Sequence record: OQ870567.1
Length of the DNA stretch: 40,594 nt
Direction: 5' to 3' (one strand)
Origin: Escherichia phage SR04
In this document: positions 1-40,594 of the stretch, piece by piece
Position numbering within the stretch: position 1 is the first letter of the stretch
Layout: the number at the start of each line of letters is the position of its first letter
The notes under the pieces: generated by a model
Told to the model about the DNA's origin: nothing
Database searches by the model: none
Seen by the model: the letters and a program-made list of their open reading frames with translations, nothing else
Program-made: the position numbers and the translations under genes

Positions 1-2762
1 ACTACCGGCTCTGTTTTCTTCTCCCCATTAGAAGTAACAATAGGGTTGCTTCCGAGATATGCAGTTGTGAAACGGTTACTTGGTCCACCAAGCGCAATGA
101 CGTTATCGTGATAAGGCTTAACGTCAGCAGTCTGGAACAGATGCTCATCACCATTGTAAACTATTCGCTTTGAGTCGGTGTTATTTGCACCATAAAGCGT
201 AATCTGTGCGCCAGTCGTTGAACTGGTTCCTTCACCTCCGCAAAATATGGTGCGCTGCCCTGCCGGGTTATCAGTCGGTATAGACTTCCCGATAAACCCA
301 TATTCACCTTCCATTAAAACTTCAGAGCGAATGTTACTACTGGTGCTGGCTCTAATGGTCACATGACCTAAACCCAAATCCCCTGTAAATTCCATTGGCG
401 CAGGAACAGTGCGAATCCCATTCGTATCAAAAAACACGGGAACAGCTCTGTTAGGTACAGCACCATACCTGAAATCACGGGAGACATGATTACTTGGGCC
501 AATCTTCATTTTGTAGCAATACAAATCTGAGGGATGACCATCCGCTTTGAATGGGTCCTTCGCTGAGTTATCTCCATAGGTCCATGGGTTAAAATGGTCC
601 TCTCCACCAAACATGTAGTAGATGTAATTATCCTTCACAACTACCGAACCAACACCTACACCTGAGTTAACTATTCCGCCCTGATAAATCTGGTCAGTGA
701 TGTTAACCCATTCAATATCATCTGCATTCCAATTGTTTACATTCAAGCGCGCATAGAAGGTGCGAGGATAAGATGCCTTGTAACGATCATCTGGTGCACC
801 TGCTTCCCATTCATTTTCTGCACGTTCTGAACCAAACATAATAAGGTCATCCCCTACTTTAGCAAAAGGTAATGTAGTATGATGAACATTATGTGGAAAT
901 CTCAGTGACTCCCAAGTCTGACCTATGTCTCTACTACGATGCAAAGAGCTACCTAGTCTATCCCCACGAGTGCCACGAGTGATAAGGTATAATACACCGT
1001 CATAGTACTTGATGCACGGCTCTGCCGCATCTGGTTCATACTCAGATGGTATCTGACGACGAACATAACTAGATGGGCTATTGAAAGCGTCAGGGAAATA
1101 GAAAAGTCCAACTTCGCGTGGAGCTACATCGCCTTGATGATAACCCATAACAAAGCCATTGTTATCAATAGTAGCAAAGCTATGCACCTCTGTGACACGA
1201 GGGATTAGACCAAGGTCTGTCTTACGCCATGGAGACTTATGGAAAGAAGTACCCATGTGCCAATTCTTTCCAGCGTTATTCAAATCTGAAGTCTGCTGGT
1301 TGGGTGTAAGAACCGTGAAGTTGTCCTTATCTATTACGGTTGCAACAGTCATATCACCGGAGACACCTGTTACCGCAGAATTAGAGAAGTTAACAAAATC
1401 ACCCACGAATAGTCCGTGGTCTGGTACATGTATTGTTGCATATTGCTGATTTGCAGCTTTAGTGATACCACCAGTAAGATGCAGGCTACGAGGCATGGGG
1501 CGATCCCACAATGCACAATTGGTTAATGCGTTCTTGGCTAAAGTACGTGTTTCAATCATGGCAAACAGACGGTTGCGACATACACCCATACTCATACAGT
1601 GATAGTTCACTGTAGGGTAATCTGGATGCAGATCAGTTAACCACTCTGGAGTAGACCATGTTTGACCATCATCACCAGACTTAACCCATGATACATGCAG
1701 ACGACTAACACCATGACGATCACTACCCATGTAAGGTGCATATATCACATTATCATATACGAACGCTTTATCCTGAGGCCACGCATTGTAATAAGGGGTG
1801 TCCGTTATTTTGAACAACTCACCCTGAACAAATTCCTCAGAGGCATAATAAAGAGGTTGTCCGGGAATGCGCTCATAAACGAAACGAGTGTTGATGAAGC
1901 GACTAATGTCAGGCAGGGATGTGACCTTATATGTCTTCCCATTGCCATTAATCTTTTGTCCAACCGGTATGTCGTTTAATGCGCTCGTTAACGCTGCTGT
2001 ATCATCAGTGACACCATCACCTTTAGCACCCCAACCACGAACATCTTTTTCATCAAGCCAGCGTGCTCTATGTAATTCAGGGTAGAGTATTGCCCCTTCA
2101 GGATTTGAAATCTGACTTCTTAAAGCAGCATCACCAACACTAACCCACGCACCTAATCCAATCCCACCGGAAGTTTCAGGAGTTGAACCAGCAGGAACGT
2201 TCTTTGGAAGCGTACCATCCCAGCGGTAATAATCACCATCCTCTTCCCATAGCAGGACCTCGCTCCATGTTGTAACGTTGTAGCCTTTCTCGAAGGAGCG
2301 ACGGGTAATATAGCCAATTAGACCAGCTTCCCTGATACTCTCAGCGATTCGTCGTGCTTCGTCCTCGCTATCCTTAGCGTTGCCAGCAGAGCTACTAGCA
2401 GCATCGGCATATTCCTTCGCTAAGTCAACCGTTTGGTCTCGACCTTCTTCTGCAATATGGATAGCCTGAAGCTCTGAATTGGTCAGGTCACTAGCTGTCA
2501 ACACTGAGCCATTCCTGAAGTCTACCACTAAGTCAGTTCCAGTCTGACGGTGAATACGAACGATGTCGAAACCTGATTGGTCAACCAACATCTCAATCAT
2601 CGTTGGATTAAGGAATCGGTAATCTCGACCAACTTCCAGTACACGGTTCAGGGTAGGGTTAGAGCTATTCACCAGCGTAACAACAACAAACGTTCTGGCT
2701 AGGTAGTCGAACTCAATCCTGTACTGAGTGTTTCCTGAAGGGAATTGTGTAATCGTGGACAT
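1..2762 (-). CDS. Tail spike / endosialidase (T7 gene 17 position), 5' part; ATG at 2760-2762, continues across the circular junction into 40085-40517
   Basis: Hand translation gives MSTITQFPSGNTQYRIEFDYLARTFVVVTL..., matching the T7 gp17 N-terminal tail-attachment domain (EYLARKFVVVTL, DYRF, HVAEEARD). Downstream are sialidase Asp-boxes SGDDGQTW and SRDIGQTW. AGGAGG RBS at about 2767-2772. Confidence 0.85.
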   Translation of the reverse strand, partial: MSTITQFPSGNTQYRIEFDYLARTFVVVTLVNSSNPTLNRVLEVGRDYRFLNPTMIEMLVDQSGFDIVRIHRQTGTDLVVDFRNGSVLTASDLTNSELQAIHIAEEGRDQTVDLAKEYADAASSSAGNAKDSEDEARRIAESIREAGLIGYITRRSFEKGYNVTTWSEVLLWEEDGDYYRWDGTLPKNVPAGSTPETSGGIGLGAWVSVGDAALRSQISNPEGAILYPELHRARWLDEKDVRGWGAKGDGVTDDTAALTSALNDIPVGQKINGNGKTYKVTSLPDISRFINTRFVYERIPGQPLYYASEEFVQGELFKITDTPYYNAWPQDKAFVYDNVIYAPYMGSDRHGVSRLHVSWVKSGDDGQTWSTPEWLTDLHPDYPTVNYHCMSMGVCRNRLFAMIETRTLAKNALTNCALWDRPMPRSLHLTGGITKAANQQYATIHVPDHGLFVGDFVNFSNSAVTGVSGDMTVATVIDKDNFTVLTPNQQTSDLNNAGKNWHMGTSFHKSPWRKTDLGLIPRVTEVHSFATIDNNGFVMGYHQGDVAPREVGLFYFPDAFNSPSSYVRRQIPSEYEPDAAEPCIKYYDGVLYLITRGTRGDRLGSSLHRSRDIGQTWESLRFPHNVHHTTLPFAKVGDDLIMFGSERAENEWEAGAPDDRYKASYPRTFYARLNVNNWNADDIEWVNITDQIYQGGIVNSGVGVGSVVVKDNYIYYMFGGEDHFNPWTYGDNSAKDPFKADGHPSDLYCYKMKIGPSNHVSRDFRYGAVPNRAVPVFFDTNGIRTVPAPMEFTGDLGLGHVTIRASTSSNIRSEVLMEGEYGFIGKSIPTDNPAGQRTIFCGGEGTSSTTGAQITLYGANNTDSKRIVYNGDEHLFQTADVKPYHDNVIALGGPSNRFTTAYLGSNPIVTSNGEKKTEPV

Positions 2763-2808
2763 TATGCCTCCTTTGTTATTTAAACGGAGACCTATGGTAG
2801 CGCCTCCA

Positions 2809-2831
2809 GTTTCCTATAGTGATAGTTTAGT
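2809..2831 (-). promoter_or_regulatory. Phage RNAP promoter (phi17-like), overlaps the gp16 stop codon
   Basis: Minus strand reads ACTAAACTATCACTATAGGAAAC; the CACTATAGG core is shared with ten other sites and resembles the T7 class III consensus at -7 to +2. Confidence 0.7.
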
Positions 2832-5800
2832 CCTTGATGTGGATACCTTGCTCCTCAAACATTCCCAGTAACAACTTCTGAGTAATCGGGTCGTTCGGTA
2901 CCAGTTCACGGAAGGTGTTGTACATCCCGGTCATGTAGTCTCGTTCGTTAACACGGGTGTCTGACTTCAGGTATCCCGCCAAGTTGTAAGCCGTAGCACC
3001 AACGTTAGCAGCATAGCCGAAAGCCGGGACCTGCTCAAGGAAGTTGCCGACCACATTCATTACCGGACCACTGGAAGCAGCACCAAAGGCGATTGGCTTC
3101 TCCGTCTTCTCTGTAGGCGAACGAGGTAGGATAGACGAACGGAGCATCTTAGTGTCCTCATATCCAGCGATTCCACCTAGAATGTTAGCTACCCCAAGTG
3201 GGCCACCCAGATGTGAACTACGGGACAGAGCCGCATAACCAATCATCGTCGGGTCCAGAGCTTGCTTAAGGTAGTCACGGTCTCGACCATCCTGCATAGC
3301 ATAAGCCTTGACGTGCACCTGAGCTATGTAGTAGATACCAGCCAGACCCATAGACATCACGGTCGATAATGCAGCGTCAATCGCTCGGTTGTTCTTCGTG
3401 GCGTTATAGAAGGTACGCATGGTTCGCCCATTGATGGACTTGATGACGAAGTTCTTAAACTGAAGGACAGTCTTAGCGATAGGGCCATAAGCCTTGGCGT
3501 CCATGTTGGACAGCTTGTGGGGCCGGAGTAACGTTTCGTCAGCGATGGTGTCACCCATACGCCATAGGTCCATAGCCCTTGGGTCCTGACTGAACGCCTT
3601 CTTATCCTTGATGGTGTACTTCCCGTCTGGACCACGAGTCACTGACTCACGGATTAGGGACTTAATGCCATTCCACTGCTCGTCAGATATACCAGCGGTC
3701 TTCAGCCAGCGGTCATCGAACTTACGCTTACTACCAGTCAGGCTATGCTCCACGATGTCAGATAGGAAGCCTTGACGTCCAGCATCTAACAGGTAGTTGG
3801 TCGTACCGTTGAGGACTTTAGTGAACGGAGAGCGTACTGCAAGTTCGCCAGTGTAATACTTGGCAGTCCCCAGAGCTGTAGCTGTACCACGACCAAGGTC
3901 ACTGTAAGATCGCAGACGGTCAATGACATCCTGTTTAGACGGACGGATTGAGTCATCCAGTTCCTTACCGAAGATAACATTGTGCAGGTCCTTAATCTCT
4001 GAGGCCCCAACCTTCTTGTTACGGAAGGCTAGGTCACGGAAAATCGGGACTCCATGCAGCATTGCACGAACGTTGCCACGAGCCAGCATACCACCAATCT
4101 CCGTTAAGTTCTGAACACCCATGTAGGCATTCTTAGCGAAGAACGATAGGTCTGTCATTGTTCGCATCACGGTAGCGAAGGCTGCATCGTCAGCACCATC
4201 ACGTCGAGCACGACCTGTTAGAATCTTCAAGGTGTCACGTAAGGTAGATACTTCACCTTTCAACTTACCGTCATCCCCAGCCTTGTTCATCATGGTCTCA
4301 ACCAAGTCCTTCATGTCCTTCGTTGTTTTGCCTGTACCAGCCATGATAGCAATATCGCCATTAACTCGACGGTTGTAGGCCGGGACAATCTTGTCCATGT
4401 CCCACTCACGCAGGTTGTTGACACTGAAGGTCTGACCGTTAGGTAGGACGATTGACATATCGCTATCGAACAGGTTACGAGCCTCAAGGAAGCTGTTGTT
4501 CTCCAGACCAACCAGACCGTTGATGTTCTCTTCCATTACGGATGAACGTTCGAACTGCTCGGTGTGGGAGATGCCGTAAGCCTTATCGTTGGCGTACTTA
4601 TCGACCGCAGCAGCAAGCCCCTCTGGAGTCAACGTAGGGTCAGACTCTAAGAGTGCCTCGTCCACGCGTTTCTTGACTTCAGGTCGAGACGCATAGCTGG
4701 TCAACCATGACTTCTTGATGGCCTCCTGCAACGCCTCTGGACTCCCAAGCTCCTTGATGTACAGCTCCTTCATCTGTTTGCTATACACATGAGGGACGTA
4801 GGTTCCCTTGAAGCGGCTACCCGGAAAGATAGACTGAGCGTCTGGACGACCAAACATCGCCGGGTTCTCCATCATCTCACGCTTGGCGTCAAACTGGTTC
4901 TTCAGTAGGTCATAGACTTTAAGTTCTCCCGGAGTCAGTTCAGCCTTCAGGTTCCCACTTCCGTCTTCAATAGCCATAGACACACGCTGGTAGATGTCCT
5001 GACGGAATGCGCCAGAGTCTCGCCAGAATGCTGTCTGGAAGTACGGGTCCTTCAGTGCCTCAGTAACCGCATCGTCGATGTCGTTGTAGAACCGATGGTC
5101 CACAGCACGAAGTCTCTCGAATACGTCAGACGCAGTGGTCCCGATTTTACCTGAGGCCCCAGACTGCATACCAGTTGGTGAACGCACTAAGTCAGAAGCT
5201 ACTCCACGAATCTCAGGGTTCTCAGACCGAAGCAGCTTCAGGCCAATCTCAGTCAGACCACCAAGGTTCACACCCGCAGCGGCCCGTTCAGGCTCAATCA
5301 CTTCGTCAAAGACTTGACGTGTCTTAGGGTTCAGAGGGTTTTCACCAATCAGGATTGAACCATCTTCCAGTCGTACACTACCCGGCTCATTCGGAACGTC
5401 AGCGAACTTAACGCCTTGATGACTAAAGGTCTCCTCACCTTCTTGAATAGGAAGACGAGACAGGTCCTGACCATCAACGTTACGAGCGGTCTCACGAGCT
5501 TCCAGACGTGTGGCTGGACCAGCAAACTCATTAGTGTTGCGACCTAAGGCTCTGCCTAACCCATCAGCGATGGCAGTCATACCACCACCAAAGAGAGCAC
5601 CACCAAGGATAGCTTCAGCCACATGAGCATCACCGCCAGCCACTGAGGTACGGGCCATCTCTGATACACCAGCAAGTGCTCCAGATTGAGCAGCCACGGT
5701 GAACATCTTGTTGACCAGCTTCGCACCTTTGCCAACCTGTCCAGCGATAGGAACGTAGGTCAGCGGGTCTACACCAGCACCAATCACACCAGCTGCTAAC

Positions 5801-6714
5801 TGAGCACCAGTCCCAGCCTTGGCCTTCTCTTGGTCCAACTTCTGGTTCTCAAGCGCTAAGTTAATAAGCTCGGTCAGGTTCTGAGGGGAGCCGCCAGTAA
5901 TGACACCGTAATACTGAGGGAGAACTCCAGCGTTACGAATCTGGTCCAGCTCCTCACGAGACCACTTATGGTTGTTCCAGCGGGTAGGGTTGAACACATC
6001 GCCAATGACATCAAGTGAGTCCTCGGTCTGACCAGCGCGGATAGCCACGCCGACCATAGAGTTCTTCACTTCAGCTTCTGTAGCCGATCCGAAACCGAAC
6101 CACGTAGAGCGATCCTCTCGTTCCTGCATGGTCTCGCCAGTAGACTTATAGAACATCTCACCGAACGATTCGTTGGGAGCTTCAGGTGCTTGACCCTCAA
6201 TGTTTAGACCAGCAGCGGTCGGAAGGTTCTCGCCCAGAGCTACTTTAGGTTTAGCCTTGAGTCCTTCCGTGAGTGCGTCAAATACGTTAGCGCTTACTGG
6301 TGGAGTCTTTGGGCTAATGCCATTGAGTGCCCGTGCGACTCCCTTCTGATAGACTTCAGGATTGTACCGGGAGCCTGTCTCCTGGAAGCTAATAGCTTGC
6401 GCCAGAGCAGACAGGGTGTCCGGGTTCGATAGGTCGAGACTCTGGGTAGCTGGAATACCGGTTGCAGCCACCACTGAGTCAATATAAGCCTTAGTGTCGT
6501 TCTCGTTAGGAGGTGCCCATCGGTTGATAATCTTCTCGATGGAGTCATAACCTCGGCGACCGTAGGACAGCAGGTTTTTACCTAAAGCTCGGACGCCAGA
6601 CTCTGGACTATCGAAGGTGACGAATGCGCCATCATCTCCAGTCATTCCTTCCCATTGGTCCTTACTTACCCGGATGTTACCCGGATTGTTATTGCGAATA
6701 CCACGAGTCGCCAT
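2827..6714 (-). CDS. Internal virion protein D (gp16-like, 1295 aa) with an atypical N-terminal domain
   Basis: The C-terminal two thirds align by eye with T7 gp16 (LRSPTGMQSGASGK, AYGISH, NGDIAIMG, KILTGRARR, PNDPITQKLL). The N-terminus carries an NNPGNIR motif rather than the T7 transglycosylase motif. Confidence 0.85.
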   Translation of the reverse strand: MATRGIRNNNPGNIRVSKDQWEGMTGDDGAFVTFDSPESGVRALGKNLLSYGRRGYDSIEKIINRWAPPNENDTKAYIDSVVAATGIPATQSLDLSNPDTLSALAQAISFQETGSRYNPEVYQKGVARALNGISPKTPPVSANVFDALTEGLKAKPKVALGENLPTAAGLNIEGQAPEAPNESFGEMFYKSTGETMQEREDRSTWFGFGSATEAEVKNSMVGVAIRAGQTEDSLDVIGDVFNPTRWNNHKWSREELDQIRNAGVLPQYYGVITGGSPQNLTELINLALENQKLDQEKAKAGTGAQLAAGVIGAGVDPLTYVPIAGQVGKGAKLVNKMFTVAAQSGALAGVSEMARTSVAGGDAHVAEAILGGALFGGGMTAIADGLGRALGRNTNEFAGPATRLEARETARNVDGQDLSRLPIQEGEETFSHQGVKFADVPNEPGSVRLEDGSILIGENPLNPKTRQVFDEVIEPERAAAGVNLGGLTEIGLKLLRSENPEIRGVASDLVRSPTGMQSGASGKIGTTASDVFERLRAVDHRFYNDIDDAVTEALKDPYFQTAFWRDSGAFRQDIYQRVSMAIEDGSGNLKAELTPGELKVYDLLKNQFDAKREMMENPAMFGRPDAQSIFPGSRFKGTYVPHVYSKQMKELYIKELGSPEALQEAIKKSWLTSYASRPEVKKRVDEALLESDPTLTPEGLAAAVDKYANDKAYGISHTEQFERSSVMEENINGLVGLENNSFLEARNLFDSDMSIVLPNGQTFSVNNLREWDMDKIVPAYNRRVNGDIAIMAGTGKTTKDMKDLVETMMNKAGDDGKLKGEVSTLRDTLKILTGRARRDGADDAAFATVMRTMTDLSFFAKNAYMGVQNLTEIGGMLARGNVRAMLHGVPIFRDLAFRNKKVGASEIKDLHNVIFGKELDDSIRPSKQDVIDRLRSYSDLGRGTATALGTAKYYTGELAVRSPFTKVLNGTTNYLLDAGRQGFLSDIVEHSLTGSKRKFDDRWLKTAGISDEQWNGIKSLIRESVTRGPDGKYTIKDKKAFSQDPRAMDLWRMGDTIADETLLRPHKLSNMDAKAYGPIAKTVLQFKNFVIKSINGRTMRTFYNATKNNRAIDAALSTVMSMGLAGIYYIAQVHVKAYAMQDGRDRDYLKQALDPTMIGYAALSRSSHLGGPLGVANILGGIAGYEDTKMLRSSILPRSPTEKTEKPIAFGAASSGPVMNVVGNFLEQVPAFGYAANVGATAYNLAGYLKSDTRVNERDYMTGMYNTFRELVPNDPITQKLLLGMFEEQGIHIKD

Positions 6715-6719
6715 TATTA

Positions 6720-9002
6720 TTACTCCTTACCGATTAAGGTGTTTGCGATACCCTCCAGTGAGACGTCATTGTACATCCCACCGCGCTTCTCGATGTTGGC
6801 CTCTCGGTCAGCTCGACGTTTGTCACCAGCAGCTTTAGTCCCGACGATACGCGCTCGCTTGTTAGCGTCACGTTCTGCCTGAGCGTATGCGGCATCTTGT
6901 GCCTTCTGCTGTTGTTCGCGGTAGAGTTTACCTACAAGTTCTTTATCGTAGCGAATACGAATAGTCCCTGTAGCGTCTTGGAGGAAGATAGAGCCGTTCT
7001 GTTCAACAACGGACAACTGAGAGTTAACTACCCAAGGGTTAGCCTTAATGAGCTGCTTACGAGCGGTGTCGATAATGTCTCGACCTACCTGCCACGACTC
7101 TGGGTTATCCCCGACCATAAGCTGGTGCTTGGACACCATGCCGATGGACTTACCGTCAGAACCTTCAGACTGGAACGTTATGGTGTTCTCATTCAGCCAG
7201 CGTTGAGTCTGCTGCGTTGCAGCGTCAGCGTTACCTGTACGATAGTACCATGAGTCCCAGACCTTACGAGCACTTGCGTCCAGAGACGTAGGAAGACGCG
7301 AAAGGTCCTTATTCCGAGAGTCGTTCTTCAACTCCTGCCACGCCTTGTCTGACTCCATGCGCATCTCACGGCTTTGACTTGCAGCTTGCTTATCAGCTTC
7401 AATCATCGTCTGAGGGTCCAGACCCATCTTGTCCATCTGGTCGAACGTAGAGAACAACTGAGCTTGGTCAGGATACAGAGCAGCAAAACTTGAAGGGTCC
7501 TGAGTGTAGGCACGACGAAGAGATTCGAAGCGTTGCATCTTGTCTGGGTCGTACTGCCCACGGATGACCGCAGCTTGCCACTCACCAGCAGCGTCCTGAG
7601 TCAGCGTCTGGAAGGCATTACGGAACGGACCATTGTTAGTGTCAGCCCTTAACAATGCCACCTTCTGTGCGTCTTTAGCAGCCTCAGGGATGTCCATCTG
7701 GTCAATCTGCTGCAGCTTGGCAGACGCATAGTTGTTCATGTCTGAACGCTTGAACTCTCCTGTGGATTCAGAGACCGGAAGGTCCTCATAGTTGGTGGAC
7801 ACGTTGTCTCCAGCCAGACGTCGCTGATACACTTGGTCGATGACAAGTTGCTTGTTCTGGGTCTGGATTAACTTAGTGTTCTCCTTAGCCTGTTCAGCGG
7901 ACTTACGCTTGACCGCTTCCAGTAAGCTGGCTTCGGCATTAATAAGCATCTGACGCTGAGGCGTTAGTTCTTCACCCGGCTGAAGCAGGTTGTTCTGCTC
8001 CTTGAGTTTCTGAATCTGGGCCAGACCGATGGTTGGGTCATCCTGAAGAATCGCAGACTGAACGCCTAACGACAAGTCTTCCTGATACTTAGCCACCAGT
8101 TTATACTCAGTACCTTGGGCCTCAACCATAGCAGCATTGAAGACGTCAGGTCCTACAATCTCTTCGATGGTAGCGTCAACACCGTTAAGGGTGATACGCT
8201 CGCCACGGACTTGCTGTAGGAAGTTTGAGCCGCCTGACTTCTGGATTGCGTCACGGACCGTCTGGGTAATGACCTCCCGCGCTCGCTGGTCCGAGGGTAT
8301 AGCAGCAGTAGTCAGTCCATCACGAAGGTAGGCCGTGAATGTCTTGCCAGACTCAGGTGAACGCATCAGGTCGCCATCGTTCAGGAATGAGTTCATCTCA
8401 ATACGAGTGTTCAACATTGCTGTCTCTTCAGACTGCTTGCTGAAATACTTATTGAAAGACCCATAGATAGCGATGTTGCGGTCTGTGATGTTATCGTTGA
8501 ACCCACGCTGGAAGAACTCGTCTGTAGGGTTGATACCCGCCTCTTCAGCATAGGACTTAGCGGCGTCCTGAAGTCGCTGGTGGCGATACTCTTCCATGTC
8601 CTGACGTGTACGGAACTCACCGTTCTGAATCTTAACGTTAATCTCGTCGTCTACAGCAAAGGCAGCATTACGACCAGTCTTGACTCGAAGCGCTTCCATA
8701 GCGTAAGGGTCATCCTGATACAGCAATGTGCCGTTCTGGATAGCCTCGCGTCTTTGCTGAGGTGTCAGTTTACGGATAATCTCGTTAGACCGCTCGTCGG
8801 CCCGTGTCTTCTCCTCGTCCTTGAACTGCTTGTACAATCCAGTCCCAGACTCAACGAAGTTGGTTAACGCACGAGCAAGACCGGAGTCCCCAGTCGGAGC
8901 CTGAACGCTGGCTGCTTGATAGTTGACGGCGATAGTTTTACCCGGCGCTCTGCCACGACCCATAGTCCGATTAGCCAGAGCTGATTCAATATTACTAGCC
9001 AT
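6720..9002 (-). CDS. Internal virion protein C (gp15-like, 760 aa)
   Basis: Position between gp14 and gp16, size and T7 synteny; ATG start confirmed. Confidence 0.8.
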   Translation of the reverse strand: MASNIESALANRTMGRGRAPGKTIAVNYQAASVQAPTGDSGLARALTNFVESGTGLYKQFKDEEKTRADERSNEIIRKLTPQQRREAIQNGTLLYQDDPYAMEALRVKTGRNAAFAVDDEINVKIQNGEFRTRQDMEEYRHQRLQDAAKSYAEEAGINPTDEFFQRGFNDNITDRNIAIYGSFNKYFSKQSEETAMLNTRIEMNSFLNDGDLMRSPESGKTFTAYLRDGLTTAAIPSDQRAREVITQTVRDAIQKSGGSNFLQQVRGERITLNGVDATIEEIVGPDVFNAAMVEAQGTEYKLVAKYQEDLSLGVQSAILQDDPTIGLAQIQKLKEQNNLLQPGEELTPQRQMLINAEASLLEAVKRKSAEQAKENTKLIQTQNKQLVIDQVYQRRLAGDNVSTNYEDLPVSESTGEFKRSDMNNYASAKLQQIDQMDIPEAAKDAQKVALLRADTNNGPFRNAFQTLTQDAAGEWQAAVIRGQYDPDKMQRFESLRRAYTQDPSSFAALYPDQAQLFSTFDQMDKMGLDPQTMIEADKQAASQSREMRMESDKAWQELKNDSRNKDLSRLPTSLDASARKVWDSWYYRTGNADAATQQTQRWLNENTITFQSEGSDGKSIGMVSKHQLMVGDNPESWQVGRDIIDTARKQLIKANPWVVNSQLSVVEQNGSIFLQDATGTIRIRYDKELVGKLYREQQQKAQDAAYAQAERDANKRARIVGTKAAGDKRRADREANIEKRGGMYNDVSLEGIANTLIGKE

Positions 9003-9013
9003 TAGTCCTCCTC

Positions 9014-9601
9014 TTAGCTATGACCTGTAGGTGTGCCTTTAGCAGCACTAATTGGTGCAGCACCACCAGAGCTGGACGCTCCAGAGATTGACTTACCAGC
9101 GGCGTAACCTTGCATCCCGGCGTTAGCAACATTAAGTGCATGAGCCAGTGGGCTGGTCTTGATGATTTTACCTTGACCACGGATAGCAGACTTGGTGTTC
9201 TCGATGTTGGCGATACGGTTCCCGAAGATAGCCGCATAGTCGCGGTTGTAACTTTCGGTAATCCCTGCTCGCTCCTTGACTGTATCTCCTGCGACCTGAC
9301 GTTCAATCCTGTCCATAGAGTTACCTTCCAGACCGGACTCAGCCACCGCAGCTCGGACCATACCCTGATTGCGGATACCGTTGAGCGTGGTCTCTGTCAG
9401 TTCAGCCATCTGCTGCTCCTTCAGGTCGCGCTCCTGCATCCTCAGGTTGGCGTCAGAGTAGTTCATCTGCTTAACCATTTCCTGAGCCTGTCGGTTCTGA
9501 GCGTCAATTGCCGCTCCTTCAGCCTTGGCCTGTTGGGATGCGGACATAGTGGCACCAGCTACAGCCATAATACCCATGCCGATACTTACTGGCTCGCACA
9601 T
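9014..9601 (-). CDS. Internal virion protein B (gp14-like, 195 aa)
   Basis: Starts MC..., has SMDRI and a C-terminal AAKGT motif as in T7 gp14; synteny. Confidence 0.8.
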   Translation of the reverse strand: MCEPVSIGMGIMAVAGATMSASQQAKAEGAAIDAQNRQAQEMVKQMNYSDANLRMQERDLKEQQMAELTETTLNGIRNQGMVRAAVAESGLEGNSMDRIERQVAGDTVKERAGITESYNRDYAAIFGNRIANIENTKSAIRGQGKIIKTSPLAHALNVANAGMQGYAAGKSISGASSSGGAAPISAAKGTPTGHS

Positions 9602-10056
9602 ACGTCCTCCTTAGAGATAGTGAATAGTTGAAAACGCTCACCAGTTACTAGGCTTACAGTCCAATCATCATGGAATTTAGCCCCAAGCAACTTCAAGAAT
9701 TTAATGTGAGACTTATTGCCTGACCACACGTAGTTCCAGATGGTCCCGTATTGGTCTAACATTAAGTCCCTGTATTCAGAGATACGCTTTATGAACTCTC
9801 GCTTCTCTTTAGGTCTCATCTTATAGACAAGACCGGAAGTCAAGAACCATACATTATCCCCTTGGTTTCCACCATAGGCAAACACTTCGCCTACACCGTT
9901 CGTTAAAACCACAGATGACGGAGATAGGTGCTTAAGCAGTCTTTCAGAGAGACCAACGGTTGACCCATAGTTTGCTTTGCACTCATTAACATCATCTGCT
10001 GAAAGATGCCACAGAAAGTAGTGGACATCTGGTTCCGTAGCCTTGCGAATATACAT
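9586..10056 (-). CDS. Internal virion protein A (gp13-like, 156 aa)
   Basis: Positional homologue between the phi13 promoter and gp14; ATG start, AGGAG RBS. Confidence 0.6.
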   Translation of the reverse strand: MYIRKATEPDVHYFLWHLSADDVNECKANYGSTVGLSERLLKHLSPSSVVLTNGVGEVFAYGGNQGDNVWFLTSGLVYKMRPKEKREFIKRISEYRDLMLDQYGTIWNYVWSGNKSHIKFLKLLGAKFHDDWTVSLVTGERFQLFTISKEDVCASQ

Positions 10057-10085
10057 AAAGTCTCCTTATAACCTTAAGGGCCTAT

Positions 10086-10108
10086 AGTCCCTATAGTGAT
10101 AGTTAAGG
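10086..10108 (-). promoter_or_regulatory. Phage RNAP promoter (phi13-like)
   Basis: Minus strand TTAACTATCACTATAGGGACT about 35 nt upstream of the gene 13 ATG. Confidence 0.7.
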
Positions 10109-10132
10109 TAAATCTATAGGCCCTTCAATAAG

Positions 10133-12490
10133 TTAGACGGAACGAGCTTTCTTAGCGTATGACGCCTCCCAGCCACACCCAACGATGGACACTGGGGTAG
10201 GATAGTCGGACTCTAAGGTTAGACTCGTGGTTAATGCGTTACCATTCATAGCGAAGCGATACTGCCCGTCACCAATGTTAGTAGTCCCTATGGTTTGCTG
10301 ACCAAGGGTGTACCCATTAAAGGTGTTAACGAACTCTCGCTCACCGTTTCTGACAATGAGTCTCAGAGCGCCAGTGTCCTTGTAGTTGACCCAAGCCCGA
10401 CGAAGCTGTAGACGACCAGTGTCTTCAGACTGGGTGCCACTATCATCTTCAATCTTAATCAGGAACCGTGAGAACTTGTAGGACATCAGATAGGGCCGCC
10501 CGATGAAAACTGTACGTCCTGACCAATCGCCGTTGAGGGTAATCACAGTAGAGATACTGGTCAAGTCCCCAAGGTCCAAATAAGCACCCTGACTGTCAAT
10601 CAGATAGTACCGACCGGGAGACGGAGCATTACCACCATAAGCAGCACCAATGTCAACCGTAGTCTTATATGTGTCAGCATTAAACGAGCCAATTGGGATG
10701 ACCATAGACACCTTGGAGTCAACGTGGAGTCTATATGGCTCTGACGGAAAGTCAGTTGCCTCCTTGATGAACTTAAGGTGCTCAAGGTCCACGCCGCCTT
10801 GGTGCTGACGAACAATGAACATGGTAGAGCCAATCGACGCAGACGCCAGAATCTTATCAGCTTTAGGGAACTCCCAGTGAGACCAAGAGGCTTGAAGCTG
10901 TACGCCGTCTTTAAACAAGAACTTGTAGAGGTAGATTCGGTTGTATGCACCTGTAGAGTTGACGCAGATGTAGTTCTCAGTCCCTGTTCCCTGAATGTCA
11001 AACACCCCGTTAGGGATATAGGATAGTACGTGACCAGTGGTATCATCGGCATCCTTCACGTCAGACACATCTGCTACAGCGAAGTATCGCTTAATGCTGG
11101 TGAATGACCCACGAGGCGCTGAGAAGAAGACTGAGCGTCCTACAGCGAACGGTCTGGCATTATCTCCTAAGGCAAACTCTGAGCCTACATCAAGCTGGAT
11201 AGACTTCGAGGTAAGGACCCCTGAGCTTGTCATCACGAACTGAACCTCATCAGACCAAAGTAGTAGCTGCTCGCTAAACGGAACGGCATACTTAAGGATT
11301 GAGATTCGAGGGTGACTTACAGCTACATCAATAGGGTCATCATCACTCAGTGTCGCCACACTCTTAGGGAAGAACGCAAAGTAGCTGGCTGAACGGCTCA
11401 TGATTAGGTTCTCACCCGACAAGAACCCTAGCCTGTTCCTGTAGAAGAACACATCATTAATCGCAGCATCCACGAAGCTAGGCATAGGGTTTGTGTCATC
11501 GTTACCAGCACCACGCTTGGACCAATCCAGAGTCTTGAACTCAAAGGAGCCATCAGATTGTCGTACCAGAGCGTGTGGCATTGTGGTGTTATCGAACCCA
11601 GTGACAACTCCCGGCTCCACTGTCTCCTTCCACGTCTTAGTGTTGGAGTCATACATCACGTAGTATTCATCGGCGCTACTGTTTGTCTCACCTTGAATCT
11701 TAATGATATACCCATTAGGAGCGGCAAGAGGTAGTTTAGAGATTGTCTGCACAGTGTCTAGGACTGGGCTTATTAGCTGGTTAGCGTAGCCATCCTCCGT
11801 CTCCACTGAGTTAATGTCTGTCCCTGAAGGAGCTGTGATTAGCAGGAAGCCAGACCCAAGGTCAAACGTGAAGGTAGGATAGGAAGCAACAAGAAGGTCT
11901 CTCAGAGCTGCACCAATGGCTTGAGCGTCCACCTTAGGTGGGTCATTCTCGGCATCATTACCTGCTGGTAGCTTATGCGAGACCTTAACGCCACCGTTGA
12001 TTCCCACCTTAAGGGTTCGACCATACTGTCCACCACGTAGGTTAATTAAAGCTCGTGCTTTGCGGTTATAACCAGAGTGTGACTTCTCGCTTCCACCTTT
12101 GACGACAACCTTACGGTTAACGACGAACGTATAGTCTGCCACGGTAACGACACGGATGTCATCTCGTGGGTTGGAGGACTTAACGTAGTCTACCGAACCT
12201 GACACTGAGTATTGATTACCACTCAAGTCAACTACCTGAATGTTTGACCCATTGAACACGATGTAATACTGCTCCTGCTCATCACGGTTAATCAGGTGGA
12301 ACTTAGGGTTGCTTCCAACGTCGATGTTAAGACGTCGCTTGAAGACTGTAGGTGGGCGCTTCTGGAGGCCATCACTCTCTGATGACCAGCAGTTAACCTG
12401 TTCCTCGCCTTGGTCTGAGAACCTAAGTATATCAGGCTGTTGGCTAATGCCACCTTTAAGGTTCTTGATTGATTGAGTAATAAGCGGCAT
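10133..12490 (-). CDS. Tail tubular protein B (gp12-like, 785 aa)
   Basis: N-terminus M.LI.QSIKNLKGGISQQPDILR and RLQLRRAWVNY, IVGCGWE are near-identical to T7 gp12. Confidence 0.9.
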   Translation of the reverse strand: MPLITQSIKNLKGGISQQPDILRFSDQGEEQVNCWSSESDGLQKRPPTVFKRRLNIDVGSNPKFHLINRDEQEQYYIVFNGSNIQVVDLSGNQYSVSGSVDYVKSSNPRDDIRVVTVADYTFVVNRKVVVKGGSEKSHSGYNRKARALINLRGGQYGRTLKVGINGGVKVSHKLPAGNDAENDPPKVDAQAIGAALRDLLVASYPTFTFDLGSGFLLITAPSGTDINSVETEDGYANQLISPVLDTVQTISKLPLAAPNGYIIKIQGETNSSADEYYVMYDSNTKTWKETVEPGVVTGFDNTTMPHALVRQSDGSFEFKTLDWSKRGAGNDDTNPMPSFVDAAINDVFFYRNRLGFLSGENLIMSRSASYFAFFPKSVATLSDDDPIDVAVSHPRISILKYAVPFSEQLLLWSDEVQFVMTSSGVLTSKSIQLDVGSEFALGDNARPFAVGRSVFFSAPRGSFTSIKRYFAVADVSDVKDADDTTGHVLSYIPNGVFDIQGTGTENYICVNSTGAYNRIYLYKFLFKDGVQLQASWSHWEFPKADKILASASIGSTMFIVRQHQGGVDLEHLKFIKEATDFPSEPYRLHVDSKVSMVIPIGSFNADTYKTTVDIGAAYGGNAPSPGRYYLIDSQGAYLDLGDLTSISTVITLNGDWSGRTVFIGRPYLMSYKFSRFLIKIEDDSGTQSEDTGRLQLRRAWVNYKDTGALRLIVRNGEREFVNTFNGYTLGQQTIGTTNIGDGQYRFAMNGNALTTSLTLESDYPTPVSIVGCGWEASYAKKARSV

Positions 12491-13056
12491 TAGTCCCTCC
12501 CAATGTCGGACATCATGTTGTAGCGACCAGTATCCATCTCGTATTCCATGACCTGCTGATAGAGTTCTGCTTCCTGCTCACGAAGGTACAGTTCAGACTC
12601 TGGGCTACCGAAGAACTTAGCGTTGAACTCACGGCTAGCTTTAGTGACGATGTAGTCCCTGAAGACCACAGGCATCTCGGAGAATGGCTTCATCTCCACA
12701 AGCTCTACCGTGATAGGGTCGGTGAAAGTGGTGGACTGAGTGGATAAGTCGTACAGGTATCCACCCATGTTGCTGTAGTAGCTGGTGGCCCCGGCAGTCA
12801 TTACACGAAGGTATGACGGTAGGAATCGAATCCTGTTGTCTTGGACATCAGGTGTCAGGACGGCAGCTTCATTAATGTTAAAGTTCCATCCTTTAGCTTG
12901 TACCTGACGATTGACACGATGCAGGATACGTTGAGCGTTCGATACGTCAGCGTTCCCCTCGTCAAGCTGTAGGACTGCTGGTTCACCGATAGCTGCTAAC
13001 ATATCGTTGATGGCGTCTAAGTCATCGTTAGCATTCAGTGGAATGTACTGAGCCAT
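12490..13056 (-). CDS. Tail tubular protein A (gp11-like, 188 aa)
   Basis: IVTKASR.FN..FFG.PE and MEYEMD motifs as in T7 gp11; TAATG coupling with gene 12. Confidence 0.85.
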   Translation of the reverse strand: MAQYIPLNANDDLDAINDMLAAIGEPAVLQLDEGNADVSNAQRILHRVNRQVQAKGWNFNINEAAVLTPDVQDNRIRFLPSYLRVMTAGATSYYSNMGGYLYDLSTQSTTFTDPITVELVEMKPFSEMPVVFRDYIVTKASREFNAKFFGSPESELYLREQEAELYQQVMEYEMDTGRYNMMSDIGRD

Positions 13057-13067
13057 AGGTTTACTCC

Positions 13068-13157
13068 TTAATGGTCATAGGGGCTAGACGGCGAGCTGGA
13101 CAGCAGGTACGCCCAGAATAAGACGAATAGTGCTAACCCTGTGTAAATAAGGACCAT
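13068..13157 (-). CDS. Small hydrophobic ORF (29 aa, MVLIYTGLALFVLFWAYLLSSSPSSPYDH) between Tphi and gene 11
   Basis: Hand translation; AAGGAGG four nt upstream of the ATG; single predicted transmembrane segment. Not in the ORF track because it is under 60 aa. Confidence 0.3.
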   Translation of the reverse strand: MVLIYTGLALFVLFWAYLLSSSPSSPYDH

Positions 13158-13171
13158 AGTCCCTCCTTAAG

Positions 13172-13212
13172 CAAAAACCCCTCAAGCACCCGAAGGCACC
13201 CAAGGGGTTTCA
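13172..13212 (-). terminator. Tphi-like late terminator for phage RNAP
   Basis: Minus strand AAACCCCTTGGGTGCCTTCGGGTGCTTGAGGGGTTTTTGC forms a G-U-rich hairpin followed by a U-run, closely resembling T7 Tphi; it sits right after the 10B stop. Confidence 0.75.
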
Positions 13213-13213
13213 A

Positions 13214-14526
13214 TTAGTTTGTGAAAGATACGTTGAAGGAACGCACAGGCGAACCGTCATACCCAACAATCACCAGACCTTCCACGCCAGAGGTGGCCTT
13301 GAAGTAGAGACTGTTGGTTCTACGGGAGTAGCTAACACCATCAGGCGTAGTCACCTCAAGCAGCGACCAATCGGTCACGTCTGAAAGCTCAGGGAAGTCA
13401 ACCTTCAAGCTGGTTCCCACCGTAGAACTGTATGTCTCTAAGGTAGGACCCTCTGTAGAGAGGGCCTTAAAGGTCGTTAACCCGCTGACGCCGCTGTGAA
13501 AACCAGTGCGCCTGCCGCTTCTGGACGCAGACCGCCGTGACCCATAGCGTATTTACCAACAATCAGGTCGCCCTGAGCATCGACGTCACGGTCACGTTCC
13601 AGCGCCAAGTCACGCAGCTTCACAGTACCCACAGCAGAACGGTGAGAGAACAGACCCACAACGTTGTCCATAGCAACTTTAACGTCGCCAGTAGCAGTTG
13701 CCGGGAATGCGTGTTTCTGGCCGGAAGCGATAGTGACACCATCAGCACCACGGGTCTCACCAGCACCACCCTGTACCAGATGCGGAACTTCAACAACAAC
13801 GAAGCCCATCACGTTACGGATGTTACCAGTCTCTGGGTCAATCAGCGCAGCATAGTTAGCAGCGTTAGGCATCAGAGCCGCAAGGATTGCAGAGTAGTTG
13901 TCCGGCGTGGTGTAGAAGTAACGGTCGCCAGCAGGAACGTAGTTGGAGGTCAGCTTCGCACGAGCAATGGTCAGTTGACCGATGATTGCTTCGCCCAGTT
14001 TAGCCGGGGTGTCGAGGTCAGCTTTCTTACCAACTTGTAGGACGGACGCAGTACCCAGACCAGCGATGTTCTCGTTGGATGCAGCCGGGAGGTTACACAG
14101 GATCGCCATTTCAGCCAGCACCGCACCATCAGCAGCGATAGCCAGAGCTTCGCCCAACTGGTTGGAATACTCGCCAGCCACGTCGTAGTGGTTCATCGCG
14201 TCTTCAATGTCGAAAATCATCACATCGGCAGTCAGCAGACCATCAATGGTAATCACTTTCTCGGTATGTTTGATACCTTTACGCTTATCGGACAGTCGCT
14301 CACCAGGAGCCAGATACACACCAGATGTGCGACCCATGACCGGGAACTGAGCAGACTTACCGTTCTGAATGGTACGTACAATATGCTTGTCAGCAGTTAC
14401 AGAGCGGCGAGTGAATGCGGTCAGGACTTCACCAGCAAATACCTTCAGGAACAACGCCAGAGCGTCGGAACTGGATTTACCTTTACCTTGGTCTGTACCA
14501 ATTTTCTGACCCGGAACGTTTGCCAT
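13214..14526 (-). CDS. Minor capsid protein 10B, made by -1 ribosomal frameshift at G_GTT_TTC (about 13498-13504); roughly 437 aa
   Basis: The -1 frame is open from the slippery site to the stop at 13214 (track ORF 13214-13420 is in that frame); the heptamer lies 7 codons before the 10A stop, paralleling T7 10A/10B. Confidence 0.55.
13477..14526 (-). CDS. Major capsid protein 10A (349 aa)
   Basis: Sits immediately downstream of the phi10 promoter with a strong RBS; size and position as T7 gp10A. Confidence 0.9.
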   Translation of the reverse strand: MANVPGQKIGTDQGKGKSSSDALALFLKVFAGEVLTAFTRRSVTADKHIVRTIQNGKSAQFPVMGRTSGVYLAPGERLSDKRKGIKHTEKVITIDGLLTADVMIFDIEDAMNHYDVAGEYSNQLGEALAIAADGAVLAEMAILCNLPAASNENIAGLGTASVLQVGKKADLDTPAKLGEAIIGQLTIARAKLTSNYVPAGDRYFYTTPDNYSAILAALMPNAANYAALIDPETGNIRNVMGFVVVEVPHLVQGGAGETRGADGVTIASGQKHAFPATATGDVKVAMDNVVGLFSHRSAVGTVKLRDLALERDRDVDAQGDLIVGKYAMGHGGLRPEAAGALVFTAASAG

Positions 14527-14628
14527 ATGATAATTCTCCTATTCAATTGAAAGATAAAGTTTATTACTTACTGTATGCCCAATCCGTATGGACTGAAGTA
14601 ATAGGGAAACCTTTAGTCTATCTCTTGG

Positions 14629-14651
14629 TCTCCCTATAGTGATAGTTTAGT
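14629..14651 (-). promoter_or_regulatory. Phage RNAP promoter phi10-like (strong late promoter)
   Basis: Minus strand CTAAACTATCACTATAGGGAGACC; the TATAGGGAGACC start region is as at T7 phi10. Confidence 0.8.
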
Positions 14652-14652
14652 C

Positions 14653-15537
14653 CTACAGGCTTGAGGCAGCTACCTTAGCGCGAACTTCCATCGTGTACTT
14701 AGCGTCACGCAGGTATCGCGGGTCACTCATAGCCTTAATCATGTCAGCCTTGGAGCTGAATGCTTCGGTCTGAGGAGCCTTAGGTGCGACCACAGGTTTA
14801 GCCTGAGTGGTGATGGTACGCTGAGGTTTAACACCAACAGCTTTACCCAGAGTCTTGCCAGCCAGATTCAGCAGAGCTTTGGTAGTCGCAATGTCCTTAC
14901 GAACGATGGCAGCTTCCAGTGCTTCACGAGTTGACGGGTCGTTGGACTCAAGGTGAGACAGGATGCGATTAAACTGTTCAGCACCACCAGCGTAGCGAAC
15001 CACACCAGCAGCATACTGTTCAGCCAGAGCTTCCTGACCACGTACAAACGAATCTACGAAACGCTTGGTGTAACCTGCTTCCTGCAGCTTAGCGTAGGAT
15101 GCGTCAGACAGCTTACCGTCCTTGGCGTATTCAGCCTTGATAGCGATAATTTCATCAGCAGTGACCTTTCCAGCTTCCACAGCAGAAGACACCATGTCGT
15201 CAAATGCAGCTTCGTTTTCATCCAGAGCGGTGACACTTTCAGTCAGCTCTTTCGGTGCATCACCTAGTTCGATGAACTCAGGCTGCTCACCATCGGTCTC
15301 AGACTCTTCGTCATCGGACTCGTGGTCTTCTTCACCTTCAGTCTCTTCGACGTTCTCGTCTTCTTCGGTCGCCTCTTCATTTTCAGCTTCCAGTTGCTTG
15401 AAGGTAATAGCGTCATCGCCATCACGAACAGCTACGTCCTGTTCAAGCATAGACTTCTGGTGTTCGTTCAGGTCCTCAACGGAACCAGTGATTGCATTAG
15501 AGCTAACGCCGAACTCGGCATAAACTGATTGAGACAT
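14653..15537 (-). CDS. Scaffolding protein (gp9-like, 294 aa)
   Basis: Highly acidic, between portal and capsid; C-terminus resembles T7 gp9. Confidence 0.8.
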   Translation of the reverse strand: MSQSVYAEFGVSSNAITGSVEDLNEHQKSMLEQDVAVRDGDDAITFKQLEAENEEATEEDENVEETEGEEDHESDDEESETDGEQPEFIELGDAPKELTESVTALDENEAAFDDMVSSAVEAGKVTADEIIAIKAEYAKDGKLSDASYAKLQEAGYTKRFVDSFVRGQEALAEQYAAGVVRYAGGAEQFNRILSHLESNDPSTREALEAAIVRKDIATTKALLNLAGKTLGKAVGVKPQRTITTQAKPVVAPKAPQTEAFSSKADMIKAMSDPRYLRDAKYTMEVRAKVAASSL

Positions 15538-15615
15538 TGAGTCATTCTCCTTTAAGTTGATGATAGGAACCGACCGGGAGTCTCACCCGGCCTAATGCTT
15601 TGTGAATCTTGTCTA

Positions 15616-15638
15616 AGTTCCTATAGTGATAGTTTAGG
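15616..15638 (-). promoter_or_regulatory. Phage RNAP promoter (phi9-like), overlaps the portal stop codon
   Basis: Minus strand CCTAAACTATCACTATAGGAAC. Confidence 0.7.
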
Positions 15639-17202
15639 CTTGAGCCATGTCCTCACCAGCTCCCTGACCTACAGCAGCGCCCATATTAGCACCAGCAGCA
15701 GACGCACCGTTGACCACAGCTCCTTGAGCGGATTGTTCAGCAATACGTTGCATCTTCTCGTCCTGAGTCAGCAGAAGACCAGCAGTATCAATGCCTAAGG
15801 CATTCAGCAGTCGCAGCTTAAGGGTGGGCAAGTTAATGTCTGGGTCCTGTTGCAGAGGCTGTAGCCCGGTCATCATGTTGACTGCCTGAGTTAGCTTCTC
15901 CAAGTCCTGACCACGACCTAACGCTTCCAGACCAGTGGATACCGTAGGCTCAACCGCTTCTTTCGGAAGGTCAGGAATCATGCCAGCAGACTGAAGTTGG
16001 TTCATCAGCACACGGACGATAGGTAACTGAAGCTCTTGTGACTGTACAGAGTACACGCCACCTAAGGTCGCCTCCAGTTCACCAGCAACGTAACGAATCT
16101 CTTCAGCAGTGACTCGCTCGGCATTACGCTGAACAGCACTATTAAGAAGGAAGGCCCAGCCTAAACGTTGCTCGATAGCATCAGCCACCGACTTGGCAAT
16201 CGTAAAGTCCTGACCTTTCGTCAGTTGCAGGAAGTTGATGTCCTCAACGCGACCAGCCACGAACTCACCTGTAGCCGCCTTGTTCAGACGACGAGGTTGC
16301 GTGATACCGTTCGGGTTAACGAGGCCCACCACCTTGGAGGCTACCTTAGCCATTTTGGTGATAGCTTCTGTAATCGTCTCCAGCGAGTTCAGGTCTCCCA
16401 GATACTCCTCGCAATAAGAGCGACCATAGTCTTCACCGTCCAGTCGAACCATTCGTACCGGGATGTATGGACAGGCAGTCAGTGGGTAAGAACCATCGGT
16501 CCCTGCTACCTCAATGCCTTCCACTTCCTCGTAGCGTAGATATTCGTCGTCCTGACGGTAAATGTGCGTATACACTTCCAGCTCGGTGTCAGGCTCATAG
16601 TCGTCTGCGTTGAGTTGAGACTTCACGTCTTCCGGTAGAGCACTAAACGCTACCTTGTCGAGAGTCACAATCTGCAAGATGTTACCGAACGCATCACGTT
16701 GAACAACGTAAGACACTAAGCGGTACATTCGCATGGGACTGTAGGTTCCCTGTTCAGGCTCTGGAATGTAGAGCAGACAGTTACCGGAGACTATAAGCTG
16801 CTTCAGAGCTTCGAACAATGGCACACGGAAACTGTTTGTCTCCATGTAGGCCATCAACACACGCTCGACCATAGCAAGCCCCTCGTCAACACGAGCAGCA
16901 GCCTCTGAGTCCTGACTCAAGGTCTTAGCCTCATATTCGGAGACTGTAAGTCGCATCCACGGTGACTGGGGGAATAATGCCAACATCAGCTTTGCAGCCA
17001 AGTTGTTCAAACATCGAGCACCTACAGCTTGCCACGGAGTGGTGTACTCAGTAGACGAGTTGTCGGACTCCTTAGGAAACAGTGACGGGATAGTGACAGC
17101 AGCACAATTCTGAGCGCGTGTCTCATATGGCTGTCTACCGTTCTTCAGGCGGTCATAGACCGCTTTGGCTCCTTCAGCAGCGAACCCTTCACGTTCAGCC
17201 AT
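15634..17202 (-). CDS. Portal (head-tail connector) protein (gp8-like, 522 aa)
   Basis: LKN.R.PYETRAQNCA...IPSLFPK, PWQAVGAR, VTAEEIRYVA.ELE.TLGGVYS are near-identical to T7 gp8. Confidence 0.9.
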   Translation of the reverse strand: MAEREGFAAEGAKAVYDRLKNGRQPYETRAQNCAAVTIPSLFPKESDNSSTEYTTPWQAVGARCLNNLAAKLMLALFPQSPWMRLTVSEYEAKTLSQDSEAAARVDEGLAMVERVLMAYMETNSFRVPLFEALKQLIVSGNCLLYIPEPEQGTYSPMRMYRLVSYVVQRDAFGNILQIVTLDKVAFSALPEDVKSQLNADDYEPDTELEVYTHIYRQDDEYLRYEEVEGIEVAGTDGSYPLTACPYIPVRMVRLDGEDYGRSYCEEYLGDLNSLETITEAITKMAKVASKVVGLVNPNGITQPRRLNKAATGEFVAGRVEDINFLQLTKGQDFTIAKSVADAIEQRLGWAFLLNSAVQRNAERVTAEEIRYVAGELEATLGGVYSVQSQELQLPIVRVLMNQLQSAGMIPDLPKEAVEPTVSTGLEALGRGQDLEKLTQAVNMMTGLQPLQQDPDINLPTLKLRLLNALGIDTAGLLLTQDEKMQRIAEQSAQGAVVNGASAAGANMGAAVGQGAGEDMAQA

Positions 17203-17213
17203 TAGTCACCTCC

Positions 17214-17462
17214 TTAAATAGAAATACCGCCACCAGAGGTGCGAGAGACCTGAAGGCTACGCTTACCTGAACGCTTCACTTTCTTCTCGTCAGATGCGGT
17301 TGCTTCGGTATCCACATCTTCCACTTTATCGTTCGGTACTTCCACTGGTGCTGCTGGGGTCTGGGCCTCAACAACCTTAGGTGCATCGTCAGAGCCAAGA
17401 CCTACTGTCCCTAACGTACTTTTCACCACTTTCTTGAAAGCCTTACTGATTGATTTACCCAC
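17214..17462 (-). CDS. Tail assembly / virion protein gp7.3-like (82 aa); GTG start
   Basis: Begins (M)GKS...KKV and ends SGGGISI, as T7 gp7.3; AAGGAG seven nt upstream of the GTG. Confidence 0.7.
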   Translation of the reverse strand: MGKSISKAFKKVVKSTLGTVGLGSDDAPKVVEAQTPAAPVEVPNDKVEDVDTEATASDEKKVKRSGKRSLQVSRTSGGGISI

Positions 17463-17859
17463 GGTTAATCTCCTTAGTTGTTACGATGTCTACCGACCCA
17501 GAAACATGCTTGACACGAGAATACCAGCCAAGACACCAACGCTTGCACTCTTCGTCTATGATGTGTCTGACAGTCTCAAGAACCTTGCGGGAGGACTGCG
17601 AGTCACGACGAATAGCGACGATTGAAAGGTCAAGACCGGGAGTCGGTCTGTGCCAAGATGCGGTAGCCAGCATGTAGAGATACGCTACTGGTTGACCTGA
17701 TACATCGTAGATTGTGTATTCTTCACCGTCGAACTCGTCAGCCATACGGTAAGTATGAGCCTTGAAGTCCTCGAATGACTTGAAGTTAGACTGCCCGTCT
17801 TCCCAGAGGCGACAAGCGCACATGTGGCGACCTTCGCGTGAGTTGAGATATGGTAGCAT
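17455..17859 (-). CDS. gp7-like protein (134 aa), positional homologue
   Basis: Synteny between gp6.7 and gp7.3. Confidence 0.5.
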   Translation of the reverse strand: MLPYLNSREGRHMCACRLWEDGQSNFKSFEDFKAHTYRMADEFDGEEYTIYDVSGQPVAYLYMLATASWHRPTPGLDLSIVAIRRDSQSSRKVLETVRHIIDEECKRWCLGWYSRVKHVSGSVDIVTTKEINRG

Positions 17860-17863
17860 TGTC

Positions 17864-18088
17864 TTACCCCATGTTGACGCCAGAGGCTCGCATAGCGCGG
17901 CTAACTGACGATTTATCTTTATGTGCAGACTCCTTCTTGACCTTCAGGTCTTTGATACCTTTGGTCTCGTTGGTGTCAACATCCGATTCAGCCCCGATGT
18001 CAACTGACGCAACTTCCTCACTCAGAGGTGCTGGTTCAGGTGCTTGGACCGAAGGCTTCGGAGTGCTAATCTTTGGACTGAAACACAT
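17864..18088 (-). CDS. gp6.7-like virion protein (74 aa)
   Basis: Starts MCFSPKI and contains EPAPL, as T7 gp6.7. Confidence 0.75.
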   Translation of the reverse strand: MCFSPKISTPKPSVQAPEPAPLSEEVASVDIGAESDVDTNETKGIKDLKVKKESAHKDKSSVSRAMRASGVNMG

Positions 18089-18102
18089 AGTCCCTCCTAC
18101 AG

Positions 18103-18375
18103 TTAATCGAACTGAACGGTATCTTTCAGCTCACGACGCATAGCAATCGCAGAGTCGAGAGTGTCAGAACAATACTGGAGACCCTTGATGAACCCGGCAA
18201 TGAACGCATCGCTGTAGCCCTGCTGCTTGAGGAGACTGATAACTCCCATCTTCTCAGCGTAGCTTGCGTTGAACAATACGTGCAGGAACTGGATAGCAGA
18301 CTGGGAGATGTTAGGGACATCAAGTCTTTCTTCCTGTAACTGCTTAACAACGTTTTCAATAGCATTAATAGCCAT
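18103..18375 (-). CDS. gp6.5-like protein (90 aa)
   Basis: First gene after the phi6.5-like promoter; synteny. Confidence 0.5.
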   Translation of the reverse strand: MAINAIENVVKQLQEERLDVPNISQSAIQFLHVLFNASYAEKMGVISLLKQQGYSDAFIAGFIKGLQYCSDTLDSAIAMRRELKDTVQFD

Positions 18376-18436
18376 CTTGAATCTCCTCTTTAAGTTAAGA
18401 CTAAAGTCTATCTTATAGTCATATCTTAGGTCCTAA

Positions 18437-18459
18437 AGTCCCTATAGTGATAGTTTAGT
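18437..18459 (-). promoter_or_regulatory. Phage RNAP promoter (phi6.5-like)
   Basis: Minus strand CTAAACTATCACTATAGGGACT. Confidence 0.7.
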
Positions 18460-18511
18460 GTTTCACCTATGGATGACTGTTGGATTGATAGGATATGACT
18501 ATCGGCTAGAC

Positions 18512-18604
18512 TCAGTGTTTAGGGCGGTTGTTCGACCCGAACCACTTGTACATGCAGTAAAGGGCCAGAAGTCCGACCCAGTAAATTACATGGATGGTGT
18601 CCAT
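18512..18604 (-). CDS. Small membrane ORF (30 aa, MDTIHVIYWVGLLALYCMYKWFGSNNRPKH), gp6.3 position
   Basis: Hand translation; AAGGAGG seven nt upstream; overlaps the exonuclease 3' end by 19 nt. Confidence 0.45.
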   Translation of the reverse strand: MDTIHVIYWVGLLALYCMYKWFGSNNRPKH

Positions 18605-19455
18605 AGGATGACCTCCTTGGACTTAGGGTCATAGTCAGAGGCTCGACAAATACGAGCGACCTGAGCTTGTACCAGAAGTTCCTCCTCGGTCATGCCAGCC
18701 TTAGCAGCCAGTGTAACCATGCAGTCCCACAGCGTCATGTCTTCACGCTTCGGATACTTCTTCCACTCAGTCTTAATCTGGCCTTTGTTCTTGCCAGTCT
18801 TAAGCTCGCGGCTCTCCTGCACGAAGTAATACGGTTCGTCAAGGAATGCACGAGTGGTGTCCTCACCCATCCCAGGAATACCGCCGTAGCCATCTGTAGT
18901 GTCACCCTTGATGGTCTGCTCCATGTGCCAGTAGTCTGCCTCGGAAGTCGTATGACTCAGGATTTCACCAGTGGTTAACCAGAAGAACTCACAGTTCGGG
19001 ATGGTCTTGAAGTCCTTATCGCAGGACACCAGCACCGCATGGTCGCATCCGACAATCTGAGGTCTGGTCCCGATGATACCCATACAATCGTCACCCTCAA
19101 GCGTTGGACGCAGGAAGCTGTTGAACCGTGGGTCAGCCATCACTTCGGCTACGAACTTCTTGTAACCTACAGGCTTGCGAGAACCCTTACGGTTAGCCTT
19201 ATAGGTAGGCAAAACGTCCTTACGCCAGTTGTTATCATCAGTAAAGCACATCACAATCTTAGCGTCTTTCCACGCCTTGCGCTTCTTAACGATTTCAGCG
19301 ATGGTGTTCTCAAGGATACGGCGAGCCTTCTCGTGGTCGCAGATAAGGGTCCAGATGTCATCACCCCAGTCTGTCTCTTCCTCGGCAGCAGCCATAGAAG
19401 AGAATACTAGGTAATCGCCATCAAGAACAAGAGCTATCTTCTTCTCAGCACCCAT
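18586..19455 (-). CDS. 5'-3' exonuclease (gp6-like); probable start at internal Met (MGAEKK, 289 aa)
   Basis: PVGY, EGDD.MG, CDKDFKTIPNC, TIKGD.TDGY and LWDC are shared with T7 gp6. AGGAGG lies 8 nt before the 19455 ATG; the track start at 19488 has no RBS. Confidence 0.85.
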   Translation of the reverse strand: MGAEKKIALVLDGDYLVFSSMAAAEEETDWGDDIWTLICDHEKARRILENTIAEIVKKRKAWKDAKIVMCFTDDNNWRKDVLPTYKANRKGSRKPVGYKKFVAEVMADPRFNSFLRPTLEGDDCMGIIGTRPQIVGCDHAVLVSCDKDFKTIPNCEFFWLTTGEILSHTTSEADYWHMEQTIKGDTTDGYGGIPGMGEDTTRAFLDEPYYFVQESRELKTGKNKGQIKTEWKKYPKREDMTLWDCMVTLAAKAGMTEEELLVQAQVARICRASDYDPKSKEVILWTPSM

Positions 19456-19894
19456 CGTCCAGACCTCCTGTAGCCATAGCGACTGCATATGGCATCAAGG
19501 GAACTTTAGGCTCCTCAATACGTTCCAGAGTCACCTCAGGCTTCAGCCATTTGTTGGCGAACTCATGTGCCATGTCGTTGTCCTCTGAGTTGAGGTGGGA
19601 CATCAGGTTCCAGAAGTTTGAAGACATCTCAGTCTCCTTCTCAACCCGGCGATATACTCCCCAGTCATTTACCTCTGAACCGTAGCTGTCATTCCACATA
19701 CCACTGGCTACGATGGTCAGCCCGATGAACTGACGCCACTCATAGGCCTCAGCGGGAGACTCGGTATATGAATCAACGTCCTTCTCTGTCAAGGTGTATG
19801 ACCAAGATGCGTAGAACTCAGCGTACTTGCGGTGCTCCTTCTCACACTCACCTATGTCAAGGACCAGCTCTTTCAGACTTTCAGGTATCTTCAT
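19445..19894 (-). CDS. Hypothetical acidic protein (149 aa) at the gp5.9 position
   Basis: Long ORF between gp5.7 and exonuclease; no recognisable motif. Confidence 0.5.
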   Translation of the reverse strand: MKIPESLKELVLDIGECEKEHRKYAEFYASWSYTLTEKDVDSYTESPAEAYEWRQFIGLTIVASGMWNDSYGSEVNDWGVYRRVEKETEMSSNFWNLMSHLNSEDNDMAHEFANKWLKPEVTLERIEEPKVPLMPYAVAMATGGLDDGC

Positions 19895-20100
19895 AGACAG
19901 CCTCCGTGTTGGTTCAGGAACTTGGTGCCTTCAGCGGTAATCTCCCACGCACCGTTGTTACGCCCATCCATAGACAGGCAGCTTAGATGTCCACGACTCG
20001 CAGCCTCAGCCACAAGTGCAGCGTTGTTGCGCACATAGTTGGACTGGAAGGTCTTCGGACAGGACTTAAGGGCCGCTAGGACCCGTAAGTATTCACTCAT
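19891..20100 (-). CDS. gp5.7-like protein (69 aa)
   Basis: LKSCPKTFQSNYVRNNA.LVAEAASRGH.SCLS...GAWEITA.GT.FL is near-identical to T7 gp5.7. Confidence 0.85.
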   Translation of the reverse strand: MSEYLRVLAALKSCPKTFQSNYVRNNAALVAEAASRGHLSCLSMDGRNNGAWEITAEGTKFLNQHGGCL

Positions 20101-20381
20101 TGCTTGACCTCGAATCGCAGGTTGGACACACCGGACTGACCCTCACCAAAGGCGTCTACCAGCTCCTCCTTGATGATCTTCTTGGTGACAATTTCAATGG
20201 CAGACTCAGGGCCTGACTCTATTGCTGCTTTGACCATAGCCATCTGAAGCCCATCCAGCTTCTCACCATCAGCGTAGGCTTTAGTCATCTCAGCCAGTTG
20301 GCGACACACTGTCTCTTCTCTCTTTGAGCTAACAACCATCTTCAGGTCAAAACTCACACGAATACGTTTAGTAATAGCCAT
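20097..20381 (-). CDS. gp5.5-like protein (94 aa), positional
   Basis: Synteny; overlapping start and stop codons with neighbours. Confidence 0.5.
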   Translation of the reverse strand: MAITKRIRVSFDLKMVVSSKREETVCRQLAEMTKAYADGEKLDGLQMAMVKAAIESGPESAIEIVTKKIIKEELVDAFGEGQSGVSNLRFEVKQ

Positions 20382-20539
20382 TAGTCTTCTCCTTCTTCGT
20401 TATGTTCTTTCAGAATTTCACGAATGTCTCGACTGCACTGTCCACTGAGGTTTGGACTATAACGAGACTCCTCGTGTCCACACCACCAAGCTGACCGCAT
20501 CAGGTCTTTGACCTCCTGCTCACTATAAGTTTTAGCCAT
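20381..20539 (-). CDS. Small ORF (52 aa, MAKTYSEQEVKDLMRSAWWCGHEESRYSPNLSGQCSRDIREILKEHNEEGED), gp5.3 position
   Basis: Hand translation; TAATG overlaps with the DNA polymerase stop and the next gene start. Confidence 0.45.
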   Translation of the reverse strand: MAKTYSEQEVKDLMRSAWWCGHEESRYSPNLSGQCSRDIREILKEHNEEGED

Positions 20540-22710
20540 TAGTGACACTCCTTCCACGTTGGTCCAATCTTACCTTCGGTATCAAGGACACATTTAAAGT
20601 TATAGAACTCACCCACCTTACGCATAGCAAGTTGAGCAATCTTGACTACTTCTTCGGCAATCTCCTGAGTACGGCACGCAATCTGCAATTCGTCGTGAAC
20701 CCATGCCATGTACGCAAAGTCTCCTTCCCAGCCGTGAACATACCCTGCCTCTTCAAGCATACGTTCAGTCTCGACAATCCAGTGCTTACAGACAACCGCA
20801 CCATCGCCTTGAAGTAATGCGTTTAGTGCTGAGTGTGGAGACCGGATGTGGATACGGCGACCGTCAAGTCCACGCAGCCAACGGCGTTTCCACTTCACGA
20901 TGTTCTCTCCATCCACCCACTTAGAGTCTGAGATTAACGTACTACTCACAGCTTCCCTGAGGTCTTTGATGGCTGGTGTACCCTCAATGAATTTCTTCAT
21001 GAGAGCTGAACCTTCCTTCTTCCCACCGCCTACTATAAGTCCAATCTTAGCGGCCCCTGCACCATACAGGAACGCATAGATGAACCTCTTAGCGTTGTTA
21101 CGGAAAGCATCATGGTCATGGTTCGACTTATCGCGTGGGACGTTAGGTGCTAACCCAGCGTTTACTGCGTTGGCCCAGTGTATGTCCCCTTCGACCACAG
21201 TCTTCGCATAGTCTCCACCATCAAACGGAGCCGCTCGGTTCCCCAGACAACGAAGCTCAAGACCTGAAGCATCCACACCTACTTGAATCCAAGGGTCTGG
21301 CTTACCATCCGTCTTGTTCCAAGCTGCACCGAAAGCACCACGGCAAGTCTCACCGTATGGAGCACCATTAGCCGGGACTTGAGCCATGTTTGGTGAACTG
21401 TGAGTCGCACGTCCGGTTACTGCCCCGCATGGGTTTATTGAACCGTGCATACGTCCGTCTGGACCTACAAGTTTCAACCATGCGTTCTTACCTTCAGCCA
21501 CCTGACCGATGCGCTTCTGGACTACCAGATACTCACGGACCAGCTCTACGCAAGCCTGAGCCTCTGCGTCTGGTAACTTAACGTGTTCCAACGTCTCGTC
21601 ATCGACTACAGGTTTCCCAGTGTCAGTGAAGTCCACAGGCTCCCAACCACGCTCCATCAAGACTTTCGCTAAGTGGTCTCCGCTTCCCGGATTAAACTCA
21701 ACGTAAGTGATTGGCGTGAACGGTGCTCCTTCCATCGTGTCTCGTGAGTCGAACTCGCAAGGCTCCATACCTAAGCGTTGAGCTTTGTTCTTCGGCTTCT
21801 TGAATACTGACCCGACCTTAGGATACACGACTCGCGGATACTTCGGAAGGTCCTTGCCTGTCCGTGGGTGCTTGAAGAACTCCTTGCCTCCCTTTGGTGC
21901 GTACCAGCTGCCGAAAGTCGAACGCAGCTTGTCCAGCAGCTCCGCACGTTTGACGGTGAGTTCACGATATAAGCCTTCGACCATCTCGGTGTTCATCGGA
22001 TAGCCGTTACGCTCCATCTTCGCACAGGTCCACGCAGCATCGTGTTCCAGACGCAACGCATAAATCTGTTCGAAAGCGAACTGTTCAGACTGGAAGTAAT
22101 ACTTGTCAGTCAGGAACTTCTTGAACAACGCCAGTGTGACCACAACGTCTTGAACGTTATAGTCTAGCATCTCCTGAGATGGGAACAACCATTCGTCCCC
22201 AGCCTTATATTCGATACCTTCAGCCTTGCACTTGGCAACGTAATCGTGTTTGTACTCACCTTTCATCTCACCGAGACGATAGCCCCAAGCCTCAAGAGAC
22301 TGGCGTCCCATCATCTTAGGTGGCAGACGACCAGCTTTCACTGCGCCCATGTCTGAGAACTTAATGTTTGGATACATCAAGCGTCCCAGTACCAAGGTAT
22401 CAATCATCTTATGTTTCGGGAAGTTAAAGCGTTTCCCAAAGTACAAACGCTTCAGCTTGTCTATAGCCGGGACGTCATAGTTGATACCGTTGTGGAATAC
22501 CAGCATACCATCAGGTGATGCGGCAATCTCTTCCACTTTATGAACATACTCTTTGAAGCCACCGACGATACCGACCATCGGAGCTACCCCGTACTTAAGG
22601 GTCTCATTCGACTCGGCGTTAATCAGGACCCCACAGTGGAACTGGGAGACTGTATCAAGGAGACCGTTGGTCTCGATGTCAGAACCCCAGATACTCTTAA
22701 GGTCAAACAT
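20539..22710 (-). CDS. DNA polymerase (gp5-like); start at the third Met of the track ORF (MFDLKS, 723 aa)
   Basis: DIETNGLL, KFHCGV, VFHNG..YDVPA, YNVQDVVVT, GAVTGRATH, DASGLELR, AYMAWVHDE match T7 gp5. GGAGG lies 7 nt before the 22710 ATG. Confidence 0.9.
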   Translation of the reverse strand: MFDLKSIWGSDIETNGLLDTVSQFHCGVLINAESNETLKYGVAPMVGIVGGFKEYVHKVEEIAASPDGMLVFHNGINYDVPAIDKLKRLYFGKRFNFPKHKMIDTLVLGRLMYPNIKFSDMGAVKAGRLPPKMMGRQSLEAWGYRLGEMKGEYKHDYVAKCKAEGIEYKAGDEWLFPSQEMLDYNVQDVVVTLALFKKFLTDKYYFQSEQFAFEQIYALRLEHDAAWTCAKMERNGYPMNTEMVEGLYRELTVKRAELLDKLRSTFGSWYAPKGGKEFFKHPRTGKDLPKYPRVVYPKVGSVFKKPKNKAQRLGMEPCEFDSRDTMEGAPFTPITYVEFNPGSGDHLAKVLMERGWEPVDFTDTGKPVVDDETLEHVKLPDAEAQACVELVREYLVVQKRIGQVAEGKNAWLKLVGPDGRMHGSINPCGAVTGRATHSSPNMAQVPANGAPYGETCRGAFGAAWNKTDGKPDPWIQVGVDASGLELRCLGNRAAPFDGGDYAKTVVEGDIHWANAVNAGLAPNVPRDKSNHDHDAFRNNAKRFIYAFLYGAGAAKIGLIVGGGKKEGSALMKKFIEGTPAIKDLREAVSSTLISDSKWVDGENIVKWKRRWLRGLDGRRIHIRSPHSALNALLQGDGAVVCKHWIVETERMLEEAGYVHGWEGDFAYMAWVHDELQIACRTQEIAEEVVKIAQLAMRKVGEFYNFKCVLDTEGKIGPTWKECH

Positions 22711-22730
22711 GGTTAATCCTCCGTTTAGTC

Positions 22731-22770
22731 TAATCATAAAGGCCACTCGATGTGAATGACCTTGAGTCTA
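22731..22770 (-). promoter_or_regulatory. RNase III-type processing hairpin upstream of gene 5
   Basis: Minus strand AAGGUCAUUC-ACAUC-GAGUGGCCUU, a 10-bp stem with G-U pairs; same motif as at 30281 and 39451 and like the T7 R1.1 upper stem. Confidence 0.45.
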
Positions 22771-22773
22771 TAC

Positions 22774-22938
22774 CTAGAAGTCTGTACGCAAGAAGTGATA
22801 CATAAACTTCCGGTTAGCTTTCTTCCATGCCTTAGAGTCGAACCTCTGGTCTCCCAGAATGTTTGACAGGAAGGTTGCTTCGTCACTCCACCATTTGTAC
22901 ATGAACCGATGGTAGCGAGCTTTAAGTTTCTTTAACAC
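22774..22938 (-). CDS. Hypothetical protein between gene 4 and gene 5 (gp4.x position); probable GTG start at 22938 (54 aa)
   Basis: Track ORF 22774-22974 also begins at GTG but has no RBS; GGAGG lies 9 nt before the internal GTG. Confidence 0.35.
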   Translation of the reverse strand: MLKKLKARYHRFMYKWWSDEATFLSNILGDQRFDSKAWKKANRKFMYHFLRTDF

Positions 22939-22989
22939 TAATGATGTCCTCCGTATGGTGACTTCCAGTCGCACTCAGGGCATTGACAT

Positions 22990-24693
<1,704 letters not shown>

Positions 24694-24700
24694 TCACTCC

Positions 24701-24880
24701 TTAAATACACTCATACCCTGCTGCAACGTTTGAGACATCACCAAACTTGTCGGCCCACTTTGAGCCGGACTGGTCACATATTGTGAATGCGTCCTGTAAT
24801 GTTGGTGCTGTTATAGGTACTTGGCTGATAGTTTGCCCACTACCACTGATCAGCGTTAGAACTAGAATAACTGTAACCAT
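24701..24880 (-). CDS. Small protein with signal-peptide-like N-terminus (59 aa, MVTVILVLTLISGSGQ...), just upstream of gene 4
   Basis: Hand translation; preceded by TTAAGGAGTGACCA, the same 14 nt that precede the gene 4 ATG. Confidence 0.5.
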   Translation of the reverse strand: MVTVILVLTLISGSGQTISQVPITAPTLQDAFTICDQSGSKWADKFGDVSNVAAGYECI

Positions 24881-24930
24881 TGGTCACTCCTTAATCACGA
24901 ATGCGAACAAAGGGACAGGACTCATGGTCC

Positions 24931-24953
24931 CATCCCTAAGGTGATAGTTTAGG
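24931..24953 (-). promoter_or_regulatory. Variant phage RNAP promoter (CACCTTAGGG in place of CACTATAGGG)
   Basis: Minus strand CTAAACTATCACCTTAGGGATG; the -17 to -5 region matches the other promoters but -4 and -3 differ. Confidence 0.5.
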
Positions 24954-25164
24954 CTTTGAAGAACTGAGCCAACTGGTCAGCTTTGGTGTCAGCTTGACGT
25001 GCATTCATGCCAGCTTCCAGTGACGCGATGGTCAGCTTGTCAGCCAGAGCAGCAGCATCAGCCGCGCCGGTCGCAGTCTTCTTTTCTACCTTTCGTTCCA
25101 GTACCGCAGCACGACGATAACCACGCACCACCAGACGACCAAGAAATTCGATAAGTTTAATCAT
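24949..25164 (-). CDS. Hypothetical protein (71 aa), gp3.8 position
   Basis: ATG start with RBS; between the amidase gene and the variant promoter. Confidence 0.45.
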   Translation of the reverse strand: MIKLIEFLGRLVVRGYRRAAVLERKVEKKTATGAADAAALADKLTIASLEAGMNARQADTKADQLAQFFKA

Positions 25165-25188
25165 TTGGTTGTTCTCCCTTAGAGTTTA

Positions 25189-25650
25189 TTAACCACGGTC
25201 GGAAGTGACCAGTTCATTGGTAGACAGCCAGCGTTGCAAGTCAAAACTTGGACACGCCTTAGGTGCTACGTCATGGTGTGCTTTGATTTCTGCCTGAGGA
25301 TACAGGACCTTCAGGTCAGCCAGCTTGTTTCGCAGGGAGTTCATCTGGGCTGGAGTGAAGTTAGCTTCAAACTGACCCTTAGCGTCAATTCCCCCTACAA
25401 GGCAGACGCCTACGGACCGGGAGTTCCAATCCTTAACGTGTGACCCTACGACATTTACCGGGCGACCCTCTTCCACAGTACCATCACGCTTGATGATAAA
25501 GTGGTAGCCTACATCCAGCCAACCTTGCTGCTTGTGCCACATACGGATGGTCTCTACCCCGATGTCCATCTCTGGCTTGGTAGCCGAACAGTGGACGAAG
25601 ATAGCGTCAGTCCGGGACCGTGGGTTGAATTGCACCTTACTCACCATCAT
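25189..25650 (-). CDS. N-acetylmuramoyl-L-alanine amidase / T7 lysozyme (gp3.5-like, 153 aa)
   Basis: TDAIFVHCSATKP, WLDVGYHFIIKRDGTVE.GR, GVCLVGGID.KG.F.ANFTPAQM, AHH.VAPKACPSFDL.RW...NELVTSDRG are near-identical to T7 gp3.5. Confidence 0.95.
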   Translation of the reverse strand: MMVSKVQFNPRSRTDAIFVHCSATKPEMDIGVETIRMWHKQQGWLDVGYHFIIKRDGTVEEGRPVNVVGSHVKDWNSRSVGVCLVGGIDAKGQFEANFTPAQMNSLRNKLADLKVLYPQAEIKAHHDVAPKACPSFDLQRWLSTNELVTSDRG

Positions 25651-25861
25651 ACACCACCAGCTCTACAGCTACTAGGTTCAGATGACGTTGGAAGCGGTTA
25701 GCATCCGTGGTGTGCATCTGGAGCAACTTATGGTTGAAGACGTGAGAGTTACTAATCTTCACGTACACTTCACCCGGCTTACCGTGGACGATAAACGCAT
25801 AGCCTACCGGGATTTTATCAATGGTCAGACGCTGACGAACGACCTTAACTTCTTGGGTCAT
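25637..25861 (-). CDS. Hypothetical protein (about 74 aa) between endonuclease I and amidase; no T7 counterpart at this position
   Basis: The track ORF begins at GTG 25864; an ATG at 25861 has AAGGAG 7 nt upstream. Overlaps both neighbours. Confidence 0.45.
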   Translation of the reverse strand: MTQEVKVVRQRLTIDKIPVGYAFIVHGKPGEVYVKISNSHVFNHKLLQMHTTDANRFQRHLNLVAVELVVYDGE

Positions 25862-26315
25862 CACTTAACTCCTTTCTTTTTTTTGGAATGAGTACACCTG
25901 AAGGCAGACGTACAGTCGTCTCTCGCAGCCACTCAACCGGGATGAACTTATCGGCATACTTAAAGCCGTTCTTTTCGCACCATGCGCCATACGTGGTCGG
26001 AGACCCTTTGTATAACTTGGAGCGGGAACTTGAGAACACGAACCGGATGTCTAACTCTGGGTGCTGTTCTCGTACCAGAAGGTGCTTCTTACGGTCATCA
26101 CTATCGAAGATACCTTTGGTCTCCACGATGATACCGTTAGGAAGAATAAAATCTGGTGTGTACTTGTGGTCGGAAGCCGGAATCACATAGTTGATATAAT
26201 GGCTTTCGTACTCCGCTTTGACGCCGTTCTGTTCCAGCCACTGCTGGTTCTTGGCTTCAAGTCCAGAGCGGTAGGCACCCACAGAGTGCCCCCGTTTTGC
26301 AGACCATTGGGCCAT
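25845..26315 (-). CDS. Endonuclease I (gp3-like, Holliday junction resolvase, 156 aa)
   Basis: AFRSGLE, YVIPAS.H.YTPDF.LPNGI.VETKG...SDDRKKHLL.REQHPELDIR.VFSSSR.KLYKGSPT.YG is near-identical to T7 gp3. Confidence 0.95.
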   Translation of the reverse strand: MAQWSAKRGHSVGAYRSGLEAKNQQWLEQNGVKAEYESHYINYVIPASDHKYTPDFILPNGIIVETKGIFDSDDRKKHLLVREQHPELDIRFVFSSSRSKLYKGSPTTYGAWCEKNGFKYADKFIPVEWLRETTVRLPSGVLIPKKRKELSDDPRS

Positions 26316-27028
26316 TAGAAGTCGTAATCGCCACCAGAGTTGGACTCGGAACCACCTTCGGAACCATCGTCACCGAAGTCATCGTCACCGAAGTCATCGT
26401 CACCGAAGTCACCATCGGTTGACGCTTTGTATCCAGTACCGAGGTCTTCATCATCACCCCAGCCACCATCGCCACCAGCACCATCACCTTTCCACTCCTT
26501 CAGTTCTACCAGAAGGCAGGACTCAAGCTGGAGCTTAACGCTTGCACCAGTCGCAGCGTTCCACTTGAACGGCAGGACTTTAAACTTGACCTTCAGCTTT
26601 GAGCCAGCACCAATATTCGGGACGTCACGGATTAACTTAGCATCGGTGTCGTAGAACCGTAATACGATAGGCTCTGACTTGCCATCTTTAAGGTAAGACG
26701 CAAAGCATTTAAACTTCAGGGTAACAGTACCATCACCATTCTCAATCCACGGCATATCACCTTCACGCGGCTCGATAGGCTTCTTGCCACGCTGAACCTG
26801 AGGTGGGTTCTTCTCGTGGTCTGCGAGTGCTTTTGCATACGCATCGTCGTGAATCTTCTGTAAGACATCAATCATCTTACGGACCTTCGGGTTGCTCAGG
26901 TCGAATGTCAGGTTAACCTTATGCTCACCACGCTCGTTAAACTTGGTGTCTGCTTTGTTCAGCCATGCGTAAGGCTCAACGATACCAGATACCGGAGTGG
27001 TGAAAGTCTTCAGTTGCTCTTTAGCCAT
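26315..27028 (-). CDS. Single-stranded DNA-binding protein (gp2.5-like, 237 aa)
   Basis: AEPYA, GDMP...NGDGT, GASVKLQLES, and an acidic C-terminal tail ending DF, as in T7 gp2.5. Confidence 0.9.
   Translation of the reverse strand: MAKEQLKTFTTPVSGIVEPYAWLNKADTKFNERGEHKVNLTFDLSNPKVRKMIDVLQKIHDDAYAKALADHEKNPPQVQRGKKPIEPREGDMPWIENGDGTVTLKFKCFASYLKDGKSEPIVLRFYDTDAKLIRDVPNIGAGSKLKVKFKVLPFKWNAATGASVKLQLESCLLVELKEWKGDGAGGDGGWGDDEDLGTGYKASTDGDFGDDDFGDDDFGDDGSEGGSESNSGGDYDF
26364..26408. repeat. Perfect 3 x 15-bp tandem repeat (CATCGTCACCGAAGT) inside the SSB acidic tail
   Basis: Read directly from the sequence; encodes the repeated FGDDD units in the gp2.5 C-terminus. Confidence 0.85.
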
Positions 27029-27067
27029 TGGTGTAAATCTCCTAATTTAAAGTTACTAACTGGACGT

Positions 27068-27090
27068 CTGTCCTACAGTGATAGTTTAGG
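27068..27090 (-). promoter_or_regulatory. Phage RNAP promoter (phi2.5-like; CACTGTAGG variant)
   Basis: Minus strand CCTAAACTATCACTGTAGGACAG upstream of the SSB gene. Confidence 0.6.
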
Positions 27091-27244
27091 TCTCAGGACG
27101 AATCCGTCCGACCACAAAACCAGCGTCCTCATACTCTTGGGACTTCAGGGTAGCCTCTTCAAGAGACTTTGCGTACACCGGAACCTCGAATGACTGAACG
27201 CGACCCTCAAGCTCCACGATGTATTTCTTTTCTACGTCAGTCAT
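27086..27244 (-). CDS. Host RNA polymerase inhibitor (gp2-like); probable start at MTDVEKK (52 aa)
   Basis: [11 protein letters not shown] and AGF.V.R.RP align with T7 gp2. AAGGAG lies 8 nt before the 27244 ATG; the track start at 27322 is a GTG without RBS. Confidence 0.7.
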
Positions 27245-27331
27245 AGACCACGCTCCTTCCATTGGTTGTATAACGTAATGTAGTCCGGGTTGAGAGTCTT
27301 CTCGTACATCTCCCGGCACCACTCACTCGGT

Positions 27332-27559
27332 TTAAGCATATCGGTTCACCATTACACAGTCGTCAGAATGGTCATACTCCTCCACCCTAATAATAATACT
27401 AGGAGTCTTCATATAAGCAAACGGTAGGAGGTCATAGTCACAATACTCACTGTGTCCTAATGAGAACGCTAACATACCCTTACGTAGCGCCTTGTATGCT
27501 CGGTAAAAACTGAGCGCTCTACGCTTCACCTCTACAGCTTTAAGTCCTTCATACGTCAT
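27332..27559 (-). CDS. Hypothetical protein (75 aa), gp1.8 position
   Basis: Synteny only. Confidence 0.4.
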   Translation of the reverse strand: MTYEGLKAVEVKRRALSFYRAYKALRKGMLAFSLGHSEYCDYDLLPFAYMKTPSIIIRVEEYDHSDDCVMVNRYA

Positions 27560-27989
27560 AACACTTACCTTTATGCAGGTCGAACAGCTCCTGGTAGAAG
27601 GCTGCTTTGTTTAGGTCCTTCTCCATAGTAGCCAGCTCGGACTTCTTACCAGCTCGGAGTCGATACTTCAGGACGTTACCCATGCAGAACCCACGGAACT
27701 CGCTGACAGTCATTGACCGAGCGATAATCTCAATGGATTCCACACCGTCAAAGACCTGATAGTGAGATGGCTTACGGACGCTATCTTCCTGACCTATGGT
27801 TGTCGGCTCGGACTGCGCCTGCTTGGTAATACTTAAGGAGCTAATGGAGTGACTGCGTGGTTCAGATAAACCGGGCCACTTAACAACAGCTACATGCTCA
27901 TTCTTAACCACTATCACCTTGCCACAGGAGCGTCCCGTGTAGGCTTCAACTGGTCCAACATATTCAACTGTATCCCCCACCTTAACCAT
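27549..27989 (-). CDS. gp1.7-like protein (146 aa), possible nucleotide kinase family
   Basis: Position; the HYQ...NVLKY motif is recalled from the T7 gene 1.7 family, but this is uncertain. Confidence 0.4.
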   Translation of the reverse strand: MVKVGDTVEYVGPVEAYTGRSCGKVIVVKNEHVAVVKWPGLSEPRSHSISSLSITKQAQSEPTTIGQEDSVRKPSHYQVFDGVESIEIIARSMTVSEFRGFCMGNVLKYRLRAGKKSELATMEKDLNKAAFYQELFDLHKGKCYDV

Positions 27990-28242
27990 TGATCACCTCC
28001 TTCACGAACTCAACGAACAGACGAACGCGAGGCCACTTAGTGTAGACCACGGGTACGTTGGTCTCACGCTTCTGGCGAGCCTCTTCAGCTTTGCCTGGAG
28101 TAACCAGAGCGAAGACTGTAGGTGACAGCTTAACGGCCTTCCCGAAGTAGCCCAGCTTCTCGTTGCGCTTAATGCAAGCGAACGGGTTGTTGGACAGGTG
28201 GAAGGTATTTGAATAACGGTTGAACATTAAGTTCTTAAACAT
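27982..28242 (-). CDS. Hypothetical protein (86 aa), gp1.6 position
   Basis: First ORF after the TE terminator and the phi1.5/1.6-like promoter; GGAGG RBS. Confidence 0.45.
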   Translation of the reverse strand: MFKNLMFNRYSNTFHLSNNPFACIKRNEKLGYFGKAVKLSPTVFALVTPGKAEEARQKRETNVPVVYTKWPRVRLFVEFVKEVING

Positions 28243-28270
28243 GGTCGGCCTCCTTAGGTCGAAGTTATGG

Positions 28271-28293
28271 TTGTCCTATAGTGATAGCTTAGG
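28271..28293 (-). promoter_or_regulatory. Phage RNAP promoter (phi1.5/1.6-like)
   Basis: Minus strand CCCTAAGCTATCACTATAGGACA. Confidence 0.65.
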
Positions 28294-28310
28294 GTCAGGC
28301 TTGTGGCCCA

Positions 28311-28349
28311 GACGCAAAGAAACCCAGCAGTCCGAAGACCACTGGGTTG
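28311..28349 (-). terminator. TE-like early terminator for host RNAP
   Basis: Minus strand AACCCAGUGGUC-UUCG-GACUGCUGGGUUUCUUUGCG: 10-bp stem, UUCG tetraloop and U-tract, closely like T7 TE. Confidence 0.7.
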
Positions 28350-28352
28350 ACG

Positions 28353-28814
28353 TTATAATGAATCTCTTAAGGCTACTGCCTCGGCTATGGTATCGAACGT
28401 ACCGTATGACTTACGCTTTATCCGCAGTTGCCAGCGACCAGTTGATTTCTGGTATTGAACGTATTTCTCTCCAGATTGGCAGTGACTACGGGTTGGAACG
28501 TTAGTTAGGTTCACCGCCTGAGTCACACACCTGAGGTTCTCAATCCTGTTATCCGAAGGGTCCCGGTTGATATGGTCAATCACCATCCCTTCTGGTATAG
28601 GACCGTTGGTTAGTTCCCAGACTACTCGGTGGGCCAGCAGTTGGCCCTTTGTCGTACTTAGAATCCAGTACCCATCCTTTCGTCTATAACCAAGATGTCT
28701 ACCGTTTAGGTTGGAGACTCCAGAGGGAGCCGCCCTGTCTGCTTTAAATCTTGACCGTAGGGTCGTCCTCAGTTCCACGCCACTGGTCGAACGAGGGATG
28801 CCGTAGTAAGCCAC
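28353..28814 (-). CDS. HNH homing endonuclease 1 (153 aa), inserted between the ligase gene and TE
   Basis: HNH-type motif [34 protein letters not shown]...N; GTG start with GGAGGAG RBS inside the ligase 3' end. Confidence 0.8.
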   Translation of the reverse strand: MAYYGIPRSTSGVELRTTLRSRFKADRAAPSGVSNLNGRHLGYRRKDGYWILSTTKGQLLAHRVVWELTNGPIPEGMVIDHINRDPSDNRIENLRCVTQAVNLTNVPTRSHCQSGEKYVQYQKSTGRWQLRIKRKSYGTFDTIAEAVALRDSL

Positions 28815-29814
28815 TTGGTGTCTCCTCCATGTAGGTAATCTGGCAGGCCCAGCCTTTATAATAATCAGGGTCGGACTTAACGTTTTCGGTGAACTCTGAC
28901 ATTAGGGCGCGACTAATGTTAGTTGCGGAGACCTCCATCCCGTTCTCAAGCATAACGTCAAAGCCGATGACCATACCTTCGTTGGCTAGACCTTCTGTTC
29001 CCCATATAGGCCGTACAACGTGACCGTCTGCCTCTTCGCTTGGTTTCATCTTGAACATACCTGACTTCTTGCCACGCTTCCAGCGTCCCAGTGGGTCTTT
29101 AACTACCAGACCCTCATGGCCCTCTTCTCTCTTCTTCTCATACAAGTCAGTAAGCTCGTCTAAGCTAAACACTGTATGACTCTCAGATAGCACCCAGTCG
29201 ATTTCCGGGAAGTATTTCTGGAGGAGAGGGACGACAGCTTCGGCCTTCAGTCGCGTTACGCTGTGGATAGGCCCTTCAGCTTTTGGGTCGAGGATGACGT
29301 TAAGGTCAATAATCCCGTATACAACCACTTGGATGTGCTCGGCTGCCAGTAGGAACGGAAGTTTAGACTTAGCGCCTGTAGACTTACGAGGCATCTCGTC
29401 AAACTTTACGTCATTGAACTTTAGGTTATCAGGCTTCAGCCACTTCGTGCGAATAAGTCCTGAGGATGTGTTGAAGTCTACACCCTTTACCATCACCTCG
29501 CCGTCAATCATCAGGCCAGTACCTTCGTATCCAGCCTGTTTAAGGAACCATCGCCAGTCGCTAGCCTTGGCAGCACCGATGTCGTCACCGGATGTGCCCA
29601 GCCAGCTTAGGGCCGGAAGCTCTTTAGACTCACGGCTCAACCATTGAGTCTCACCAGTAGGGAAGACCGGAAGGTTCAACCGCACACCGTCATACTTCAC
29701 TTCAGCTTCCAGTGACCCAGCAGCTTCCAAAGCCTTCTTAACGCCAGACTCAGAGTAATCTACAGCGCGGTGCGGGTTAGTTTTAATAGTCGTAGTCATT
29801 ATGATTTGCTCCAT
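28744..29814 (-). CDS. ATP-dependent DNA ligase (gp1.3-like, 356 aa; start may be the second Met at 29799)
   Basis: IKTNP, adenylation motif KYDGVR, DGE.MVKGVDFNT.SGL.RTKW, EGHEGL.VKDP, RHPSF align with T7 ligase. Confidence 0.95.
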   Translation of the reverse strand: MEQIIMTTTIKTNPHRAVDYSESGVKKALEAAGSLEAEVKYDGVRLNLPVFPTGETQWLSRESKELPALSWLGTSGDDIGAAKASDWRWFLKQAGYEGTGLMIDGEVMVKGVDFNTSSGLIRTKWLKPDNLKFNDVKFDEMPRKSTGAKSKLPFLLAAEHIQVVVYGIIDLNVILDPKAEGPIHSVTRLKAEAVVPLLQKYFPEIDWVLSESHTVFSLDELTDLYEKKREEGHEGLVVKDPLGRWKRGKKSGMFKMKPSEEADGHVVRPIWGTEGLANEGMVIGFDVMLENGMEVSATNISRALMSEFTENVKSDPDYYKGWACQITYMEETPSGLLRHPSFDQWRGTEDDPTVKI

Positions 29815-30062
29815 GTGTCGAGTCGGTCAGCGAGACCGTTAAGGAAGTCGGTTGCAGTGTTGTACAGTACGTCTTCATCGTAGCGTGCGAAGGTTACAAG
29901 CGCGAAGATGTTACCAGCTCGGTCCTCGACCCTGAGTCTCATACACTCTTGGCGTGACGAAAGGTCTTGAAACTCCTGAGATATAACAGCGAAGTCTAAC
30001 TGATAAAGCCTGTTACATGCTGCTCTGAAAGCGTTGAGGTTGCCGCTATAAAGTCGGCCCAT
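29799..30062 (-). CDS. gp1.2-like protein (host dGTPase inhibitor homologue, 87 aa)
   Basis: MGRLYSGNL.AF.AA.N.L.QLD.AVI, C.RLR.EDR.GN and DEDVL.N..TD.LN align with T7 gp1.2. Confidence 0.85.
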   Translation of the reverse strand: MGRLYSGNLNAFRAACNRLYQLDFAVISQEFQDLSSRQECMRLRVEDRAGNIFALVTFARYDEDVLYNTATDFLNGLADRLDTWSKS

Positions 30063-30066
30063 AGCG

Positions 30067-30246
30067 TTATGCTCCTACGAAGTATTTCTCTTGGTTGACC
30101 ATAGAGTCTTTTCCTTCAGCGTTACGGAAAGCACCCTTGACACCACCGCCACGCTTGGTCTTGTTCAGCTTGCGGCCCTTCGGAATATAATCTTCAGTCT
30201 GCTGACGTTCACGGATGCGCTCGAAGTTGATAGTGTTCTGATACAT
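30067..30246 (-). CDS. gp1.1-like small basic protein (59 aa, MYQNTINFERIRERQQTEDYIPKGRKLNKTKRGGGVKGAFRNAEGKDSMVNQEKYFVGA)
   Basis: Hand translation; KGRKLNKTKR is shared with T7 gp1.1; AGGAG 7 nt upstream. Confidence 0.6.
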   Translation of the reverse strand: MYQNTINFERIRERQQTEDYIPKGRKLNKTKRGGGVKGAFRNAEGKDSMVNQEKYFVGA

Positions 30247-30280
30247 GGTGTAGCTCCTGATTGAATGAGTTAGGGTTAAT

Positions 30281-30320
30281 CATGAAGGCCACGACTTTGA
30301 GTCATGACCTTGAGTCTAAT
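30281..30320 (-). promoter_or_regulatory. RNase III-type processing hairpin (R1.1-like)
   Basis: Minus strand AAGGUCAUGAC-UCAAA-GUCGUGGCCUU, an 11-bp stem; same position and stem sequence as T7 R1.1. Confidence 0.5.
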
Positions 30321-30339
30321 CCTATAGTGATAGTTTAGG
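30317..30339 (-). promoter_or_regulatory. Phage RNAP promoter (phi1.1-like)
   Basis: Minus strand CCCTAAACTATCACTATAGGATTAG. Confidence 0.7.
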
Positions 30340-30414
30340 GTTAACCTCTTCTGCGTTGGATTAAAGTGAATACTGCGAGTGCTCCTAGCCACAAGGCCAG
30401 TGACTGTAGGTCTG

Positions 30415-30615
30415 TCATTTGGTTGCCTCTTCCCGTAGGGCCTTCTCGTGTGACCACTGGATTACCTGAATCAGCTCCTTTTGGCTGATACCCTTGGCAT
30501 TAGCTGTTCCAGTCGGGACCATAGTAACCTTTACCAGACCCTTGCCAGCCACCGTGGTTACGGTCACTACCTTGTTGCCGCCAGATACGTTTGATACACG
30601 GTGTGCGAATTGCAT
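30415..30615 (-). CDS. Hypothetical protein (66 aa) immediately downstream of the RNAP gene
   Basis: ATG start with AGGAG RBS; before the phi1.1-like promoter. Confidence 0.5.
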   Translation of the reverse strand: MQFAHRVSNVSGGNKVVTVTTVAGKGLVKVTMVPTGTANAKGISQKELIQVIQWSHEKALREEATK

Positions 30616-30633
30616 GTTGTCTCTCCTGTGTTA

Positions 30634-33315
30634 TTAAGCGAATGCAAAGTCTGAAGACAAGATGTCCTCAATATTCAGTTTACCTTTCTTCGGAAGCTCA
30701 GGCAACTTGTCGCGCTGGCTCTCATGAAGCTGGTATTCAAACTGCTCGTAGAAGTCAAGCAGCACATCGTTGTCGCGGTAGGTCTCGACCATCGTCTCAC
30801 GGATACCACGGAACAGATACTCAGCGTCAGCCGGGATGGTCCCGAAGCTATCATGAATCACTGCGAATGACATCACGCCATACTTTCGGTGCGTGTGGAC
30901 TACAGTCTTGCGGAGGTGGCTACCATCTTGTGAGTGGACGAAGTTCGGGCTAATGCCTGACTCCTGCTTGTGCTTGTCAAGCTCTTTCTTCGTGCCTTTG
31001 TTGACCGTAGGTTGAAGGTTGAATGACCCTAAGAACATCAGATTCAGACGAGTGGTATCCTTCTTGCGGTATTCCTGCCAGACCGGGAAACCATCAGGTG
31101 TTACCCAATGTACCGGAAGGCAAGGCTTCAGGATTTCTCCAGTCTTCTTGTCCTTCACTTCAGCAGCCAGCAGCTTGGCAGCACCCTGAAGCCACTTCAT
31201 CGCGTCAACCGCAGCAACTACGGTCACGCTCACAGCTTCCCAAATCATCTTAGCCATGAAGCGGGACGCTTGGCTTGGTTCGGTGAACATAGCGCCAGAC
31301 CCTGAGTCAATCGCCGGCATCACGATGTCCTCGTAAACTTGGTCAGCGAAGCCGTACTCTTTCGACCCGTATGCCAGAGTCATGACTGAACGCTTAGTGA
31401 CCTTGCGTGACATACCGTATGTCAACCACTGACGGGCCAGCTCTCGTGTCCCCAGCTTGATACGTTCGGTAATCTCACCAGTTTTCTTATCCTCGTGAGT
31501 GACCATCTCGTTGTCAGTACCGGTAATCAGCAGGACTTTAAGCTCCTCCTCAATGCGGTCAGACACAATGCGGTAGATGTCTTGTACCATGCCGGATGGC
31601 GTCAGGTTTACTGCATGTCCACCGATGTGGTCACGAAGCATCGCACTGAAGTGCTGAATACCAGAGCATGACCCATCGAACGCTATCGGCAGTGAGCAGG
31701 AGTAAGACAATCCGTGGCGCATTACACCAGCATACTCGAAGCAGAACGCAAGGAAGCAGAACGGAGAGTCTAACTTGCCCCACCACTCAATACTATCCAT
31801 CGGTGCCTTAGCAGCAGCCATGATGTTTTCGTGGTTGTCTTCCACCCACTTGATGCGCTCCTCGAAGGTGACTTTATCAACACCCGCGCAGTTTGCACCA
31901 TGGACCTTCAGCCATTTGAAACCGTCAGCACCAATAGGCTTACCGACTGCCAGAGTCAGGAGACCCTTCTGCATGTCGTTACCCTGAGGGTTGAACATCG
32001 GCACAGCGTAGACTCGACCGCGCCAGTCCATGTTGTATGGAAACCAGATGGCCTTGAACTGAGAGAACTTATTCGCTTGGTTGATGATAAAGCTCAGTGA
32101 TAATCTGCGTGACTGTCGGGCCTTCTCGCGGCGATAGATACCAGCAGCAGCCTTCTTCCATGCCTTGAGTTCCTCCTCGGTCTCACCAGCATAGTCCTCA
32201 GGCTTCAGCGGTTCCATCTGAGGGATGTCATCAATAGGCGTGTTGTTCAGCTTCTCGACCATGTTCACCACGTTCAATACCTTCTTGTTCACTTTCCAAG
32301 GTGTATTTTGAATGATGTTCACAGCGTCATAGACTTCAGGCATGTACACGTCTTCATAACGTGCTACCGCAGACTTAGACCCTAAGCGAATCAATGGTAA
32401 CGGTCTGCGACCTTTGGCCCAGTACCCACCGCCTACTACACCAGTCCACGGTTTAGGTGGAACGACGCAAGGCTGATAGACTGGCGCAATACCCGCAAGG
32501 CTGAATCCACGTTGTGCCATCTTCTTTACCCAGAAGTCTGACAGGTGGACCATCTCAACGTCAGCCGCCGCATTGCCAGCACCATAACGCTTAAGCTCGA
32601 CCAGTTGTGTGGACTGGATGACAATCTCGAGCATCTTGATGCCAACGTGTACCGCTTCGGTCGGACTCCAAGTCCCCCACGCATCTTCCAGTTGGCCTTG
32701 CTCCAGCATGGATGCCTCTACAGCTTGCATGTAGGCTTTCTTGTAGGATGCCCCAGCTCGCTTGTTCAGGTTCTCAGCTATCGCCTTCTTGAAGTGCTCC
32801 TTCTCCTTGTCACGGATGCGACCGAAGCGGATTTCGTCCTCAAGTGTGCGACCTAACGCTGAGGCCATAGGTGTAATCGGTATCCCTTCAGGCTTGACCA
32901 GCTTGGAGAGTATGACCTTCAGTATGATAACCGCAGCGGACTCACAGGAGATGCGCATAGAGCGGTCCTTGACGGCCTTCTCTTCAGTGCTCAACGTGGT
33001 GAACGCTACGCTAGGACGAGAGGTTGACAGCTTCCCGTCTTGGCCTTCGTGCCACTCCTTGACTGCTTGCGCAATCTTAGGCACCAGAGTCTGCATCAAA
33101 GGCTTGGCGACCTGATTGTCTGCCAGTTCCCCGCGCTCGGTCTGGCGCTCAAGGTTCTTGATGAAACGTCGCTCGCCTTCTGTGTAGGCCTCATGCTCAA
33201 GCTGAAGCTGTTTGACTGCAAGGTCTTGCCCGTAGTGGTCTGCCAGCAGGTTAAACGGCTCAATGGCGTTCGACACATCAGAGAAGTCGTGTTTATCAAT
33301 AGAGATGACGCTCAT
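30634..33315 (-). CDS. DNA-directed RNA polymerase, single-subunit (gp1-like, 893 aa)
   Basis: Near-collinear with T7 RNAP: DFSD, PFN.LADHYG, FQPCVVPPKPWTG, WFPYNMDWRGRVYA, FDGSCSGIQHFSAMLRD, HDSFGTIPADA, C-terminal FAFA. Confidence 0.97.
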   Translation of the reverse strand: MSVISIDKHDFSDVSNAIEPFNLLADHYGQDLAVKQLQLEHEAYTEGERRFIKNLERQTERGELADNQVAKPLMQTLVPKIAQAVKEWHEGQDGKLSTSRPSVAFTTLSTEEKAVKDRSMRISCESAAVIILKVILSKLVKPEGIPITPMASALGRTLEDEIRFGRIRDKEKEHFKKAIAENLNKRAGASYKKAYMQAVEASMLEQGQLEDAWGTWSPTEAVHVGIKMLEIVIQSTQLVELKRYGAGNAAADVEMVHLSDFWVKKMAQRGFSLAGIAPVYQPCVVPPKPWTGVVGGGYWAKGRRPLPLIRLGSKSAVARYEDVYMPEVYDAVNIIQNTPWKVNKKVLNVVNMVEKLNNTPIDDIPQMEPLKPEDYAGETEEELKAWKKAAAGIYRREKARQSRRLSLSFIINQANKFSQFKAIWFPYNMDWRGRVYAVPMFNPQGNDMQKGLLTLAVGKPIGADGFKWLKVHGANCAGVDKVTFEERIKWVEDNHENIMAAAKAPMDSIEWWGKLDSPFCFLAFCFEYAGVMRHGLSYSCSLPIAFDGSCSGIQHFSAMLRDHIGGHAVNLTPSGMVQDIYRIVSDRIEEELKVLLITGTDNEMVTHEDKKTGEITERIKLGTRELARQWLTYGMSRKVTKRSVMTLAYGSKEYGFADQVYEDIVMPAIDSGSGAMFTEPSQASRFMAKMIWEAVSVTVVAAVDAMKWLQGAAKLLAAEVKDKKTGEILKPCLPVHWVTPDGFPVWQEYRKKDTTRLNLMFLGSFNLQPTVNKGTKKELDKHKQESGISPNFVHSQDGSHLRKTVVHTHRKYGVMSFAVIHDSFGTIPADAEYLFRGIRETMVETYRDNDVLLDFYEQFEYQLHESQRDKLPELPKKGKLNIEDILSSDFAFA

Positions 33316-33384
33316 ACTTAAAGTCCTTGTTATTAGTCTTTCACTTAAAGTCTCTTTGGTCTTTCACTTGGAGTCTTAGACCTT

Positions 33385-33407
33385 GAGTCCTATAGTGATA
33401 GTTAAGT
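33385..33407 (-). promoter_or_regulatory. Phage RNAP promoter about 75 nt upstream of the RNAP gene
   Basis: Minus strand ACTTAACTATCACTATAGGACTC; full match to the promoter core. Confidence 0.6.
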
Positions 33408-33412
33408 CATAA

Positions 33413-33673
33413 TTACTTGCATATCAGTGGGTTAGCGTGAAGATGACTGAAGTCACCGTGAGTCGTGTGCTTGATGTCTGACCGTTGGTCTATCGCCTTC
33501 CAGCCTGAGACTAAAAGTTTACCATCGTCAGTGATCGGTCGTCCACCAAACGCCAGACTCATCAGTTCGTACTTATTGCCCTCAGCCCTCATGCGGCGAT
33601 GTAAGAACACGTCACGCTCTATTTGCTCTACACGGCTACGGATAGATGGTTTGTTAATGTATACGGTTTTCAT
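33413..33673 (-). CDS. Hypothetical early protein (86 aa), at the position of the T7 gene 0.7 kinase but not a kinase
   Basis: ORF with a TAATG overlap to the upstream gene; no kinase motifs. Confidence 0.5.
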   Translation of the reverse strand: MKTVYINKPSIRSRVEQIERDVFLHRRMRAEGNKYELMSLAFGGRPITDDGKLLVSGWKAIDQRSDIKHTTHGDFSHLHANPLICK

Positions 33674-33870
33674 TACAGTTTGCTCCCAATAGTTGCTATA
33701 TCCCAGACGTTCGCTAAGTTGCGCATGAATCGTCCGTTAGGTTGACGTACAGTCCAGCGGACCATACGTACATAGTTGAATTTATAGACTTTACGCGCTT
33801 TGTTGATGTCTCTCACCAGCACGTAGGCGATAAGTCCATAGCCTATGGCTATCAATAATGAAGATATCAT
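33673..33870 (-). CDS. Small early membrane protein (65 aa, MISSLLIAIGYGLIAYVLV...)
   Basis: N-terminal transmembrane segment; ATGA overlap with the preceding small ORF. Confidence 0.5.
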   Translation of the reverse strand: MISSLLIAIGYGLIAYVLVRDINKARKVYKFNYVRMVRWTVRQPNGRFMRNLANVWDIATIGSKL

Positions 33871-33956
33871 AGTGATTTCCGTTTAATACAATCGTATACC
33901 CCATAACCTATCATCAAGATAACTGGCGCTAGACATACCCAGTAACCGATGTTCAT
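33867..33956 (-). CDS. Small early membrane peptide (29 aa, MNIGYWVCLAPVILMIGYGVYDCIKRKSL)
   Basis: Hand translation; GGAG 6 nt upstream; shares an IGYG motif with the next ORF. Confidence 0.4.
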   Translation of the reverse strand: MNIGYWVCLAPVILMIGYGVYDCIKRKSL

Positions 33957-33984
33957 AATTAACTCCTATCAATTTAAGTGATAA

Positions 33985-34015
33985 TCTTTGAGGCCACCTA
34001 TCAGTCGTGACCTCT
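33985..34015 (-). promoter_or_regulatory. Hairpin GAGGUCAC-loop-GGUGGCCUC, possible RNase III site in the early transcript
   Basis: Related to the AAGGUCA...UGGCCUU hairpin family; intergenic. Confidence 0.3.
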
Positions 34016-34021
34016 CGTCTA

Positions 34022-34171
34022 TCACTCAGTGTGTAAGCTGTCGTGCATACGTTTGCGGCGCTTATAGACCACCTTCAGGAGACGCATAGACTCCTCGTGG
34101 TTTAATCGCCCGGTCTTGACCATAAGCCGGGCGGTGGTGACGTGGTGCTGGCAGAGACCATAAGTTACCAT
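34022..34171 (-). CDS. Small basic early protein (49 aa, MVTYGLCQHHVTTARLMVKTGRLNHEESMRLLKVVYKRRKRMHDSLHTE)
   Basis: Hand translation; TGATG overlap with the ocr stop; GAGGAGG 8 nt upstream. Confidence 0.45.
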   Translation of the reverse strand: MVTYGLCQHHVTTARLMVKTGRLNHEESMRLLKVVYKRRKRMHDSLHTE

Positions 34172-34506
34172 CACTCGCAGTCCTCCTCTTCAGCCTCAAA
34201 CCAGACCACCTCAGAGCTATTAGACACATCGTTATACAATGCCTCATAGATGCGAGCTTGTAGTATACGCGTTATGTCCTTGGTCTCAGGCATCAGCCCA
34301 GAGTCTTCGAACTCATGGTCAATACCATCAGCAGCCATCACCGTGAAAATCTCGTGGTAATAGTGCGGAACATTACCGTCTACGACCTCATGTAGCGCAT
34401 CGCTGTAGTCATCGCCTTCAGCTATTTCGTCGCACTGAATACGCTCATTGAACAGCTCAACGGTTGCAGCCAGCAGCTCATAGTATGCGTTAGCGTTACG
34501 TTCCAT
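34171..34506 (-). CDS. ocr: Ocr-like anti-restriction protein (gp0.3 homologue, DNA mimic, 111 aa)
   Basis: D...A.H...D..VPHYY..IF.VMA..GID.EFEDSGLMP.TKD..RILQARIYE and an acidic C-terminus align with T7 Ocr. Confidence 0.85.
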   Translation of the reverse strand: MERNANAYYELLAATVELFNERIQCDEIAEGDDYSDALHEVVDGNVPHYYHEIFTVMAADGIDHEFEDSGLMPETKDITRILQARIYEALYNDVSNSSEVVWFEAEEEDCE

Positions 34507-34579
34507 AGTTATATCCTCTCAGTTGTTAGTGACTATCAGTCAGGCCGCTATGAGTCTAACGACCTGTAGTTAATCACTC

Positions 34580-34834
34580 TCAGTTAGCGAAATAAGGAGC
34601 TGAGACGCCAGCTGTAGGACTCACGGCTATCTGCGCGTCTATCAGGTAGGTCTCGTTATCTATACGCACAGTATCTACGCTGTAGTTGCTGAACGGCTTG
34701 CTTGAGACCTTGCGCACTACCACACGGTGACGCGCTCCTGTCATCTCTTTAAGCTGAATCCACGCATAACCTTTAGTGTTCACGAATACTTCATTACGAT
34801 TAGTGATTGTGCTTAAGTGTTTCATAGTGTCCAT
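34580..34834 (-). CDS. Hypothetical early protein (84 aa; start possibly the second Met), first gene after the early promoter
   Basis: ORF upstream of ocr, preceded by a repeated hairpin element. Confidence 0.45.
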   Translation of the reverse strand: MDTMKHLSTITNRNEVFVNTKGYAWIQLKEMTGARHRVVVRKVSSKPFSNYSVDTVRIDNETYLIDAQIAVSPTAGVSAPYFAN

Positions 34835-35012
34835 CCGTTAAGTTAGTGACTATCAGTCAGGGCCTTTGAGTCTACATCTGAAGGCCCTGTAGTTAGTCGC
34901 TATCGGCGTACATTAAGAGTTTATCCAGATTGTTAAAGAGCATTCCCTTCAGTCAGAGGACTTCAGGTAGACCATTTCAGTGTTGGTCATCACCGTTGTT
35001 TCGATGTGGTAC

Positions 35013-35042
35013 AGCTTACATCGTATCGTTACATCTTGTCAA
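35013..35042 (-). promoter_or_regulatory. Sigma70 early promoter (A3-like): -35 TTGACA, 18-nt spacer, -10 TAAGCT
   Basis: Minus strand GTAGTTGACAAGATGTAACGATACGATGTAAGCTGTACCACATCG resembles the T7 A3 promoter region. Confidence 0.45.
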
Positions 35043-35399
35043 CTACTTTCTGTCATCTGCCTGTTGTTCGTATGACTGATCAGGCTGTCTACTTAACCGG
35101 GATGATCCGGCGTCTTCACTATCCGGTTGTTGCCGTGTCGTGTTGACGGAAGCTATTAAGCCATAGCCTAGACCTATAGTCAATAGGTAATTTGAAATAA
35201 TATTGATTAAGCTATCGTCGGCCTCATGGTTTAAGAGGATATAGTCTTTGACTAACATGTCTTTGACCTTAAGTCTATAGCTTTGTGTCTATTAACTGTT
35301 GGTATCTGACTGTAGGTGTTGGTGTCTTATGGTTGAGACTGTAGGTTAGTGAGACTGTAGGTTAGTTAGACTGTAGGTGTAGGACGTAATGTTATACTA

Positions 35400-35619
35400 T
35401 AACACTATACAGATAGAGACTCAGAGACAGACCTATAGCCCCTACCTATCGTCCTTCCCTAAGCCATAGCCTAGACCTATCGTTGACCTGAAGTCCTGAC
35501 CATCGGTCCAACCTTATGACAGACTGGCTGTGACTGCAAGGAGCAGTAACTGGGGTAGGGCCTTTTGTCTGGACTGAAAGAGGGCCTATGGGGAGACTTG
35601 AGGTTCTTGAACTGTGAGA
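35400..35619. repeat. Predicted genome terminus and direct terminal repeat (collapsed to one copy in this circular assembly)
   Basis: Minus strand from about 35619 reads TCTCACAGTTCAAGAACCTCAAGTCTCCCCATAGG, like the T7 left end TCTCACAGTGTACGGACCTAAAGTTCCCCCATAGG. It is flanked by CCTACAG repeat clusters (35308-35382 and 35655-35703), analogous to the T7 CCTAAAG arrays. Confidence 0.4.
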
Positions 35620-35856
35620 TGTGGTCTCAAACTTTTGGTCCAAAACTCATCGTCACTACTGTAGGCCACAGCCACTGTAGGTCAAGGACCGTAGGTCAGG
35701 CGACACTAGGATAGACCAATAAGTAGGATGACCCTAAGTGAGCTTCTCTTAAGGTGTTACCTAAAGTCCTTGACTGCAGTAGCTAAGGTCAGTAGAGTAG
35801 CGTCAGCTATGAACTGACCTTAGGTCTTCCGCTCATGAATCGTTACCATGATTGCG

Positions 35857-36015
35857 TTAATTACACTGAGAGACCAGAGAGCATACGAGAGTCTCGACCC
35901 ACCCGACCCACTGACTTCCAGCAGTAACGCCAGCAGCAAGTAGAACAGCAGCAAGAAACCTGTATGTAGCTCGATTGGTCGCCAGAGCTTTAAGTACAGC
36001 TTTGGTCTTTGCCAT
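35857..36015 (-). CDS. gp19.5-like small protein (52 aa, MAKTKAVLKALATNRATYRFLAAVLLAAGVTAGSQWVGWVETLVCSLVSQCN)
   Basis: Hand translation; the TYRFL motif and position after the phiOR-like promoter match T7 gp19.5. Confidence 0.55.
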   Translation of the reverse strand: MAKTKAVLKALATNRATYRFLAAVLLAAGVTAGSQWVGWVETLVCSLVSQCN

Positions 36016-36160
36016 ATGCTACATACCTCCTGTATCTATGGTCGGTGACTATCTGTATTGGAGGGATTATGATTAATATCACCTCCTCTATAGGGAGACT
36101 TAGAGTCTTATCTATATGCTAACTTTTAGTCGGCATACTATAAGGTCCCCCTAGGTCCCC

Positions 36161-36183
36161 CATCCCTATAGTGATAGTTAAGT
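36161..36183 (-). promoter_or_regulatory. Phage RNAP promoter (phiOR-like) between the terminase/HNH genes and gene 19.5
   Basis: Minus strand TTAACTATCACTATAGGGATGGG. Confidence 0.7.
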
Positions 36184-36196
36184 TAACCTATTGAAT

Positions 36197-36739
36197 TTAC
36201 TTGTGGTTTCTCTTGGCCCTATCACGCTTAGGGGACCGTAGGGAAACAGCGTACTCCTTGTGCTTCTCTTCACGTAGTGCTGTCAGCCATGCTTCAAGTT
36301 CTATCACAGAGTCGGAAGTCTTTGTGTAGCACTTACCCTTAAGTCGCAACTGAGCGCGATACTTTCCGGTAGGCTTGAAGAAGCTGATACCCTTAGGGAG
36401 ACCATTAGTCTCGCCACCTCCTGAGTTCCATCTGTTCTCCAATGCTGTTACTAACCTGTAGTTATCCGGCCTGTCATCAAGCCTATCACCATTGATATGG
36501 TCAACCATCATGCCAGAAGGTATTCGACCAACGGCTAGGCTGTAGATGATTCTGGCACGTCTATAGCGACTACCAAGGACCTTCACGATTGCGTACCCAG
36601 ACGGATGGACTGAATGTCCCATGACCTCGCCTGGCTTCTTGTTAGAGCCTTTATAGGGCTTCTTGCACACCAACTCACCATCTACATAAGCATAGTGATT
36701 AAAGAGGGCCACCCTGTCGATGGCCTTCTGTTTACTCAT
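36197..36739 (-). CDS. HNH homing endonuclease 2 (180 aa)
   Basis: HNH motif MVDHINGDRLDDRPDNYRLVTALEN; GGAGG RBS 6 nt before the ATG. Confidence 0.8.
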   Translation of the reverse strand: MSKQKAIDRVALFNHYAYVDGELVCKKPYKGSNKKPGEVMGHSVHPSGYAIVKVLGSRYRRARIIYSLAVGRIPSGMMVDHINGDRLDDRPDNYRLVTALENRWNSGGGETNGLPKGISFFKPTGKYRAQLRLKGKCYTKTSDSVIELEAWLTALREEKHKEYAVSLRSPKRDRAKRNHK

Positions 36740-36752
36740 ATTTCTCCTCCTA

Positions 36753-38519
36753 TTAGTGGAACGTAACGTATGACCCTAGTCCCAGCTCGTCGTCCGTATC
36801 GTGAGTTACCCGGACCCCATTGTCCCAGAACTCAGTGTGGATGGACTCGAAGCCTTTCCGTGGGTTCTCCATCTGTTCCTCCAGCCACTCCTCAGTGACT
36901 TCACGTTCGCCTTTGTTGGCATCCTTAGCCATCGACTCAACGAAGAACTGTACACCGATAGCCAGCGCATCAAGTCGGTCATCGTGTGCCAAGGCTCCAC
37001 GCTCACGAGAGATACGGGTCATCTGGTAGAAGAGAGAGTAGATAGGGTTACGAACACCATCCTTATCAGAGGCTGACTGGTAGTCTTGGACGATAGCAGC
37101 AGCGTTAACGATAAGTCTGTGAGACCCCATGATAGGCTCCAGAACGTCACAGATGCGGAGTTCTTTCTGACCCTTACTCTTCACTTCAGTTACAGCAGCA
37201 GGATGGATACGGGCAGCTACAGGCTTGAATAGCTCAAGGTACATACCATCGCCGAAGTTACCCTCAATAACGTATTCGTTGACCTTCCACTTACGACCAA
37301 TCTTAGCCAAGGCTTCCAGCGTAGAGTCTTCATAGCCACCGCGCATACCACCAACTTCCATAGCGAAGATGTAGCCGTTGAGCTGGTACAGTACCGCATA
37401 ACCAGTTTCATCCTTACCACGACCACTAGGGTCAATGACCAGAATCTTCTGGGTGTACGAACTGAAGGCAGAACCTACAGTCTGATACGTGTGGTACGAG
37501 TCACCCATGAGTCCAACGTTAGGAACGTCCTCACGCTTGTTCTGAGGGTTCGGCAACCATTGGTAGACCATTGGGCTAGACTCTGGGTCCAAGTCTGCTA
37601 CGATAAGGTCACGGAGCTTCAGAGGGTACTTCTCTGCATCACTCAGGTTCGGGTTAAGCATGAACTGTAGAGCGAAGCCAGCTTTACCATAGGACAGTTC
37701 ACGTTCCTTCAGGTCCGTATCATCGAATCGTACTTCATCGGTAGGACGCCAGTAGAAGGACTCAGGGTCCTCTTCAAGCTCTGCCTGAAGCATAGGAGCC
37801 AGACGGTCGCCGTAAGACTGCCAGTCCTTCTTATCGCGTGGGTAGCGAGCGGGCCAGATGGTAGTGGTATATCCACGACCTTCCAGCTCACGATACAAGG
37901 TCATCTCGTTCTGAGGAGTACCCAGATAGATGATTGTACCTCCCGGCTTCAGGATAGCGTCGAACTCTTTCACAAGCTCTGACAGACGGTCTCGTGCAGC
38001 CTGAGTCGCTGAGTTGTTCGGAACCTCCACGTCATCGGCAATCAGGATGTCAGCACGACTACCAGTCAACTGACCAGTGATACCAACGGACTTAACTGAA
38101 GGTGAGTGGTCTGGCTTGGCTGGTCCAACGTCGAAGCTGATAACCGCATCTCGCTGCCCCTGCTTAGGTTTGAGTTCCTGAAGCTGAGGCATGAGGTCGA
38201 TGATTCGCTTGATGAAGATGGAGTTCGCATCGGCTCGTTCCTTTGAGGCCGACACAATCATGAACTTCAAGTCTGGGTTGTTCCATAGCTTCCAGACCAC
38301 GAAACCACAGGTCAGAAACGACTTGCCAATACCACGGAACGCCTGAAGTATGAATCGGCGATTATCCCCCGCAGCCAGCTTCTTACACATATCTATCTGG
38401 CAGCGGGTTGGAACCGGAAGGCTAAGAGCTTTCCAGAGAACGAAGATGAAGAACACGAAGTCGTCCCTCATCCTTTGGGTCATTTCTGCCTGTCTTTCAA
38501 CAGGTGTTTTCTTAGACAT
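36753..38519 (-). CDS. Terminase large subunit (gp19-like, 588 aa)
   Basis: Size, position and general similarity to T7 gp19. Confidence 0.9.
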
Positions 38520-38952
38520 AGAGTCCCTCCAGCATTAGGTCCCGGACAGAGATAGCCTCCTCTAAAGTAGGACGTGTTGTTCGCATACGGACTCCCTTAC
38601 GCATGACCTCGATAGCGTAGCCATTCTGATGGAACGATATGTTCTTAACTCCAGTCTTTGAGTCAGAATGTCCTGAGGTGTTGCAGGAGTTCTCGCTTGA
38701 AGTAACTAGCCGGAGGTTGTCCAGCCTGTTGTTAGTCCGGCAGCGGTCAATATGGTCAATCTCCATACCTTCTGGTATAGGACCGTGGGTTAGTTCCCAG
38801 ACGACTCTATGGGCCAGCAGGAGTCCATGACGTCGAGTTCCTACCTGATAATACCCGTGGTTTCCCACACACCCAACATCCTTACCAGAACGCATGGACT
38901 TCAGGCCAGACTTACTGGACTCATTATAGATATACGAATCACTGAGCATCAT
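38512..38952 (-). CDS. HNH homing endonuclease 3 (146 aa), inserted between Rz and the large terminase gene
   Basis: HNH motif [34 protein letters not shown]; about 85% nucleotide identity to HNH1 over the core; ATGA overlap with the Rz stop. Confidence 0.8.
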
Positions 38953-39392
38953 TGCTCCTTATCTTGCTGCAAGGCTCTCACAGTGTCCTGAAGGGCCTTA
39001 ATCCACTTGTCTCCTTTCACTCCGATGGCGATAAGACGTTTAGCATCTCGTTCGTCAAGTTCGGCGTAACCATCAATGACGCATCTACCGTCACTTTGCG
39101 TGGTTCCACTCGTTGACTTGACTCGGATGCGCAGCCGCTTATTGTCAGACTGAAGGTCAGCAATAATCCTATCAGTGCTGCCTTCCAGCGAGGACATTTC
39201 GTCCTGAAACCGTTTGGACACTTTGTTGACTTCAGCTTGGACAGCAAGCCTTGTATCTTCCGATGCCTTAAGATTCGAGGTGTATTCCTCATTGACCTTA
39301 GCCTCCCACTTATTGTTAGCGGTGTTGTAGCCACCAGCAAACATCACTGCTGCAAGTAACCACGGAGCCGCTCTCTTTAAAAATTCGAGCAT
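38949..39392 (-). CDS. Rz-like i-spanin (gp18.5-like, 147 aa)
   Basis: MLEFL N-terminal transmembrane segment, EGSTDRII.DL.SDNKRLR.RVK and RDAKR.L align with T7 gp18.5. Confidence 0.85.
   Translation of the reverse strand: MLEFLKRAAPWLLAAVMFAGGYNTANNKWEAKVNEEYTSNLKASEDTRLAVQAEVNKVSKRFQDEMSSLEGSTDRIIADLQSDNKRLRIRVKSTSGTTQSDGRCVIDGYAELDERDAKRLIAIGVKGDKWIKALQDTVRALQQDKEQ
39017..39292 (-). CDS. Rz1-like o-spanin lipoprotein embedded in the +1 frame of Rz (about 91 aa from MRNTPR)
   Basis: PRWK.ALIGL...ISGCASES lipobox and D.SLMV.PNLT.EMLNV match T7 gp18.7. Confidence 0.7.
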   Translation of the reverse strand: MRNTPRILRHRKIQGLLSKLKSTKCPNGFRTKCPRWKAALIGLLLTFSLTISGCASESSQRVEPRKVTVDASLMVTPNLTNEMLNVLSPSE

Positions 39393-39450
39393 AGTTGCCC
39401 TCCCGGTTTATCAGATTTCACGTAGAGTCGCCTCCACTAGTTAGTGTTAA

Positions 39451-39490
39451 CCATAAAGGCCACTACATATAGTAATGACCTTGAGTCTAA
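39451..39490 (-). promoter_or_regulatory. RNase III-type processing hairpin (R18.5-like)
   Basis: Minus strand AAGGUCAUUAC-UAUAU-GUAGUGGCCUU; third copy of the conserved hairpin, upstream of the Rz gene as T7 R18.5. Confidence 0.45.
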
Positions 39491-39493
39491 CAC

Positions 39494-39757
39494 TTATTGA
39501 ATACCATACCCTGTGTCATTATCCTCAGTCGCTGAAAGCACCTTATCGTACTCTGCGTTCAGGGCCTCCATATCAGCCAGCGTCTTCTCGTCCACAGACA
39601 CCTTACTTAACACAAAGTTGTGACGAGCAAGCAGCTTCTCAATGGCGTTGTAGAGCTGAGGTGAACGCTTAGTGTCATCCCGCAGGTCTTGCAGCATGAG
39701 TCGAGCACGTTCAGTATCTAGCATTAAGAGGAACTTCTCTAAGTCCATCTGCGTCAT
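39494..39757 (-). CDS. Terminase small subunit (gp18-like, 87 aa)
   Basis: FL.MLDT, RSPQLYNAI.KLL.RH.F align with T7 gp18. Confidence 0.85.
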   Translation of the reverse strand: MTQMDLEKFLLMLDTERARLMLQDLRDDTKRSPQLYNAIEKLLARHNFVLSKVSVDEKTLADMEALNAEYDKVLSATEDNDTGYGIQ

Positions 39758-39951
39758 GTTTTACCACCGCCTCCTTTAATCGTTTTGTAGACTAGCACAC
39801 CAATCTGGACAACGGTGTACGCGATAGCTGCAACGTAGAACCATTCGTTCAGCGTAAGTCCGAAGAAGAACCGACTGGCACCATCAGCCGCAGCGGTCCC
39901 GACGATAGGAGAGGCTTTAAGGACCTCATTCTTGAAGTCTAACTCAATCAT
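39754..39951 (-). CDS. Class II holin (gp17.5-like, 65 aa)
   Basis: KA.PIVGT..AD.SAR.FFGL.LNEWFYVAAIAYTVVQIG is near-identical to T7 gp17.5. Confidence 0.9.
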   Translation of the reverse strand: MIELDFKNEVLKASPIVGTAAADGASRFFFGLTLNEWFYVAAIAYTVVQIGVLVYKTIKGGGGKT

Positions 39952-40084
39952 AAAACCTCCAGTTTAAAGCGGGTCGTCCGTGACCCAAAGTTGTTACCTT
40001 ATGTTGTTTAGCGTGTAGTTAGCCTCTACCTACACAACCTTCTAACATCTACCCCACCAACTTAATGGCAAAGGGTTTTGTTTA

Positions 40085-40517
40085 TTACTTCTGTTCAAGG
40101 GCAGAAAGTCTGGCTTCGATTCTTTCCAGTTTTCTTCTCTGATAAGCGGCTTCAGCAAAGAAAATTCCGTCAGGCCGAACACCCCACTCCTCACCCCCTT
40201 CATGGATAACCACCTCAGTGAATACAGGCTCTTCCGTAGTAGTGACATTACCCTCCTCGTCAGTGTGTTCAATGATTTCATTGTGCGAAAATACCGTATC
40301 GGTCATCCGTGGATACTTGTCATAGCACAGAACGGCATAACGACAATTCGTACTGTTTTCATCCATCAGACCGTGTGCAATGAATACATCACGAATTTGC
40401 TGAGCAATAACCCCGAAGTGAATACGAGCATCAGTGCCTTTCAGTTGAACAGCATCTAACCATTGATACATGATGTAGTGAACGTCACCCCAGGCATCTA
40501 GGAAAGCATCATCAAAA
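40085..40517 (-). CDS. Tail spike / endosialidase, 3' part: C-terminal intramolecular chaperone domain and stop; joins 1-2762 across the junction for 1064 aa in total
   Basis: Frame continuity across the junction: 2762 + 433 nt = 1065 codons. The C-terminus ...RKLERIEARLSALEQK is the tail of a chaperone-type domain recalled from endosialidase tail spikes. Confidence 0.8.
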
Positions 40518-40594
40518 ACTACCGGCTCTGTTTTCTTCTCCCCATTAGAAGTAACAATAGGGTTGCTTCCGAGATATGCAGTTGTGAAACGGTT
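40518..40594. repeat. 77-bp exact duplicate of window positions 1-77 (circular assembly overlap)
   Basis: Direct comparison of both window ends; typical k-mer-length overlap of a circularised contig. Confidence 0.9.

What the first reader, a model, noticed from the sequence alone, without database searches (positions are those of the whole stretch)
1..40594. Complete circularly assembled T7-like genome with strict single-strand coding and K1F-like gene content
The 77-bp terminal identity means the window is the whole replicon. All supported genes are on the minus strand in T7 order, from genes 0.3 to 19.5. Both the T7 gene 0.7 kinase and gene 7.7 appear absent, and several positions are occupied by ORFs with no T7 counterpart.
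Basis: partly seen in the sequence, partly recalled or inferred. Interest (0 to 1): 0.45.

Follow-up and report, generated by a model that had tools for sequence, protein, structure and literature searches.

The report
Ordinary K1F-like T7-family coliphage genome
The window is one complete genome of a K1F-like (Kayfunavirus) T7-family phage that attacks K1-capsulated E. coli, closed into a circle by the assembler; it is a new but ordinary member of a well-studied group.

Summary
Bases 1-77 equal 40518-40594 exactly, so the unique sequence is 40,517 bp. The junction falls inside gene 17 and is collinear with K1F and phiHAO1-1. About 93% of the unit is minus-strand coding, in T7 order from gene 0.3 to 19.5, with 11 K1F-type promoters all on the minus strand. 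T7 gene 0.7 has no homologue and there is no room for it. Gene 7.7 is absent from its slot. K1F lacks both genes too.

Nearest relatives by genome-wide similarity are phage Zappy (93.0%), phiHAO1-1 (90.9%), K1F (87.6%) and T7 (28.5%). This places it in Kayfunavirus, below the 95% species line against these relatives.

One correction: this is not a circular replicon. K1F's 178-bp terminal repeat maps once, to 35416-35619, so the virion DNA is predicted to be linear, about 40.7 kb.

The ORFs without a T7 counterpart are:
- three HNH homing endonucleases;
- an alternative -1 frameshift capsid (10B) tail;
- small accessory genes already in PHROGs;
- one acidic 149-aa protein with no recognisable fold.

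Interest is low.

The parts
1..77 (.). Assembly overlap, first copy; lies inside gene 17
   Evidence: Exact identity with 40518-40594. K1F and phiHAO1-1 are continuous across it.
40518..40594 (.). Assembly overlap, second copy (redundant)
   Evidence: The Zappy record has the same 77-bp overlap.
35416..35619 (-). Predicted direct terminal repeat, one collapsed copy of 204 bp. Predicted left genome end at 35619 and right end at 35416.
   Evidence: K1F's exact 178-bp repeat aligns here with one 26-bp insertion. K1F right-end unique sequence continues on the high-coordinate side and left-end unique sequence on the low-coordinate side. Inferred by homology, not shown by reads.
35043..35258 (-). 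Gene 0.1 (71 aa, unknown function)
   Evidence: 91.5% to K1F gp0.1; phrog_30192.
34580..34834 (-). Gene 0.2 (84 aa, unknown function); not aligned in Zappy
   Evidence: 96% to K1F gp0.2; phrog_10124. The Zappy alignment has a gap here.
34171..34506 (-). Gene 0.3, Ocr DNA mimic (111 aa, T7-like length; K1F's is 169 aa)
   Evidence: Pfam ocr 2.3e-31; 55% to T7 gp0.3; 96% to K1F gp0.3 residues 1-109.
33413..34174 (-). Small early genes 0.35, 0.37 and 0.38 (50, 65 and 86 aa). This is the interval where T7 carries genes 0.4-0.7.
   Evidence: 84-91% to the K1F proteins. PHROGs of unknown function. No hit for T7 0.4-0.7.
30634..33315 (-). Gene 1, single-subunit RNA polymerase (893 aa)
   Evidence: Pfam RNA_pol 2.8e-106; 62.6% to T7 and 98.1% to K1F.
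28744..29814 (-). Gene 1.3, ATP-dependent DNA ligase
   Evidence: Pfam ligase domains; 50% to T7 and 80% to K1F.
28353..28814 (-). HNH-a, free-standing HNH_3 homing endonuclease after the ligase gene (start codon uncertain); absent from K1F
   Evidence: Pfam HNH_3 1.4e-22; phrog_99 1.7e-42. The window carries about 395 bp here where K1F has almost none.
26315..27028 (-). Gene 2.5, ssDNA-binding protein (237 aa), with one extra 15-bp repeat unit in the acidic tail
22990..24690 (-). Gene 4, primase/helicase
   Evidence: Pfam; 98.6% to K1F.
20539..22710 (-). Gene 5, DNA polymerase (723 aa), uninterrupted. K1F's record has a 600-bp insertion carrying gene 5.3.
   Evidence: T7 gp5 aligns over residues 4-704 in one piece. 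K1F 14931-15531 has no counterpart between window 20694 and 20696. K1F gene 5 is annotated as a two-piece join.
19445..19894 (-). 149-aa acidic protein of unknown function between genes 5.7 and 6, in the slot of T7 gene 5.9; absent from K1F
18586..19452 (-). Gene 6, exonuclease
15634..17202 (-). Gene 8, portal
   Evidence: Pfam Head-tail_con.
13477..14526 (-). Gene 10A, major capsid protein (349 aa)
   Evidence: Pfam Gp10A-like 2.4e-105; 97.7% to K1F.
13498..13504 (-). G GTT TTC heptamer, candidate -1 frameshift site for a 10B-type minor capsid protein
   Evidence: The same heptamer sits at T7 23986, just upstream of the 10A stop. In T7 the -1 frame ends at 24162, the annotated end of 10B.
13214..13497 (-). 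-1 frame continuation of gene 10: an alternative 10B C-terminal module (includes the listed 68-aa ORF 13214-13420)
   Evidence: The -1 frame is open from 13552 to 13214. phrog_7473. About 110 phages share it at 95-100%, and Citrobacter phage CR8 annotates the homologous stretch as 10B. K1F, Zappy and phiHAO1-1 carry the T7-like tail instead.
13179..13196 (-). Terminator-like hairpin with a T run downstream of gene 10, at the position of T7's terminator Tphi
   Evidence: The assignment rests on position only.
2827..13056 (-). Genes 11, 12, 13, 14, 15 and 16 (tail tube and internal virion proteins)
   Evidence: 96-100% to the K1F proteins and 37-53% to the T7 proteins.
1..2762 (-). Gene 17, endosialidase tailspike, codons 1-920 approximately (N-terminal part)
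   Evidence: Pfam Phage_T7_tail, End_N_terminal, End_beta_propel, End_beta_barrel and End_tail_spike.
40085..40517 (-). Gene 17, C-terminal part including the S74 intramolecular chaperone domain
   Evidence: Pfam Peptidase_S74. ORF continuous across the junction.
38949..39951 (-). Genes 17.5 (holin), 18 (small terminase) and 18.5/18.7 (spanins)
38512..38952 (-). HNH-b, HNH_3 homing endonuclease inserted between genes 18.5 and 19; absent from K1F and phiHAO1-1, present in Zappy
   Evidence: Pfam HNH_3 1.8e-21. Gaps in the K1F and phiHAO1-1 alignments. Zappy CDS 38505-38942.
36753..38519 (-). Gene 19, large terminase
   Evidence: Pfam Terminase-T7_RNaseH-like; 64% to T7 and 97% to K1F.
36197..36739 (-). 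HNH-c, HNH_3 homing endonuclease after gene 19; absent from K1F and phiHAO1-1, present in Zappy
   Evidence: Pfam HNH_3 1.6e-14; 36% to T7 gp3.8.
35857..36015 (-). Gene 19.5-like (K1F gene 19.4), 52 aa
   Evidence: 92% to K1F gp19.4; weak hit to T7 gp19.5.
2811..36181 (-). Eleven phage-RNA-polymerase promoters, consensus TAAACTATCACTATAGGRA. Sites: 36163-36181, 33387-33405, 30319-30337, 28273-28291, 27070-27088, 24933-24951, 18439-18457, 15618-15636, 14631-14649, 10088-10106, 2811-2829.
   Evidence: 11 matches, all on the minus strand, against 0.01 expected by chance. K1F has 11 sites at the equivalent positions.
30285..30311 (-). RNase III-site-like hairpin (position of T7 R1.1)
   Evidence: Fold z-score -3.2. 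The AAGGTC...GYGGCCTT motif also occurs at T7 1441, 5861, 6421 and 13867.
22739..22763 (-). RNase III-site-like hairpin upstream of gene 5 (position of T7 R4.7)
39456..39482 (-). RNase III-site-like hairpin between genes 18 and 18.5 (position of T7 R18.5)
   Evidence: Fold z-score -3.8.

Best explanation
The window is the complete unique sequence (40,517 bp) of a lytic T7-family podophage of genus Kayfunavirus, a K1F-like phage. A de Bruijn assembler output it as a closed circle with an untrimmed 77-bp overlap, opened arbitrarily inside the tailspike gene and in reverse orientation.

By homology it should work like T7 and K1F. The virion DNA is linear with a direct terminal repeat of about 204 bp (predicted ends at 35619 and 35416). 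Host RNA polymerase transcribes the early genes (0.1-0.38, including the Ocr anti-restriction DNA mimic) and gene 1. The phage's own single-subunit RNA polymerase then transcribes everything else from 11 promoters of the K1F type, all in one direction. RNase III-like hairpins process the transcripts.

A gp17 endosialidase tailspike degrades the polysialic-acid K1 capsule, which sets host range to K1 E. coli. Like K1F it has no gene 0.7 kinase or shut-off protein and no gene 7.7.

Shown here: sequence, homology, synteny and motifs. Inferred: physical ends, transcription programme, host, and the 10B frameshift.
For: Relatives:
- Megablast: 95-99% coverage at 95-96.5% identity to Kayfunavirus phages.
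- Genome-wide similarity: 93.0% to Zappy, 90.9% to phiHAO1-1, 87.6% to K1F, 28.5% to T7.
- 40 of 56 T7 proteins hit, all on the minus strand; those that map to their own slot are in T7 order.
- 49 of 51 K1F proteins hit in order, with structural proteins 96-100% identical. One further hit, gp5.3, is only a weak match to the HNH ORF after the ligase gene.

Core proteins: Pfam recovers RNA polymerase, terminase, portal, capsid, Ocr, DNA polymerase, primase/helicase, ligase and the full endosialidase architecture.

Transcription signals:
- 11 promoters on one strand, against 0.01 expected by chance, at the same positions as in K1F.
- Shine-Dalgarno sequences precede nearly all called genes.

Genome ends:
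- The terminal-repeat homologue is flanked by both K1F end-adjacent sequences.
- The junction is collinear in two independent genomes.

Other: no tRNA gene and no Rfam match.
Against: - No reads are available, so the physical termini, the repeat length and the absence of assembly errors are inferred only.
- The scan for sigma-70-like early promoters was not above chance, so the host-polymerase early promoters are not located.
- Host specificity is inferred from 97.4% identity to K1F endosialidase and was not tested.
Confidence: 0.93

Rival explanations
1. The 77-bp identity reflects a truly circular replicon (a plasmid-like or circular phage genome), or a circularly permuted, headful-packaged genome, rather than an assembly artefact of a linear genome with fixed terminal repeats.
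For: The sequence closes on itself exactly. The phiHAO1-1 record is deposited as circular.
Against: - Seventy-seven bases is a standard assembler k-mer length (my own knowledge). The overlap sits in the middle of an essential ORF.
- The Zappy record has the identical artefact.
- K1F and T7 records are linear, with exact 178-bp and 160-bp terminal repeats.
- The K1F repeat has a single homologue at 35416-35619 with the expected flanks.
- The large terminase is T7-type.
Confidence: 0.04
2. The window is a chimeric or misassembled contig, for example a mix of two co-occurring Kayfunavirus strains, and not one real genome.
For: Identity to relatives is patchy. The first 25 kb is closest to phiHAO1-1 and Zappy, and the last 15.6 kb is closest to Zappy and vB_EcoP_F. 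Accessory cassettes differ from every relative compared.
Against: - Such mosaicism is the norm in this group, and each variable cassette is found intact in other deposited phages.
- Every core ORF is full length with no frameshifts.
- Zappy is collinear over 96.7% of the length, with breakpoints only at accessory-gene boundaries.
Confidence: 0.03

Closest known systems
Escherichia phage Zappy (OQ870568.1; Kayfunavirus)
   Same: Closest deposited genome: 96.2% identity over 96.7% of the length, 93.0% genome-wide similarity. It has the same accessory set around the terminase gene (HNH-b, HNH-c) and the same 149-aa ORF. Its record has the same start base and the same 77-bp overlap.
   Different: - Zappy does not align over window genes 0.2 and 1.75.
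- Zappy has a different gene 5.5 allele and the T7/K1F-type 10B tail.
- Zappy carries an extra 143-aa ORF between genes 4 and 5.
- Zappy lacks 272 bp of gene 17.

Escherichia phage K1F (AM084414 / NC_007456; type species of Kayfunavirus)
   Same: Same gene order and the same 11 promoter positions. Endosialidase gp17 is 97.4% identical, RNA polymerase 98.1%, and structural proteins 96-100%. K1F also has no gene 0.7 or 7.7.
   Different: Genome-wide similarity is 87.6%.
- The window lacks K1F's 600-bp insertion in gene 5 (with gene 5.3) and gene 0.36.
- It has a shorter Ocr (111 versus 169 aa) and a shorter gene 3.2.
- It has divergent genes 1.1, 1.7 and 5.5.
- It gains three HNH endonuclease genes, a 59-aa ORF before gene 4, the 149-aa ORF before gene 6, and a different 10B tail.
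- Its predicted terminal repeat is 26 bp longer.

Escherichia phage T7 (NC_001604; Teseptimavirus)
   Same: Single-strand layout, gene order 0.3 to 19.5, own RNA polymerase with conserved CACTATAGG promoter core, RNase III-type hairpins with the same AAGGTC...GGCCTT motif, and the GGTTTTC heptamer at the end of gene 10A.
   Different: Only 28.5% genome-wide similarity.
- No homologues of T7 0.4-0.7, 1.4, 1.5, 2.8, 4.1, 4.3, 4.5, 4.7, 5.3, 5.9, 6.3 or 19.3. No HNH gene at the 3.8 or 7.7 positions.
- T7 gp5.5 and gp7 give no tblastn hit. Their slots hold ORFs that match PHROG families named Gp5.5-like and 'host range and adsorption protein'.
- The tail fibre is replaced beyond residue 120 or so by an endosialidase.
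- The promoter upstream half differs, with no match to the T7 consensus at up to 5 mismatches.

Membership tests
Autographiviridae / Studiervirinae (T7-like phages) | Encodes its own single-subunit DNA-dependent RNA polymerase | tested here: met
   Gene 1, 893 aa; Pfam RNA_pol 2.8e-106 and RPOL_N; 62.6% to T7 gp1.
Autographiviridae / Studiervirinae (T7-like phages) | All genes on one strand, in the conserved early / DNA metabolism / structural order | tested here: met
   All T7 and K1F homologues are on the minus strand in order. Minus-strand coding is 93%. No plus-strand ORF has family support.
Autographiviridae / Studiervirinae (T7-like phages) | Phage-specific promoters recognised by the phage RNA polymerase, distributed along the genome | tested here: met
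   11 sites matching TAAACTATCACTATAGGRA, all on the coding strand, against 0.01 expected by chance. This is motif evidence only; transcription was not measured.
Autographiviridae / Studiervirinae (T7-like phages) | Linear genome with short direct terminal repeats | tested here: inconclusive
   One copy of a homologue of the K1F repeat lies at 35416-35619 with the expected flanks. Two copies and physical ends cannot be seen in a collapsed assembly without reads.
Genus Kayfunavirus | At least 70% nucleotide similarity over the whole genome to members of the genus (ICTV genus criterion, from my own knowledge) | tested here: met
   VIRIDIC-like similarity is 87.6% to K1F, 93.0% to Zappy and 90.9% to phiHAO1-1. 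This is my own BLASTN implementation, not VIRIDIC itself.
Species Kayfunavirus K1F | At least 95% nucleotide similarity over the whole genome (ICTV species criterion, from my own knowledge) | tested here: not met
   87.6% to K1F, and 93.0% to the best of the four genomes compared. No listed record does better in both halves than Zappy. Not every Kayfunavirus record was compared over the whole genome.
K1-specific endosialidase tailspike phages | gp17 with a T7-type N-terminal adaptor, endosialidase beta-propeller with inserted beta-barrel, stalk domain and C-terminal S74 chaperone | tested here: met
   All seven Pfam domains are present in order; 97.4% identity to K1F gp17 over 1064 aa.
K1-specific endosialidase tailspike phages | Depolymerises alpha-2,8-polysialic acid and needs the K1 capsule for infection | not testable with these tools
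   Requires enzyme and plaque assays.
T7-type gene 10A/10B programmed -1 frameshift | Slippery site near the end of 10A and an open -1 frame giving a longer minor capsid protein | tested here: met
   GGTTTTC lies 6 codons before the 10A stop. The -1 frame is open for a further 89 codons. T7 has the same heptamer at the equivalent place. Actual frameshifting was not tested.

The most novel reading that the evidence does not exclude
The 149-aa acidic protein (19445-19894, phrog_4382) occupies the slot where T7 carries gp5.9, its RecBCD inhibitor. It is absent from K1F but scattered among T7-like and Felix-O1-like phages. It has a confidently predicted core with no match to any solved fold. It could be a new host-takeover or anti-defence protein, for example a nuclease inhibitor or DNA mimic. 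Separately, the genome could qualify as a new Kayfunavirus species, at 93% similarity to its nearest record.
Probability: 0.2. Interest if true: 0.35.

Novelty: new member of a known kind. Interest (0 to 1): 0.1.

Why it matters
It matters little for biology in general. K1F-like phages have been sequenced many times and their layout is textbook T7. The value is practical.

- The genome is complete and can be re-oriented to start at 35619 on the minus strand, with the 77-bp duplicate removed and the terminal repeat restored.
- It adds one more K1-capsule-specific phage, of interest for therapy against neonatal-meningitis and uropathogenic E. coli.
- It illustrates which cassettes vary in this genus: HNH homing endonucleases, the 10B capsid tail, and early or accessory genes.

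Tried and rejected
- Rfam on the whole window and ARAGORN: nothing found.
- Rfam on the K1F gene-5 insertion, to confirm it as a group I intron: no hit at gathering score. I therefore call it only 'the insertion annotated as a two-piece join with gene 5.3'.
- Sigma-70 promoter scan of the early region: not above chance.
- The 149-aa ORF gave no functional lead:
  - no Pfam match;
  - no PDB sequence match (best E-value 0.39);
  - 31 homologues, all unnamed;
  - AlphaFold model with pLDDT 74.5;
  - Foldseek against BFVD found only uncharacterised phage proteins.
- Exact look-up of the RNA polymerase protein in public assemblies, to find the sample of origin: not on record.
- The original K1F genome paper (Scholl and Merril 2005) is not held in the library. 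K1F features are therefore taken from the GenBank annotation.
- I considered that ORF 35446-35643 (65 aa, TTG start) and ORF 40042-40281 (79 aa) might be genes. Both were rejected: the first lies inside the predicted terminal repeat and the second inside gene 17, and neither has a counterpart in the K1F annotation.
Full report
**Observation.** The first 77 bases of the window are identical to the last 77 (1-77 = 40518-40594), and the identity stops there. The non-redundant unit is therefore 40,517 bp, with 49.8% G+C.

The junction is not at a genome end. It lies inside gene 17. Read across the junction, gene 17 is one uninterrupted 1064-aa ORF (2762->1, then 40517->40085). K1F aligns as 22358-35422 to window 13066-1 and as 35346-36983 to window 40594-38955, so the two blocks overlap by exactly 77 bp. 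phiHAO1-1 shows the same overlap.

The closure is therefore a faithful join of real sequence. From my own knowledge, an overlap of this length is what a k=77 de Bruijn assembler leaves on a circular path. The GenBank record of the closest relative, Zappy, has the same 77-bp overlap and starts at the same base.

**What it is.** Megablast of both parts of the window finds only T7-family phages. The best are Kayfunavirus members at 95-99% coverage and 95-96.5% identity. A VIRIDIC-like calculation gives these genome-wide similarities:

| Relative | Similarity |
|---|---|
| Zappy | 93.0% |
| phiHAO1-1 | 90.9% |
| K1F | 87.6% |
| T7 | 28.5% |

Of 56 T7 proteins, 40 give tblastn hits, all on the minus strand. 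Those that map to their own slot follow T7 order from gene 0.3 (34458) through genes 1, 1.3, 2.5, 3, 3.5, 4, 5, 6, 8-17, across the junction to 17.5, 18, 18.5, 19 and 19.5 (35869). The hits of the HNH proteins gp3.8 and gp7.7 fall on the HNH ORFs elsewhere in the genome.

Of 51 K1F proteins, 49 hit in order. Structural proteins are 96-100% identical, the RNA polymerase 98.1% and the endosialidase gp17 97.4%. K1F gp0.36 has no hit, and gp5.3 gives only a weak hit to the HNH ORF after the ligase gene.

Pfam confirms the RNA polymerase, terminase, portal, capsid, Ocr, family-A DNA polymerase, primase/helicase and ligase. It also confirms the complete endosialidase architecture: T7 tail adaptor, N-terminal extension, beta-propeller with inserted beta-barrel, stalk and S74 chaperone.

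**Strand bias.** Called minus-strand genes cover 93% of the unit. Every one of the 67 plus-strand ORFs of 60 aa or more is at least half overlapped by them. The ten longest plus-strand ORFs match no PHROG family.

Nearly all called genes are preceded by a Shine-Dalgarno sequence. Eleven copies of TAAACTATCACTATAGGRA occur, all on the minus strand, against 0.01 expected by chance. K1F has 11 sites at the equivalent places.

Three hairpins carry the motif AAGGTC...GYGGCCTT, at 30285-30311, 22739-22763 and 39456-39482. The same motif occurs in T7 at 1441, 5861, 6421 and 13867, which from memory are the R0.5, R1.1, R1.3 and R4.7 RNase III sites.

**Genes 0.7 and 7.7.** T7 gp0.7 has no hit even at E = 0.01. 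The whole interval between the end of gene 0.3 and the start of gene 1 is 856 bp and is filled by three small K1F-type genes.

T7 gp7.7 gives only a weak HNH-motif hit at 38686-38823, far from its own slot. Genes 7.3 and 8 are 11 bp apart. K1F's annotation likewise has neither gene, so this is a genus trait and not a peculiarity of this genome.

**The correction: linear, not circular.** K1F's record is linear with an exact 178-bp terminal repeat, and T7's has 160 bp. The K1F repeat has a single homologue in the window, at 35619->35416 on the minus strand. It is 204 bp because of one 26-bp insertion.

On its high-coordinate side the window continues as K1F's right-end unique sequence. On its low-coordinate side it continues as K1F's left-end unique sequence. 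That is the signature of a terminally redundant linear genome collapsed by assembly.

I therefore predict virion DNA of about 40,721 bp, with ends at 35619 and 35416. This is inferred by homology, since no reads were available.

**ORFs without a T7 counterpart.**
1. Three free-standing HNH_3 endonuclease genes lie after the ligase gene (28353-28814), between genes 18.5 and 19 (38512-38952), and after gene 19 (36197-36739). Pfam E-values are 1e-14 to 1e-22, and all three match phrog_99. They are paralogous to T7 gp3.8 at 36-45% identity. All three are absent from K1F. The two that flank gene 19 are present in Zappy and absent from phiHAO1-1. This is typical homing-endonuclease behaviour.
2. The 68-aa ORF 13214-13420 is the tail of a -1 frame that is open from inside gene 10. 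The heptamer GGTTTTC lies 6 codons before the 10A stop, as in T7, where the -1 frame ends at the annotated 10B stop. The 89-residue extension differs from the T7/K1F tail. About 110 phages share it at 95-100%, and Citrobacter phage CR8 annotates it as 10B. It is best read as an alternative minor-capsid tail.
3. Several small genes (0.1, 0.2, 0.35, 0.37, 0.38, 1.1, 3.7, a 59-aa ORF before gene 4, 4.3 and a 58-aa ORF after gene 5) all fall in existing PHROGs of unknown function. Gene 1.75 has no PHROG match but is 76% identical to K1F gp1.75.

**Other differences from K1F.**
- Gene 5 is uninterrupted. K1F's 600-bp insertion with gene 5.3 is missing.
- Ocr is 111 aa rather than 169 aa.
- Gene 3.2 is shortened.
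- gp2.5 has one extra DFGDD repeat in its acidic tail.

**Verdict.** The object is an ordinary, complete Kayfunavirus genome. It is a new member of a known kind, possibly a new species by the 95% rule. Nothing in its architecture departs from K1F or T7. Interest is low.

Noticed in passing
window 13214-13504 (minus strand): The ORF downstream of the capsid gene is the -1 frame continuation of gene 10 past a T7-identical GGTTTTC heptamer. It encodes an 89-residue tail unlike the T7/K1F 10B tail. About 110 other phages share it, and most records annotate it as a separate hypothetical protein.
   Followed up: yes
window 28353-28814, 38512-38952, 36197-36739: Three paralogous HNH_3 homing-endonuclease genes, two of them bracketing the large terminase gene. 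HNH-a and HNH-b share 120 nt at 79% identity (28521-28640 versus 38701-38820). All three are absent from K1F, and the two around gene 19 are also absent from phiHAO1-1.
   Followed up: partly
window 19445-19894: An acidic 149-aa protein in the slot of T7 gene 5.9. It has no Pfam family and no solved-fold match. Homologues occur in T7-like and Felix-O1-like phages.
   Followed up: yes
window 20694-20696 versus L001 (K1F) 14931-15531: The DNA polymerase gene is uninterrupted here, whereas the K1F record splits it around a 600-bp insertion carrying gene 5.3. Rfam did not recognise that insertion as a group I intron at gathering score.
   Followed up: partly
L003 (Zappy, OQ870568.1) 1-77 and 40486-40562; about 2043-2045: The deposited Zappy record keeps an untrimmed 77-bp assembly overlap, starts inside gene 17 at the same base as this window, and lacks 272 bp of gene 17 relative to the window and K1F. 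Gene 17 is not annotated in that record.
   Followed up: partly
window 26365-26411: A perfect 15-bp tandem repeat of 3.1 copies encodes DFGDD repeats in the acidic C-terminal tail of gp2.5, one unit more than in K1F.
   Followed up: yes
window 35334-35378: A 16-bp tandem repeat (TGAGACTGTAGGTTAG, 2.8 copies) lies just inside the left end, next to the predicted terminal repeat. It recalls the short repeat arrays that flank the T7 terminal repeats (from memory).
   Followed up: no
window 33387-33405: A phage-type promoter sits directly upstream of the phage RNA polymerase gene, which would allow self-amplified transcription of gene 1. K1F has the same site at 2476-2494.
   Followed up: partly

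Follow-up and report, generated by a model that had tools for sequence, protein, structure and literature searches.

Gene 17 at the two ends of the window

The window, by which we mean the whole stretch of 40,594 nt that was analysed (Escherichia phage SR04, OQ870567.1), carries parts of one gene, gene 17, at both of its ends. A comparison of the window ends showed that positions 1-77 and 40518-40594 are identical over all 77 nt, and removing one copy of this overlap gives a unit length of 40517 nt. After the overlap was collapsed, the minus strand read from 2762 to 1 and on from 40517 to 40085 forms an open reading frame of 3195 nt, which is divisible by 3, has a single terminal stop and encodes 1064 aa. 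These are exactly the coordinates proposed in the original prediction, which had rightly allowed for the overlap. In contrast, when both overlap copies are kept in a naive end-to-end join, 77 nt are added (77 mod 3 = 2) and the frame is broken; therefore, one copy must be removed before the ends are joined. The features at the locus are as follows.

1..2762, minus strand: 5′ part of gene 17, which encodes the tail spike (an endosialidase precursor); covers codons 1-920 and 2 nt of the next
40085..40517, minus strand: 3′ part of gene 17, from the rest of codon 921 to codon 1064, plus the stop (40087..40085)
40518..40594, no strand: redundant repeat of window 1-77, which arose as an assembly overlap when the contig was circularised
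2766..2773, minus strand: Shine-Dalgarno-like AAAGGAGG, read directly from the sequence, ending 4 nt before the ATG start of gene 17 at 2762
2809..2826, minus strand: element ACTATCACTATAGGAAAC, resembling a phage RNA-polymerase promoter, between the stop of gene 16, which it directly follows, and the start of gene 17

The part in 1..2762 begins with the T7 gp17-type adaptor, which is followed by Tail_spike_N, the N-terminal extension of the endosialidase and the beta-propeller into which the beta-barrel is inserted; it ends with the stalk and the beginning of the chaperone domain. The 77 duplicated nucleotides code for aa 896-921 and so repeat the entire autocleavage centre (R897, T910, S911, N912 and K916); that the duplicate covers this centre is a coincidence. 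In the mechanical ORF list, nothing long is found in 1-2762, and the other end holds only a 128-aa minus-strand ORF (40085-40471) that begins at an internal ATG. Gene 17 is missing from that list because ORFs running off the window are not listed. Short plus-strand ORFs within 1-2762 (up to 96 aa) were considered as genes and rejected, since the long ORFs and all identified genes are on the minus strand and since these short ORFs overlie gene 17, whose own frame is 97% conserved.

The surroundings of gene 17 also resemble those in phage K1F. Its neighbours are gp16 (2827-6714) and a T7-type holin (39754-39951), which is followed by gp18, gp18.5 and the large terminase; the gene order in K1F is the same (gp16, gp17, holin, gp18, gp18.5, gp19), and homologues of gp11 and gp12 lie upstream of gene 17 in the K1F order. 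The K1F record M63657 has a ribosome binding site annotated at the place equivalent to 2766..2773 and a promoter annotated at the position equivalent to 2809..2826. The promoter-like motif ACTATCACTATAGG has 10 matches in the window, every one of them on the minus strand, compared to a chance expectation of 0.02. Downstream of gene 17, no terminators or sigma-70 promoters were found in a scan of 39900-40594, and no RNA families or tRNAs were found in the entire window (Rfam at gathering thresholds; ARAGORN). Along almost the whole window, K1F is colinear with SR04, mostly at 89-96% identity with a few short blocks outside this range, and the top whole-genome matches are all Kayfunavirus records, which places the phage in the genus Kayfunavirus (K1F-like Studiervirinae).

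Domains and conserved residues of the spike

In a search of all PDB chain sequences, the best matches to the joined protein were to the K1F endosialidase endoNF. The structures of the catalytic part of endoNF (1V0E, 3GVJ/K/L and 3JU4) match aa 245-910 (E = 0), aa 790-1064 are matched with 606 bits by 3GW6, a structure of stalk and chaperone domain, and the N-terminal structures of T7 gp17 (7BOZ and 8DSP) match aa 6-115. In Pfam, seven domains of the protein score above the curated cut-offs, and the endosialidase core (aa 246-910) consists of the four Pfam endosialidase families. The domains, together with the two Asp-boxes read in the translation, are listed below.

aa 10-120: Phage_T7_tail (58.3 bits, cut-off 25.2)
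aa 156-211: Tail_spike_N
aa 246-312: End_N_terminal
aa 313-754: End_beta_propel (735 bits, cut-off 24)
aa 424-506: End_beta_barrel (162 bits)
aa 757-910: End_tail_spike (261 bits)
aa 914-971: Peptidase_S74 (36.2 bits, cut-off 22)
about 1655..1679, minus strand: Asp-box 1, SGDDGQTW, aa 362-369
about 911..935, minus strand: Asp-box 2, SRDIGQTW, aa 610-617

The pattern S-x-D-x-G-x-[TS]-W has only these two Asp-box matches in the six-frame translation of the window, and they are the two boxes that had been predicted. The same prediction had named a T7 gp17-like N-terminus and a C-terminal chaperone-type domain, which correspond to Phage_T7_tail and Peptidase_S74. It had also called the central domain an endosialidase, and the 97% identity of this domain to the crystallised K1F enzyme (1V0E/3GVL) bears this out.

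The residues on which the activity of endoNF depends were then compared with those of K1F. The catalytic or change-intolerant positions of the K1F enzyme are known from PMC13564897. All of the catalytic and substrate-binding residues (H350, R549, E581, R596 and R647) and all of the supporting residues (Q330, D331, H527, S528, K585 and N699) are identical to those of K1F. In the stalk, R837, S848, Q853 and Y821 are likewise kept; we take R837, S848 and Q853 to be the secondary polysialic acid-binding site of the stalk. The autocleavage centre is complete, with the S911-K916 dyad, T910, N912 and R897, the roles of these residues having been described previously (PMC3828593, PMC8326128). Thus, the protein has the features of an endosialidase of the endoNF type (GH58), namely a beta-propeller with beta-barrel, two Asp-boxes, the active-site residues and a triple-beta-helix stalk; those of a Peptidase S74 intramolecular chaperone, with a Ser-Lys dyad and the residues of the cleavage centre; and those of a T7 gp17-type N-terminal adaptor, as seen in both Pfam and the PDB.

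Relatives, substitutions and predicted specificity

The K1F gp17 precursor (AM084414, CAJ29390; also DQ111067) has the same length of 1064 aa, and its alignment to the SR04 spike is gapless, at 97.4% identity (28 substitutions). The two spikes share the domain order, the Asp-boxes, the checked stalk and autocleavage residues, the position between gp16 and holin, and the upstream promoter and ribosome binding site. When the gene is re-called across the joined ends, as had been suggested, the frame is continuous, and the product shows a colinear, gap-free alignment to K1F gp17 as well as to eight other phage orthologues. In the phage collection, the nearest protein is the spike of vB_EcoP_PR_Kaz2018 (MN510331), at 99.2% identity with 8 differences, and the Kayfunavirus spikes of Mt1B1_P3, vB_EcoA_ASO2B and vB_EcoP_FFK3 are full-length orthologues at 98.9-99.1%; together with Kaz2018, they differ from the SR04 spike at 8-12 residues. 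A spike copy that is at least 95% identical is present in 26 phage records of this collection. No identical entry for the exact joined protein was found in a collection of 15 billion proteins; the gene 17 protein is thus either a new allele, though not a new kind of protein, or it has been deposited in truncated form only.

More distant endosialidases share the body of the protein but differ at the N-terminus. Endosialidase endoN92 of phi92 (PDB 4HIZ) matches aa 246-908 (E = 3.6e-240), and the spikes of SP6-like Vectrevirus phages (e.g., ULINTec4) are about 71% identical over aa 234-1060. These enzymes have the architecture of catalytic propeller, stalk and chaperone in common with the SR04 spike, whereas their N-terminal adaptors are different: in SP6-like phages, spike attachment depends on an adaptor protein, while the SR04 spike has the T7 gp17-type adaptor that is typical of K1F. 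Taken together, these comparisons leave us highly confident that gene 17 encodes the tail spike of a K1F-like T7-type podophage (Kayfunavirus), that this spike is an orthologue of endoNF, and that the gene is intact and split by the assembly only.

We propose a mechanism for the spike that is inferred from its near-identity to endoNF, with the roles of its parts taken from the K1F papers and from what is otherwise known of endoNF. The N-terminal ~120-245 residues, which are of the T7 gp17 type, would hold the trimer on the tail; in T7, this N-terminal domain of gp17 (aa 1 to ~150) docks on gp11 and gp12. Together, the six-bladed beta-propeller, in which the beta-barrel is inserted, and the triple-beta-helix stalk would bind alpha-2,8-linked polysialic acid, the capsule of E. 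coli K1, and the site formed by H350, R549, E581, R596 and R647 would cleave this polymer endolytically, such that the phage could pass the capsule and reach the surface of the cell. The C-terminal domain (aa 911-1064) would act as a chaperone for trimerisation of the stalk and would then remove itself, as a fragment of roughly 17 kDa, by autocleavage between T910 and S911, using the Ser911-Lys916 dyad. Endolytic cleavage of alpha-2,8-polysialic acid is predicted from the 97-99% identity to a characterised enzyme. Few phage depolymerases are as well characterised as the endosialidase spikes of the K1F type, for which crystal structures, the mechanism and a complete deep mutational scan are available.

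The predicted specificity for the K1 capsule has strong support from homology and from the recorded hosts of relatives. Among the relatives whose spikes are at least 96.6% identical, the recorded hosts include O18ac:K1:H7, K1 LU_100 and UTI89. Two database relatives carry host labels that are at odds with K1 specificity, namely E. coli K-12 MG1655 (LNA3) and Acinetobacter baumannii (01KA). Resistance to K1F arises via insertions in the polysialic acid gene cluster (PMC9241782).

The 28 substitutions relative to K1F could instead mean that the endosialidase fold has been kept with a shifted specificity or activity, such as a preference for O-acetylated polysialic acid, a different range of K1 strains, or binding without cleavage. 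Of these substitutions, 17 fall in aa 246-910, 6 precede this region (aa 1-245) and 5 follow it (aa 911-1064). Several occupy suggestive places: N565S is at a position reported as adaptive, S580A adjoins the catalytic E581, I838T adjoins the stalk-site residue R837, and S424P, at the start of the beta-barrel, is private to SR04; moreover, deep mutational scanning has shown that positions in the stalk and barrel loops tune discrimination among K1 hosts (PMC13564897). However, none of the 28 falls on a residue reported to be essential, and the residues reported as catalytic or change-intolerant are all unchanged. In addition, each of N565S, S580A and I838T is also found in other phages that have been isolated and are viable, as with S580A in vB_EcoP_F (recorded host O18ac:K1:H7), and the 97-99% identity makes a change of polysaccharide class very unlikely. 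Among the nine relatives sampled, the only private substitutions are S424P, which changes the residue that opens the beta-barrel, and N949T, which lies in the chaperone domain that would be released. We therefore regard a shifted specificity or activity as unlikely, and K1 capsule specificity of the endoNF type remains the preferred reading. Within it, there is a small chance that, compared with K1F, S424P (at the entry of the polysialic acid-binding beta-barrel), N565S, S580A and I838T might measurably shift the discrimination among K1 strains or the degree to which O-acetylated polysialic acid is tolerated.

Origin of the split and its effect on annotation

The genome of K1F is linear with a direct terminal repeat of 178 nt. 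Both copies of the K1F repeat map to a single region of the window.

35416..35619, minus strand: region matching the K1F terminal repeat, present as a single collapsed copy (82.8% identity)

This region is likely the site of the true physical genome ends, as judged from the alignment. Since the K1F terminal repeat maps here, far from the window edge, gene 17 is contiguous in virion DNA. Each of the two window ends aligns to K1F nt 35346-35422, and this shows that the 77-nt overlap is duplicated read-through. Thus, the split is an artefact of assembly linearisation and not a property of the phage. The claim that the gene is split by the window boundary holds for the window as given, but not for the phage, given where the repeat maps. 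The linear genome, with its terminal redundancy, was assembled into a circle that kept one collapsed copy of the terminal repeat; the assembler overlap of 77 nt was not removed, and the circle was cut at an arbitrary position within gene 17.

A true interruption of gene 17, either by a physical genome end or in a pseudogene, would mean that the spike is truncated at about aa 920 or is not made. The window as given does stop within gene 17, and the oldest K1F entry (M63657) has a 920-aa product that ends at almost the same position. However, the M63657 product ends in ...SNGGGGKQSR*, while gp17 of AM084414 and the SR04 spike read SNGE[R/K]KTEPV there, so that it diverges only in the last residues; this ending looks like a sequencing frameshift in an old entry, and the later K1F records all give 1064 aa. 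Also against an interruption are the 77 identical bases at the window ends, the gapless alignment of the collapsed sequence to K1F and the eight other full-length orthologues, and the mapping of the terminal repeat 5 kb away. Furthermore, a spike without the chaperone domain would not fold (PMC3828593, PMC8326128). On this evidence, a true interruption is extremely improbable, and we retain the reading that the gene is intact and was divided by linearisation.

The same division is seen in the record of phage Zappy (OQ870568.1), the closest whole-genome relative found (96.5% identity over window 16000-40517). The cut point in that record is identical, the terminal overlap is also 77 nt, and the spike gene is thus divided as in SR04. 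The first 2553 nt are without an annotated feature, and all that is left of the spike is a "hypothetical protein" of 128 aa (40053-40439), which shows in a public record the truncation by linear gene callers that had been predicted. When joined, the Zappy spike is 973 aa long; it differs from the SR04 spike by an in-frame deletion of 91 aa at about aa 143-238, by which the Tail_spike_N module is lost.

Gene 17 of SR04 is an ordinary and already known K1F-type endosialidase spike, and the finding is relevant to annotation quality only. Because the assembly was opened inside gene 17, the host-range determinant drops out of a linear gene call. The gene is restored once the overlap has been collapsed and the genome has been rotated so as to start at the terminal repeat (~35416-35619), and the restored gene allows the host to be predicted as K1-encapsulated E. 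coli, for example neonatal-meningitis, UPEC and APEC strains.

Record ends and the likely genome terminus

The Zappy record (OQ870568.1) is cut at the identical linearisation point to that of the window and carries the same 77-nt terminal overlap (1-77 / 40518-40594 in the window). Since this cut point is identical in genomes that differ by approximately 3.5%, the results suggest that one assembly pipeline or one source laboratory lies behind both records. The region that matches the 178-nt direct terminal repeat of K1F is present in the window as a single copy:

35416-35619, region matching the K1F terminal repeat

This region is 204 nt long and shows 82.8% identity to the K1F repeat with 26 gap positions, a divergence from K1F greater than that of the coding regions. 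It is likely the true genome terminus.

Putative promoters and gene content compared with K1F

The T7-class promoter-like motif ACTATCACTATAGG was found in 10 copies in the window, all on the minus strand, compared to a chance expectation of 0.02; presumably, these copies are the promoter set for the phage RNA polymerase.

2809-2826, 10086-10103, 14629-14646, 15616-15633, 18437-18454, minus, ACTATCACTATAGG copies 1-5
27068-27085, 28271-28288, 30317-30334, 33385-33402, 36161-36178, minus, ACTATCACTATAGG copies 6-10
20539-22746, minus, DNA polymerase gene, uninterrupted
19445-19894, minus, 149-aa ORF between the gp5.7 and gp6 equivalents
38512-38952, minus, ORF with a Pfam HNH_3 endonuclease domain, between gp18.5 and gp19
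36197-36739, minus, ORF with the same domain, downstream of gp19
28353-28814, minus, ORF with the same domain, after the ligase gene

In K1F, gene 5 is broken by an insertion of approximately 600 nt (K1F 14931-15531), which the K1F annotation renders as a joined CDS in which gp5.3 is embedded, whereas the window lacks this insertion (equivalent site ~20694-20696, minus strand). The ~440 nt occupied by the 149-aa ORF, which has no Pfam match, are missing in K1F, and K1F has no equivalent sequence at any of the three HNH_3 sites. These three ORFs are probably homing endonucleases, and those at 38512-38952 and 36197-36739 are common to the window and Zappy.

The tail spike in M63657 and Zappy

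In the 1993 K1F entry M63657 (L004 110-2872), the endosialidase is given as 920 aa with the C-terminal end ...SNGGGGKQSR*, which looks like a frameshift error immediately past the autocleavage residue Ser911. Its stop codon maps to window 4..2 (minus strand), and this match in position with the window edge is due to chance.

In the public Zappy record, the tail spike gene is unannotated except for one 128-aa 'hypothetical protein' (stretches L005 1-2553 and L006 5054-5440). After joining, the Zappy spike is 973 aa long and, compared to that of the window, has a 91-aa in-frame deletion at approximately aa 143-238 of the window's spike (window ~2046-2316; L005 ~2043-2045). Through this deletion, the Zappy spike has lost the Pfam Tail_spike_N module (TSP1/gp66-like), which is kept in the window and K1F spikes; its absence implies that a K1F-like phage can do without this module and still be viable.

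Follow-up and report, generated by a model that had tools for sequence, protein, structure and literature searches.

The −1 frameshift of gene 10A/10B in phage T7 was reportedly described by Condron, Atkins and Gesteland in 1991. The frameshift product of T7, 10B, is put at about 10% (PMC1635266), and the G_GU of T7 gene 10 is listed as an intermediate between the hexamer and heptamer sites (PMC5009743). A CCCC located in the T7 terminator, more than 200 nt downstream, is implicated in the frameshifting (PMC5009743). Similar arrangements are described for other phages. [quoted passage not shown] The 10B extension of T3 and phiYeO3-12 is Ig-like, according to Fraser et al. 2006 as cited in PMC5009743 and PMC13320782. 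For the Kluyvera phage Kvp1, the 10B peptides were detected by mass spectrometry of a virion band, and the slippage was assigned to TTTTCA (PMC2579914).

The window considered here is the whole 40,594-nt sequence of Escherichia phage SR04 (OQ870567.1), a complete-length 40.6 kb T7-like phage genome, which is read on the reverse strand; all features given below are located on this (−) strand. It shares about 95% identity with the Escherichia phages phiHAO1-1, Zappy, and vB_EcoP_F over 94–98% of a 25-kb query, and its gene 10 region is 97% identical to that of phage SHAK9454. These four phages belong in or next to Kayfunavirus, and by the same sequence similarity the window is assigned to Kayfunavirus. 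The end of its gene 10 is best explained as the programmed −1 ribosomal frameshift known from T7-like phages, occurring in this case in a coliphage of the K1F-like group (Kayfunavirus), with a probability of roughly 0.93.

Gene 10 and its shift site in SR04

Gene 10A (13477..14526), identified in the list of open reading frames, encodes the major capsid protein of 349 aa in the zero frame. Its C-terminus is ...GALVFTAASAG, followed by the TAA stop at 13479..13477, which is codon 350. The protein matches the Pfam family PF21703 (Gp10A-like) with E 4.8e-105, the 347-aa capsid chain of the PDB entry 9vvq, deposited as 'Minor capsid protein', with E 1e-215, and the T7 10A structure 2xvr with E 1e-145. 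Judged by these matches, the gene 10A product is a clear homologue of T7 gp10A. A putative phage-RNA-polymerase promoter, the equivalent of phi10, is recognizable in the sequence upstream of the gene (14627..14650); its core TCACTATAGGGAGA is matched exactly at 14642..14629, and with two or fewer mismatches this core has 5 matches in the window against 0.36 expected. The Shine-Dalgarno sequence of gene 10, AGGAGA, is located at 14540..14535.

The shift site G_GTT_TTC (13504..13498) is assigned from the sequence, from its conservation, and from the match to T7 and K1F. It covers codons 341–343 of 10A (Leu-Val-Phe), the phase of GGTTTTC being CT[G GTT TTC]. The −1 frame, read from the C of TTC (13214..13498), contains 94 codons and the TAA at 13216..13214. 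The two frames overlap by 73 nt, and the heptamer lies inside the overlap in the correct phase. The predicted 10B consists of codons 1–343 of 10A and the 94 codons of the extension.

The first-pass annotation had read this locus as a programmed −1 frameshift of the T7 10A/10B type, and at the level of sequence its predictions all hold. The heptamer stands 7 codons before the 10A stop, as proposed (TTC is codon 343 and the stop codon 350), and the −1 frame does end with a stop at 13214. The size of roughly 437 aa suggested for the minor capsid protein agrees exactly with 343 + 94 = 437 for the predicted product. A Tphi-like hairpin, expected right after the 10B stop, is present as a 17-bp hairpin that begins 2 nt later. 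The long open run of the −1 frame past the slip is also there, and only its length had to be corrected, from about 96 to 94 sense codons.

Coding character and predicted fold of the extension

The extension was compared with that of 7 relatives by the Nei-Gojobori method. In the −1 frame, dN/dS was 0.11–0.22 in six of the seven comparisons and 0.41 in the least diverged one; the other two frames gave values of about 0.6–3.7 where these were computable. Linker codons 8–26, a stretch of 19 codons that runs from the 10A stop to the GTG at 13420, the first possible start, have a pN/pS of 0.28 in the −1 frame versus 1.8–1.9 elsewhere, and the equivalent Przondovirus linker has a pN/pS of 0.25 in the −1 frame. 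By these ratios, purifying selection acts on the extension in the −1 frame alone, and this includes the linker, which is upstream of any start codon. The tblastn search with the 94-aa extension returned matches in 454 phage records, in every case immediately behind the capsid gene, with identity decreasing to 41–46% in phages of Klebsiella (Przondovirus), Pectobacterium (Pektosvirus), and Dickeya (Ningirsuvirus). Protein homologues of the extension are present in four genera, which are Kayfunavirus, Przondovirus, Pektosvirus, and Ningirsuvirus.

The extension is predicted to be an Ig-like module of about 75 residues, carried on a flexible linker of about 20 residues. The linker part, residues 1 to about 19 (13442..13498), was delimited by AlphaFold and pN/pS and contains no start codon; its residues 1–16 have an AlphaFold pLDDT below 50 and are predicted to be disordered. 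Residues from about 20 to 94 (13217..13441) are modeled by AlphaFold2, from an alignment of 40 sequences, as an Ig-like beta-sandwich of seven strands with a pLDDT of about 90. In the Foldseek search, this model was matched best by the Ig-like domain at the C-terminus of gpV, the tail tube protein of lambda (2l04), with E 3e-3 and TM 0.55; the matches also include capsid decoration proteins from N4 and from a Staphylococcus jumbo phage.

The extension matches phrog_7473 of PHROG, a family with the function given as unknown (E 3e-37). No Pfam family was matched at E <0.1, the Big_2, I-set, and FN3 families included, and no sequence relative of the extension was found in the PDB. Matches to carboxypeptidases, which appeared in the PDB and Pfam searches, are sub-threshold noise. 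The profile search in 1.84 billion representative proteins returned, beyond phage fragments, only remote matches to long proteins of tandem Ig-like repeats, which are of the Big_2, Big_1/invasin, or BACON type. In relation to the class of phage Ig-like domains represented by T3 10B and the lambda gpV type, the extension shares the Ig-like fold by prediction and falls outside the Big_2, I-set, and FN3 families by sequence. By analogy with what is proposed for other phage Ig-like domains, this domain is most likely a weak accessory adhesion module.

The downstream reading frame could alternatively be a separate small gene with its own initiation, for example at the GTG at 13420, giving a product of 68 aa that is not fused to the capsid protein. 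The ORF with this start does exist (13420..13214), and the records of relatives contain CDSs of 68 to 87 aa in this place, named 'hypothetical protein' or 'minor capsid protein', one of them with a predicted ribosome-binding site. However, there is no Shine-Dalgarno sequence of the GGAG or AGGA type within 15 nt upstream of the GTG at 13420. The called starts of the small ORF fall into six different alignment columns across phages and are absent in some of them, so that no initiation codon is conserved. The 19 codons before the GTG, with the pN/pS given above, are also coding in the −1 frame, which stays open back over the shift site in every one of the 69 loci compared (see below). In the predicted fold, the Ig-like domain begins at residue 20–22 and the GTG corresponds to residue 27, so the 68-aa product would be deprived of its first beta-strand. 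A separate gene is thus held to be quite improbable. Of the other ways to reach the extension, a +1 shift leads into a frame with a stop after 3 codons, and readthrough past the 10A stop in the zero frame would continue for 12 codons. Because of the coding, start-codon, and frame evidence taken together, independent initiation, readthrough, and a +1 shift are poor explanations.

Conservation of the site and candidate stimulators

Considered as a string, the heptamer is not over-represented, since GGTTTTC occurs 3 times on both strands of the window versus 3.9 expected; on the coding strand it occurs once. The probability of an open frame of 94 codons is about 1e-2 to 1e-4 and depends on the null: the figure of 1.5e-4 uses the stop frequency measured here in the −1 frame, and about 1e-2 is an estimate from a stop frequency of 3/64. 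The off-frame runs past the stop of other genes were uninformative as an empirical null, because the next gene often occupies that frame. Tested element by element, the arrangement is unimpressive against chance, and its significance, as far as the compared sequences go, is in the position, the phase, and the conservation.

The comparison of loci covered 14 annotated in GenBank and 57 from IMG/VR, and the conserved set spans T7, K1F, Kayfunavirus, Przondovirus, Pektosvirus, and Ningirsuvirus. With the exception of T3, an in-frame GTT_TTC is located a few codons before the 10A stop in all 69 loci with a readable end of the capsid gene, and the stop follows 3–6 codons after TTC. The preceding base is G in 64 of them, C in 3, and A in 2. 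Among 58 distinct sequence contexts, Val is always encoded by GTT and Phe by TTC, whereas the third position of the neighboring Ala, Gly, Pro, and Glu codons is freely variable. GTT accounts for 12 of the 30 Val codons of this 10A. All relatives examined show an overlap of the −1 ORF with the end of 10A, and this ORF remains open across the shift site in each of the 69 loci. Several relatives carry CCT GAA (Pro-Glu), which makes a TGA in the −1 frame and cuts the overlap to 31–40 nt. The shift in these phages is therefore confined to about 10 codons or fewer, and within these codons no slippery motif other than GTT_TTC was found.

The same conservation bears on a possible slippage of the phage RNA polymerase on the T run, which would produce some mRNAs lacking one base or having two extra, with no ribosomal shift. 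The TTTT homopolymer of the site is compatible with it, and both mechanisms would give the same protein; the sequence alone does not distinguish them. Four T's are, however, far below the run lengths that are established for productive transcriptional slippage (PMC5009743). The conserved codon phase of GTT_TTC, and mostly of the preceding G as well, is relevant to tRNA re-pairing and not to the slippage of polymerase, and the literature regards the homologous event in T7 as ribosomal (PMC5009743, PMC1635266). Polymerase slippage is considered very improbable, even more so than the separate small gene. An indel artefact of assembly or sequencing, with the true gene being one 437-aa ORF or the downstream frame being meaningless, would be suggested by homopolymer indels as a common sequencing error, but it is practically excluded because the same two-frame arrangement recurs in 69 loci from two collections (GenBank and IMG/VR) and several genera, the extension is clearly coding, and T7 biology requires the 10A product.

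An RNA element follows directly after the extension. The Tphi-like intrinsic terminator (13169..13211), recognized by folding, consists of a 17-bp stem with the UUCG loop (13211..13174) followed by a U-tract. The hairpin has a dG of −25.2 kcal/mol with z −4.0, its arms are the same as those of T7 Tphi (AACCCCTTGGG...CTTGAGGGGTTTTTG), and the 5′ arm contains CCCC. In nearly all relatives the Tphi-like element is located 2–13 nt after the 10B stop and is conserved in both sequence and position. Long-range pairing was considered as an explanation of the CCCC effect in T7, but between this 5′ arm and the first 30 nt beyond the shift site the RNAduplex energies of nine phages, the window and T7 among them, did not surpass those of shuffled sequences; no complementary partner was found near the site, and no G-run is conserved there.

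Other candidate stimulators were sought closer to the site. In the window, no stable structure starts 5–9 nt after the site. The upstream GG is unconvincing as a Shine-Dalgarno-like stimulator, as it comes from a conserved Gly codon. The MFE fold contains a two-part local hairpin (13436..13472), which is a weak candidate. It begins 25 nt 3′ of the shift site and consists of the lower stem CUUUAAGG/CCUUAGAG, a 5-nt bulge, the upper stem CCCUCU/AGAGGG, and the loop CUAC; its MFE is −19.8 kcal/mol with z of only −1.6, a value that is not significant by itself. In ZCEC02 and EcpYZU01 this hairpin is partly kept and partly re-registered. RNAalifold of the Kayfunavirus set gives a weak consensus of −8.5 kcal/mol, with the pairs mostly in protein-conserved codons. 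Rfam matched no family to the region, the sole match being a chance snoRNA with E 0.26.

Structures after the site differ from one group to another. In Przondovirus phages, a stronger hairpin of 18 bp begins 19 nt beyond the site, and two of its pairs are compensatory, through substitutions that change the amino acid. Stable hairpins are present in Kayfunaviruses of the EV136 type (z −2.6 to −3.9), the stable structure of T7 begins 4–5 nt after the site (z −2.2), and in K1F and PP47 no stable hairpin was found after the site. A structural stimulator may exist as an element that is not uniform across the relatives, and it is not claimed for the window. The invariant TAA-NN-ACCTTTA foot may be part of the hairpin element. 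The hairpin could also act together with the terminator, which would be partly melted by the 10B ribosome stopping 2–13 nt upstream.

Two modestly new proposals are seen as possible rather than probable. The phrog_7473 module may represent an unclassified Ig-like family, which phages of at least four Studiervirinae genera would display on their capsids through the T7-type shift and which would adhere to the host capsule, mucus, or surfaces. The hairpin 19–25 nt 3′ of the site may be a stimulator with non-canonical spacing.

Frameshift model and comparison with known systems

In the model of the programmed −1 frameshift, most ribosomes would stop at the TAA at 13479..13477, giving the 349-aa major capsid protein. 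In a minority of cases, the ribosome would hesitate when GUU in the P site is bound by tRNA-Val and UUC in the A site by tRNA-Phe, and would slip back by one base. In this movement, UUC to UUU would re-pair fully, and GUU to GGU at two of three positions. The presence of C or A before GUU in some genera fits a slip driven from the A site. The slipped ribosomes would read 94 more codons up to the TAA at 13216..13214. Since residues 1–343 are common to 10A, the resulting 10B is expected to co-assemble into the shell, where it would bear the linker and the Ig-like domain on the outside of the capsid. From homology with T7, K1F, and Kvp1, we infer the ribosomal nature of the shift, its efficiency, the incorporation of 10B into the virion, and the help of downstream RNA (CCCC and/or hairpin). 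The literature searched gave no proteomic or ribosome-profiling evidence for the phages with this extension family.

The observed arrangement is real, was correctly interpreted by the first-pass annotation, and is already known, being annotated in the close relative Peacock. What is added beyond this is modestly new: a predicted Ig-like family outside Pfam, common to four genera, which fits the established picture. The finding opens no new question. It has a practical side, as most records of the clade split 10B into the capsid gene and a spurious 'hypothetical protein' of 64 to 87 aa, and the correct annotation is the joined 437-aa minor capsid protein. Phages of K1F type serve as scaffolds for display and therapy by means of g10b, and the natural 10B of this sub-clade, predicted to carry a folded domain at the surface by way of a flexible linker, points to a site where display is tolerated. 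The locus is a further case of Ig-like domains grafted onto phage structural proteins through frameshifting.

All features of the T7 gene 10 frameshift that are testable by sequence were found in the window, namely the capsid homology, the heptamer with its phase, the overlapping −1 ORF, and the coding extension. Both phages have a homologous capsid gene in which the identical G_GUU_UUC precedes the 10A stop by a few codons and stands in the identical phase, and in both the −1 extension ends just before Tphi, with CCCC in its 5′ arm. The differences concern what follows the slip. The T7 extension has 56 codons after the slip, is not homologous, and is non-Ig, whereas that of the window has 94 codons and is predicted to be Ig-like. 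The distance from the site to the terminator is about 290 nt in the window versus about 180 nt in T7, and the structure that starts 4–5 nt after the site in T7 has no counterpart in the window.

K1F, the type species of Kayfunavirus, has the same 10A C-terminus up to ...AGALVF, the same heptamer, and the same terminator sequence. Its extension, in contrast, has 48 codons after the slip and is T7-like, without the Ig-like domain. In T3 and phiYeO3-12, a −1 shift at the end of the homologous capsid gene adds a single Ig-like domain, and the sizes are close (433 aa for T3 10B and 437 aa here). The T3 site is nevertheless different, C_CCA_AAG with lysyl slippage, and its Big_2-type extension is unrelated in sequence to that of the window (hhalign probability 0.3%). 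Kvp1 is similar in the slippage on a U run at Phe, but it belongs to another genus and has a shorter, unrelated extension. The closest system is Peacock (MK903279), with the gene 94% identical at the DNA level and the extension 97% identical. Its QEG09703 is a joined 437-aa minor capsid CDS with a note on −1 frameshifting that refers to Citrobacter phage CR8, and between Peacock/CR8 and the window there is no material difference. Thus, the same recoding site carries a different cargo depending on the lineage, short and non-Ig in T7 and K1F and predicted to be Ig-like in this clade.

A conserved motif and hairpins 3′ of the shift site

The motif TAA-NN-ACYTTTAR, which was defined post hoc, occupies the same position in 60 of 72 loci and lies at 13467–13479 on the minus strand of the window. 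It occurs once per locus, 16–19 nt 3′ of the frameshift heptamer, and is present in Kayfunavirus, K1F and Przondovirus. The hairpin that follows the shift site has this motif as its 5′ foot. Among 38 distinct Przondovirus sequences, the 18 nt AGCGTAAATACCTTTAGT are unchanged, synonymous positions included, and this invariance persists even in sequences whose TAA has ceased to serve as the 10A stop.

The Przondovirus loci (L011 and L032–L070) carry an 18-bp hairpin approximately 19–63 nt after the shift site, in which two compensatory base-pair changes are found: A-U to G-C in 12 sequences and C-G to U-A in 10 sequences. Both pair changes arise via non-synonymous substitutions in the 10B linker (...SARTVTPSE / SARVVTPPE...), and this pattern suggests that RNA structure is under selection within the extension ORF.

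Possible origin and variation of the capsid extension

Four proteins of the representative library (P0129, P0130, P0132 and P0134) contain 3–9 repeated stretches that are hit by the extension-domain profile. These proteins are large, 400–1650 aa, and also contain Big_2, Big_1/invasin or BACON domains. This points to an origin of the capsid module among adhesin repeats, either bacterial or phage.

In one relative, L026 (IMGVR_UViG_2974604219_000001, about 1660–1800), the extension departs from the family past residue 53 and continues directly into the gene 11 ribosome-binding site, and the Tphi-like terminator after gene 10 is absent. Either a deletion or recombination produced this arrangement, or it is an assembly error.

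Promoter copies and the region before gene 11

The phage promoter core TCACTATAGGG is matched five times in the window, against 0.36 matches expected. One match, located before gene 10, is exact; the other four core matches have two mismatches each and lie at 10086–10099, 18437–18450 and 36161–36174 on the minus strand and at 36085–36098 on the plus strand.

The stretch that separates gene 11 from the Tphi-like terminator holds a hydrophobic 29-aa ORF (MVLIYTGLALFVLFWAYLLSSSPSSPYDH) at 13068–13157 on the minus strand; a strong Shine-Dalgarno sequence, AAGGAGGG, precedes it by 6 nt. Some relatives (101136BS1 and phi1_146013) have the ORF annotated as a hypothetical protein; others (Peacock and ZCEC02) lack it, and their terminator is followed directly by gene 11.

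Follow-up and report, generated by a model that had tools for sequence, protein, structure and literature searches.

An acidic 149-residue accessory protein of K1F-like phages and the head motif it has in common with gp5.9-family proteins

RecBCD is a hub of the conflict between phages and their hosts: phages have to put it out of action, and its inactivation sets off several bacterial immune systems. To our knowledge, only a handful of RecBCD inhibitors are understood (Gam, gp5.9 and Abc2).

The T7 inhibitor gp5.9 (phrog_9014, PF25708; PDB 8B1R and 9GMD) is a 52-aa parallel coiled-coil dimer in which an N-terminal strand acts as a brace (PMC9836394), and its activity on RecBCD and MukBEF is experimentally established (PMC9836394, PMC7617805). 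DNA mimics are structurally diverse (PMC9836394), and RecBCD inhibitors trigger several defence systems (bioRxiv 10.64898/2026.07.10.737580). Herein, we report on an open reading frame (ORF) at the corresponding position in Escherichia phage SR04 (OQ870567.1), whose 40,594-nt stretch, referred to as the window, is a Kayfunavirus (K1F-like) genome in reverse orientation. The sequence-only reading of this DNA had described an acidic 149-aa protein that occupies the slot of T7 gene 5.9 and is unrelated to gp5.9, and had proposed that it imitates DNA.

The gene, its flanks and its cassette site

In the ORF listing, the gene runs on the minus strand from an ATG at 19894 to a stop at 19445-19447. 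The acidity noted earlier was confirmed by the composition of the protein (pI 4.49, net charge -15, 29 Asp+Glu against 14 Lys+Arg), and all members of its family are likewise acidic (pI 4.2-4.9, net charge -10 to -20). The assignment to the gene 5.9 position also stood, given that gp5.7 and gene 6 flank the ORF and that Cronobacter phage GW1 carries a PF25708 protein at this place. The features of the locus are as follows.

19445..19894, minus strand: complete ORF, 149 aa plus stop, acidic accessory protein, member of phrog_4382
19891..20100, minus strand: gp5.7 homolog, 69 aa (phrog_1334, E=1e-38), upstream junction of the cassette site
19901..19905, minus strand: GGAGG Shine-Dalgarno sequence of the 149-aa ORF, within the 3' end of gp5.7, the same across cassette types
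18586..19455, minus strand: gene 6 exonuclease, MGAEKKIALV... (phrog_107, E=5e-81; PF02739)
19463..19468, minus strand: GGAGGT Shine-Dalgarno sequence of gene 6, formed by Gly-Gly codons in the tail of the ORF and kept in the DNA alignment of slot ends

The gp5.7 homolog is 77% identical to T7 gp5.7, and its stop overlaps the ATG of the 149-aa ORF as ATGA at 19891-19894; the GGAGG lies 8 nt upstream of this ATG. DNA alignment found the upstream junction, GGAGGCTGTCTATGA, to be common to all cassette types. At the other end, the ATG at 19453-19455 is most likely the start of gene 6, judging from its Shine-Dalgarno sequence and the annotation of relatives, and it overlaps the last 11 nt of the 149-aa ORF; a longer gene 6 ORF from 19488 in the ORF listing is probably not used. 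The flanking genes also include gp5.5 (phrog_1452, weak PF11247), and no internal promoter or terminator was found in the slot between gp5.7 and gene 6. On the sequence evidence, the 149-aa gene is expressed by translational coupling as a member of the class II (DNA metabolism) operon.

Comparative sequence data confirmed the 149-aa gene as a real, conserved accessory gene of K1F-like phages. The ORF is not a chance one, since it has homologs in 174 phage records, matches the phrog_4382 profile (E=1.3e-47, residues 1-130 on profile positions 6-129 of 130) and has a dN/dS of 0.08-0.26. Its homologs formed 80 clusters in a set of 5.8 billion proteins, and only 25 representatives were found among 1.84 billion. 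All family members are annotated as hypothetical, and literature searches turned up no functional work on the family or on the slot in K1F-like or Klebsiella T7-like phages. The family is restricted to phages of Enterobacterales, a range that fits a conserved enterobacterial target.

The interval between gp5.7 and gene 6 had been suspected to be an accessory slot, and the replacement in GW1 bears this out. GW1 (Kayfunavirus) is collinear with the window at about 85% nucleotide identity, and the homology breaks exactly at 19448-19890 of the window, where GW1 encodes the 66-aa protein GW1_00035, composed of the motif described below and a gp5.9 domain (PF25708, E=4e-15). Among 80 T7-like loci surveyed, the slot was empty in 21 and otherwise held at least seven unrelated cassette types. 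The 149-aa ORF is thus one allele of a hypervariable accessory-cassette site of T7-like phages, and position in the slot is weak evidence of function because so many loci are empty or hold unrelated cassettes. N-domain and gp5.9-domain cassettes were found together in none of the 80 loci; with just 0.75 such co-occurrences expected by chance, their mutual exclusivity is not significant and was set aside as evidence. A phrog_18166 cassette (cluster 3, SGDWTDSHKSE) was considered as a distant relative of the N-domain and rejected (weak HMM match, hhalign probability 1%).

Three further small ORFs of the middle region, noted earlier as accessory slots of unknown content, do exist and fall in conserved PHROGs of unknown function:

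25637-25864: small ORF, phrog_15211
24949-25164: small ORF, phrog_1950, weak DUF5471
22774-22938: small ORF, phrog_13039

Architecture of the protein and the head motif

The AF2 model of the 149-aa protein is confident over residues 1-126 and predicts an alpha/beta domain of compact shape, not an elongated mimic. Three parts can be delimited, the second of which contains a core motif.

19634..19894, minus strand: N-terminal alpha/beta domain, residues 1-87, order a1-b1-b2-a2-a3-b3-b4
19517..19633, minus strand: C-terminal module, residues 88-126, from the AF2 secondary structure
19559..19615, minus strand: core SHLN-EDN motif, residues 94-112, FWNLMSHLNSEDNDMAHEF, present also in the N-terminal extension of many PF25708 proteins
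19445..19516, minus strand: disordered C-terminal tail, residues 127-149, EEPKVPLMPYAVAMATGGLDDGC, pLDDT <50

The N-domain is acidic and has no known fold. Its conserved residues are G15, E16, E20-H21-R22-K23, F27, F56, G65, W67, D69 and G72, and the hairpin residues among them (all except F27 and F56) occupy invariant or near-invariant alignment columns, in line with membership of phrog_4382; across the family, the conserved positions are chiefly glycines, aromatic residues and hairpin residues. Homology to a known enzyme, the outcome that the sequence-only reading had named as contrary to its proposal, was not detected, and Pfam, NCBIfam and PDB searches gave neither an enzyme signature nor a match to a defence protein. 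Structure searches found no similarity to any known inhibitor structure.

The C-terminal module is predicted to consist of a helix (89-100), a loop LNSEDN (101-106), a second helix (107-116) and a strand (120-125), and its helix-loop-helix carries LMSHLNSEDNDMAxEF. This module is present in all T7-like family members and missing from the Ounavirinae members. The combination of N-domain and motif is kept, with 40-60% identity, across a range that extends from Kayfunavirus through Przondovirus to phages of Dickeya and Pectobacterium.

The tail is a product of the conserved gene 6 leader and is not peculiar to the 149-aa protein. It encodes the gene 6 Shine-Dalgarno sequence and start, and the same tail terminates an unrelated 92-aa phrog_2251 protein of Kayfunavirus SP7 as well as cluster-0 cassettes. 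The idea that its AVAMATGGLDD descends from the GVDNW box of gp5.9 was rejected, since the match is a low-confidence hhalign extension to which the DNA alignment lends no support; a gene 6 leader explains the tail better because unrelated cassettes have the same one.

The earlier view that the protein is unrelated to gp5.9 held for T7 gp5.9 itself and for residues 1-87, and failed for residues ~90-116, which by sequence profiles are homologous to the N-terminal extension of many other gp5.9-family proteins. The phrog_6163 profile matches residues 90-115 (E=0.001), and the 149-aa ORF was the sole match in the window to HMMs of gp5.9-like proteins (E=1.8e-4 and 9e-7). Comparison of the motif with gp5.9-like proteins by hhalign gave probabilities of 97-98% (E 7e-11 to 4e-13), and a second comparison gave 95.2% (E 2.8e-8) with 52% identity over 27 columns. 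The SHLN-EDN extension that defines the phrog_6163 subset of PF25708 is therefore present in the 149-aa protein, and the helix-loop-helix of its AF2 model has the same register as that of the P0212 model. Given that the codons of the window and of L019 differ synonymously, the motif is conserved at the protein level.

The homology is confined to this head. The PF25708 profile (gathering score 24.5 bits) did not match the 149-aa protein even at E<=10, whereas it recovered the positive controls T7 gp5.9 (27.8 bits), the L081 protein (62.8), P0212 (46.7) and Y2 gp58 (52.5). The AF2 model and the sequence contain no coiled-coil body, no GVDNWxGY box and no acidic C-terminal tail of the gp5.9 type; the helix that follows the motif spans residues 107-116 and is succeeded by KPEV and a strand, whereas it has 29 residues in P0212 (AF2). 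T7 gp5.9 itself is without the SHLN-EDN motif. The motif-bearing proteins are bridged to it by the L081 protein, which is 48% identical to T7 gp5.9; because Foldseek and PDB profile searches with motif-bearing proteins did not recover the solved gp5.9, the case for this link is made by PF25708 and the bridging sequence. The label of RecBCD inhibitor is, on our analysis, one that the motif-bearing relatives carry by homology, T7 gp5.9 alone having been tested. A full fusion of N-domain, motif and gp5.9 domain, hinted at by the 139-aa phrog_4790 profile, was absent among the best 120 of 3,354 gp5.9-like clusters, and P0253 (101 aa) is a deletion fusion. Neither tblastn nor two HMMs run on the ORFs of all six frames found a gp5.9-type gene elsewhere in the window.

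In the Chaseviridae phages Y2, PM1, 4HA13 and Faunus, a gene for a motif plus gp5.9-like protein is followed by an N-domain gene with overlapping stop and start (family HMM E=7e-8, 7e-3, 6e-8 and 4e-5, respectively). This pair is the separate-gene counterpart of the fusion of N-domain and motif in the window. Mooglevirus Sf17 has an N-domain-only homolog between nrdD and nrdG and no gp5.9-like gene anywhere in its genome. Neither module needs the other, since the N-domain stands alone in Sf17 and the motif with gp5.9 stands alone in GW1.

Possible roles of the protein

Considering that the head motif is common to gp5.9 relatives, a role of the 149-aa protein against the host DNA-end machinery is plausible. 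The explanation that we tentatively prefer, while giving it somewhat less than an even chance, is that of a non-enzymatic host-binding protein of the gp5.9/RecBCD pathway whose mechanism is other than coiled-coil DNA mimicry. The host complex that it binds would most probably be the RecBCD machinery for processing DNA ends, failing which MukBEF or a further target of gp5.9. Both kinds of protein would dock or assemble through the head that they have in common, and the acidic N-domain would be the effector in place of the coiled-coil DNA-mimic body. The shared motif and the coupled Chaseviridae pair are circumstantial evidence for a gp5.9-related role, and the allelism with GW1, the lack of another gp5.9-type gene in the window, the family-wide acidity and the absence of an enzyme signature were also counted in its favour. 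Counted against it were the failure of PF25708, the missing RecBCD-contacting parts of gp5.9, the separability of the modules and the variability of the slot.

The variability of the slot, with its 21 empty loci out of 80 and at least seven unrelated cassette types, also speaks for a host-takeover or counter-defence protein whose target has nothing to do with RecBCD or gp5.9. The slot would then be a permissive insertion site and the motif a portable structural or oligomerisation element, and the N-domain-only homolog in the nrdD/nrdG interval of Sf17, a genome without a gp5.9-like gene, would be readily accommodated, as would the want of structural likeness to known inhibitors. We regard this as somewhat unlikely, for it makes a coincidence of three independent links to gp5.9, namely the motif homology, the Chaseviridae pair in four genera and the allelic replacement in GW1.

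The Chaseviridae arrangement, in which the N-domain gene is coupled directly downstream of the motif plus gp5.9-like gene, lends itself to another interpretation: the protein may assist gp5.9-type inhibitors as their partner or anti-guard. Sensors of RecBCD inhibition (retron Ec48, OLD and the like) would be neutralised by the N-domain, or else the N-domain would regulate the inhibitor; the motif would form the interface of N-domain and head, intramolecular in the window. An N-domain fused to the head of its partner alone fits Rosetta-stone logic, and RecBCD inhibitors trigger several defence systems (bioRxiv 10.64898/2026.07.10.737580). We consider such a role distinctly unlikely; there is no gp5.9-type inhibitor in the phage of the window that could be protected or regulated, and the N-domain of Sf17 is also without a partner.

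A slim chance is given to the proposal of the sequence-only reading, that of a classical DNA-mimic RecBCD inhibitor equivalent to gp5.9 whose whole acidic surface imitates duplex DNA. The pI of 4.2-4.9 kept throughout the family, the slot shared with gp5.9-family genes and the structural diversity of DNA mimics (PMC9836394) are in keeping with it. Nevertheless, the 149-aa protein is less acidic than gp5.9 (pI 4.49 against 4.08), its predicted fold is compact alpha/beta as opposed to an elongated dimeric helix, and the DNA-mimicking part of gp5.9-like proteins is exactly what it is without.

It is very improbable that the gene is a decaying remnant without function, in which unrelated sequence has become joined to a gp5.9-like gene cut short; the data on selection and conservation largely refute this. 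In its favour, only the head of a gp5.9-like protein is kept, the tail (AVAMATGGLDD) lines up with LSALEAGGVDN in an hhalign extension of low confidence, natural deletion fusions such as P0253 occur and the slot is often empty. Against decay stand the dN/dS of 0.08-0.26, the architecture conserved at 40-60% identity from Kayfunavirus to Przondovirus and Dickeya/Pectobacterium phages, the confident model of residues 1-126 and the DNA alignment, which gives no support to homology of the tail.

Returning to the host-binding role in the gp5.9/RecBCD pathway, we also put forward a bolder version of it, which we consider unlikely. SHLN-EDN would be a portable targeting head mounted on different bodies, either the coiled-coil DNA mimic or the acidic alpha/beta N-domain, the latter joined to the head in T7-like phages (in cis) and made from a separate gene in Chaseviridae (in trans). 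In that case the 149-aa protein would represent a structurally new class of inhibitor for RecBCD or another gp5.9 target such as MukBEF, and may evade Ec48, OLD and other detectors of conventional RecBCD inhibitors.

K1F-like and KP32/K11-like phages are under development against E. coli K1 and Klebsiella. They are without a T7-type gp5.9, and the 149-aa protein is a concrete candidate for how they handle RecBCD. Three new leads emerge: modular architecture ties an orphan family to that of gp5.9, a gene pair conserved in Chaseviridae predicts a physical complex, and precise junctions are available for a hotspot of cassette exchange that has seven or more alleles and is a hunting ground for more anti-host genes. 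If the 149-aa protein has another target, the slot would still be a natural library of small host-directed proteins.

Comparison with known systems

Like T7 gp5.9, the 149-aa protein is encoded between gp5.7 and gene 6 with the start of gene 6 overlapped, and is small, acidic, non-essential-looking and set in a class II expression context. Unlike T7 gp5.9, a 52-aa coiled coil, it is predicted by AF2 to combine, in 149 aa, an alpha/beta domain with a short helix-loop-helix. A direct homology with T7 gp5.9 was rejected, given that BLASTP showed no similarity (E=8), that the PHROGs differ and that PF25708 was unmatched. The strong net negative charge typical of the DNA-mimic class is found in the 149-aa protein in a less extreme form than in gp5.9 (Asp+Glu 19.5% against 25%), and the compact alpha/beta topology of the model does not suggest an array of carboxylates resembling DNA phosphates.

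Lambda Gam and T7 Ocr are small acidic phage proteins that bind to DNA-processing enzymes of the host and thereby disable them, without catalysis, and both are all-helical elongated dimers. The likeness of the 149-aa protein to them is one of analogy only, no similarity of sequence or fold to either having been found.

The motif-bearing relatives, such as GW1_00035 (66 aa), RCIP0140_00029 of a Klebsiella phage (77 aa) and gp58 of Erwinia phage Y2 (85 aa), have LMSHLNsE(D/E)NxMAxEF in common with the 149-aa protein, with 52% identity over 27 residues, and motif-bearing gp5.9-family proteins fill the identical slot in Kayfunavirus and Klebsiella T7-like phages. In these relatives the motif is N-terminal and leads into the PF25708 domain, made up of a helix of ~29 residues, the GVDNWxGY box and an acidic tail. 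In the 149-aa protein the motif comes after a different domain, on its C-terminal side, and the second helix ends after 10 residues. The remaining relatives have a homologous N-domain: gp59 of Erwinia phage Y2, PM1_034 and 4HA13_0050 of Chaseviridae (~131 aa), and gp064 of Shigella phage Sf17 (Ounavirinae, phrog_4382). They were detected with the family HMM (E 2e-23 to 7e-3) and with Foldseek against BFVD (E=4e-13 to 1e-2). These N-domain-only homologs equal the 149-aa protein in acidity and are without the SHLN-EDN module, which in Chaseviridae is carried by the adjacent, coupled gp5.9-like gene.

The gene, its neighbourhood and its family

The window is a K1F-like phage of the genus Kayfunavirus in reverse orientation, and its best matches are the Escherichia phages phiHAO2-2, Zappy and vB_EcoP_F. 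The genes considered here are the following.

Genes around the 149-aa ORF
24949-25164, minus strand: 71-aa ORF between lysozyme (3.5) and primase/helicase (4); phrog_1950
20539-22746: T7-type DNA polymerase, upstream neighbour
20381-20557, minus strand: 58-aa acidic ORF between the DNA polymerase and gp5.5; pI 4.77, phrog_20928
gp5.5: phrog_1452, weak PF11247
gp5.7, directly upstream of the 149-aa ORF: phrog_1334, 77% identical to T7 gp5.7
19445-19894, minus strand: 149-aa ORF, from ATG 19894 to the stop at 19445-19447
Gene 6 exonuclease, directly downstream: phrog_107, PF02739

The start codon of the 149-aa ORF overlaps the gp5.7 stop (ATGA, 19891-19894) with GGAGG 8 nt upstream, and its final 11 nt overlap the most likely gene 6 start, ATG 19453-19455, which follows GGAGGT. 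No sigma-70-like promoter or terminator was found within the surrounding gene block. The sequence-only reading had placed an acidic protein between gp5.7 and the exonuclease, and both parts were borne out, by the coordinates and pI of 4.49 (Asp+Glu 29, Lys+Arg 14, net -15) and by the PHROG and Pfam matches of the neighbours. The three other small ORFs that it listed are all present, each in a conserved uncharacterised PHROG. One of these, the 71-aa ORF, is basic (pI 10), in contrast to the 149-aa protein, and has a weak likeness to DUF5471 (E=0.0011, below the cutoff). The 58-aa ORF, at the position of T7 gene 5.3, is a further accessory slot absent from that list.

The 149-aa ORF is a genuine gene rather than a chance ORF. 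Its product matches phrog_4382 (E=1.3e-47), has homologs in 174 phage records, and is under purifying selection between Kayfunavirus alleles (dN/dS 0.08-0.26 at dS 0.18-0.34). Searched exhaustively with HMMER, 1.84 billion representatives yielded only 25 clusters; the family is therefore small, phage-only and limited to phages of Enterobacterales. Acidity is conserved throughout (pI 4.2-4.9). No Pfam match was found, the sole NCBIfam match (15 bits against a cutoff of 500) is meaningless, and the PDB holds no sequence relative (best E 0.39), so that the homology to a known enzyme that would have counted against the earlier proposal did not appear. The family is hypothetical in every source, and no paper on it was found. 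A 127-aa phrog_4382 member of Klebsiella phage SH-Kp 152410 is misannotated in UniRef as 'Baseplate hub assembly protein'. One cluster from Klebsiella phages (P0081) includes a bacterial RefSeq accession, WP_169661167.1, which is most likely phage contamination of the Flammeovirga aprica assembly rather than a bacterial homolog.

Residue numbers refer to the full 149-aa protein and are one higher than those of the AF2 model and alignments A1 and A2, which lack Met1. In the model, residues 1-87 (the N-domain) form an alpha/beta domain, a1-b1-b2-a2-a3-b3-b4, with conserved positions mostly at two hairpins (G15-E16...E20-H21-R22-K23 and G65-x-W67-x-D69-x-x-G72). Residues 88-126 comprise a helix (89-100), a loop (101-106, LNSEDN), a second helix (107-116) and a strand (120-125), and residues 127-149 are predicted to be disordered. 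Members from Felix-O1-like myophages (Mooglevirus, Suspvirus and others; 112-130 aa) consist of the N-domain only, and all those from T7-like phages (Kayfunavirus, Przondovirus, Dickeya and Pectobacterium phages) carry the N-domain plus the helix-loop-helix.

A cassette-exchange site between gp5.7 and gene 6

Eighty T7-like loci were fetched via gp5.7, and the contents between gp5.7 and gene 6 were catalogued. The length of this interval varies from -3 to 578 nt. In 21 of the 80 loci it holds no cassette and gene 6 is directly coupled to gp5.7; among them are phages with a gene 6 99% identical to that of the window. Occupied slots hold at least seven unrelated small proteins.

Slot cassettes among the 80 loci
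phrog_2251-like: 22 loci
phrog_12303: 13 loci
Family of the 149-aa protein: 9-10 loci
phrog_18166: 8 loci
54-73-aa acidic protein: 5 loci
Zinc-ribbon peptide: 2 loci
66-aa acidic protein: 1 locus

All cassette types share the same upstream junction (GGAGGCTGTCTATGA) and, on the downstream side, the gene 6 start. The proposal of an accessory slot thus stands, as one with swappable cassettes; with contents so varied or absent, position alone says little about function.

The phrog_12303 protein (58 aa, basic, pI 8-10) occurs in Klebsiella phage IME321 (gp27; L003 3371-3547) and 13 other loci; in Przondovirus slots it often follows an N-domain+motif gene or a gp5.9-like gene, directly before gene 6. 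The phrog_18166-type cassette is matched by phrog_2294, whose 'ribonucleotide reductase' label is a misannotation, probably due to guilt of neighbourhood.

The C-terminal tail is not specific to the 149-aa protein. In Kayfunavirus SP7, an unrelated 92-aa phrog_2251 protein in the same slot has the identical final 23 residues, and the gene 6 ribosome-binding site and start lie within the DNA encoding residues 127-149. A peptide of about 23 residues, EEPKxxLMPxxVAMATGGLDDG[CF], ends several unrelated Kayfunavirus cassette proteins (window 19445-19516; L005 2501-2575; L006, L017) because the conserved gene 6 leader encodes it. At its longest, the gene 6 ORF (18586-19488, minus strand) would begin at ATG 19488 (MQSLWLQEVWTMGAEKK...). 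It is the internal ATG that is conserved as the start, and in relatives the annotated product is the shorter one, of 289 aa. Relatives with an empty slot begin gene 6 at a GTG that directly overlaps the stop codon of gp5.7.

Link to the gp5.9 family

T7 gp5.9 (from NC_001604) shows no similarity to the 149-aa protein (BLASTP E=8) and belongs to a different PHROG, phrog_9014. The two had been called unrelated, which is correct for T7 gp5.9 itself and fails for residues 94-112, a motif shared with gp5.9-family proteins. Two cassette types belong to PF25708, 'Phage T7 gp5.9 RecBCD inhibitor': the 54-aa acidic protein (E=1.3e-17) and the 66-aa protein (residues 21-66, E=4.4e-15). Given that T7 gp5.9 scores 27.8 bits on PF25708 (cutoff 24.5) and that a bridging protein in locus L081 has 48% identity to it over 27 residues plus the GVDNWxGY box, these slot proteins are true, divergent gp5.9 homologs. 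The bridging protein (L081 2701-2886) joins a T7-type N-half (REAWNDMQVYIQSLEKD) to the widespread GVDNWxGY-type C-half. Such homologs in Klebsiella-type T7-like phages (slots of L081, L043, L059, L070 and L072) are missed by tblastn with T7 gp5.9. With 3,354 clusters, the gp5.9-like family extends far beyond T7, T3 and Yersinia phages and includes Erwinia, Pectobacterium, Aeromonas and Pseudomonas phages.

The 66-aa protein matches phrog_6163 (E=3e-20) and starts with FDDLMSHLNGEDNSLAEEF; residues 94-112 of the window protein, FWNLMSHLNSEDNDMAHEF, are the same motif, which explains the weak phrog_6163 match of the latter. A gp5.9-like HMM was run on the six-frame ORFs of the window and of three relatives (1,505 in all) and matched only the 149-aa ORF and its homologs, over the motif only (E=1.8e-4; 9e-7 with a richer model). 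Profile-profile comparison of the motif gave a probability of 97-98% (E 7e-11 to 4e-13), and independent larger alignments gave 95.2% (E=2.8e-8; 52% identity over 27 columns). The codons of the two motif contexts differ synonymously; the constraint therefore acts on protein. In the AF2 model of P0212, a 77-aa motif-bearing gp5.9 homolog, the register is the same (helix 1 ending ...LMSH, loop LNGEEN, helix 2), and the second helix runs 29 residues into a coiled coil, against 10 residues in the window protein. The matched motif and shortened second helix point to a protein with the 'head' of a gp5.9-like protein and without its DNA-mimic body. It neither matches the PF25708 profile nor has the coiled-coil body; it shares that family's optional N-terminal head and genomic slot. 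The solved gp5.9 in the PDB was retrieved neither by Foldseek nor by a profile of motif-bearing proteins.

The 149-aa ORF is also allelic with a gp5.9-family gene. Cronobacter phage GW1, likewise a Kayfunavirus, runs collinear to the window, with a nucleotide identity of about 85%, and the alignment breaks exactly at window 19448-19890, where GW1 has the 66-aa motif+gp5.9 gene (GW1_00035, L095 26552-26752; misannotated in the public record as 'putative tail spike protein'). No N-domain was found anywhere in GW1, and no gp5.9 body anywhere in the window.

Gene pairing was checked in four genera of the unrelated family Chaseviridae (Erwinia phage Y2, Pectobacterium phage PM1, Escherichia phage 4HA13 and Erwinia phage Faunus). 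The dUTPase gene is closely followed by a 62-85-aa motif+gp5.9-like gene, whose stop overlaps the start of a gene for an acidic protein of about 131 aa. This protein matches the N-domain, over positions 10-88 of the family HMM in Y2, 4HA13 and Faunus (E=7e-8, 6e-8 and 4e-5) and more weakly and in part in PM1 (E=7e-3). Y2 gp59 is also a structural neighbour of the AF2 model of the 149-aa protein. When two proteins come from separate, coupled genes in one lineage and are partly fused in another, they usually work together. The modules are separable: in Mooglevirus Sf17, 90 kb of sequence contain the N-domain (E=2e-23) but neither the motif nor a gp5.9-like ORF, the reverse of GW1. The Sf17 homolog (gp064, L094 20076-20444) lies between nrdD and nrdG, abutting nrdG, in a nucleotide-metabolism cluster. 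P0253 (101 aa, on a 38-kb contig) results from a natural deletion that kept the reading frame: a motif+gp5.9 gene resembling 4HA13_0049 runs to just past GVDNWDG and continues into the final ~45 residues of the adjacent N-domain gene. The former has lost its acidic tail and the latter its whole N-domain, so each function seems to be dispensable under some circumstances. Across the 80 slots, N-domain cassettes (10 loci) and gp5.9-domain cassettes (6 loci) show 0 overlap; with 0.75 expected by chance, this is not significant.

Candidate function and comparison with known systems

Collectively, these results show the 149-aa ORF to be a genuine class II accessory gene that is under constraint and translationally coupled, and whose two-module acidic product has no enzyme signatures and shares a module with the gp5.9 family, with which it is allelic and gene-paired. 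Our preferred, though tentative, proposal, as a whole possible rather than probable, is that the protein would bind a host complex instead of catalysing a reaction and may act in the pathway targeted by gp5.9-type proteins, with RecBCD as the most likely target and MukBEF as the alternative; the shared head would serve for docking or assembly, with the acidic N-domain as effector.

An unrelated host-directed function in a permissive slot would suit the diversity of cassettes and leave the shared motif and Chaseviridae pairing to be accounted for, and we consider it rather unlikely. A role as partner or anti-guard toward gp5.9-type inhibitors, or toward immune systems sensing RecBCD inhibition (described in bioRxiv 10.64898/2026.07.10.737580), is distinctly unlikely, although the paired genes are consistent with it. 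The classical DNA mimic first proposed agrees with the conserved acidity and lacks the gp5.9 body, and is improbable. A decaying remnant is scarcely credible, being contradicted by the selection and by an architecture conserved across genera.

In the literature that could be searched, no description was found of the motif link, the paired Chaseviridae genes or the exact junctions of the cassettes. With them, an orphan family carried by phages of therapeutic relevance becomes the subject of a sharply testable hypothesis, and the slot offers a natural collection of small, exchangeable genes directed at the host.

The acidic Phe-terminated tails of T7 gp2.5 and gp4 dock on polymerase. Most end-peptide alleles of the Kayfunavirus cassettes finish ...DDGF or ...DDDF and are reminiscent of these tails, a likeness that could be a coincidence imposed by the overlapping gene 6 start. 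The gp2.5-type SSB of the window (26315-27028, minus strand) has a repetitive, acidic C-terminus, DGDFGDDDFGDDDFGDDGSEGG...GGDYDF, in which three GDD(D)F units in tandem precede the terminal DYDF, a more elaborate version of the T7 gp2.5 docking tail. As a coiled-coil mimic of DNA, T7 gp5.9 binds to the arm of RecB, and it blocks MukBEF as well (PMC9836394, PMC7617805). Unlike the 149-aa protein and its motif-bearing relatives, T7 gp5.9 is without the SHLN-EDN head; as an accessory phage protein directed against the host and connected with the RecBCD-inhibitor family, the 149-aa protein would be no surprise in kind.

Follow-up and report, generated by a model that had tools for sequence, protein, structure and literature searches.

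Six predicted RNase III processing signals of the T7 type in the genome of the K1F-like Escherichia phage SR04

Bacteriophage T7 reportedly has ten RNase III processing sites, with cuts of its RNA at positions that include 890, 1468, 3138, 5887, 6448, 13892, and 36856 (Dunn and Studier, 1983). RNase III sites are not listed in the T7 records NC_001604 and V01146. Cellular and phage lambda substrates of the same enzyme, such as the stems of the 30S pre-rRNA, the rnc and pnp leaders, the lambda N leader, and sib, are mostly fully paired, and both of their strands are cut with a 2-nt stagger. As in the T7-type sites, about two helical turns are required, and inhibitory pairs are absent from the recognition boxes (PMC1540722). 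In the T7-type sites, the internal loop confines the cut to a single bond, and a protective hairpin stays at the 3' end (PMC1540722). Pertzev and Nicholson divided the recognition region of the T7 site R1.1 into a proximal, a middle, and a distal box (PMC1540722). The pairs that control the binding of RNase III to R1.1 include the A:U pair at position 2 of the proximal box and a U.G pair in the distal box; a G/C pair at proximal-box position 2 blocks the binding, and the minimum between the cut and the loop is eleven base pairs (PMC1540722). The R1.1 stretch is used as an "RNase III splice site" in reporter vectors (PMC6615863).

The window, which is the whole 40,594-bp stretch of DNA analyzed here, is the complete, circularly permuted genome of a Kayfunavirus (K1F-like, a relative of T7; Autographiviridae, Studiervirinae). 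Many K1F-like coliphages match a 12-kb stretch of it at 92–95% identity. All long ORFs in the window are on the minus strand, where the gene order is holin 17.5, gene 18, Rz 18.5, an HNH ORF, terminase 19, and then the early region with ocr (gene 0.3, 34171–34506). The early region is followed by the gene for RNA polymerase (gene 1, 33315–30634), genes 1.1 and 1.2, and the ligase gene, and further downstream by the genes for primase/helicase, DNA polymerase (gene 5, 22710–20539), and the structural proteins. The HNH endonuclease ORF (38512–38952, minus strand; Pfam HNH_3, E = 1.8e-21) is flanked by Rz (18.5) and the large terminase gene, extends into the end of each, and is probably a homing endonuclease insertion.

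The RNA of the coding strand contains six elements of about 50 nt, named here A to F, which are very probably T7-type RNase III processing signals of the polycistronic transcripts of this K1F-like phage. A sequence-only reading of the window had proposed this role for three of them, and their sequence, structure, position, conservation, and strand all fit the T7 type. Repeated hairpins of this kind are a textbook feature of T7-like phages, conserved but ordinary, and the sites described here leave the understanding of phage biology unchanged. Their value is for annotation, which gains six predicted mRNA boundaries, each with a cut position given to the nucleotide. The GenBank record of K1F lacks annotations for these sites, and no feature naming such a site was seen in the matches to relatives. 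In the literature searched, RNase III sites were not mentioned in connection with K1F or Kayfunavirus, and neither cleavage nor transcript ends were found to be described for this phage or another member of the genus.

The motif AAGGTCA-N(8-20)-TGGCCTT, which had been noticed at three intergenic positions, has exactly three matches in the window, at 22739–22763, 30285–30311, and 39456–39482, all on the minus strand and each inside one of the ranges where a hairpin had been placed. No match is found in 100 dinucleotide-preserving shuffles. The assignment of the hairpins to genes is also borne out: site A stands before gene 5, site B before the Phage_1_1 ORF, and site C between gp18 and the Rz-like ORF. 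The flanks reported as conserved are GACUC on the 5' side and (U/C)AUG(A/G)UUA on the 3' side. The 3' flank TGGCCTTTATGATT occurs at the same three places with 0–1 mismatches, and with 3 mismatches at 33983–33996. The latter position belongs to site D, the weaker relative that had been placed at 33985–34015; it has an 8-bp upper stem at 33990–34014 and a score of 60.8 bits with the family model, of which this site is a seed. The stem of 10–11 bp with a 5-nt loop describes sites A (10 bp, 5 nt) and C (11 bp, 5 nt) correctly but not the copy before gene 1.1, which has 12 bp and a 3-nt loop. Three points were missing from the sequence-only reading. The RNA in question is that of the minus strand and so reads as the reverse complement of the given letters; the hairpin makes up no more than the upper half of a two-stem element of about 50 nt; and the window has two more members of the family, at 34528–34578 (site F) and 34845–34901 (site E).

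The minimum free energy folds of sites A–D and of T7 R1.1, R0.5, R4.7, and R18.5 share a shape of two stems separated by an asymmetric internal loop (5 nt/6 nt), with z-scores from −1.9 to −4.3. RNA folding, which had been suggested as a check, gives the full T7 shape in 90-nt windows around sites A, B, C, and D. The upper stems of sites A, B, C, D, F, and E have 10, 12, 11, 8, 10, and 9 bp, respectively, whereas the lower stems have 7–8 bp, with two mismatches in site A of this genome, one in site B, and one in site E.

Site A (22726–22775, minus strand; 64.2 bits) is the counterpart of T7 R4.7 and lies directly upstream of gene 5. Its lower stem is formed by AGGUAUA (22769–22775) and UAGACUA (22726–22732), its internal loop is GACUC/UAUGAU, and its upper stem pairs AAGGUCAUUC (22754–22763) with GAGUGGCCUU (22739–22748) around the apical loop ACAUC. 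The predicted cut follows ...CCUUUAU, between positions 22736 and 22735. Downstream of the site are the Shine-Dalgarno sequence GGAGG and the ATG (22710) of gene 5, the latter 25 nt away. Folding the 50-nt core by itself does not yield the lower stem. At position 22771, the window has an A, which forms an A.G mismatch, and most relatives within the K1F group have a C, which gives a C-G pair (AGGUCUA/UAGACUA); the lower stem of site A is thus weaker here than in the relatives.

Site B (30272–30323, minus strand; 65.1 bits) is the counterpart of T7 R1.1. The lower stem AGGAUUA/UAACCCU contains an A.C mismatch, and the 12-bp upper stem pairs AAGGUCAUGACU (30300–30311) with AGUCGUGGCCUU (30285–30296) around the loop CAA. 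The cut is predicted between 30282 and 30281, upstream of the start of gene 1.1 at 30246 (30067–30246, minus strand; Pfam Phage_1_1). Directly next to the lower stem of site B is a promoter of the phage RNA polymerase, ...CUAAACUAUCACUAUAGG (30317–30339, minus strand; start near 30322), the transcripts of which would therefore begin with the element itself, at the 5' arm of the lower stem.

Site C (39443–39494, minus strand; 70.8 bits, z = −4.0) is the counterpart of T7 R18.5 and is positioned between gene 18 (gp18, DNA_Packaging_2; stop at 39494) and the gene 18.5/Rz-like ORF (start at 39392), both on the minus strand. Its lower stem AGUGUUA/UAACACU is perfect over 7 bp, its upper stem has 11 bp (39472–39482 with 39456–39466) and a UAUAU loop, and its predicted cut is between 39453 and 39452. 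Site D (33976–34027, minus strand; z = −4.3) is an early-region site similar to T7 R0.5. The lower stem is GAGUGAUA/UAUCACUU, the 8-bp upper stem GAGGUCAC/GUGGCCUC (34007–34014 with 33990–33997) closes a 9-nt loop, and the cut is predicted between 33987 and 33986, ahead of a small ORF starting at 33956.

Each of the six sites is a G+C-containing hairpin between genes, and they share with intrinsic and T7 Tphi-type terminators the intergenic position and the formation of an RNA hairpin from the coding strand. Nevertheless, it is extremely unlikely that they are terminators or pause sites of the RNA polymerase of the host or the phage. The stems all lack a U-tract behind them (the tails are UAUGAUUA, CAUGAUUA, UAUGGUUA, and similar), and the sites differ from terminators by the internal loop and the second stem. 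A terminator scan made 14 terminator-like calls, of which none coincides with the six sites. Furthermore, one of the sites is immediately downstream of a promoter, and the T7 counterparts are read through.

The T7 sequence at the cut positions given above aligns with the window sites almost base for base. The alignment of the window sites with T7 R0.3, R0.5, R1, R1.1, R1.3, R4.7, and R18.5 has the consensus AGUGnUAnACUCAAGGUCAU...AGUGGCCUUUAUGAUUAnCACU; 94% of its cells are paired, and nine pairs change on both sides. The two phages share the architecture of two stems and an internal loop, with the consensus ACUCAAGGUCA...UGGCCUUUAUGAUU, and the gene neighborhoods of the sites, which are 0.3, 1 to 1.1, 4 to 5, and 18 to 18.5. 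The layout of a promoter followed by a site, seen at site B, is that of T7 phi1.1A/R1.1, and the lower stem GUGAUA/UAUCAC of T7 R0.5 is also present in site D. The reported likeness of the stem to T7 R1.1 is close: R1.1 reads ACUCAAGGUCAUUC-GCAA-GAGUGGCCUUUAU|GAUU and site A reads GACUCAAGGUCAUUC-ACAUC-GAGUGGCCUUUAUGAUU, and the two upper stems are the same in all 10 bp. Synteny agrees with the matching of two of the positions to T7 R1.1 and R18.5, and the third, between genes 4 and 5, which had been left without a name, is the counterpart of R4.7.

A covariance model was built from 11 seed sequences, the seven T7 sites and window sites A–D, and run without filters on the window. Only six matches have an E value below 1, every one of them on the minus strand; as four of the eleven seeds are from the window, only sites E and F are matches from outside the seed. 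Site F (34528–34578, minus strand; model match 34586–34516, 46.4 bits, E = 5e-8) is a T7 R1-like variant (CAGGUC...GGCCUG) directly upstream of gene 0.3 (ocr), which is the position of T7 R0.3. It has a 10-bp upper stem (34557–34566 with 34541–34550) and a predicted cut between 34538 and 34537. Site E (34845–34901, minus strand; model match 34909–34833, 29.0 bits, E = 5e-4), also T7 R1-like, is the weakest member and is located upstream of the first early ORF (34580–34834, minus strand). Its upper stem CAGGGCCUU/AAGGCCCUG consists of 9 bp, all Watson-Crick, and has a 14-nt apical loop; the predicted cut would produce a 5' end at 34854. Sites E and F have the common flanks ACUAACUA...ACUGAUAGUCACUAAC and the CAGG...CCUG form of T7 R1. 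An Rfam scan of the whole window gave no match at E ≤ 1; Rfam appears to have no family for the T7 RNase III sites, and there is thus no independent curated model for these sites. Upstream of site E, at about 35007–35045 on the minus strand, a sigma-70-like TTGACA-N17-TAAGCT can be read by eye, which the consensus scan does not list. This promoter is likely where the host polymerase starts an early transcript with sites E, F, and D. In the sigma-70 scan, promoter-like matches were no more common than in shuffles.

Sites A, B, and C are identical to T7 R1.1 over AAGGUCAU/GUGGCCUU and agree with all the R1.1 recognition rules, the absence of antideterminant pairs included, with the box numbering on natural R1.1 deduced from the residue numbers in PMC1540722. 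Site D has a G:C pair at position 3 and a C:G pair in the distal box, and sites E and F have a C:G pair at position 3, as does T7 R1. Sites D, E, and F deviate in the same way as the proven T7 sites R0.5 and R1 and may therefore be weaker substrates. The internal loop at the T7 cut (CCUU-UAU|GAU) is UAUGAU in site A, CAUGAU in site B (as in T7 R4.7), and UAUGGU in site C (as in T7 R18.5), whereas it diverges in site D (AAAGAU) and in sites E and F (ACUGAU).

By analogy with T7, the six elements are predicted to be cleaved, at the bonds named above, and the cleavage to affect how stable the mRNAs are and how they are translated. Each RNA element of about 50 nt would fold into a quasi-continuous helix of about two turns, composed of a lower stem of 7–8 bp, an asymmetric internal loop of 5 nt/6 nt, and an upper stem of 8–12 bp. 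The host RNase III would bind through the conserved pairs of the upper stem, in the proximal, middle, and distal boxes, and because its target is inside the internal loop, it would cut one strand only. The single cut would fall in the 3' strand of the internal loop, at a distance of 3 nt from the upper stem (in sites A and C, after ...CCUUUAU). A 3'-terminal hairpin would remain on the upstream mRNA as a shield against 3' exonucleases, whereas the downstream mRNA would begin about 20–60 nt before the next start codon (gene 5, 1.1, 18.5, 0.3, or one of the early ORFs), with a short 5' leader that includes the ribosome-binding site of the gene. T7 can grow without RNase III (PMC6938266), and thus the processing probably brings only a modest benefit.

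The hairpins are stable and stand about 20–60 nt upstream of start codons, and a longer fold of site A pairs the flanks of the element with the Shine-Dalgarno region of gene 5. These properties would also be expected of mRNA hairpins with a protective or regulatory function independent of RNase III, either as stabilizers of 3' ends produced by other cleavage or as modulators of the translation of the next gene. However, a role of this kind is very improbable, since it does not explain why the R1.1 recognition pairs and wobbles are nearly invariant while changes are freely tolerated in the lower stem and the distal part of the upper one (PMC1540722), and it leaves the conserved internal loop around the T7 cut (CCUUUAUGAU) without an explanation.

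The conservation of the RNase III signals was evaluated in 80 loci centered on the RNA polymerase gene and 80 loci centered on the terminase gene from IMG/VR; the polymerases of the related loci range from 98% down to 58% identity to that of the window. The covariance model matches in these 160 loci are on the coding strand in 179 of 179 and 66 of 66 cases (245/245). The nhmmer matches are likewise all on the coding strand (324/324); none lies inside a marker gene, and they are restricted to three intergenic zones: upstream of gene 1, from gene 1 to the ligase gene, and from gene 4 to gene 5. The site between genes 4 and 5 is present in all 69 loci that contain both genes, and relatives also carry sites upstream of gene 18.5. 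The promoter that abuts the stem at the R1.1 counterpart is found in three lineages of relatives. The covariance model found no R18.5-type site upstream of the terminase gene in the terminase loci L104–L131, which are environmental contigs with 66–76% identity, and it has one match each in L135 and L136, just beyond this set. The family may be limited to a subset of T7-like phages, perhaps those of enterobacterial hosts.

The pairing, the absence of which in related genomes the sequence-only reading had counted, together with a lack of cleavage, as a refutation, is conserved in them with compensatory changes. The pairing was scored in MAFFT alignments of distinct orthologues, with slid partners and shuffles as controls. 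In the 38 orthologues of site A, 95.0% of the cells are paired (26–48% with slid partners), and 88 cells are changed on both sides, against 35 in shuffles. The corresponding values are 97.6% (29–48%), with 41 against 12 cells changed on both sides, for the 37 orthologues of site C, and 93.6% (23–51%), with 31 against 13, for the 30 orthologues of site B. At each site, three to seven pairs have changed in both partners, chiefly in the lower stem and the distal upper stem. In contrast, the proximal 8 bp (AAGGUCAU/GUGGCCUU), the segment that holds the R1.1 boxes, is almost frozen in the orthologues of sites A, B, and C, including its two U.G wobbles, which are UG in 30 of 30 and 27 of 30 of the R1.1 orthologues. 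The near-invariance of the R1.1 pairs, with both wobbles, across phages with RNA polymerases only 58–64% identical constitutes a natural mutagenesis experiment, the outcome of which agrees with the in vitro rules for the E. coli enzyme.

The wobbles also bear on the molecule in which the elements act. G.U pairs become A.C mismatches on the other strand, and the sense RNA accordingly folds better than the antisense RNA at five of the six sites, which argues for a function at the level of RNA; the antisense strand folds better than the sense strand at site E. A strand-symmetric palindromic DNA repeat, REP-like or protein-binding, was considered and rejected, because the 245 model matches and the 324 nhmmer matches are all on the coding strand and the G.U pairs are conserved. 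It is likewise highly unlikely that the elements act mainly as DNA, as extruded or protein-bound palindromes, a component of an origin, a linker for recombination, or the target or trigger of a host system. Such action would be compatible with the position of site B, which is where T7 has its primary replication origin, and with the finding that a 79-nt T7 origin fragment with an RNase III site triggers DdmABC (Lamassu) of V. cholerae as DNA, in either orientation (PMC11707656). However, besides the strand bias and the conserved wobbles, the elements are found only in intercistronic positions ahead of ribosome-binding sites, and any effect of the DNA would be secondary to the role of the RNA rather than a replacement for it.

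It is possible, although rather unlikely, that in addition to their role in RNA the elements of about 50 nt work at the DNA level as junctions for module exchange or as palindromes sensed by defenses of the Lamassu/DdmABC type. Apart from the DdmABC result, this side role is weakly hinted at by the ends of long blastn homology blocks with relatives and by sequence identity between lineages. Such ends are moderately enriched near the element edges at four sites, with 34 at site B, 11 at site D, 11 at site F, and 7 at site E, compared to 6, 3, 3, and 2 expected under a uniform distribution, in counts restricted to HSPs of at least 200 nt, as shorter HSPs between paralogues are confounding. The homology-block edges at site B are at 30329–30336, and gene boundaries are equally common break points. 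Several database matches break exactly at the edges of site A (22776 and 22726–22727), whereas in the IMG/VR set the breaks are not enriched at sites A or C. The elements have stayed alike in genomes that are otherwise diverged and at paralogous positions. The stem-loop of site C, AAGGUCAUUACUAUAUGUAGUGGCCUU (39456–39482), is identical to that of the site between genes 4 and 5 at 13793–13864 of locus L044 and of about 20 similar loci. The polymerase of that lineage is 58% identical to the one in the window, and the shared stem-loop suggests exchange or convergence between paralogous sites across lineages.

The set of predicted RNase III signals differs from that of T7 in several respects. The model finds six sites in this phage, against the ten reported for T7. 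It found no counterparts of T7 R1.3 and R1, the latter directly before gene 1, in the window; where the R1.3 counterpart would fall, gene 1.2 overlaps the start of the ligase gene. Counterparts of the atypical, promoter-proximal T7 sites R3.8, R6.5, and R13 were not found in the window by the model either, which cannot judge sites of this kind. Conversely, the extra early ORF of this phage carries its own site, E. Because gene 4.7 is absent, site A abuts gene 5 at about 40 nt, as in the K1F group, whereas the distance from the site to gene 5 is about 450–500 nt in T7, where gene 4.7 lies between them, and in most other lineages. Unlike T7, the phage has no homologue of the gp0.7 kinase detectable by tblastn in the whole window, including the early region 33316–35100 (best E = 1.1); a homologue is present in 62 of 82 related loci. 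In T7, the gp0.7 kinase stimulates RNase III (PMC4858673).

Ten copies of a phage RNA polymerase promoter-like sequence, with the consensus (c/a)cTAAACTATCACTATAGG(g/a), are present in the window, all on the coding strand, and one of them is the promoter that abuts site B. The copies of CACTATAGG start at 36173, 33397, 30329, 28283, 27080 (CACTGTAGG), 18449, 15628, 14641, 10098, and 2821 on the minus strand. A seventh site before gene 1 was considered at the promoter at 33397, which is followed by the 5' half-motif ACUCAAGGUCUAAGAC, and rejected: it has no matching 3' arm and no model match, and only a weak 5-bp stem, GGUCU/AGACC, is formed after the promoter. The half-motif in this segment (33318–33397, minus strand) may be what is left of an R1 site after decay. 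It is followed, up to the ATG of gene 1, by repeats of the motifs AAGUGAAAGAC and GACUUUAAGU.

The 70 nt downstream of each of the ten phage promoters were folded, and a 5' hairpin similar to those of phi10/R3.8 was found only in the leader that begins at 14634. The transcript from this promoter upstream of the capsid gene would start with GGGAGACCAAGAGAUAGACUAAAGGUUUCCC and have an 8-bp 5'-terminal hairpin (14604–14634, minus strand) that resembles those of the T7 phi3.8/R3.8 and phi10 leaders. As judged from its predicted fold, this hairpin could be a further, atypical target of RNase III or a stabilizer of the 5' end.

Follow-up and report, generated by a model that had tools for sequence, protein, structure and literature searches.

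Ahead of its RNA polymerase (RNAP) gene, Escherichia phage SR04 carries a true copy of its own promoter, in the right place and orientation to transcribe that gene. The 23-mer, ACTTAACTATCACTATAGGACTC, occupies positions 33385 to 33407 of the minus strand, which is the coding strand, and spans -17 to +6 with the +1 G at 33390 (T7 convention). We consider it likely that this 23-mer is a functional class II-type promoter ("phi1") for the phage's own RNAP, lying in the gap between genes 0.38 and 1 of the early operon that the host transcribes.

The promoter upstream of gene 1

The window analyzed here is the whole 40,594-bp stretch of DNA (OQ870567.1). It represents the entire genome, circularly permuted, of a K1F-like coliphage (Kayfunavirus, Studiervirinae), and all of the genes are on the minus strand. 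The 4 kb surrounding the promoter were 93 to 97% identical to many Kayfunavirus records, K1F included, and the region with the gene 1 promoter was present in 221 phage records. Gene 1 (30634 to 33315, minus strand) encodes a single-subunit RNAP of 893 amino acids, with Pfam matches to RNA_pol (2.8e-106) and RPOL_N and 64% identity to T7 RNAP.

The ATG of gene 1 is at 33315, exactly 75 nt from the +1 G. The 23-mer is intergenic and begins 5 nt past the stop codon of the early gene on its 5' side, a gp0.38 homologue (33413 to 33673, minus strand). No terminator-like site was found between 33390 and 33315; the polymerase gene of the window therefore has its own promoter upstream with no terminator between the two. 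Positive autoregulation would be a reasonable consequence of this position.

To score the site, we used a leave-one-out weight matrix built from the other 10 copies of the promoter in the window. The gene 1 promoter scored 32.1 bits within a family range of 25.7 to 35.7 bits, and the top nonfamily site on either strand reached 15.4 bits with the same matrix. In 100 shuffles, no matches to the 23-mer were expected by chance. From -17 to +2 the sequence agrees with the consensus, with a T at -14, a base present in 3 of the 11 copies. The start bases are GGACTC, so that +3 to +6 read ACTC and not the GAGA of the strongest copy (transcription start site [TSS] 14634). This start resembles those of the early and middle promoters (GGACAA, GGACAG, and GGATTA). 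Since it differs from the strong GGGAGA, the promoter may be weak. The original prediction of a full-consensus promoter about 75 nt before the RNAP ATG held for location and distance, but full consensus applies to -17 to +2 only.

A host sigma-70 promoter was another candidate for this site, given the label in phage PE3-1 (KJ748011.1). There, the same 23-mer at 2874 to 2896 (L025:2874-2896) is called a "host RNAP promoter," and the other 23-bp copies in that genome are labeled phi6.5, phi9, and phi. We rejected this assignment; no sigma-70-like match was found at the gene 1 promoter site in the window, and the annotated 23-mer is exactly the phage promoter. The PE3-1 label looks like an annotation slip.

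Promoter family and layout of the early operon

The promoter core, CTATCACTATAGG, has nine exact occurrences in the window and two near-copies with one or two changes, and all 11 are on the minus (coding) strand. Promoters of T7-group RNAPs are expected to be oriented with the genes and to sit between genes or at gene ends, and the gene 1 copy has both properties. Next on the 3' side of gene 1 is the homologue of T7 phi1.1A (30317 to 30339, TSS 30322). It is followed by the promoter at 28271 to 28293 (TSS 28276), which is the first past the early terminator, and by two variant copies, one with CACTGTAGG (27068 to 27090, TSS 27073) and one with CACCTTAGG (24931 to 24953, TSS 24936), the latter being the weakest of the family at 25.7 bits. 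Farther along are the promoters at 18437 to 18459 (TSS 18442) and 15616 to 15638 (TSS 15621), the copy before the capsid gene with the full GGGAGA start (14629 to 14651, TSS 14634), and those at 10086 to 10108 (TSS 10091) and 2809 to 2831 (TSS 2814). The remaining copy is a phiOR-type promoter (36161 to 36183, TSS 36166), about 547 nt before the genome left end, which alignment to EcoDS1 places at about 35619. All of these are on the minus strand. Two weak promoter-like sites fell far below the family range, namely, CCTAAGATATGACTATAAGATAG (TSS equivalent 18413, minus strand, 15.4 bits), 29 nt downstream of the 18442 promoter, and AGTGAACTATCACTGTATGAGTA at 1594 (13.1 bits).

The early operon that holds gene 1 starts at an A1-type host sigma-70 promoter (TTGACT...; 35147 to 35183, minus strand), which matches the first annotated host promoter of EcoDS1. 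An A2-type sigma-70 promoter (TTGACA...) follows at 35004 to 35042 on the same strand. As read from the sequence, the host-transcribed operon would end at an early terminator (TE)-like hairpin, AACCCAGTGGTCTTCGGACTGCTGGGTT followed by TCTTT (28311 to 28350, minus strand). The ligase gene precedes this hairpin, and an HNH endonuclease gene (28353 to 28814, minus strand; Pfam HNH_3, 1.4e-22) is inserted between the two. The equivalent TE position has been described in K1F (PMC4099482). A second open reading frame, at 36197 to 36739 (minus strand) after gene 19, has a counterpart that is annotated as an HNH endonuclease in PE3-1.

Two features of T7-like early regions were searched for without a match. 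No phiOL-type copy was found between the terminal repeat and host promoter A1 in the window (35183 to 35619), and none is annotated in EcoDS1; phiOL-type promoters are present in T7, T3, and most of the surveyed relatives but absent from K1F-like genomes. Likewise, the early region of the window had no open reading frame of sufficient length for a gp0.7-type kinase. Just inside the left end, at 35330 to 35395 (minus strand), we observed short tandem-like repeats, CCTACAGTCT(A/C)AC(T/C)AAC. They resemble the repeats adjoining the terminal repeat in T7-group genomes, and such repeats are among the top repeated k-mers in several relatives.

Conservation and covariation with polymerase specificity

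We surveyed 80 IMG/VR loci with a de novo consensus scan and split them by RNAP identity to the window. A promoter of the phage's own consensus was found 75 to 102 nt before gene 1 in all 22 loci with an RNAP identity of at least 78%. Among the T7-, T3-, K11-, and KP32-like loci (58 to 64% RNAP identity), 0 of 58 had a phage promoter within 300 nt of gene 1, a count that covers only the retrieved loci of these four types, since the survey script requires CAC[TC]NNN[GA][GA] and misses promoters of the gh-1 and phiA318 types. The nearest upstream copies in those 58 loci were at least 600 nt away, mostly at about -2500 to -3000, where T7 and T3 have phiOL. The original prediction had it that the T7 RNAP gene is transcribed only by the host polymerase. 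T7 and T3 do lack a phage promoter within 300 nt of gene 1, but "only" is slightly too strong, as phiOL lies upstream of the whole early region and its transcripts could in principle read through gene 1. Some T7-, T3-, and KP32-like genomes (L067, which is T3-like, and L052, L059, L065, and L097) carry a phage promoter within the early region, 600 to 1,400 nt upstream of gene 1. Transcription into gene 1 by the phage polymerase may therefore not be limited to K1F-like phages.

The gene 1 promoter was also found in K1F, EcoDS1, PE3-1, Dev2, Kc166A, and ASO2B. The K1F promoter is identical to that of the window, and the two leaders are nearly the same. Among close IMG/VR relatives the promoter was present in 20 of 20, with one subgroup (L017 type) carrying a T-to-A change at -2 (CACTAAAGG), and ASO2B carries an A-to-T change at -3 (CACTTTAGG). 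These changes at -3 or -2 could lower promoter activity; however, other promoters in these genomes show similar variants. In the -2-variant subgroup, the other promoters keep TATA or show similar class II-type variants.

Some relatives have exchanged the specificity bases of the site. In L039 (IMGVR_UViG_3300045988_000030; RNAP at 10001 to 12664, 88% identity), all seven detected promoters, the gene 1 copy included, read ATTAAACCCTCACTATAGG, with a T3-like CCC at -11 to -9. The RNAP specificity loop of this phage is RLDLMF...TFRLQ, with the T3-type D and R, versus RLNLMF...SFNLQ in the window. L039 is thus an instance of natural coswitching of polymerase and promoter inside one genus. L038 (78% RNAP identity) has AAGGAAGGTACACTATAGG at the gene 1 site, and Kosakonia phage Kc166A has ATTAAACTATCACTGTAGG both at the gene 1 site and at its other promoters. 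In all three, the specificity bases at -12 to -8 change with the polymerase loop. The K1F element at -12 to -7 is recognized in vivo by T7 RNAP with the K1F specificity loop (PMC3458549).

The specificity changes in L039, L038, and Kc166A lie at -17 to -9, mostly outside the predicted RNA pairing described below, which argues for selection on promoter function, with RNA structure alone being insufficient. Together, these comparisons of sequence indicate that the gene 1 promoter has been kept as a promoter across relatives. The arrangement is a conserved, clade-specific trait of K1F-like phages that coevolves with polymerase specificity, a point added by this analysis.

The leader and a candidate R1 hairpin

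A transcript initiated by the phage polymerase would carry a gene 1 leader of 75 nt (33316 to 33390, minus strand), which is 66% A+T. The leader contains direct repeats, with two copies each of AAGTGAAAGAC and GACTTTAAGT (33316 to 33367, minus strand), and the Shine-Dalgarno sequence AAGGA of gene 1 at 33328 to 33324. The ribosome-binding context of gene 1, AAGGACTTTAAGTATG, differs very little from that of T7 gene 1.1 (GAGGACTTTAAGTATG), which is a nonorthologous gene. We also noted a three-codon mini-open reading frame, GTG AAA GAC TAA, inside the leader (33343 to 33332, minus strand).

At the position of the T7 and T3 RNase III site R1, an imperfect hairpin is predicted for the read-through (host-initiated) RNA (33338 to 33401, minus strand). 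In the predicted pairing, UCACU..GGA..CUC..GGUCU from the promoter core onward pairs with AGACC..GAG..CUU..AGUGA. The inner part of the hairpin, from 33390, would be present in the phage-initiated RNA also. The RNase III 5'-arm motif (TAGACTCAAGGTC type) is found here as an exact GACTCAAGGTC at 33389 to 33379, the first 11 bases of the transcribed region. This 11-mer had 17 matches with at most one mismatch in the window versus 0.9 expected, an enrichment of about 19-fold, and the motif also occurs in T7 R0.5 and R1.1. The canonical 3' arm (GTGGCCTTTATGATTA type, with an upper stem of about 10 bp) is absent from the gene 1 leader, which has AGACCAAAGAG instead and an upper stem of 5 bp plus 3 bp broken by a 3-by-3 loop.

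The other exact minus-strand copies of GACTCAAGGTC (30316, 22768, and 39487) sit in canonical hairpins like those of T7 R0.5 and R1.1. Three canonical T7-type RNase III hairpins (TAGACTCAAGGTCAT...GTGGCCTTTATGATTA) were observed on the minus strand, at 30271 to 30324 and in the regions of 22768 and 39487, corresponding to the positions of T7 R1.1, R4.7, and R18.5. The leader of the promoter with TSS 30322 is the R1.1-type hairpin, at about 30324 to 30271 (ACTCAAGGTCAT...GTGGCCTTCATGATTA).

The gene 1 leader fold gave z scores of -0.02 and +0.82 versus shuffled sequences, and scores ran from -0.02 to -1.9 across the stretches folded and the controls. The TCACT/AGTGA stem is kept in most K1F-like relatives; the alignment of relatives is shallow, and in MAFFT the 3' arms of the two main groups fall out of register. 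In the L017/Dev2 group, an 11-bp perfect stem is formed by UAUCACUAAAG with CUUUAGUGAUA, together with the T-to-A change at -2. An Rfam search of 29500 to 37000 returned no match. Since the fold is not clearly more stable than shuffled sequences, we regard an R1-like processing site in the gene 1 leader as no more than plausible. The run of the promoter straight into a predicted hairpin matches the cassette of promoter plus RNase III site found in T7 and T3.

Alternative roles for the site

The original prediction also raised replication priming like that of the T7 origin-associated promoters. If this were the main role, the promoter and the A+T-rich leader would serve as a primary or secondary origin, like T7 phi1.1A/1.1B, phiOL, and phiOR; the transcript would prime the leading strand, and transcription of gene 1 would be incidental. 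By what is known of T7, any phage promoter followed by A+T-rich DNA can act as a secondary origin. The leader from +7 to +76 is 66% A+T, whereas the genome averages 50%; this value ranks second among the 11 promoters and approaches those of T7 phi1.1B (73%) and phiOL (77%). K1F-like genomes have no phiOL copy, so that the gene 1 promoter could have assumed a phiOL-like role. However, the value is lower than for phi1.1B, and the true homologue in the window of the origin region T7 phi1.1A/R1.1 is on the 3' side of gene 1 (TSS 30322). T3 is arranged likewise, with its annotated primary origin after phi1.05. A T7-type primary origin comprises one or more promoters and a strongly A+T-rich stretch with primase sites, just after gene 1. 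Here, there is one promoter and not a tandem pair, it stands before gene 1, the leader is wholly occupied by the hairpin and the gene 1 ribosome-binding site, and just one primase-site-like pentamer per strand was found within 150 nt. We therefore think it improbable that priming is the main role. It is similarly doubtful that an active promoter has been selected either to supply the genes 3' of gene 1 (1.1, 1.2, ligase, and further ones) with their first class II promoter or to provide a defined, structured mRNA 5' end, with the extra RNAP being a neutral by-product. Such a role would fit the start region, which is like those of the other early and middle promoters (GGAC..), and the generic nature of the promoter-hairpin cassette in T7 and T3; another promoter with a canonical processing site already lies 3' of gene 1 (TSS 30322). 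That same promoter, right after gene 1, is already available for the downstream genes, which leaves the upstream copy unneeded for them, and the upstream position has nonetheless been kept in 22 of 22 relatives across three specificity changes.

The site might instead be conserved at the RNA level without being a promoter in vivo, as one arm of an R1-type processing hairpin or within a translational leader of the early mRNA made by the host. The core TCACT pairs with a downstream AGTGA in most K1F-like relatives, with the 11-bp stem of the L017/Dev2 group as the extreme case, and the leader carries the RNase III 5'-arm motif. However, positions -17 to -12 are unpaired and still follow each phage's own consensus, including the switches in L039, L038, and Kc166A, the fold does not clearly exceed shuffled sequence in stability, and a hairpin arm needs no 32-bit match to the promoter matrix. 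An element acting purely at the RNA level is very unlikely, since the site follows changes in polymerase specificity.

A model for gene 1 expression

A functional class II-type promoter at 33385 to 33407 remains our preferred reading, and it suggests the following model. Host RNAP would start at the A-type promoters (about 35183 and 35042) and transcribe through gene 1 to TE (about 28320), giving the first polymerase molecules. New phage polymerase would then start at G33390 and produce a gene 1 mRNA with the 75-nt leader, continuing into genes 1.1 to 1.3 and beyond. Gene 1 would thereby combine early and middle expression and come under positive feedback, and its transcription could continue after host RNAP shutoff. 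Host- and phage-started transcripts would have a similar structured or processed 5' end before a strong ribosome-binding site.

Such feedback would have a candidate brake. The window encodes a gp3.5-type amidase/lysozyme (25189 to 25650, minus strand; Pfam Amidase_2, 2.4e-16). In T7, the gp3.5 protein binds the phage RNAP and damps its activity. By analogy with the T7 class II promoters, any feedback on gene 1 would be expected to be damped as gp3.5 lysozyme accumulates. The literature searched yielded neither transcript maps nor in vitro transcription results for K1F-like phages.

A broader version of this model, which we put forward tentatively and think less likely than not to hold in full, is that gene 1 is a natural "autogene." It would be transcribed mainly by its own product once the first polymerase has been made by the host, and the arrangement would define Kayfunavirus. 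It would go with the absence of phiOL and of a gp0.7-type kinase here and with an altered timing and amount of RNAP compared to T7, and replication might have its main origin at this promoter as well.

An active promoter would set K1F-type phages apart from the textbook picture of T7, where the polymerase gene is an early gene transcribed purely by the host. Past the first minutes, their polymerase would amplify its own supply with no need for host RNAP. Such a departure would matter for models of T7-like gene expression and for phage therapy isolates of Kayfunavirus. It also bears on the use of the K1F RNAP and promoter as orthogonal parts, for which a natural cassette of leader plus promoter is at hand.

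Comparison with known systems

The gene 1 promoter was already known at the annotation level, so that the novelty implied by the original prediction does not stand; our work is mainly confirmation plus the evidence that the site tracks specificity. In EcoDS1 (NC_011042, Kayfunavirus), a "phi" promoter annotated independently by the depositors at 2244 to 2266 is the identical 23-mer in the same place, between gp0.38 and gene 1. It has no sequence difference from the 23-mer of the window, and the annotation carries neither a functional comment nor experimental support. The Sparklingdew paper (PMC13298934) lists the repeat, without discussion, as lying at the 3' end of the gene just before that for RNAP, and the ASO2B record quotes the K1F promoter consensus.

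Two phages outside the genus offer looser parallels. In gh-1 (NC_004665), which belongs to another genus of Studiervirinae, phi1 (939 to 961), annotated as a phage promoter and matching the consensus, precedes the RNAP gene by about 100 nt and adjoins an annotated R1 RNase III site. However, gh-1 has no early genes before gene 1, so that phi1 is also in the phiOL-like place; its R1 is upstream and not downstream of the promoter, and its promoter specificity is different. Vibrio phage phiA318 has a phage-specific promoter, phi-A8, upstream of its RNAP gene, and autoregulation was proposed by the authors (PMC4099482). This promoter differs in lying 1.4 kb upstream, before a kinase gene and the RNAP gene together, in a member of Colwellvirinae, and the annotated motif is short (14 nt).

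Within T7 and T3, there is a likeness to the cassettes T7 phi1.1A/R1.1 and T3 phi1.1/R1.1, phi1.3/R1.3, and phi3.8/R3.8, in which a promoter runs straight into an RNase III-type hairpin and the leader motif ACTCAAGGTC is shared with the window. Those cassettes are downstream of gene 1, and their hairpins have the canonical 3' arm GTGGCCTTTATGATTA, whereas the gene 1 leader of the window is without that arm. The region upstream of gene 1 in T7 and T3 corresponds in place, 60 to 100 nt before gene 1, and has a hairpin just before the ribosome-binding site. What T7 and T3 have there is the minor host sigma-70 promoter C plus R1, and not a phage promoter. Inspection by eye of the sequence upstream of T7 R1 for a relic of a phage promoter revealed no similarity.

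The circuit itself has an engineered counterpart. In the synthetic "T7 autogene," reportedly described by Dubendorff and Studier in 1991, T7 gene 1 is placed under a T7 promoter. Accounts of the concept appear in PMC6395690 and PMC1500874. The circuit logic is the same as that proposed here, with a polymerase gene on its own promoter and positive feedback. As an engineered circuit, the T7 autogene is tolerated in cells only with a repressor or lysozyme, whereas the window holds a natural lytic-phage arrangement, for which we infer the feedback from sequence.

Follow-up and report, generated by a model that had tools for sequence, protein, structure and literature searches.

The class I region of phage T7 comprises genes 0.3, 0.4, 0.5, 0.6A/B, 0.7 and 1. 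T7 Gp0.4 is an inhibitor of FtsZ (Kiro et al. 2013, as cited in PMC9372555), and mutagenesis identified V15, V22, W28, M32, L35 and Y39 as the residues of this protein that are required for FtsZ inhibition (Zhang et al. 2026, PMC13423816). Infection with phage K1F produces multi-Z-ring filaments like those produced by T7, with Z-ring function blocked; K1F was reported to be without gene 0.4, and its inhibitor was described as unknown and 'likely to be novel' (Dhanoa et al. 2022, PMC9372555).

Organization of the early region

The DNA analyzed here is a stretch of 40,594 nucleotides from Escherichia phage SR04 (OQ870567.1; hereafter, the window). The window is a Kayfunavirus sequence, with phage Zappy 96.5% identical over 24.6 kb, and K1F and vB_EcoP_F 93-95% identical. 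A preliminary description of this DNA, made from the letters alone, had recognized the host RNA polymerase (RNAP)-transcribed early region of a T7-family phage, lying between the early promoter and the RNAP gene and containing an open reading frame (ORF) of 84 aa, ocr, and then ORFs of 49, 29, 65 and 86 aa. The ORFs, all on the minus strand, and their coordinates were confirmed, and the assignment fits both the megablast identity of the early region to Kayfunavirus genomes (93-97%) and the presence of host-type promoters. The block and the gene that limits it are as follows:

34580..34834, minus strand: gp0.2, 84 aa, probably 81 aa from the ATG at 34825; accessory gene, predicted small all-beta protein
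34171..34506, minus strand: gene 0.3, Ocr DNA mimic, 111 aa (short form), Pfam PF08684
34022..34171, minus strand: gp0.35, 49 aa, conserved ATG; diverged T7 Gp0.4 homologue by profile comparison, predicted FtsZ inhibitor
33867..33956, minus strand: predicted single-pass membrane peptide, 29 aa; lacks an annotation in K1F and vB_EcoP_F
33673..33870, minus strand: gp0.37, 65 aa, T3 gp0.6 family, with a basic C-terminal domain after a predicted N-terminal transmembrane helix
33413..33673, minus strand: gp0.38, 86 aa, lineage-restricted, predicted helical protein (phrog_7066) with the conserved C-terminal motif TTxGDFSHLH
30634..33315, minus strand: gene 1, single-subunit RNA polymerase, 893-aa ORF, the downstream limit of the block

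The proposed chaining of these ORFs by overlapping start and stop codons was found at three junctions, namely ocr and the 49-aa ORF (1 nt shared, TGATG), the 29-aa and 65-aa ORFs (4 nt, ATGA), and the 65-aa and 86-aa ORFs (1 nt, TAATG). It does not extend to the other two: the 84-aa ORF and ocr are separated by 73 nt, and the 49-aa and 29-aa ORFs by 65 nt, with a hairpin inside each spacer.

The same gene order, gp0.2, 0.3/Ocr, 0.35, 0.37 (gp0.6 in the EcoDS1 annotation), 0.38 and gene 1, is seen in K1F (AM084414, DQ111067) and EcoDS1 (EU734172), gp0.2 itself being present in the window and K1F and lacking in EcoDS1 and in Zappy, the closest genome. The early proteins are 84-96% identical to those of K1F and EcoDS1, and the three phages share a host promoter, a phage promoter before gene 1 and the absence of the kinase. 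The first 200 aa of the gene 1 product are 97% identical to K1F gp1 and 48.5% identical to T7 RNAP. The window differs from K1F in the slot after gp0.35, which holds the 29-aa peptide rather than gp0.36 (55 aa), and in the length of Ocr (111 versus 169 aa). Since the K1F and EcoDS1 annotations show the same genes, the layout is already known. The arrangement is the standard Kayfunavirus early region, and the block is an ordinary, catalogued region of the K1F type, represented in GenBank for years, and no new kind of system.

The likeness to T7 is more distant. In both phages, host RNAP promoters and RNase III-type hairpins are found, Ocr comes first and is followed by a protein of about 50 aa that overlaps the ocr stop codon, by small membrane or basic proteins, and by gene 1. 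Unlike T7, the window has no gene 0.7 kinase, with gp0.38 in its place, and no homologue of T7 0.5 or 0.6A, while an extra gene, gp0.2, stands ahead of ocr and a phage promoter precedes gene 1. We consider it likely, taking the reading as a whole, that the block is the class I operon of a K1F-like Kayfunavirus of the T7 family, in which gp0.35 is a diverged Gp0.4 that is likely directed at FtsZ.

The Ocr protein matched PF08684 with 108.7 bits (cut-off 25; E = 2.3e-31) and is 51% identical to T7 Ocr over 101 aa. It has a pI of 4.05 and 29 Asp and Glu versus 5 Lys and Arg residues in 111 aa, as T7 Ocr does, a likeness of composition only. From its family membership, it is expected to act as a DNA mimic against type I restriction and BREX.

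Coding status of the six genes

Ratios of non-synonymous to synonymous polymorphism, pooled over 5-19 distinct Kayfunavirus sequences per gene, were 0.25 for gp0.2, 0.24 for ocr, 0.34 for gp0.35, 0.28 for the 29-aa ORF, 0.39 for gp0.37 and 0.36 for gp0.38. No internal stop was present in aligned copies of the six genes, though a few copies end one to a few codons later, and tblastn matched 116 phage records for gp0.2, 166 for gp0.35, 93 for the 29-aa ORF, 655 for gp0.37 and 223 for gp0.38. The low pN/pS, the lack of internal stops and the wide tblastn spread indicate that the six ORFs are more than chance. The region therefore does encode, as was proposed, Ocr and five real small proteins, with purifying selection acting on all six genes (pN/pS 0.24-0.39); for none of the five has a function been established by experiment.

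gp0.35 as a relative of T7 Gp0.4

The 49-aa ORF had been classed among the unknowns, with 0.4 named only as a function of the T7 early region. It occupies the slot of T7 gene 0.4, with the same 1-nt overlap with ocr (T7 coordinates 925-1278 and 1278-1433), and profile matches place it as a diverged gp0.4 homologue. A GTG located one codon upstream of its ATG is not conserved. T7 Gp0.4 matches the PHROG of gp0.35 at 9e-5, and gp0.35 matches the PHROG of Gp0.4 at 3.9e-3. When the two families were compared by hhalign, they aligned end to end over 47 columns with P = 5.2e-5, while control family pairs gave P = 0.1-0.5; HHalign's own probability for the alignment was 39%. Identity between gp0.35 and T7 Gp0.4 is 32% over 47 residues, and plain BLAST matches were marginal (E = 0.004-0.011, in tiny databases). 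The two families are bridged by gp03 of Pectobacterium phage PP47 and by LET1. A gp0.4-superfamily HMM built without Kayfunavirus sequences and run against all 849 six-frame segments of the window had gp0.35 as its only significant match (E = 4.9e-5; the next was 0.78). By these profile comparisons, gp0.35 is a remote homologue of T7 Gp0.4.

The counterparts in gp0.35 of the six residues that T7 Gp0.4 requires for FtsZ inhibition are V11, V18, H25, M29, L32 and Y36. Five of the six are identical (hypergeometric P = 0.009); the sixth, W28 of T7 Gp0.4, is His in gp0.35, as it is in PP47. The five identical FtsZ-contact residues show little or no variation within the Kayfunavirus family. In contrast, six other residues make contact with the immune sensor CapRel-Ebc and are dispensable for FtsZ inhibition; only one of them is identical in gp0.35. 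Because these contacts are not conserved, gp0.35 probably would not trigger CapRel-Ebc. The two proteins are close in length (49 versus 51 aa) and differ in charge, gp0.35 being strongly basic (pI 10.3) and T7 Gp0.4 acidic (pI 4.75); such a reversal implies a changed surface chemistry and, possibly, a shift of target.

As a relative of Gp0.4 from a phage lineage that shows the FtsZ phenotype, gp0.35 is a candidate for the K1F cell-division inhibitor. Its most likely action, judging from Gp0.4, would be to bind monomeric FtsZ at the synergy-loop surface and thereby stop Z-ring assembly, which would explain K1F filamentation. It could be argued instead that gp0.35 is akin to Gp0.4 through descent or chance only and no longer acts on FtsZ, and that some other early product, such as one of the membrane peptides or gp0.38, blocks division in K1F. 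Small membrane proteins with an effect on division are common among phages, and the low identity (32%), the reversed charge and the loss of Trp28 all point in that direction; the authors of PMC13423816, moreover, stress that the same function is not to be assumed for homologues. We nevertheless regard such a loss of FtsZ activity as unlikely, since the required contacts are those that are kept almost without change in the Kayfunavirus family, the diverged positions are the CapRel-Ebc contacts that FtsZ inhibition does not need, the HMM match of gp0.35 is unique within the window, and the phenotype of K1F is that of T7.

If FtsZ inhibition by gp0.35 is confirmed, the open question about K1F would be closed, and the Gp0.4 family would reach across the Kayfunaviruses, with 166 phage records. 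The protein would also be a natural variant in which the FtsZ-binding residues are kept and those sensed by CapRel-Ebc are changed, and would help to tell target binding apart from immune detection. The value of the block lies in this concrete and cheap-to-test link between gp0.35 and the FtsZ block of K1F, a therapeutic model phage.

Absence of the kinase and the anti-defence question

The lack of a gene 0.7 kinase, noted in the preliminary description, was borne out. The best tblastn match of T7 gp0.7 in the window had E = 1.1, no ORF lying between the promoters and gene 1 is longer than 111 aa, and gp0.7 is absent from 18 of the 19 relatives sampled. We conclude that the kinase is truly absent from the block. 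A BLAST match of gp0.37 to residues 271-293 of T7 gp0.7 had prompted the idea that gp0.37 or gp0.38 is a detached gp0.7 shutoff domain; this was rejected by hhalign (P = 0.16-0.47). The Ser, Thr and Tyr content of the early proteins is 0.16, compared with 0.16 and 0.17 in T7 and T3, no informative difference.

The small ORFs had also been put forward as prime candidates for anti-defence or host-shutoff proteins. In its strongest form, this proposal would have the five small proteins, as undescribed factors of that kind, jointly compensate for the missing gp0.7 kinase, which T7 uses to disarm many defence systems. The T7 kinase is a broad anti-defence factor (PMC13645617), and a lineage without it might need substitutes. 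The region is indeed a hotspot of gain and loss, of a type known to harbour counter-defence genes, with Ocr, SAM lyase and kinase in neighbouring slots of relatives; gp0.2 comes and goes between close relatives and is found in unrelated phage groups (see below); and gp0.38, kept in 223 records, occupies the position of T7 gp0.7 just upstream of gene 1. However, no evidence of an anti-defence role was obtained for any of the five: PADLOC, NCBIfam, Pfam and fold searches were empty, with no similarity to a known anti-defence or defence-related family or fold; Ocr was the only one of the six proteins to be matched in the Pfam, NCBIfam and PADLOC scans. Silas et al. screened 200 accessory genes, none of which was found to belong to these families; orf24 of that study, from an Ocr-containing region, proved unrelated. 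Neither gp0.38 nor gp0.37 is related to gp0.7 or its shutoff domain, and Cronobacter phage GW1 has a kinase together with gp0.37 and gp0.38, which argues that the latter two are not simple kinase replacements. Finally, FtsZ inhibition is the better explanation of gp0.35, and gp0.35, gp0.37 and gp0.38 count as near-core rather than variable in the lineage. That the five proteins are anti-defence or host-shutoff factors which jointly compensate for the kinase thus appears improbable. The case for an accessory and possibly anti-defence role is strongest for gp0.2 and weaker for the 29-aa peptide; each of them can be carried by one phage and missing from a very close relative.

gp0.2 and gp0.38

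In the annotation of relatives, gp0.2 starts at the second ATG (34825), giving the 81-aa product. The protein was predicted to be all-beta, with a model that is confident throughout (pLDDT 87), and no fold relative of the model was found among known structures. The gene lies on an insertion/deletion cassette that is bounded by RNase III-like hairpins, its presence differs between phages that are 96.5% identical, and it recurs in genomes of unrelated phage groups. We take gp0.2 to be an optional, horizontally mobile small beta protein. The window phage and Zappy make a natural gp0.2-plus and gp0.2-minus pair for testing a defence-related role.

In contrast to gp0.2, gp0.38 is near-core in kinase-less Kayfunaviruses, where it holds the position of gp0.7 in T7, and it was always just upstream of gene 1 in the loci sampled. 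An exhaustive HMMER search of 1.84 billion proteins with a gp0.38 profile gave only 13 representatives, so that the family is very small. Those retrieved were short gp0.38-like proteins; the other two of the 13 were proteins of ca. 1,600 aa, matched through multiple short stretches, and were taken to be spurious hits to long repetitive proteins. The AF2 model (mean pLDDT 75), which is confident in the helical core only, has three helices at residues 11-66, with pLDDT >90 over ca. 21-60, and a disordered tail; a Foldseek search against the PDB gave no match with E <5. The model suggests a small helical protein whose invariant C-terminal peptide, predicted to be disordered, might dock onto a host protein.

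A more ambitious view is that gp0.38, gp0.2 or both are the first members of new families concerned with host takeover or counter-defence. The TTxGDFSHLH peptide of gp0.38 would then dock onto a host protein, for example RNA polymerase or a defence protein, and gp0.2 would be a mobile cassette for counter-defence, passed from one phage family to another through recombination at the RNase III hairpins. We think it quite doubtful that such families are represented here.

The predicted membrane proteins and the 29-aa ORF

The 65-aa ORF, also listed as unknown before, belongs to the T3 gp0.6 family: gp0.37 and T3 gp0.6 match phrog_2385 at 1.1e-30 and 9.1e-30, respectively, and EcoDS1 annotates the gene as gp0.6. 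In tblastn, the matches of gp0.37 (among 655 records in all) included T3 gp0.6 and BA14 gp0.6A. Both share with gp0.37 the length of 65 aa, an N-terminal transmembrane helix and the motif RD...K.V.K...TVR..NGRF, at an overall identity of ca. 35-39%. The pI of gp0.37 is 11.0, and its 17-residue hydropathy maximum (2.12) is at residue 2. By sequence comparison, the T3 gp0.6 family is unrelated to T7 gp0.6A, the MreB inhibitor. A relationship of either gp0.37 or the 29-aa peptide with T7 gp0.6A or gp0.5 was rejected (different PHROGs, hhalign P = 0.11 and 0.53, no BLAST match), the likeness being of position and composition only, as small membrane or basic proteins.

The 29-aa peptide consists of a hydrophobic core followed by KRKSL, and, together with gp0.37, it would make up a pair of translationally coupled small inner-membrane proteins. 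In relatives it either co-occurs with or is swapped for K1F gp0.36, and its annotation in databases is inconsistent. That the ORFs of fewer than 60 aa, and this one above all, are untranslated chance ORFs in spacer DNA can be dismissed as exceedingly improbable: although several GenBank annotations, those of K1F and vB_EcoP_F among them, omit the 29-aa ORF, and a neighbouring annotated ORF, gp0.1, proved spurious, the pN/pS of the 29-aa ORF is 0.28 at a synonymous divergence of 0.45, 13 of 14 distinct copies keep both ATG and stop, matches spanning 80% or more of the query occur in 93 phage records at identities down to 52%, a strong Shine-Dalgarno sequence (TAGGAG) lies 7 nt upstream, and its stop overlaps the next start (ATGA). 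The one truncated copy has no internal stop and adjoins a deletion that removes most of gp0.37.

The spurious ORF is located upstream of the block:

35043..35258, minus strand: 71-aa ORF, 'gp0.1' of K1F; promoter and leader DNA, not a gene

As a sixth small gene, gp0.1 was rejected: its pN/pS was 1.01, and of 12 distinct relatives, 8 had in-frame stops, and others had frameshifts. It overlaps the A1-like host promoter, and some of its sequence can be matched to the non-coding A1-A2 region of T7 and T3. Its clean rejection indicates that the pN/pS test is able to discriminate.

Putative transcription and RNA-processing signals

The putative signals of the region are as follows:

35147..35183, minus strand: A1-like host (sigma-70) early promoter, TTGACT-17-CTTAAT, inside the spurious gp0.1 ORF; putatively active
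35013..35042, minus strand: putative A2/A3-like host early promoter, TTGACA-18-TAAGCT, read from the sequence and compared with T7 A2/A3
34844..34902, minus strand: RNase III-like hairpin 1, -22.8 kcal/mol, z = -2.84; upstream boundary of the gp0.2 cassette
34528..34578, minus strand: RNase III-like hairpin 2, R0.3 equivalent just upstream of ocr, -23.3 kcal/mol, z = -4.43
33990..34014, minus strand: hairpin 3, after gp0.35, at the T7/T3 R0.5 position; 8-pair stem, fold -15.4 kcal/mol, z = -2.70
33385..33407, minus strand: phage-RNAP promoter directly upstream of gene 1

The A1-like promoter, which resembles T7 A1, matches the host RNAP promoter annotated in EcoDS1 at 33 of 37 bases. The A2/A3-like promoter scored under the threshold of a generic scanner, which found no more sites in the sequence than in shuffled sequence. 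All three hairpins are stable and lie in spacers upstream of class I genes, as T7-type RNase III sites do. Hairpins 1 and 2 have the arms TAACTACAGG and CCTGACTGATAGTCACTAAC in common, and none of 200 shuffles folded as stably as hairpin 2. Rfam, which has no family for these hairpins, gave no match in the region.

We infer the host promoters and RNase III sites by analogy, cleavage at the hairpins being suggested by their likeness to R0.3 of T7 and T3. On the T7 and T3 model, host RNA polymerase would start at 35183-35147 and 35042-35013 upon genome entry and read through to gene 1, and the transcript would be cut at the RNase III-type hairpins before gp0.2, before ocr and after gp0.35. The phage promoter just before gene 1 would then let the new polymerase reinforce its own synthesis. 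All 23 bases of this promoter are the same as in the 'phi' promoter of the EcoDS1 annotation, and its core, CACTATAGG, occurs in nine copies on the minus strand, one of which is the copy before gene 1.

Organization and coding content of the early region

The minus strand carries all long ORFs of the window. Across the early region, identity to Escherichia phages vB_EcoP_F and K1F is 93-95%, and phage Zappy matches the window at 96.5% identity across a 24.6-kb stretch; these three phages and the window belong to the genus Kayfunavirus, family Autographiviridae. We conclude that the feature under study is the already known early region of K1F-like phages. The terminase and HNH genes are followed, at ~35619 on the minus strand, by the left genome end (TCTCACAGTT..., as in T7). 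Because the window contains both this end and that of the terminal repeat, the assembly is of a circularly permuted or concatemer type, with a single copy of the terminal repeat. The following features are found around the genome end:

36197-36739, minus strand: gene for an HNH endonuclease (HNH_3 in Pfam, 1.6e-14), flanked by the large terminase gene and the genome end
35857-36015, minus strand: 52-aa ORF after the HNH gene, annotated in relatives too
~35406-35619, minus strand: left end and terminal-repeat end, the latter matching the EcoDS1 concatemer junction

Near-identical Kayfunavirus early genes are also present in records named 'Acinetobacter phage vB_Aba_01KA' (search match H26, PV615262.1) and 'Enterococcus phage EFA-1' (H195, MT350292.1), whose host labels look doubtful.

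The six early ORFs of the preliminary description were found exactly where it had placed them. Start and stop codons overlap at just three of the five junctions between them; the other two are hairpin-forming spacers of 73 and 65 nt. K1F proteins gp0.2, gp0.3 (Ocr), gp0.35, gp0.37, and gp0.38 are 84-96% identical to their window counterparts (84, 111, 49, 65, and 86 aa, respectively), but K1F lacks the 29-aa ORF, and its corresponding slot is taken by gp0.36, an unrelated gene of 55 aa. As a coding test, homologous stretches from 15-20 related loci were compared and pN/pS values were pooled, yielding 0.25 for gp0.2, 0.24 for ocr, 0.34 for gp0.35, 0.28 for the 29-aa ORF, 0.39 for gp0.37, and 0.36 for gp0.38. 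In the 49-aa gene, it is the ATG at 34171 that is conserved as the start, rather than the GTG codon preceding it, and the 84-aa ORF is annotated in relatives from its second ATG, which gives 81 aa. Shine-Dalgarno sequences are present upstream of ocr, gp0.35, the 29-aa ORF, and gp0.38, and gp0.37 is coupled to the 29-aa ORF by an ATGA overlap.

One further ORF, annotated in some GenBank records, was subjected to the same test:

35043-35258, minus strand: 71-aa ORF, 'gp0.1' in K1F and 'alpha,alpha-trehalase' in the vB_EcoP_F record

Its pN/pS is 1.01, in-frame stops occur in 8 of 12 relatives, and stops or frameshifts interrupt it in most. An A1-like host promoter lies inside this ORF, some of whose sequence corresponds to T7/T3 non-coding DNA located between promoters A1 and A2. 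The 71-aa ORF is promoter DNA, not a gene.

gp0.35 as a probable diverged relative of T7 Gp0.4

The 49-aa ORF had been listed as uncharacterised; several lines of evidence now place it in the family of Gp0.4, the T7 FtsZ inhibitor. In plain BLAST, the similarity of the two proteins is marginal (36% over 39 residues). At the family level, T7 Gp0.4 is a member of phrog_7202 and cross-matches phrog_5058 at 9e-5, while gp0.35 is a member of phrog_5058 and cross-matches phrog_7202 at 3.9e-3, in both cases near full length. An hhalign comparison of 17 Kayfunavirus and 13 T7-group sequences gave P = 5.2e-5 over 47 columns, against P = 0.1-0.5 in control comparisons. Intermediate sequences connect the two families: in Pectobacterium phage PP47, the C-terminal half of gp03, a protein annotated as a 'putative cell division FtsZ inhibitor', shares 43% identity with T7 Gp0.4 and 44% with the gp0.35-like protein of Kayfunavirus LET1; the LET1 protein and gp0.35 of the window are 60% identical. 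When an HMM built from the Gp0.4 group with Morganella and Pectobacterium members, and containing no Kayfunavirus sequences, was run unfiltered against all 849 six-frame segments of the window, the gp0.35 ORF was the sole match (E = 4.9e-5; next, 0.78). T7 gene 0.4 occupies the same slot as gp0.35, whose ATG overlaps the ocr stop by one base.

Mutagenesis of T7 Gp0.4 revealed that V15, V22, W28, M32, L35, and Y39 are each required for FtsZ inhibition, while A12, T14, L16, S19, R23, and K36 are required only for activation of the immune sensor CapRel-Ebc (Zhang et al., PMC13423816). The FtsZ set aligns to gp0.35 V11, V18, H25, M29, L32, and Y36, with five of six residues identical (P = 0.009 given 15/47 identities); these five are invariant or nearly so across the Kayfunavirus family. 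The CapRel-Ebc set aligns to Q8, H10, T12, R15, K19, and K33, of which one is identical. His takes the place of T7 Gp0.4 Trp28 in gp0.35, which is also of opposite charge (pI 10.3 versus 4.75 for T7 Gp0.4). Despite the low identity, gp0.35 is thus very probably a diverged homologue of T7 Gp0.4; that it inhibits FtsZ is predicted with less assurance, though we favor this view.

Infection with K1F produces filaments with about four Z-rings, like T7 infection; K1F was described as a phage that 'lacks the 0.4 genes', with no similarity detected by BLAST and the inhibitor 'currently unknown' (Dhanoa et al., PMC9372555). Our literature search found no later paper naming the K1F inhibitor or mentioning a gp0.35 function. 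gp0.35 is the prime candidate for the K1F division inhibitor. Its placement in the Gp0.4 family yields a specific, testable prediction.

gp0.37, the 29-aa peptide, and gp0.38

The pI of gp0.37 is 11.0; the protein has a transmembrane helix at the N-terminus and a basic tail. It shares a PHROG with T3 gp0.6 and matches T3, BA14, EcoDS1 'gp0.6', and several hundred Klebsiella phage records; a literature search returned no reported function for this family. T7 gp0.6A and gp0.5, considered as possible relatives, are unrelated to it. The 29-aa product is a single-pass membrane peptide ending in KRKSL, with 93 records each covering at least 80% of the query.

gp0.38 occurs only in this phage lineage (223 phage records and ~130 clusters at the 90% identity level, with 13 representatives in a set of 1.84 billion proteins). 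Its AlphaFold2 model contains three helices in residues 11-66, with pLDDT >90 over ~21-60, followed by a low-confidence tail; this tail bears the best-conserved stretch of gp0.38, (K/R)HT(T/S)xGDF(S/T/C)HLH. No fold match to the model was found in the PDB. Some relatives have variants of 108-141 aa with N-terminal extensions (loci L021, 3510-3932; L007, 1846-2244; L012, L013, and L016). One relative has an endonuclease VII gene as an insertion between gp0.37 and gp0.38. No link to known defense or counter-defense families was detectable for gp0.37, gp0.38, the 29-aa peptide, or gp0.2.

Promoters, hairpins, and the gp0.2 cassette

The following elements were assigned:

35183-35147, minus strand: host promoter, annotated in EcoDS1 (33/37 bases match)
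35042-35013, minus strand: second host promoter, T7-A2/A3-like by sequence resemblance (TTGACA-18-TAAGCT)
33407-33385, minus strand: phage promoter identical to EcoDS1 'phi', directly upstream of gene 1 (RNAP)
36173, 30329, 28283, 18449, 15628, 14641, 10098, and 2821, minus strand: further CACTATAGG promoter cores
34525-34902, minus strand: gp0.2 plus one hairpin, insertion/deletion cassette relative to Zappy (L039, 4265-4360)

The CACTATAGG core thus occurs in nine copies on the minus strand, mostly as ACTATCACTATAGG, the gene 1 promoter being one of them; T7, unlike the window, has no annotated phage promoter immediately before the RNAP gene. A generic promoter scan revealed no enrichment over shuffles. 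Hairpins are predicted before gp0.2, before ocr, and after gp0.35 (z-scores -2.8, -4.4, and -2.7, respectively); the latter two correspond in position to T3/T7 R0.3 and R0.5, and no Rfam family matched the hairpins. By analogy, we infer promoter activity and RNase III cleavage in the early block. The 10-mer TAGGCTATGG occurs three times on the minus strand with similar flanks: near the terminal repeat (35464-35473), in the A1-like promoter (35161-35170), and within gp0.37 at its 5' end (33836-33845; TTGATA-N16/17-TTATCG). For the last copy, a role as a minor internal host promoter comparable to T7/T3 'B' is conceivable, as is a simple shared Gly-Tyr-Gly coding motif.

gp0.2 constitutes a mobile cassette; it is present in only 5 of 19 sampled relatives and is missing from Zappy, the closest genome. 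Its homologues (36-70% identity) are found in Klebsiella podophages, phiKT, ~150-kb phages (e.g., phiWec188 and nepoznato), and ~70-kb phages (e.g., St11Ph5 and pSb-1). Zappy has a single, chimeric hairpin upstream of ocr, in which the 5' part of window hairpin 1 (before gp0.2) is joined to the 3' flank of hairpin 2 (before ocr). The two window hairpins, which bound the cassette, have in common identical 10-nt and 20-nt arms, TAACTACAGG and CCTGACTGATAGTCACTAAC. We therefore infer that the gp0.2 plus one hairpin unit was gained or lost via recombination between hairpin repeats, a pattern that suggests exchange of early genes through recombination at RNase III-type sites.

Variable slots and the missing kinase

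Among close relatives, Ocr is either 110-114 or 167-169 aa long, the long form containing an extra C-terminal segment of ~58 aa and ending in the same EEDCE (L001, 1114-1623). The window carries the short Ocr (34171-34506, minus strand), a length that a deletion between acidic repeats could explain. In relatives, the ocr slot is occupied by Ocr (short or long), the 174-aa phrog_11084 protein, or a SAM lyase; proteins of 41 and 66 aa, an HTH-like protein of 115 aa, endonuclease VII, and, in one case, a kinase fill other variable slots. This fits an accessory hotspot beside core genes gp0.35, gp0.37, and gp0.38; as support for a defense-related role of the variable members, the mosaic is circumstantial, nothing more. 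The preliminary description is confirmed as an observation, and its view of the small ORFs as anti-defense or host shutoff candidates is upheld in part.

The reported absence of a 0.7 kinase was also borne out: the best tblastn match of T7 gp0.7 to the window had E = 1.1, and no ORF longer than 111 aa was found between the promoters and gene 1. A kinase is present in only 1 of 19 sampled relatives, Cronobacter phage GW1 (L019, 1735-3673), where a SAM lyase and the kinase stand in place of ocr and gp0.35. The GW1 protein is a 244-aa, kinase-domain-only gp0.7 without the shutoff domain, and its gene is followed by gp0.37 and gp0.38.
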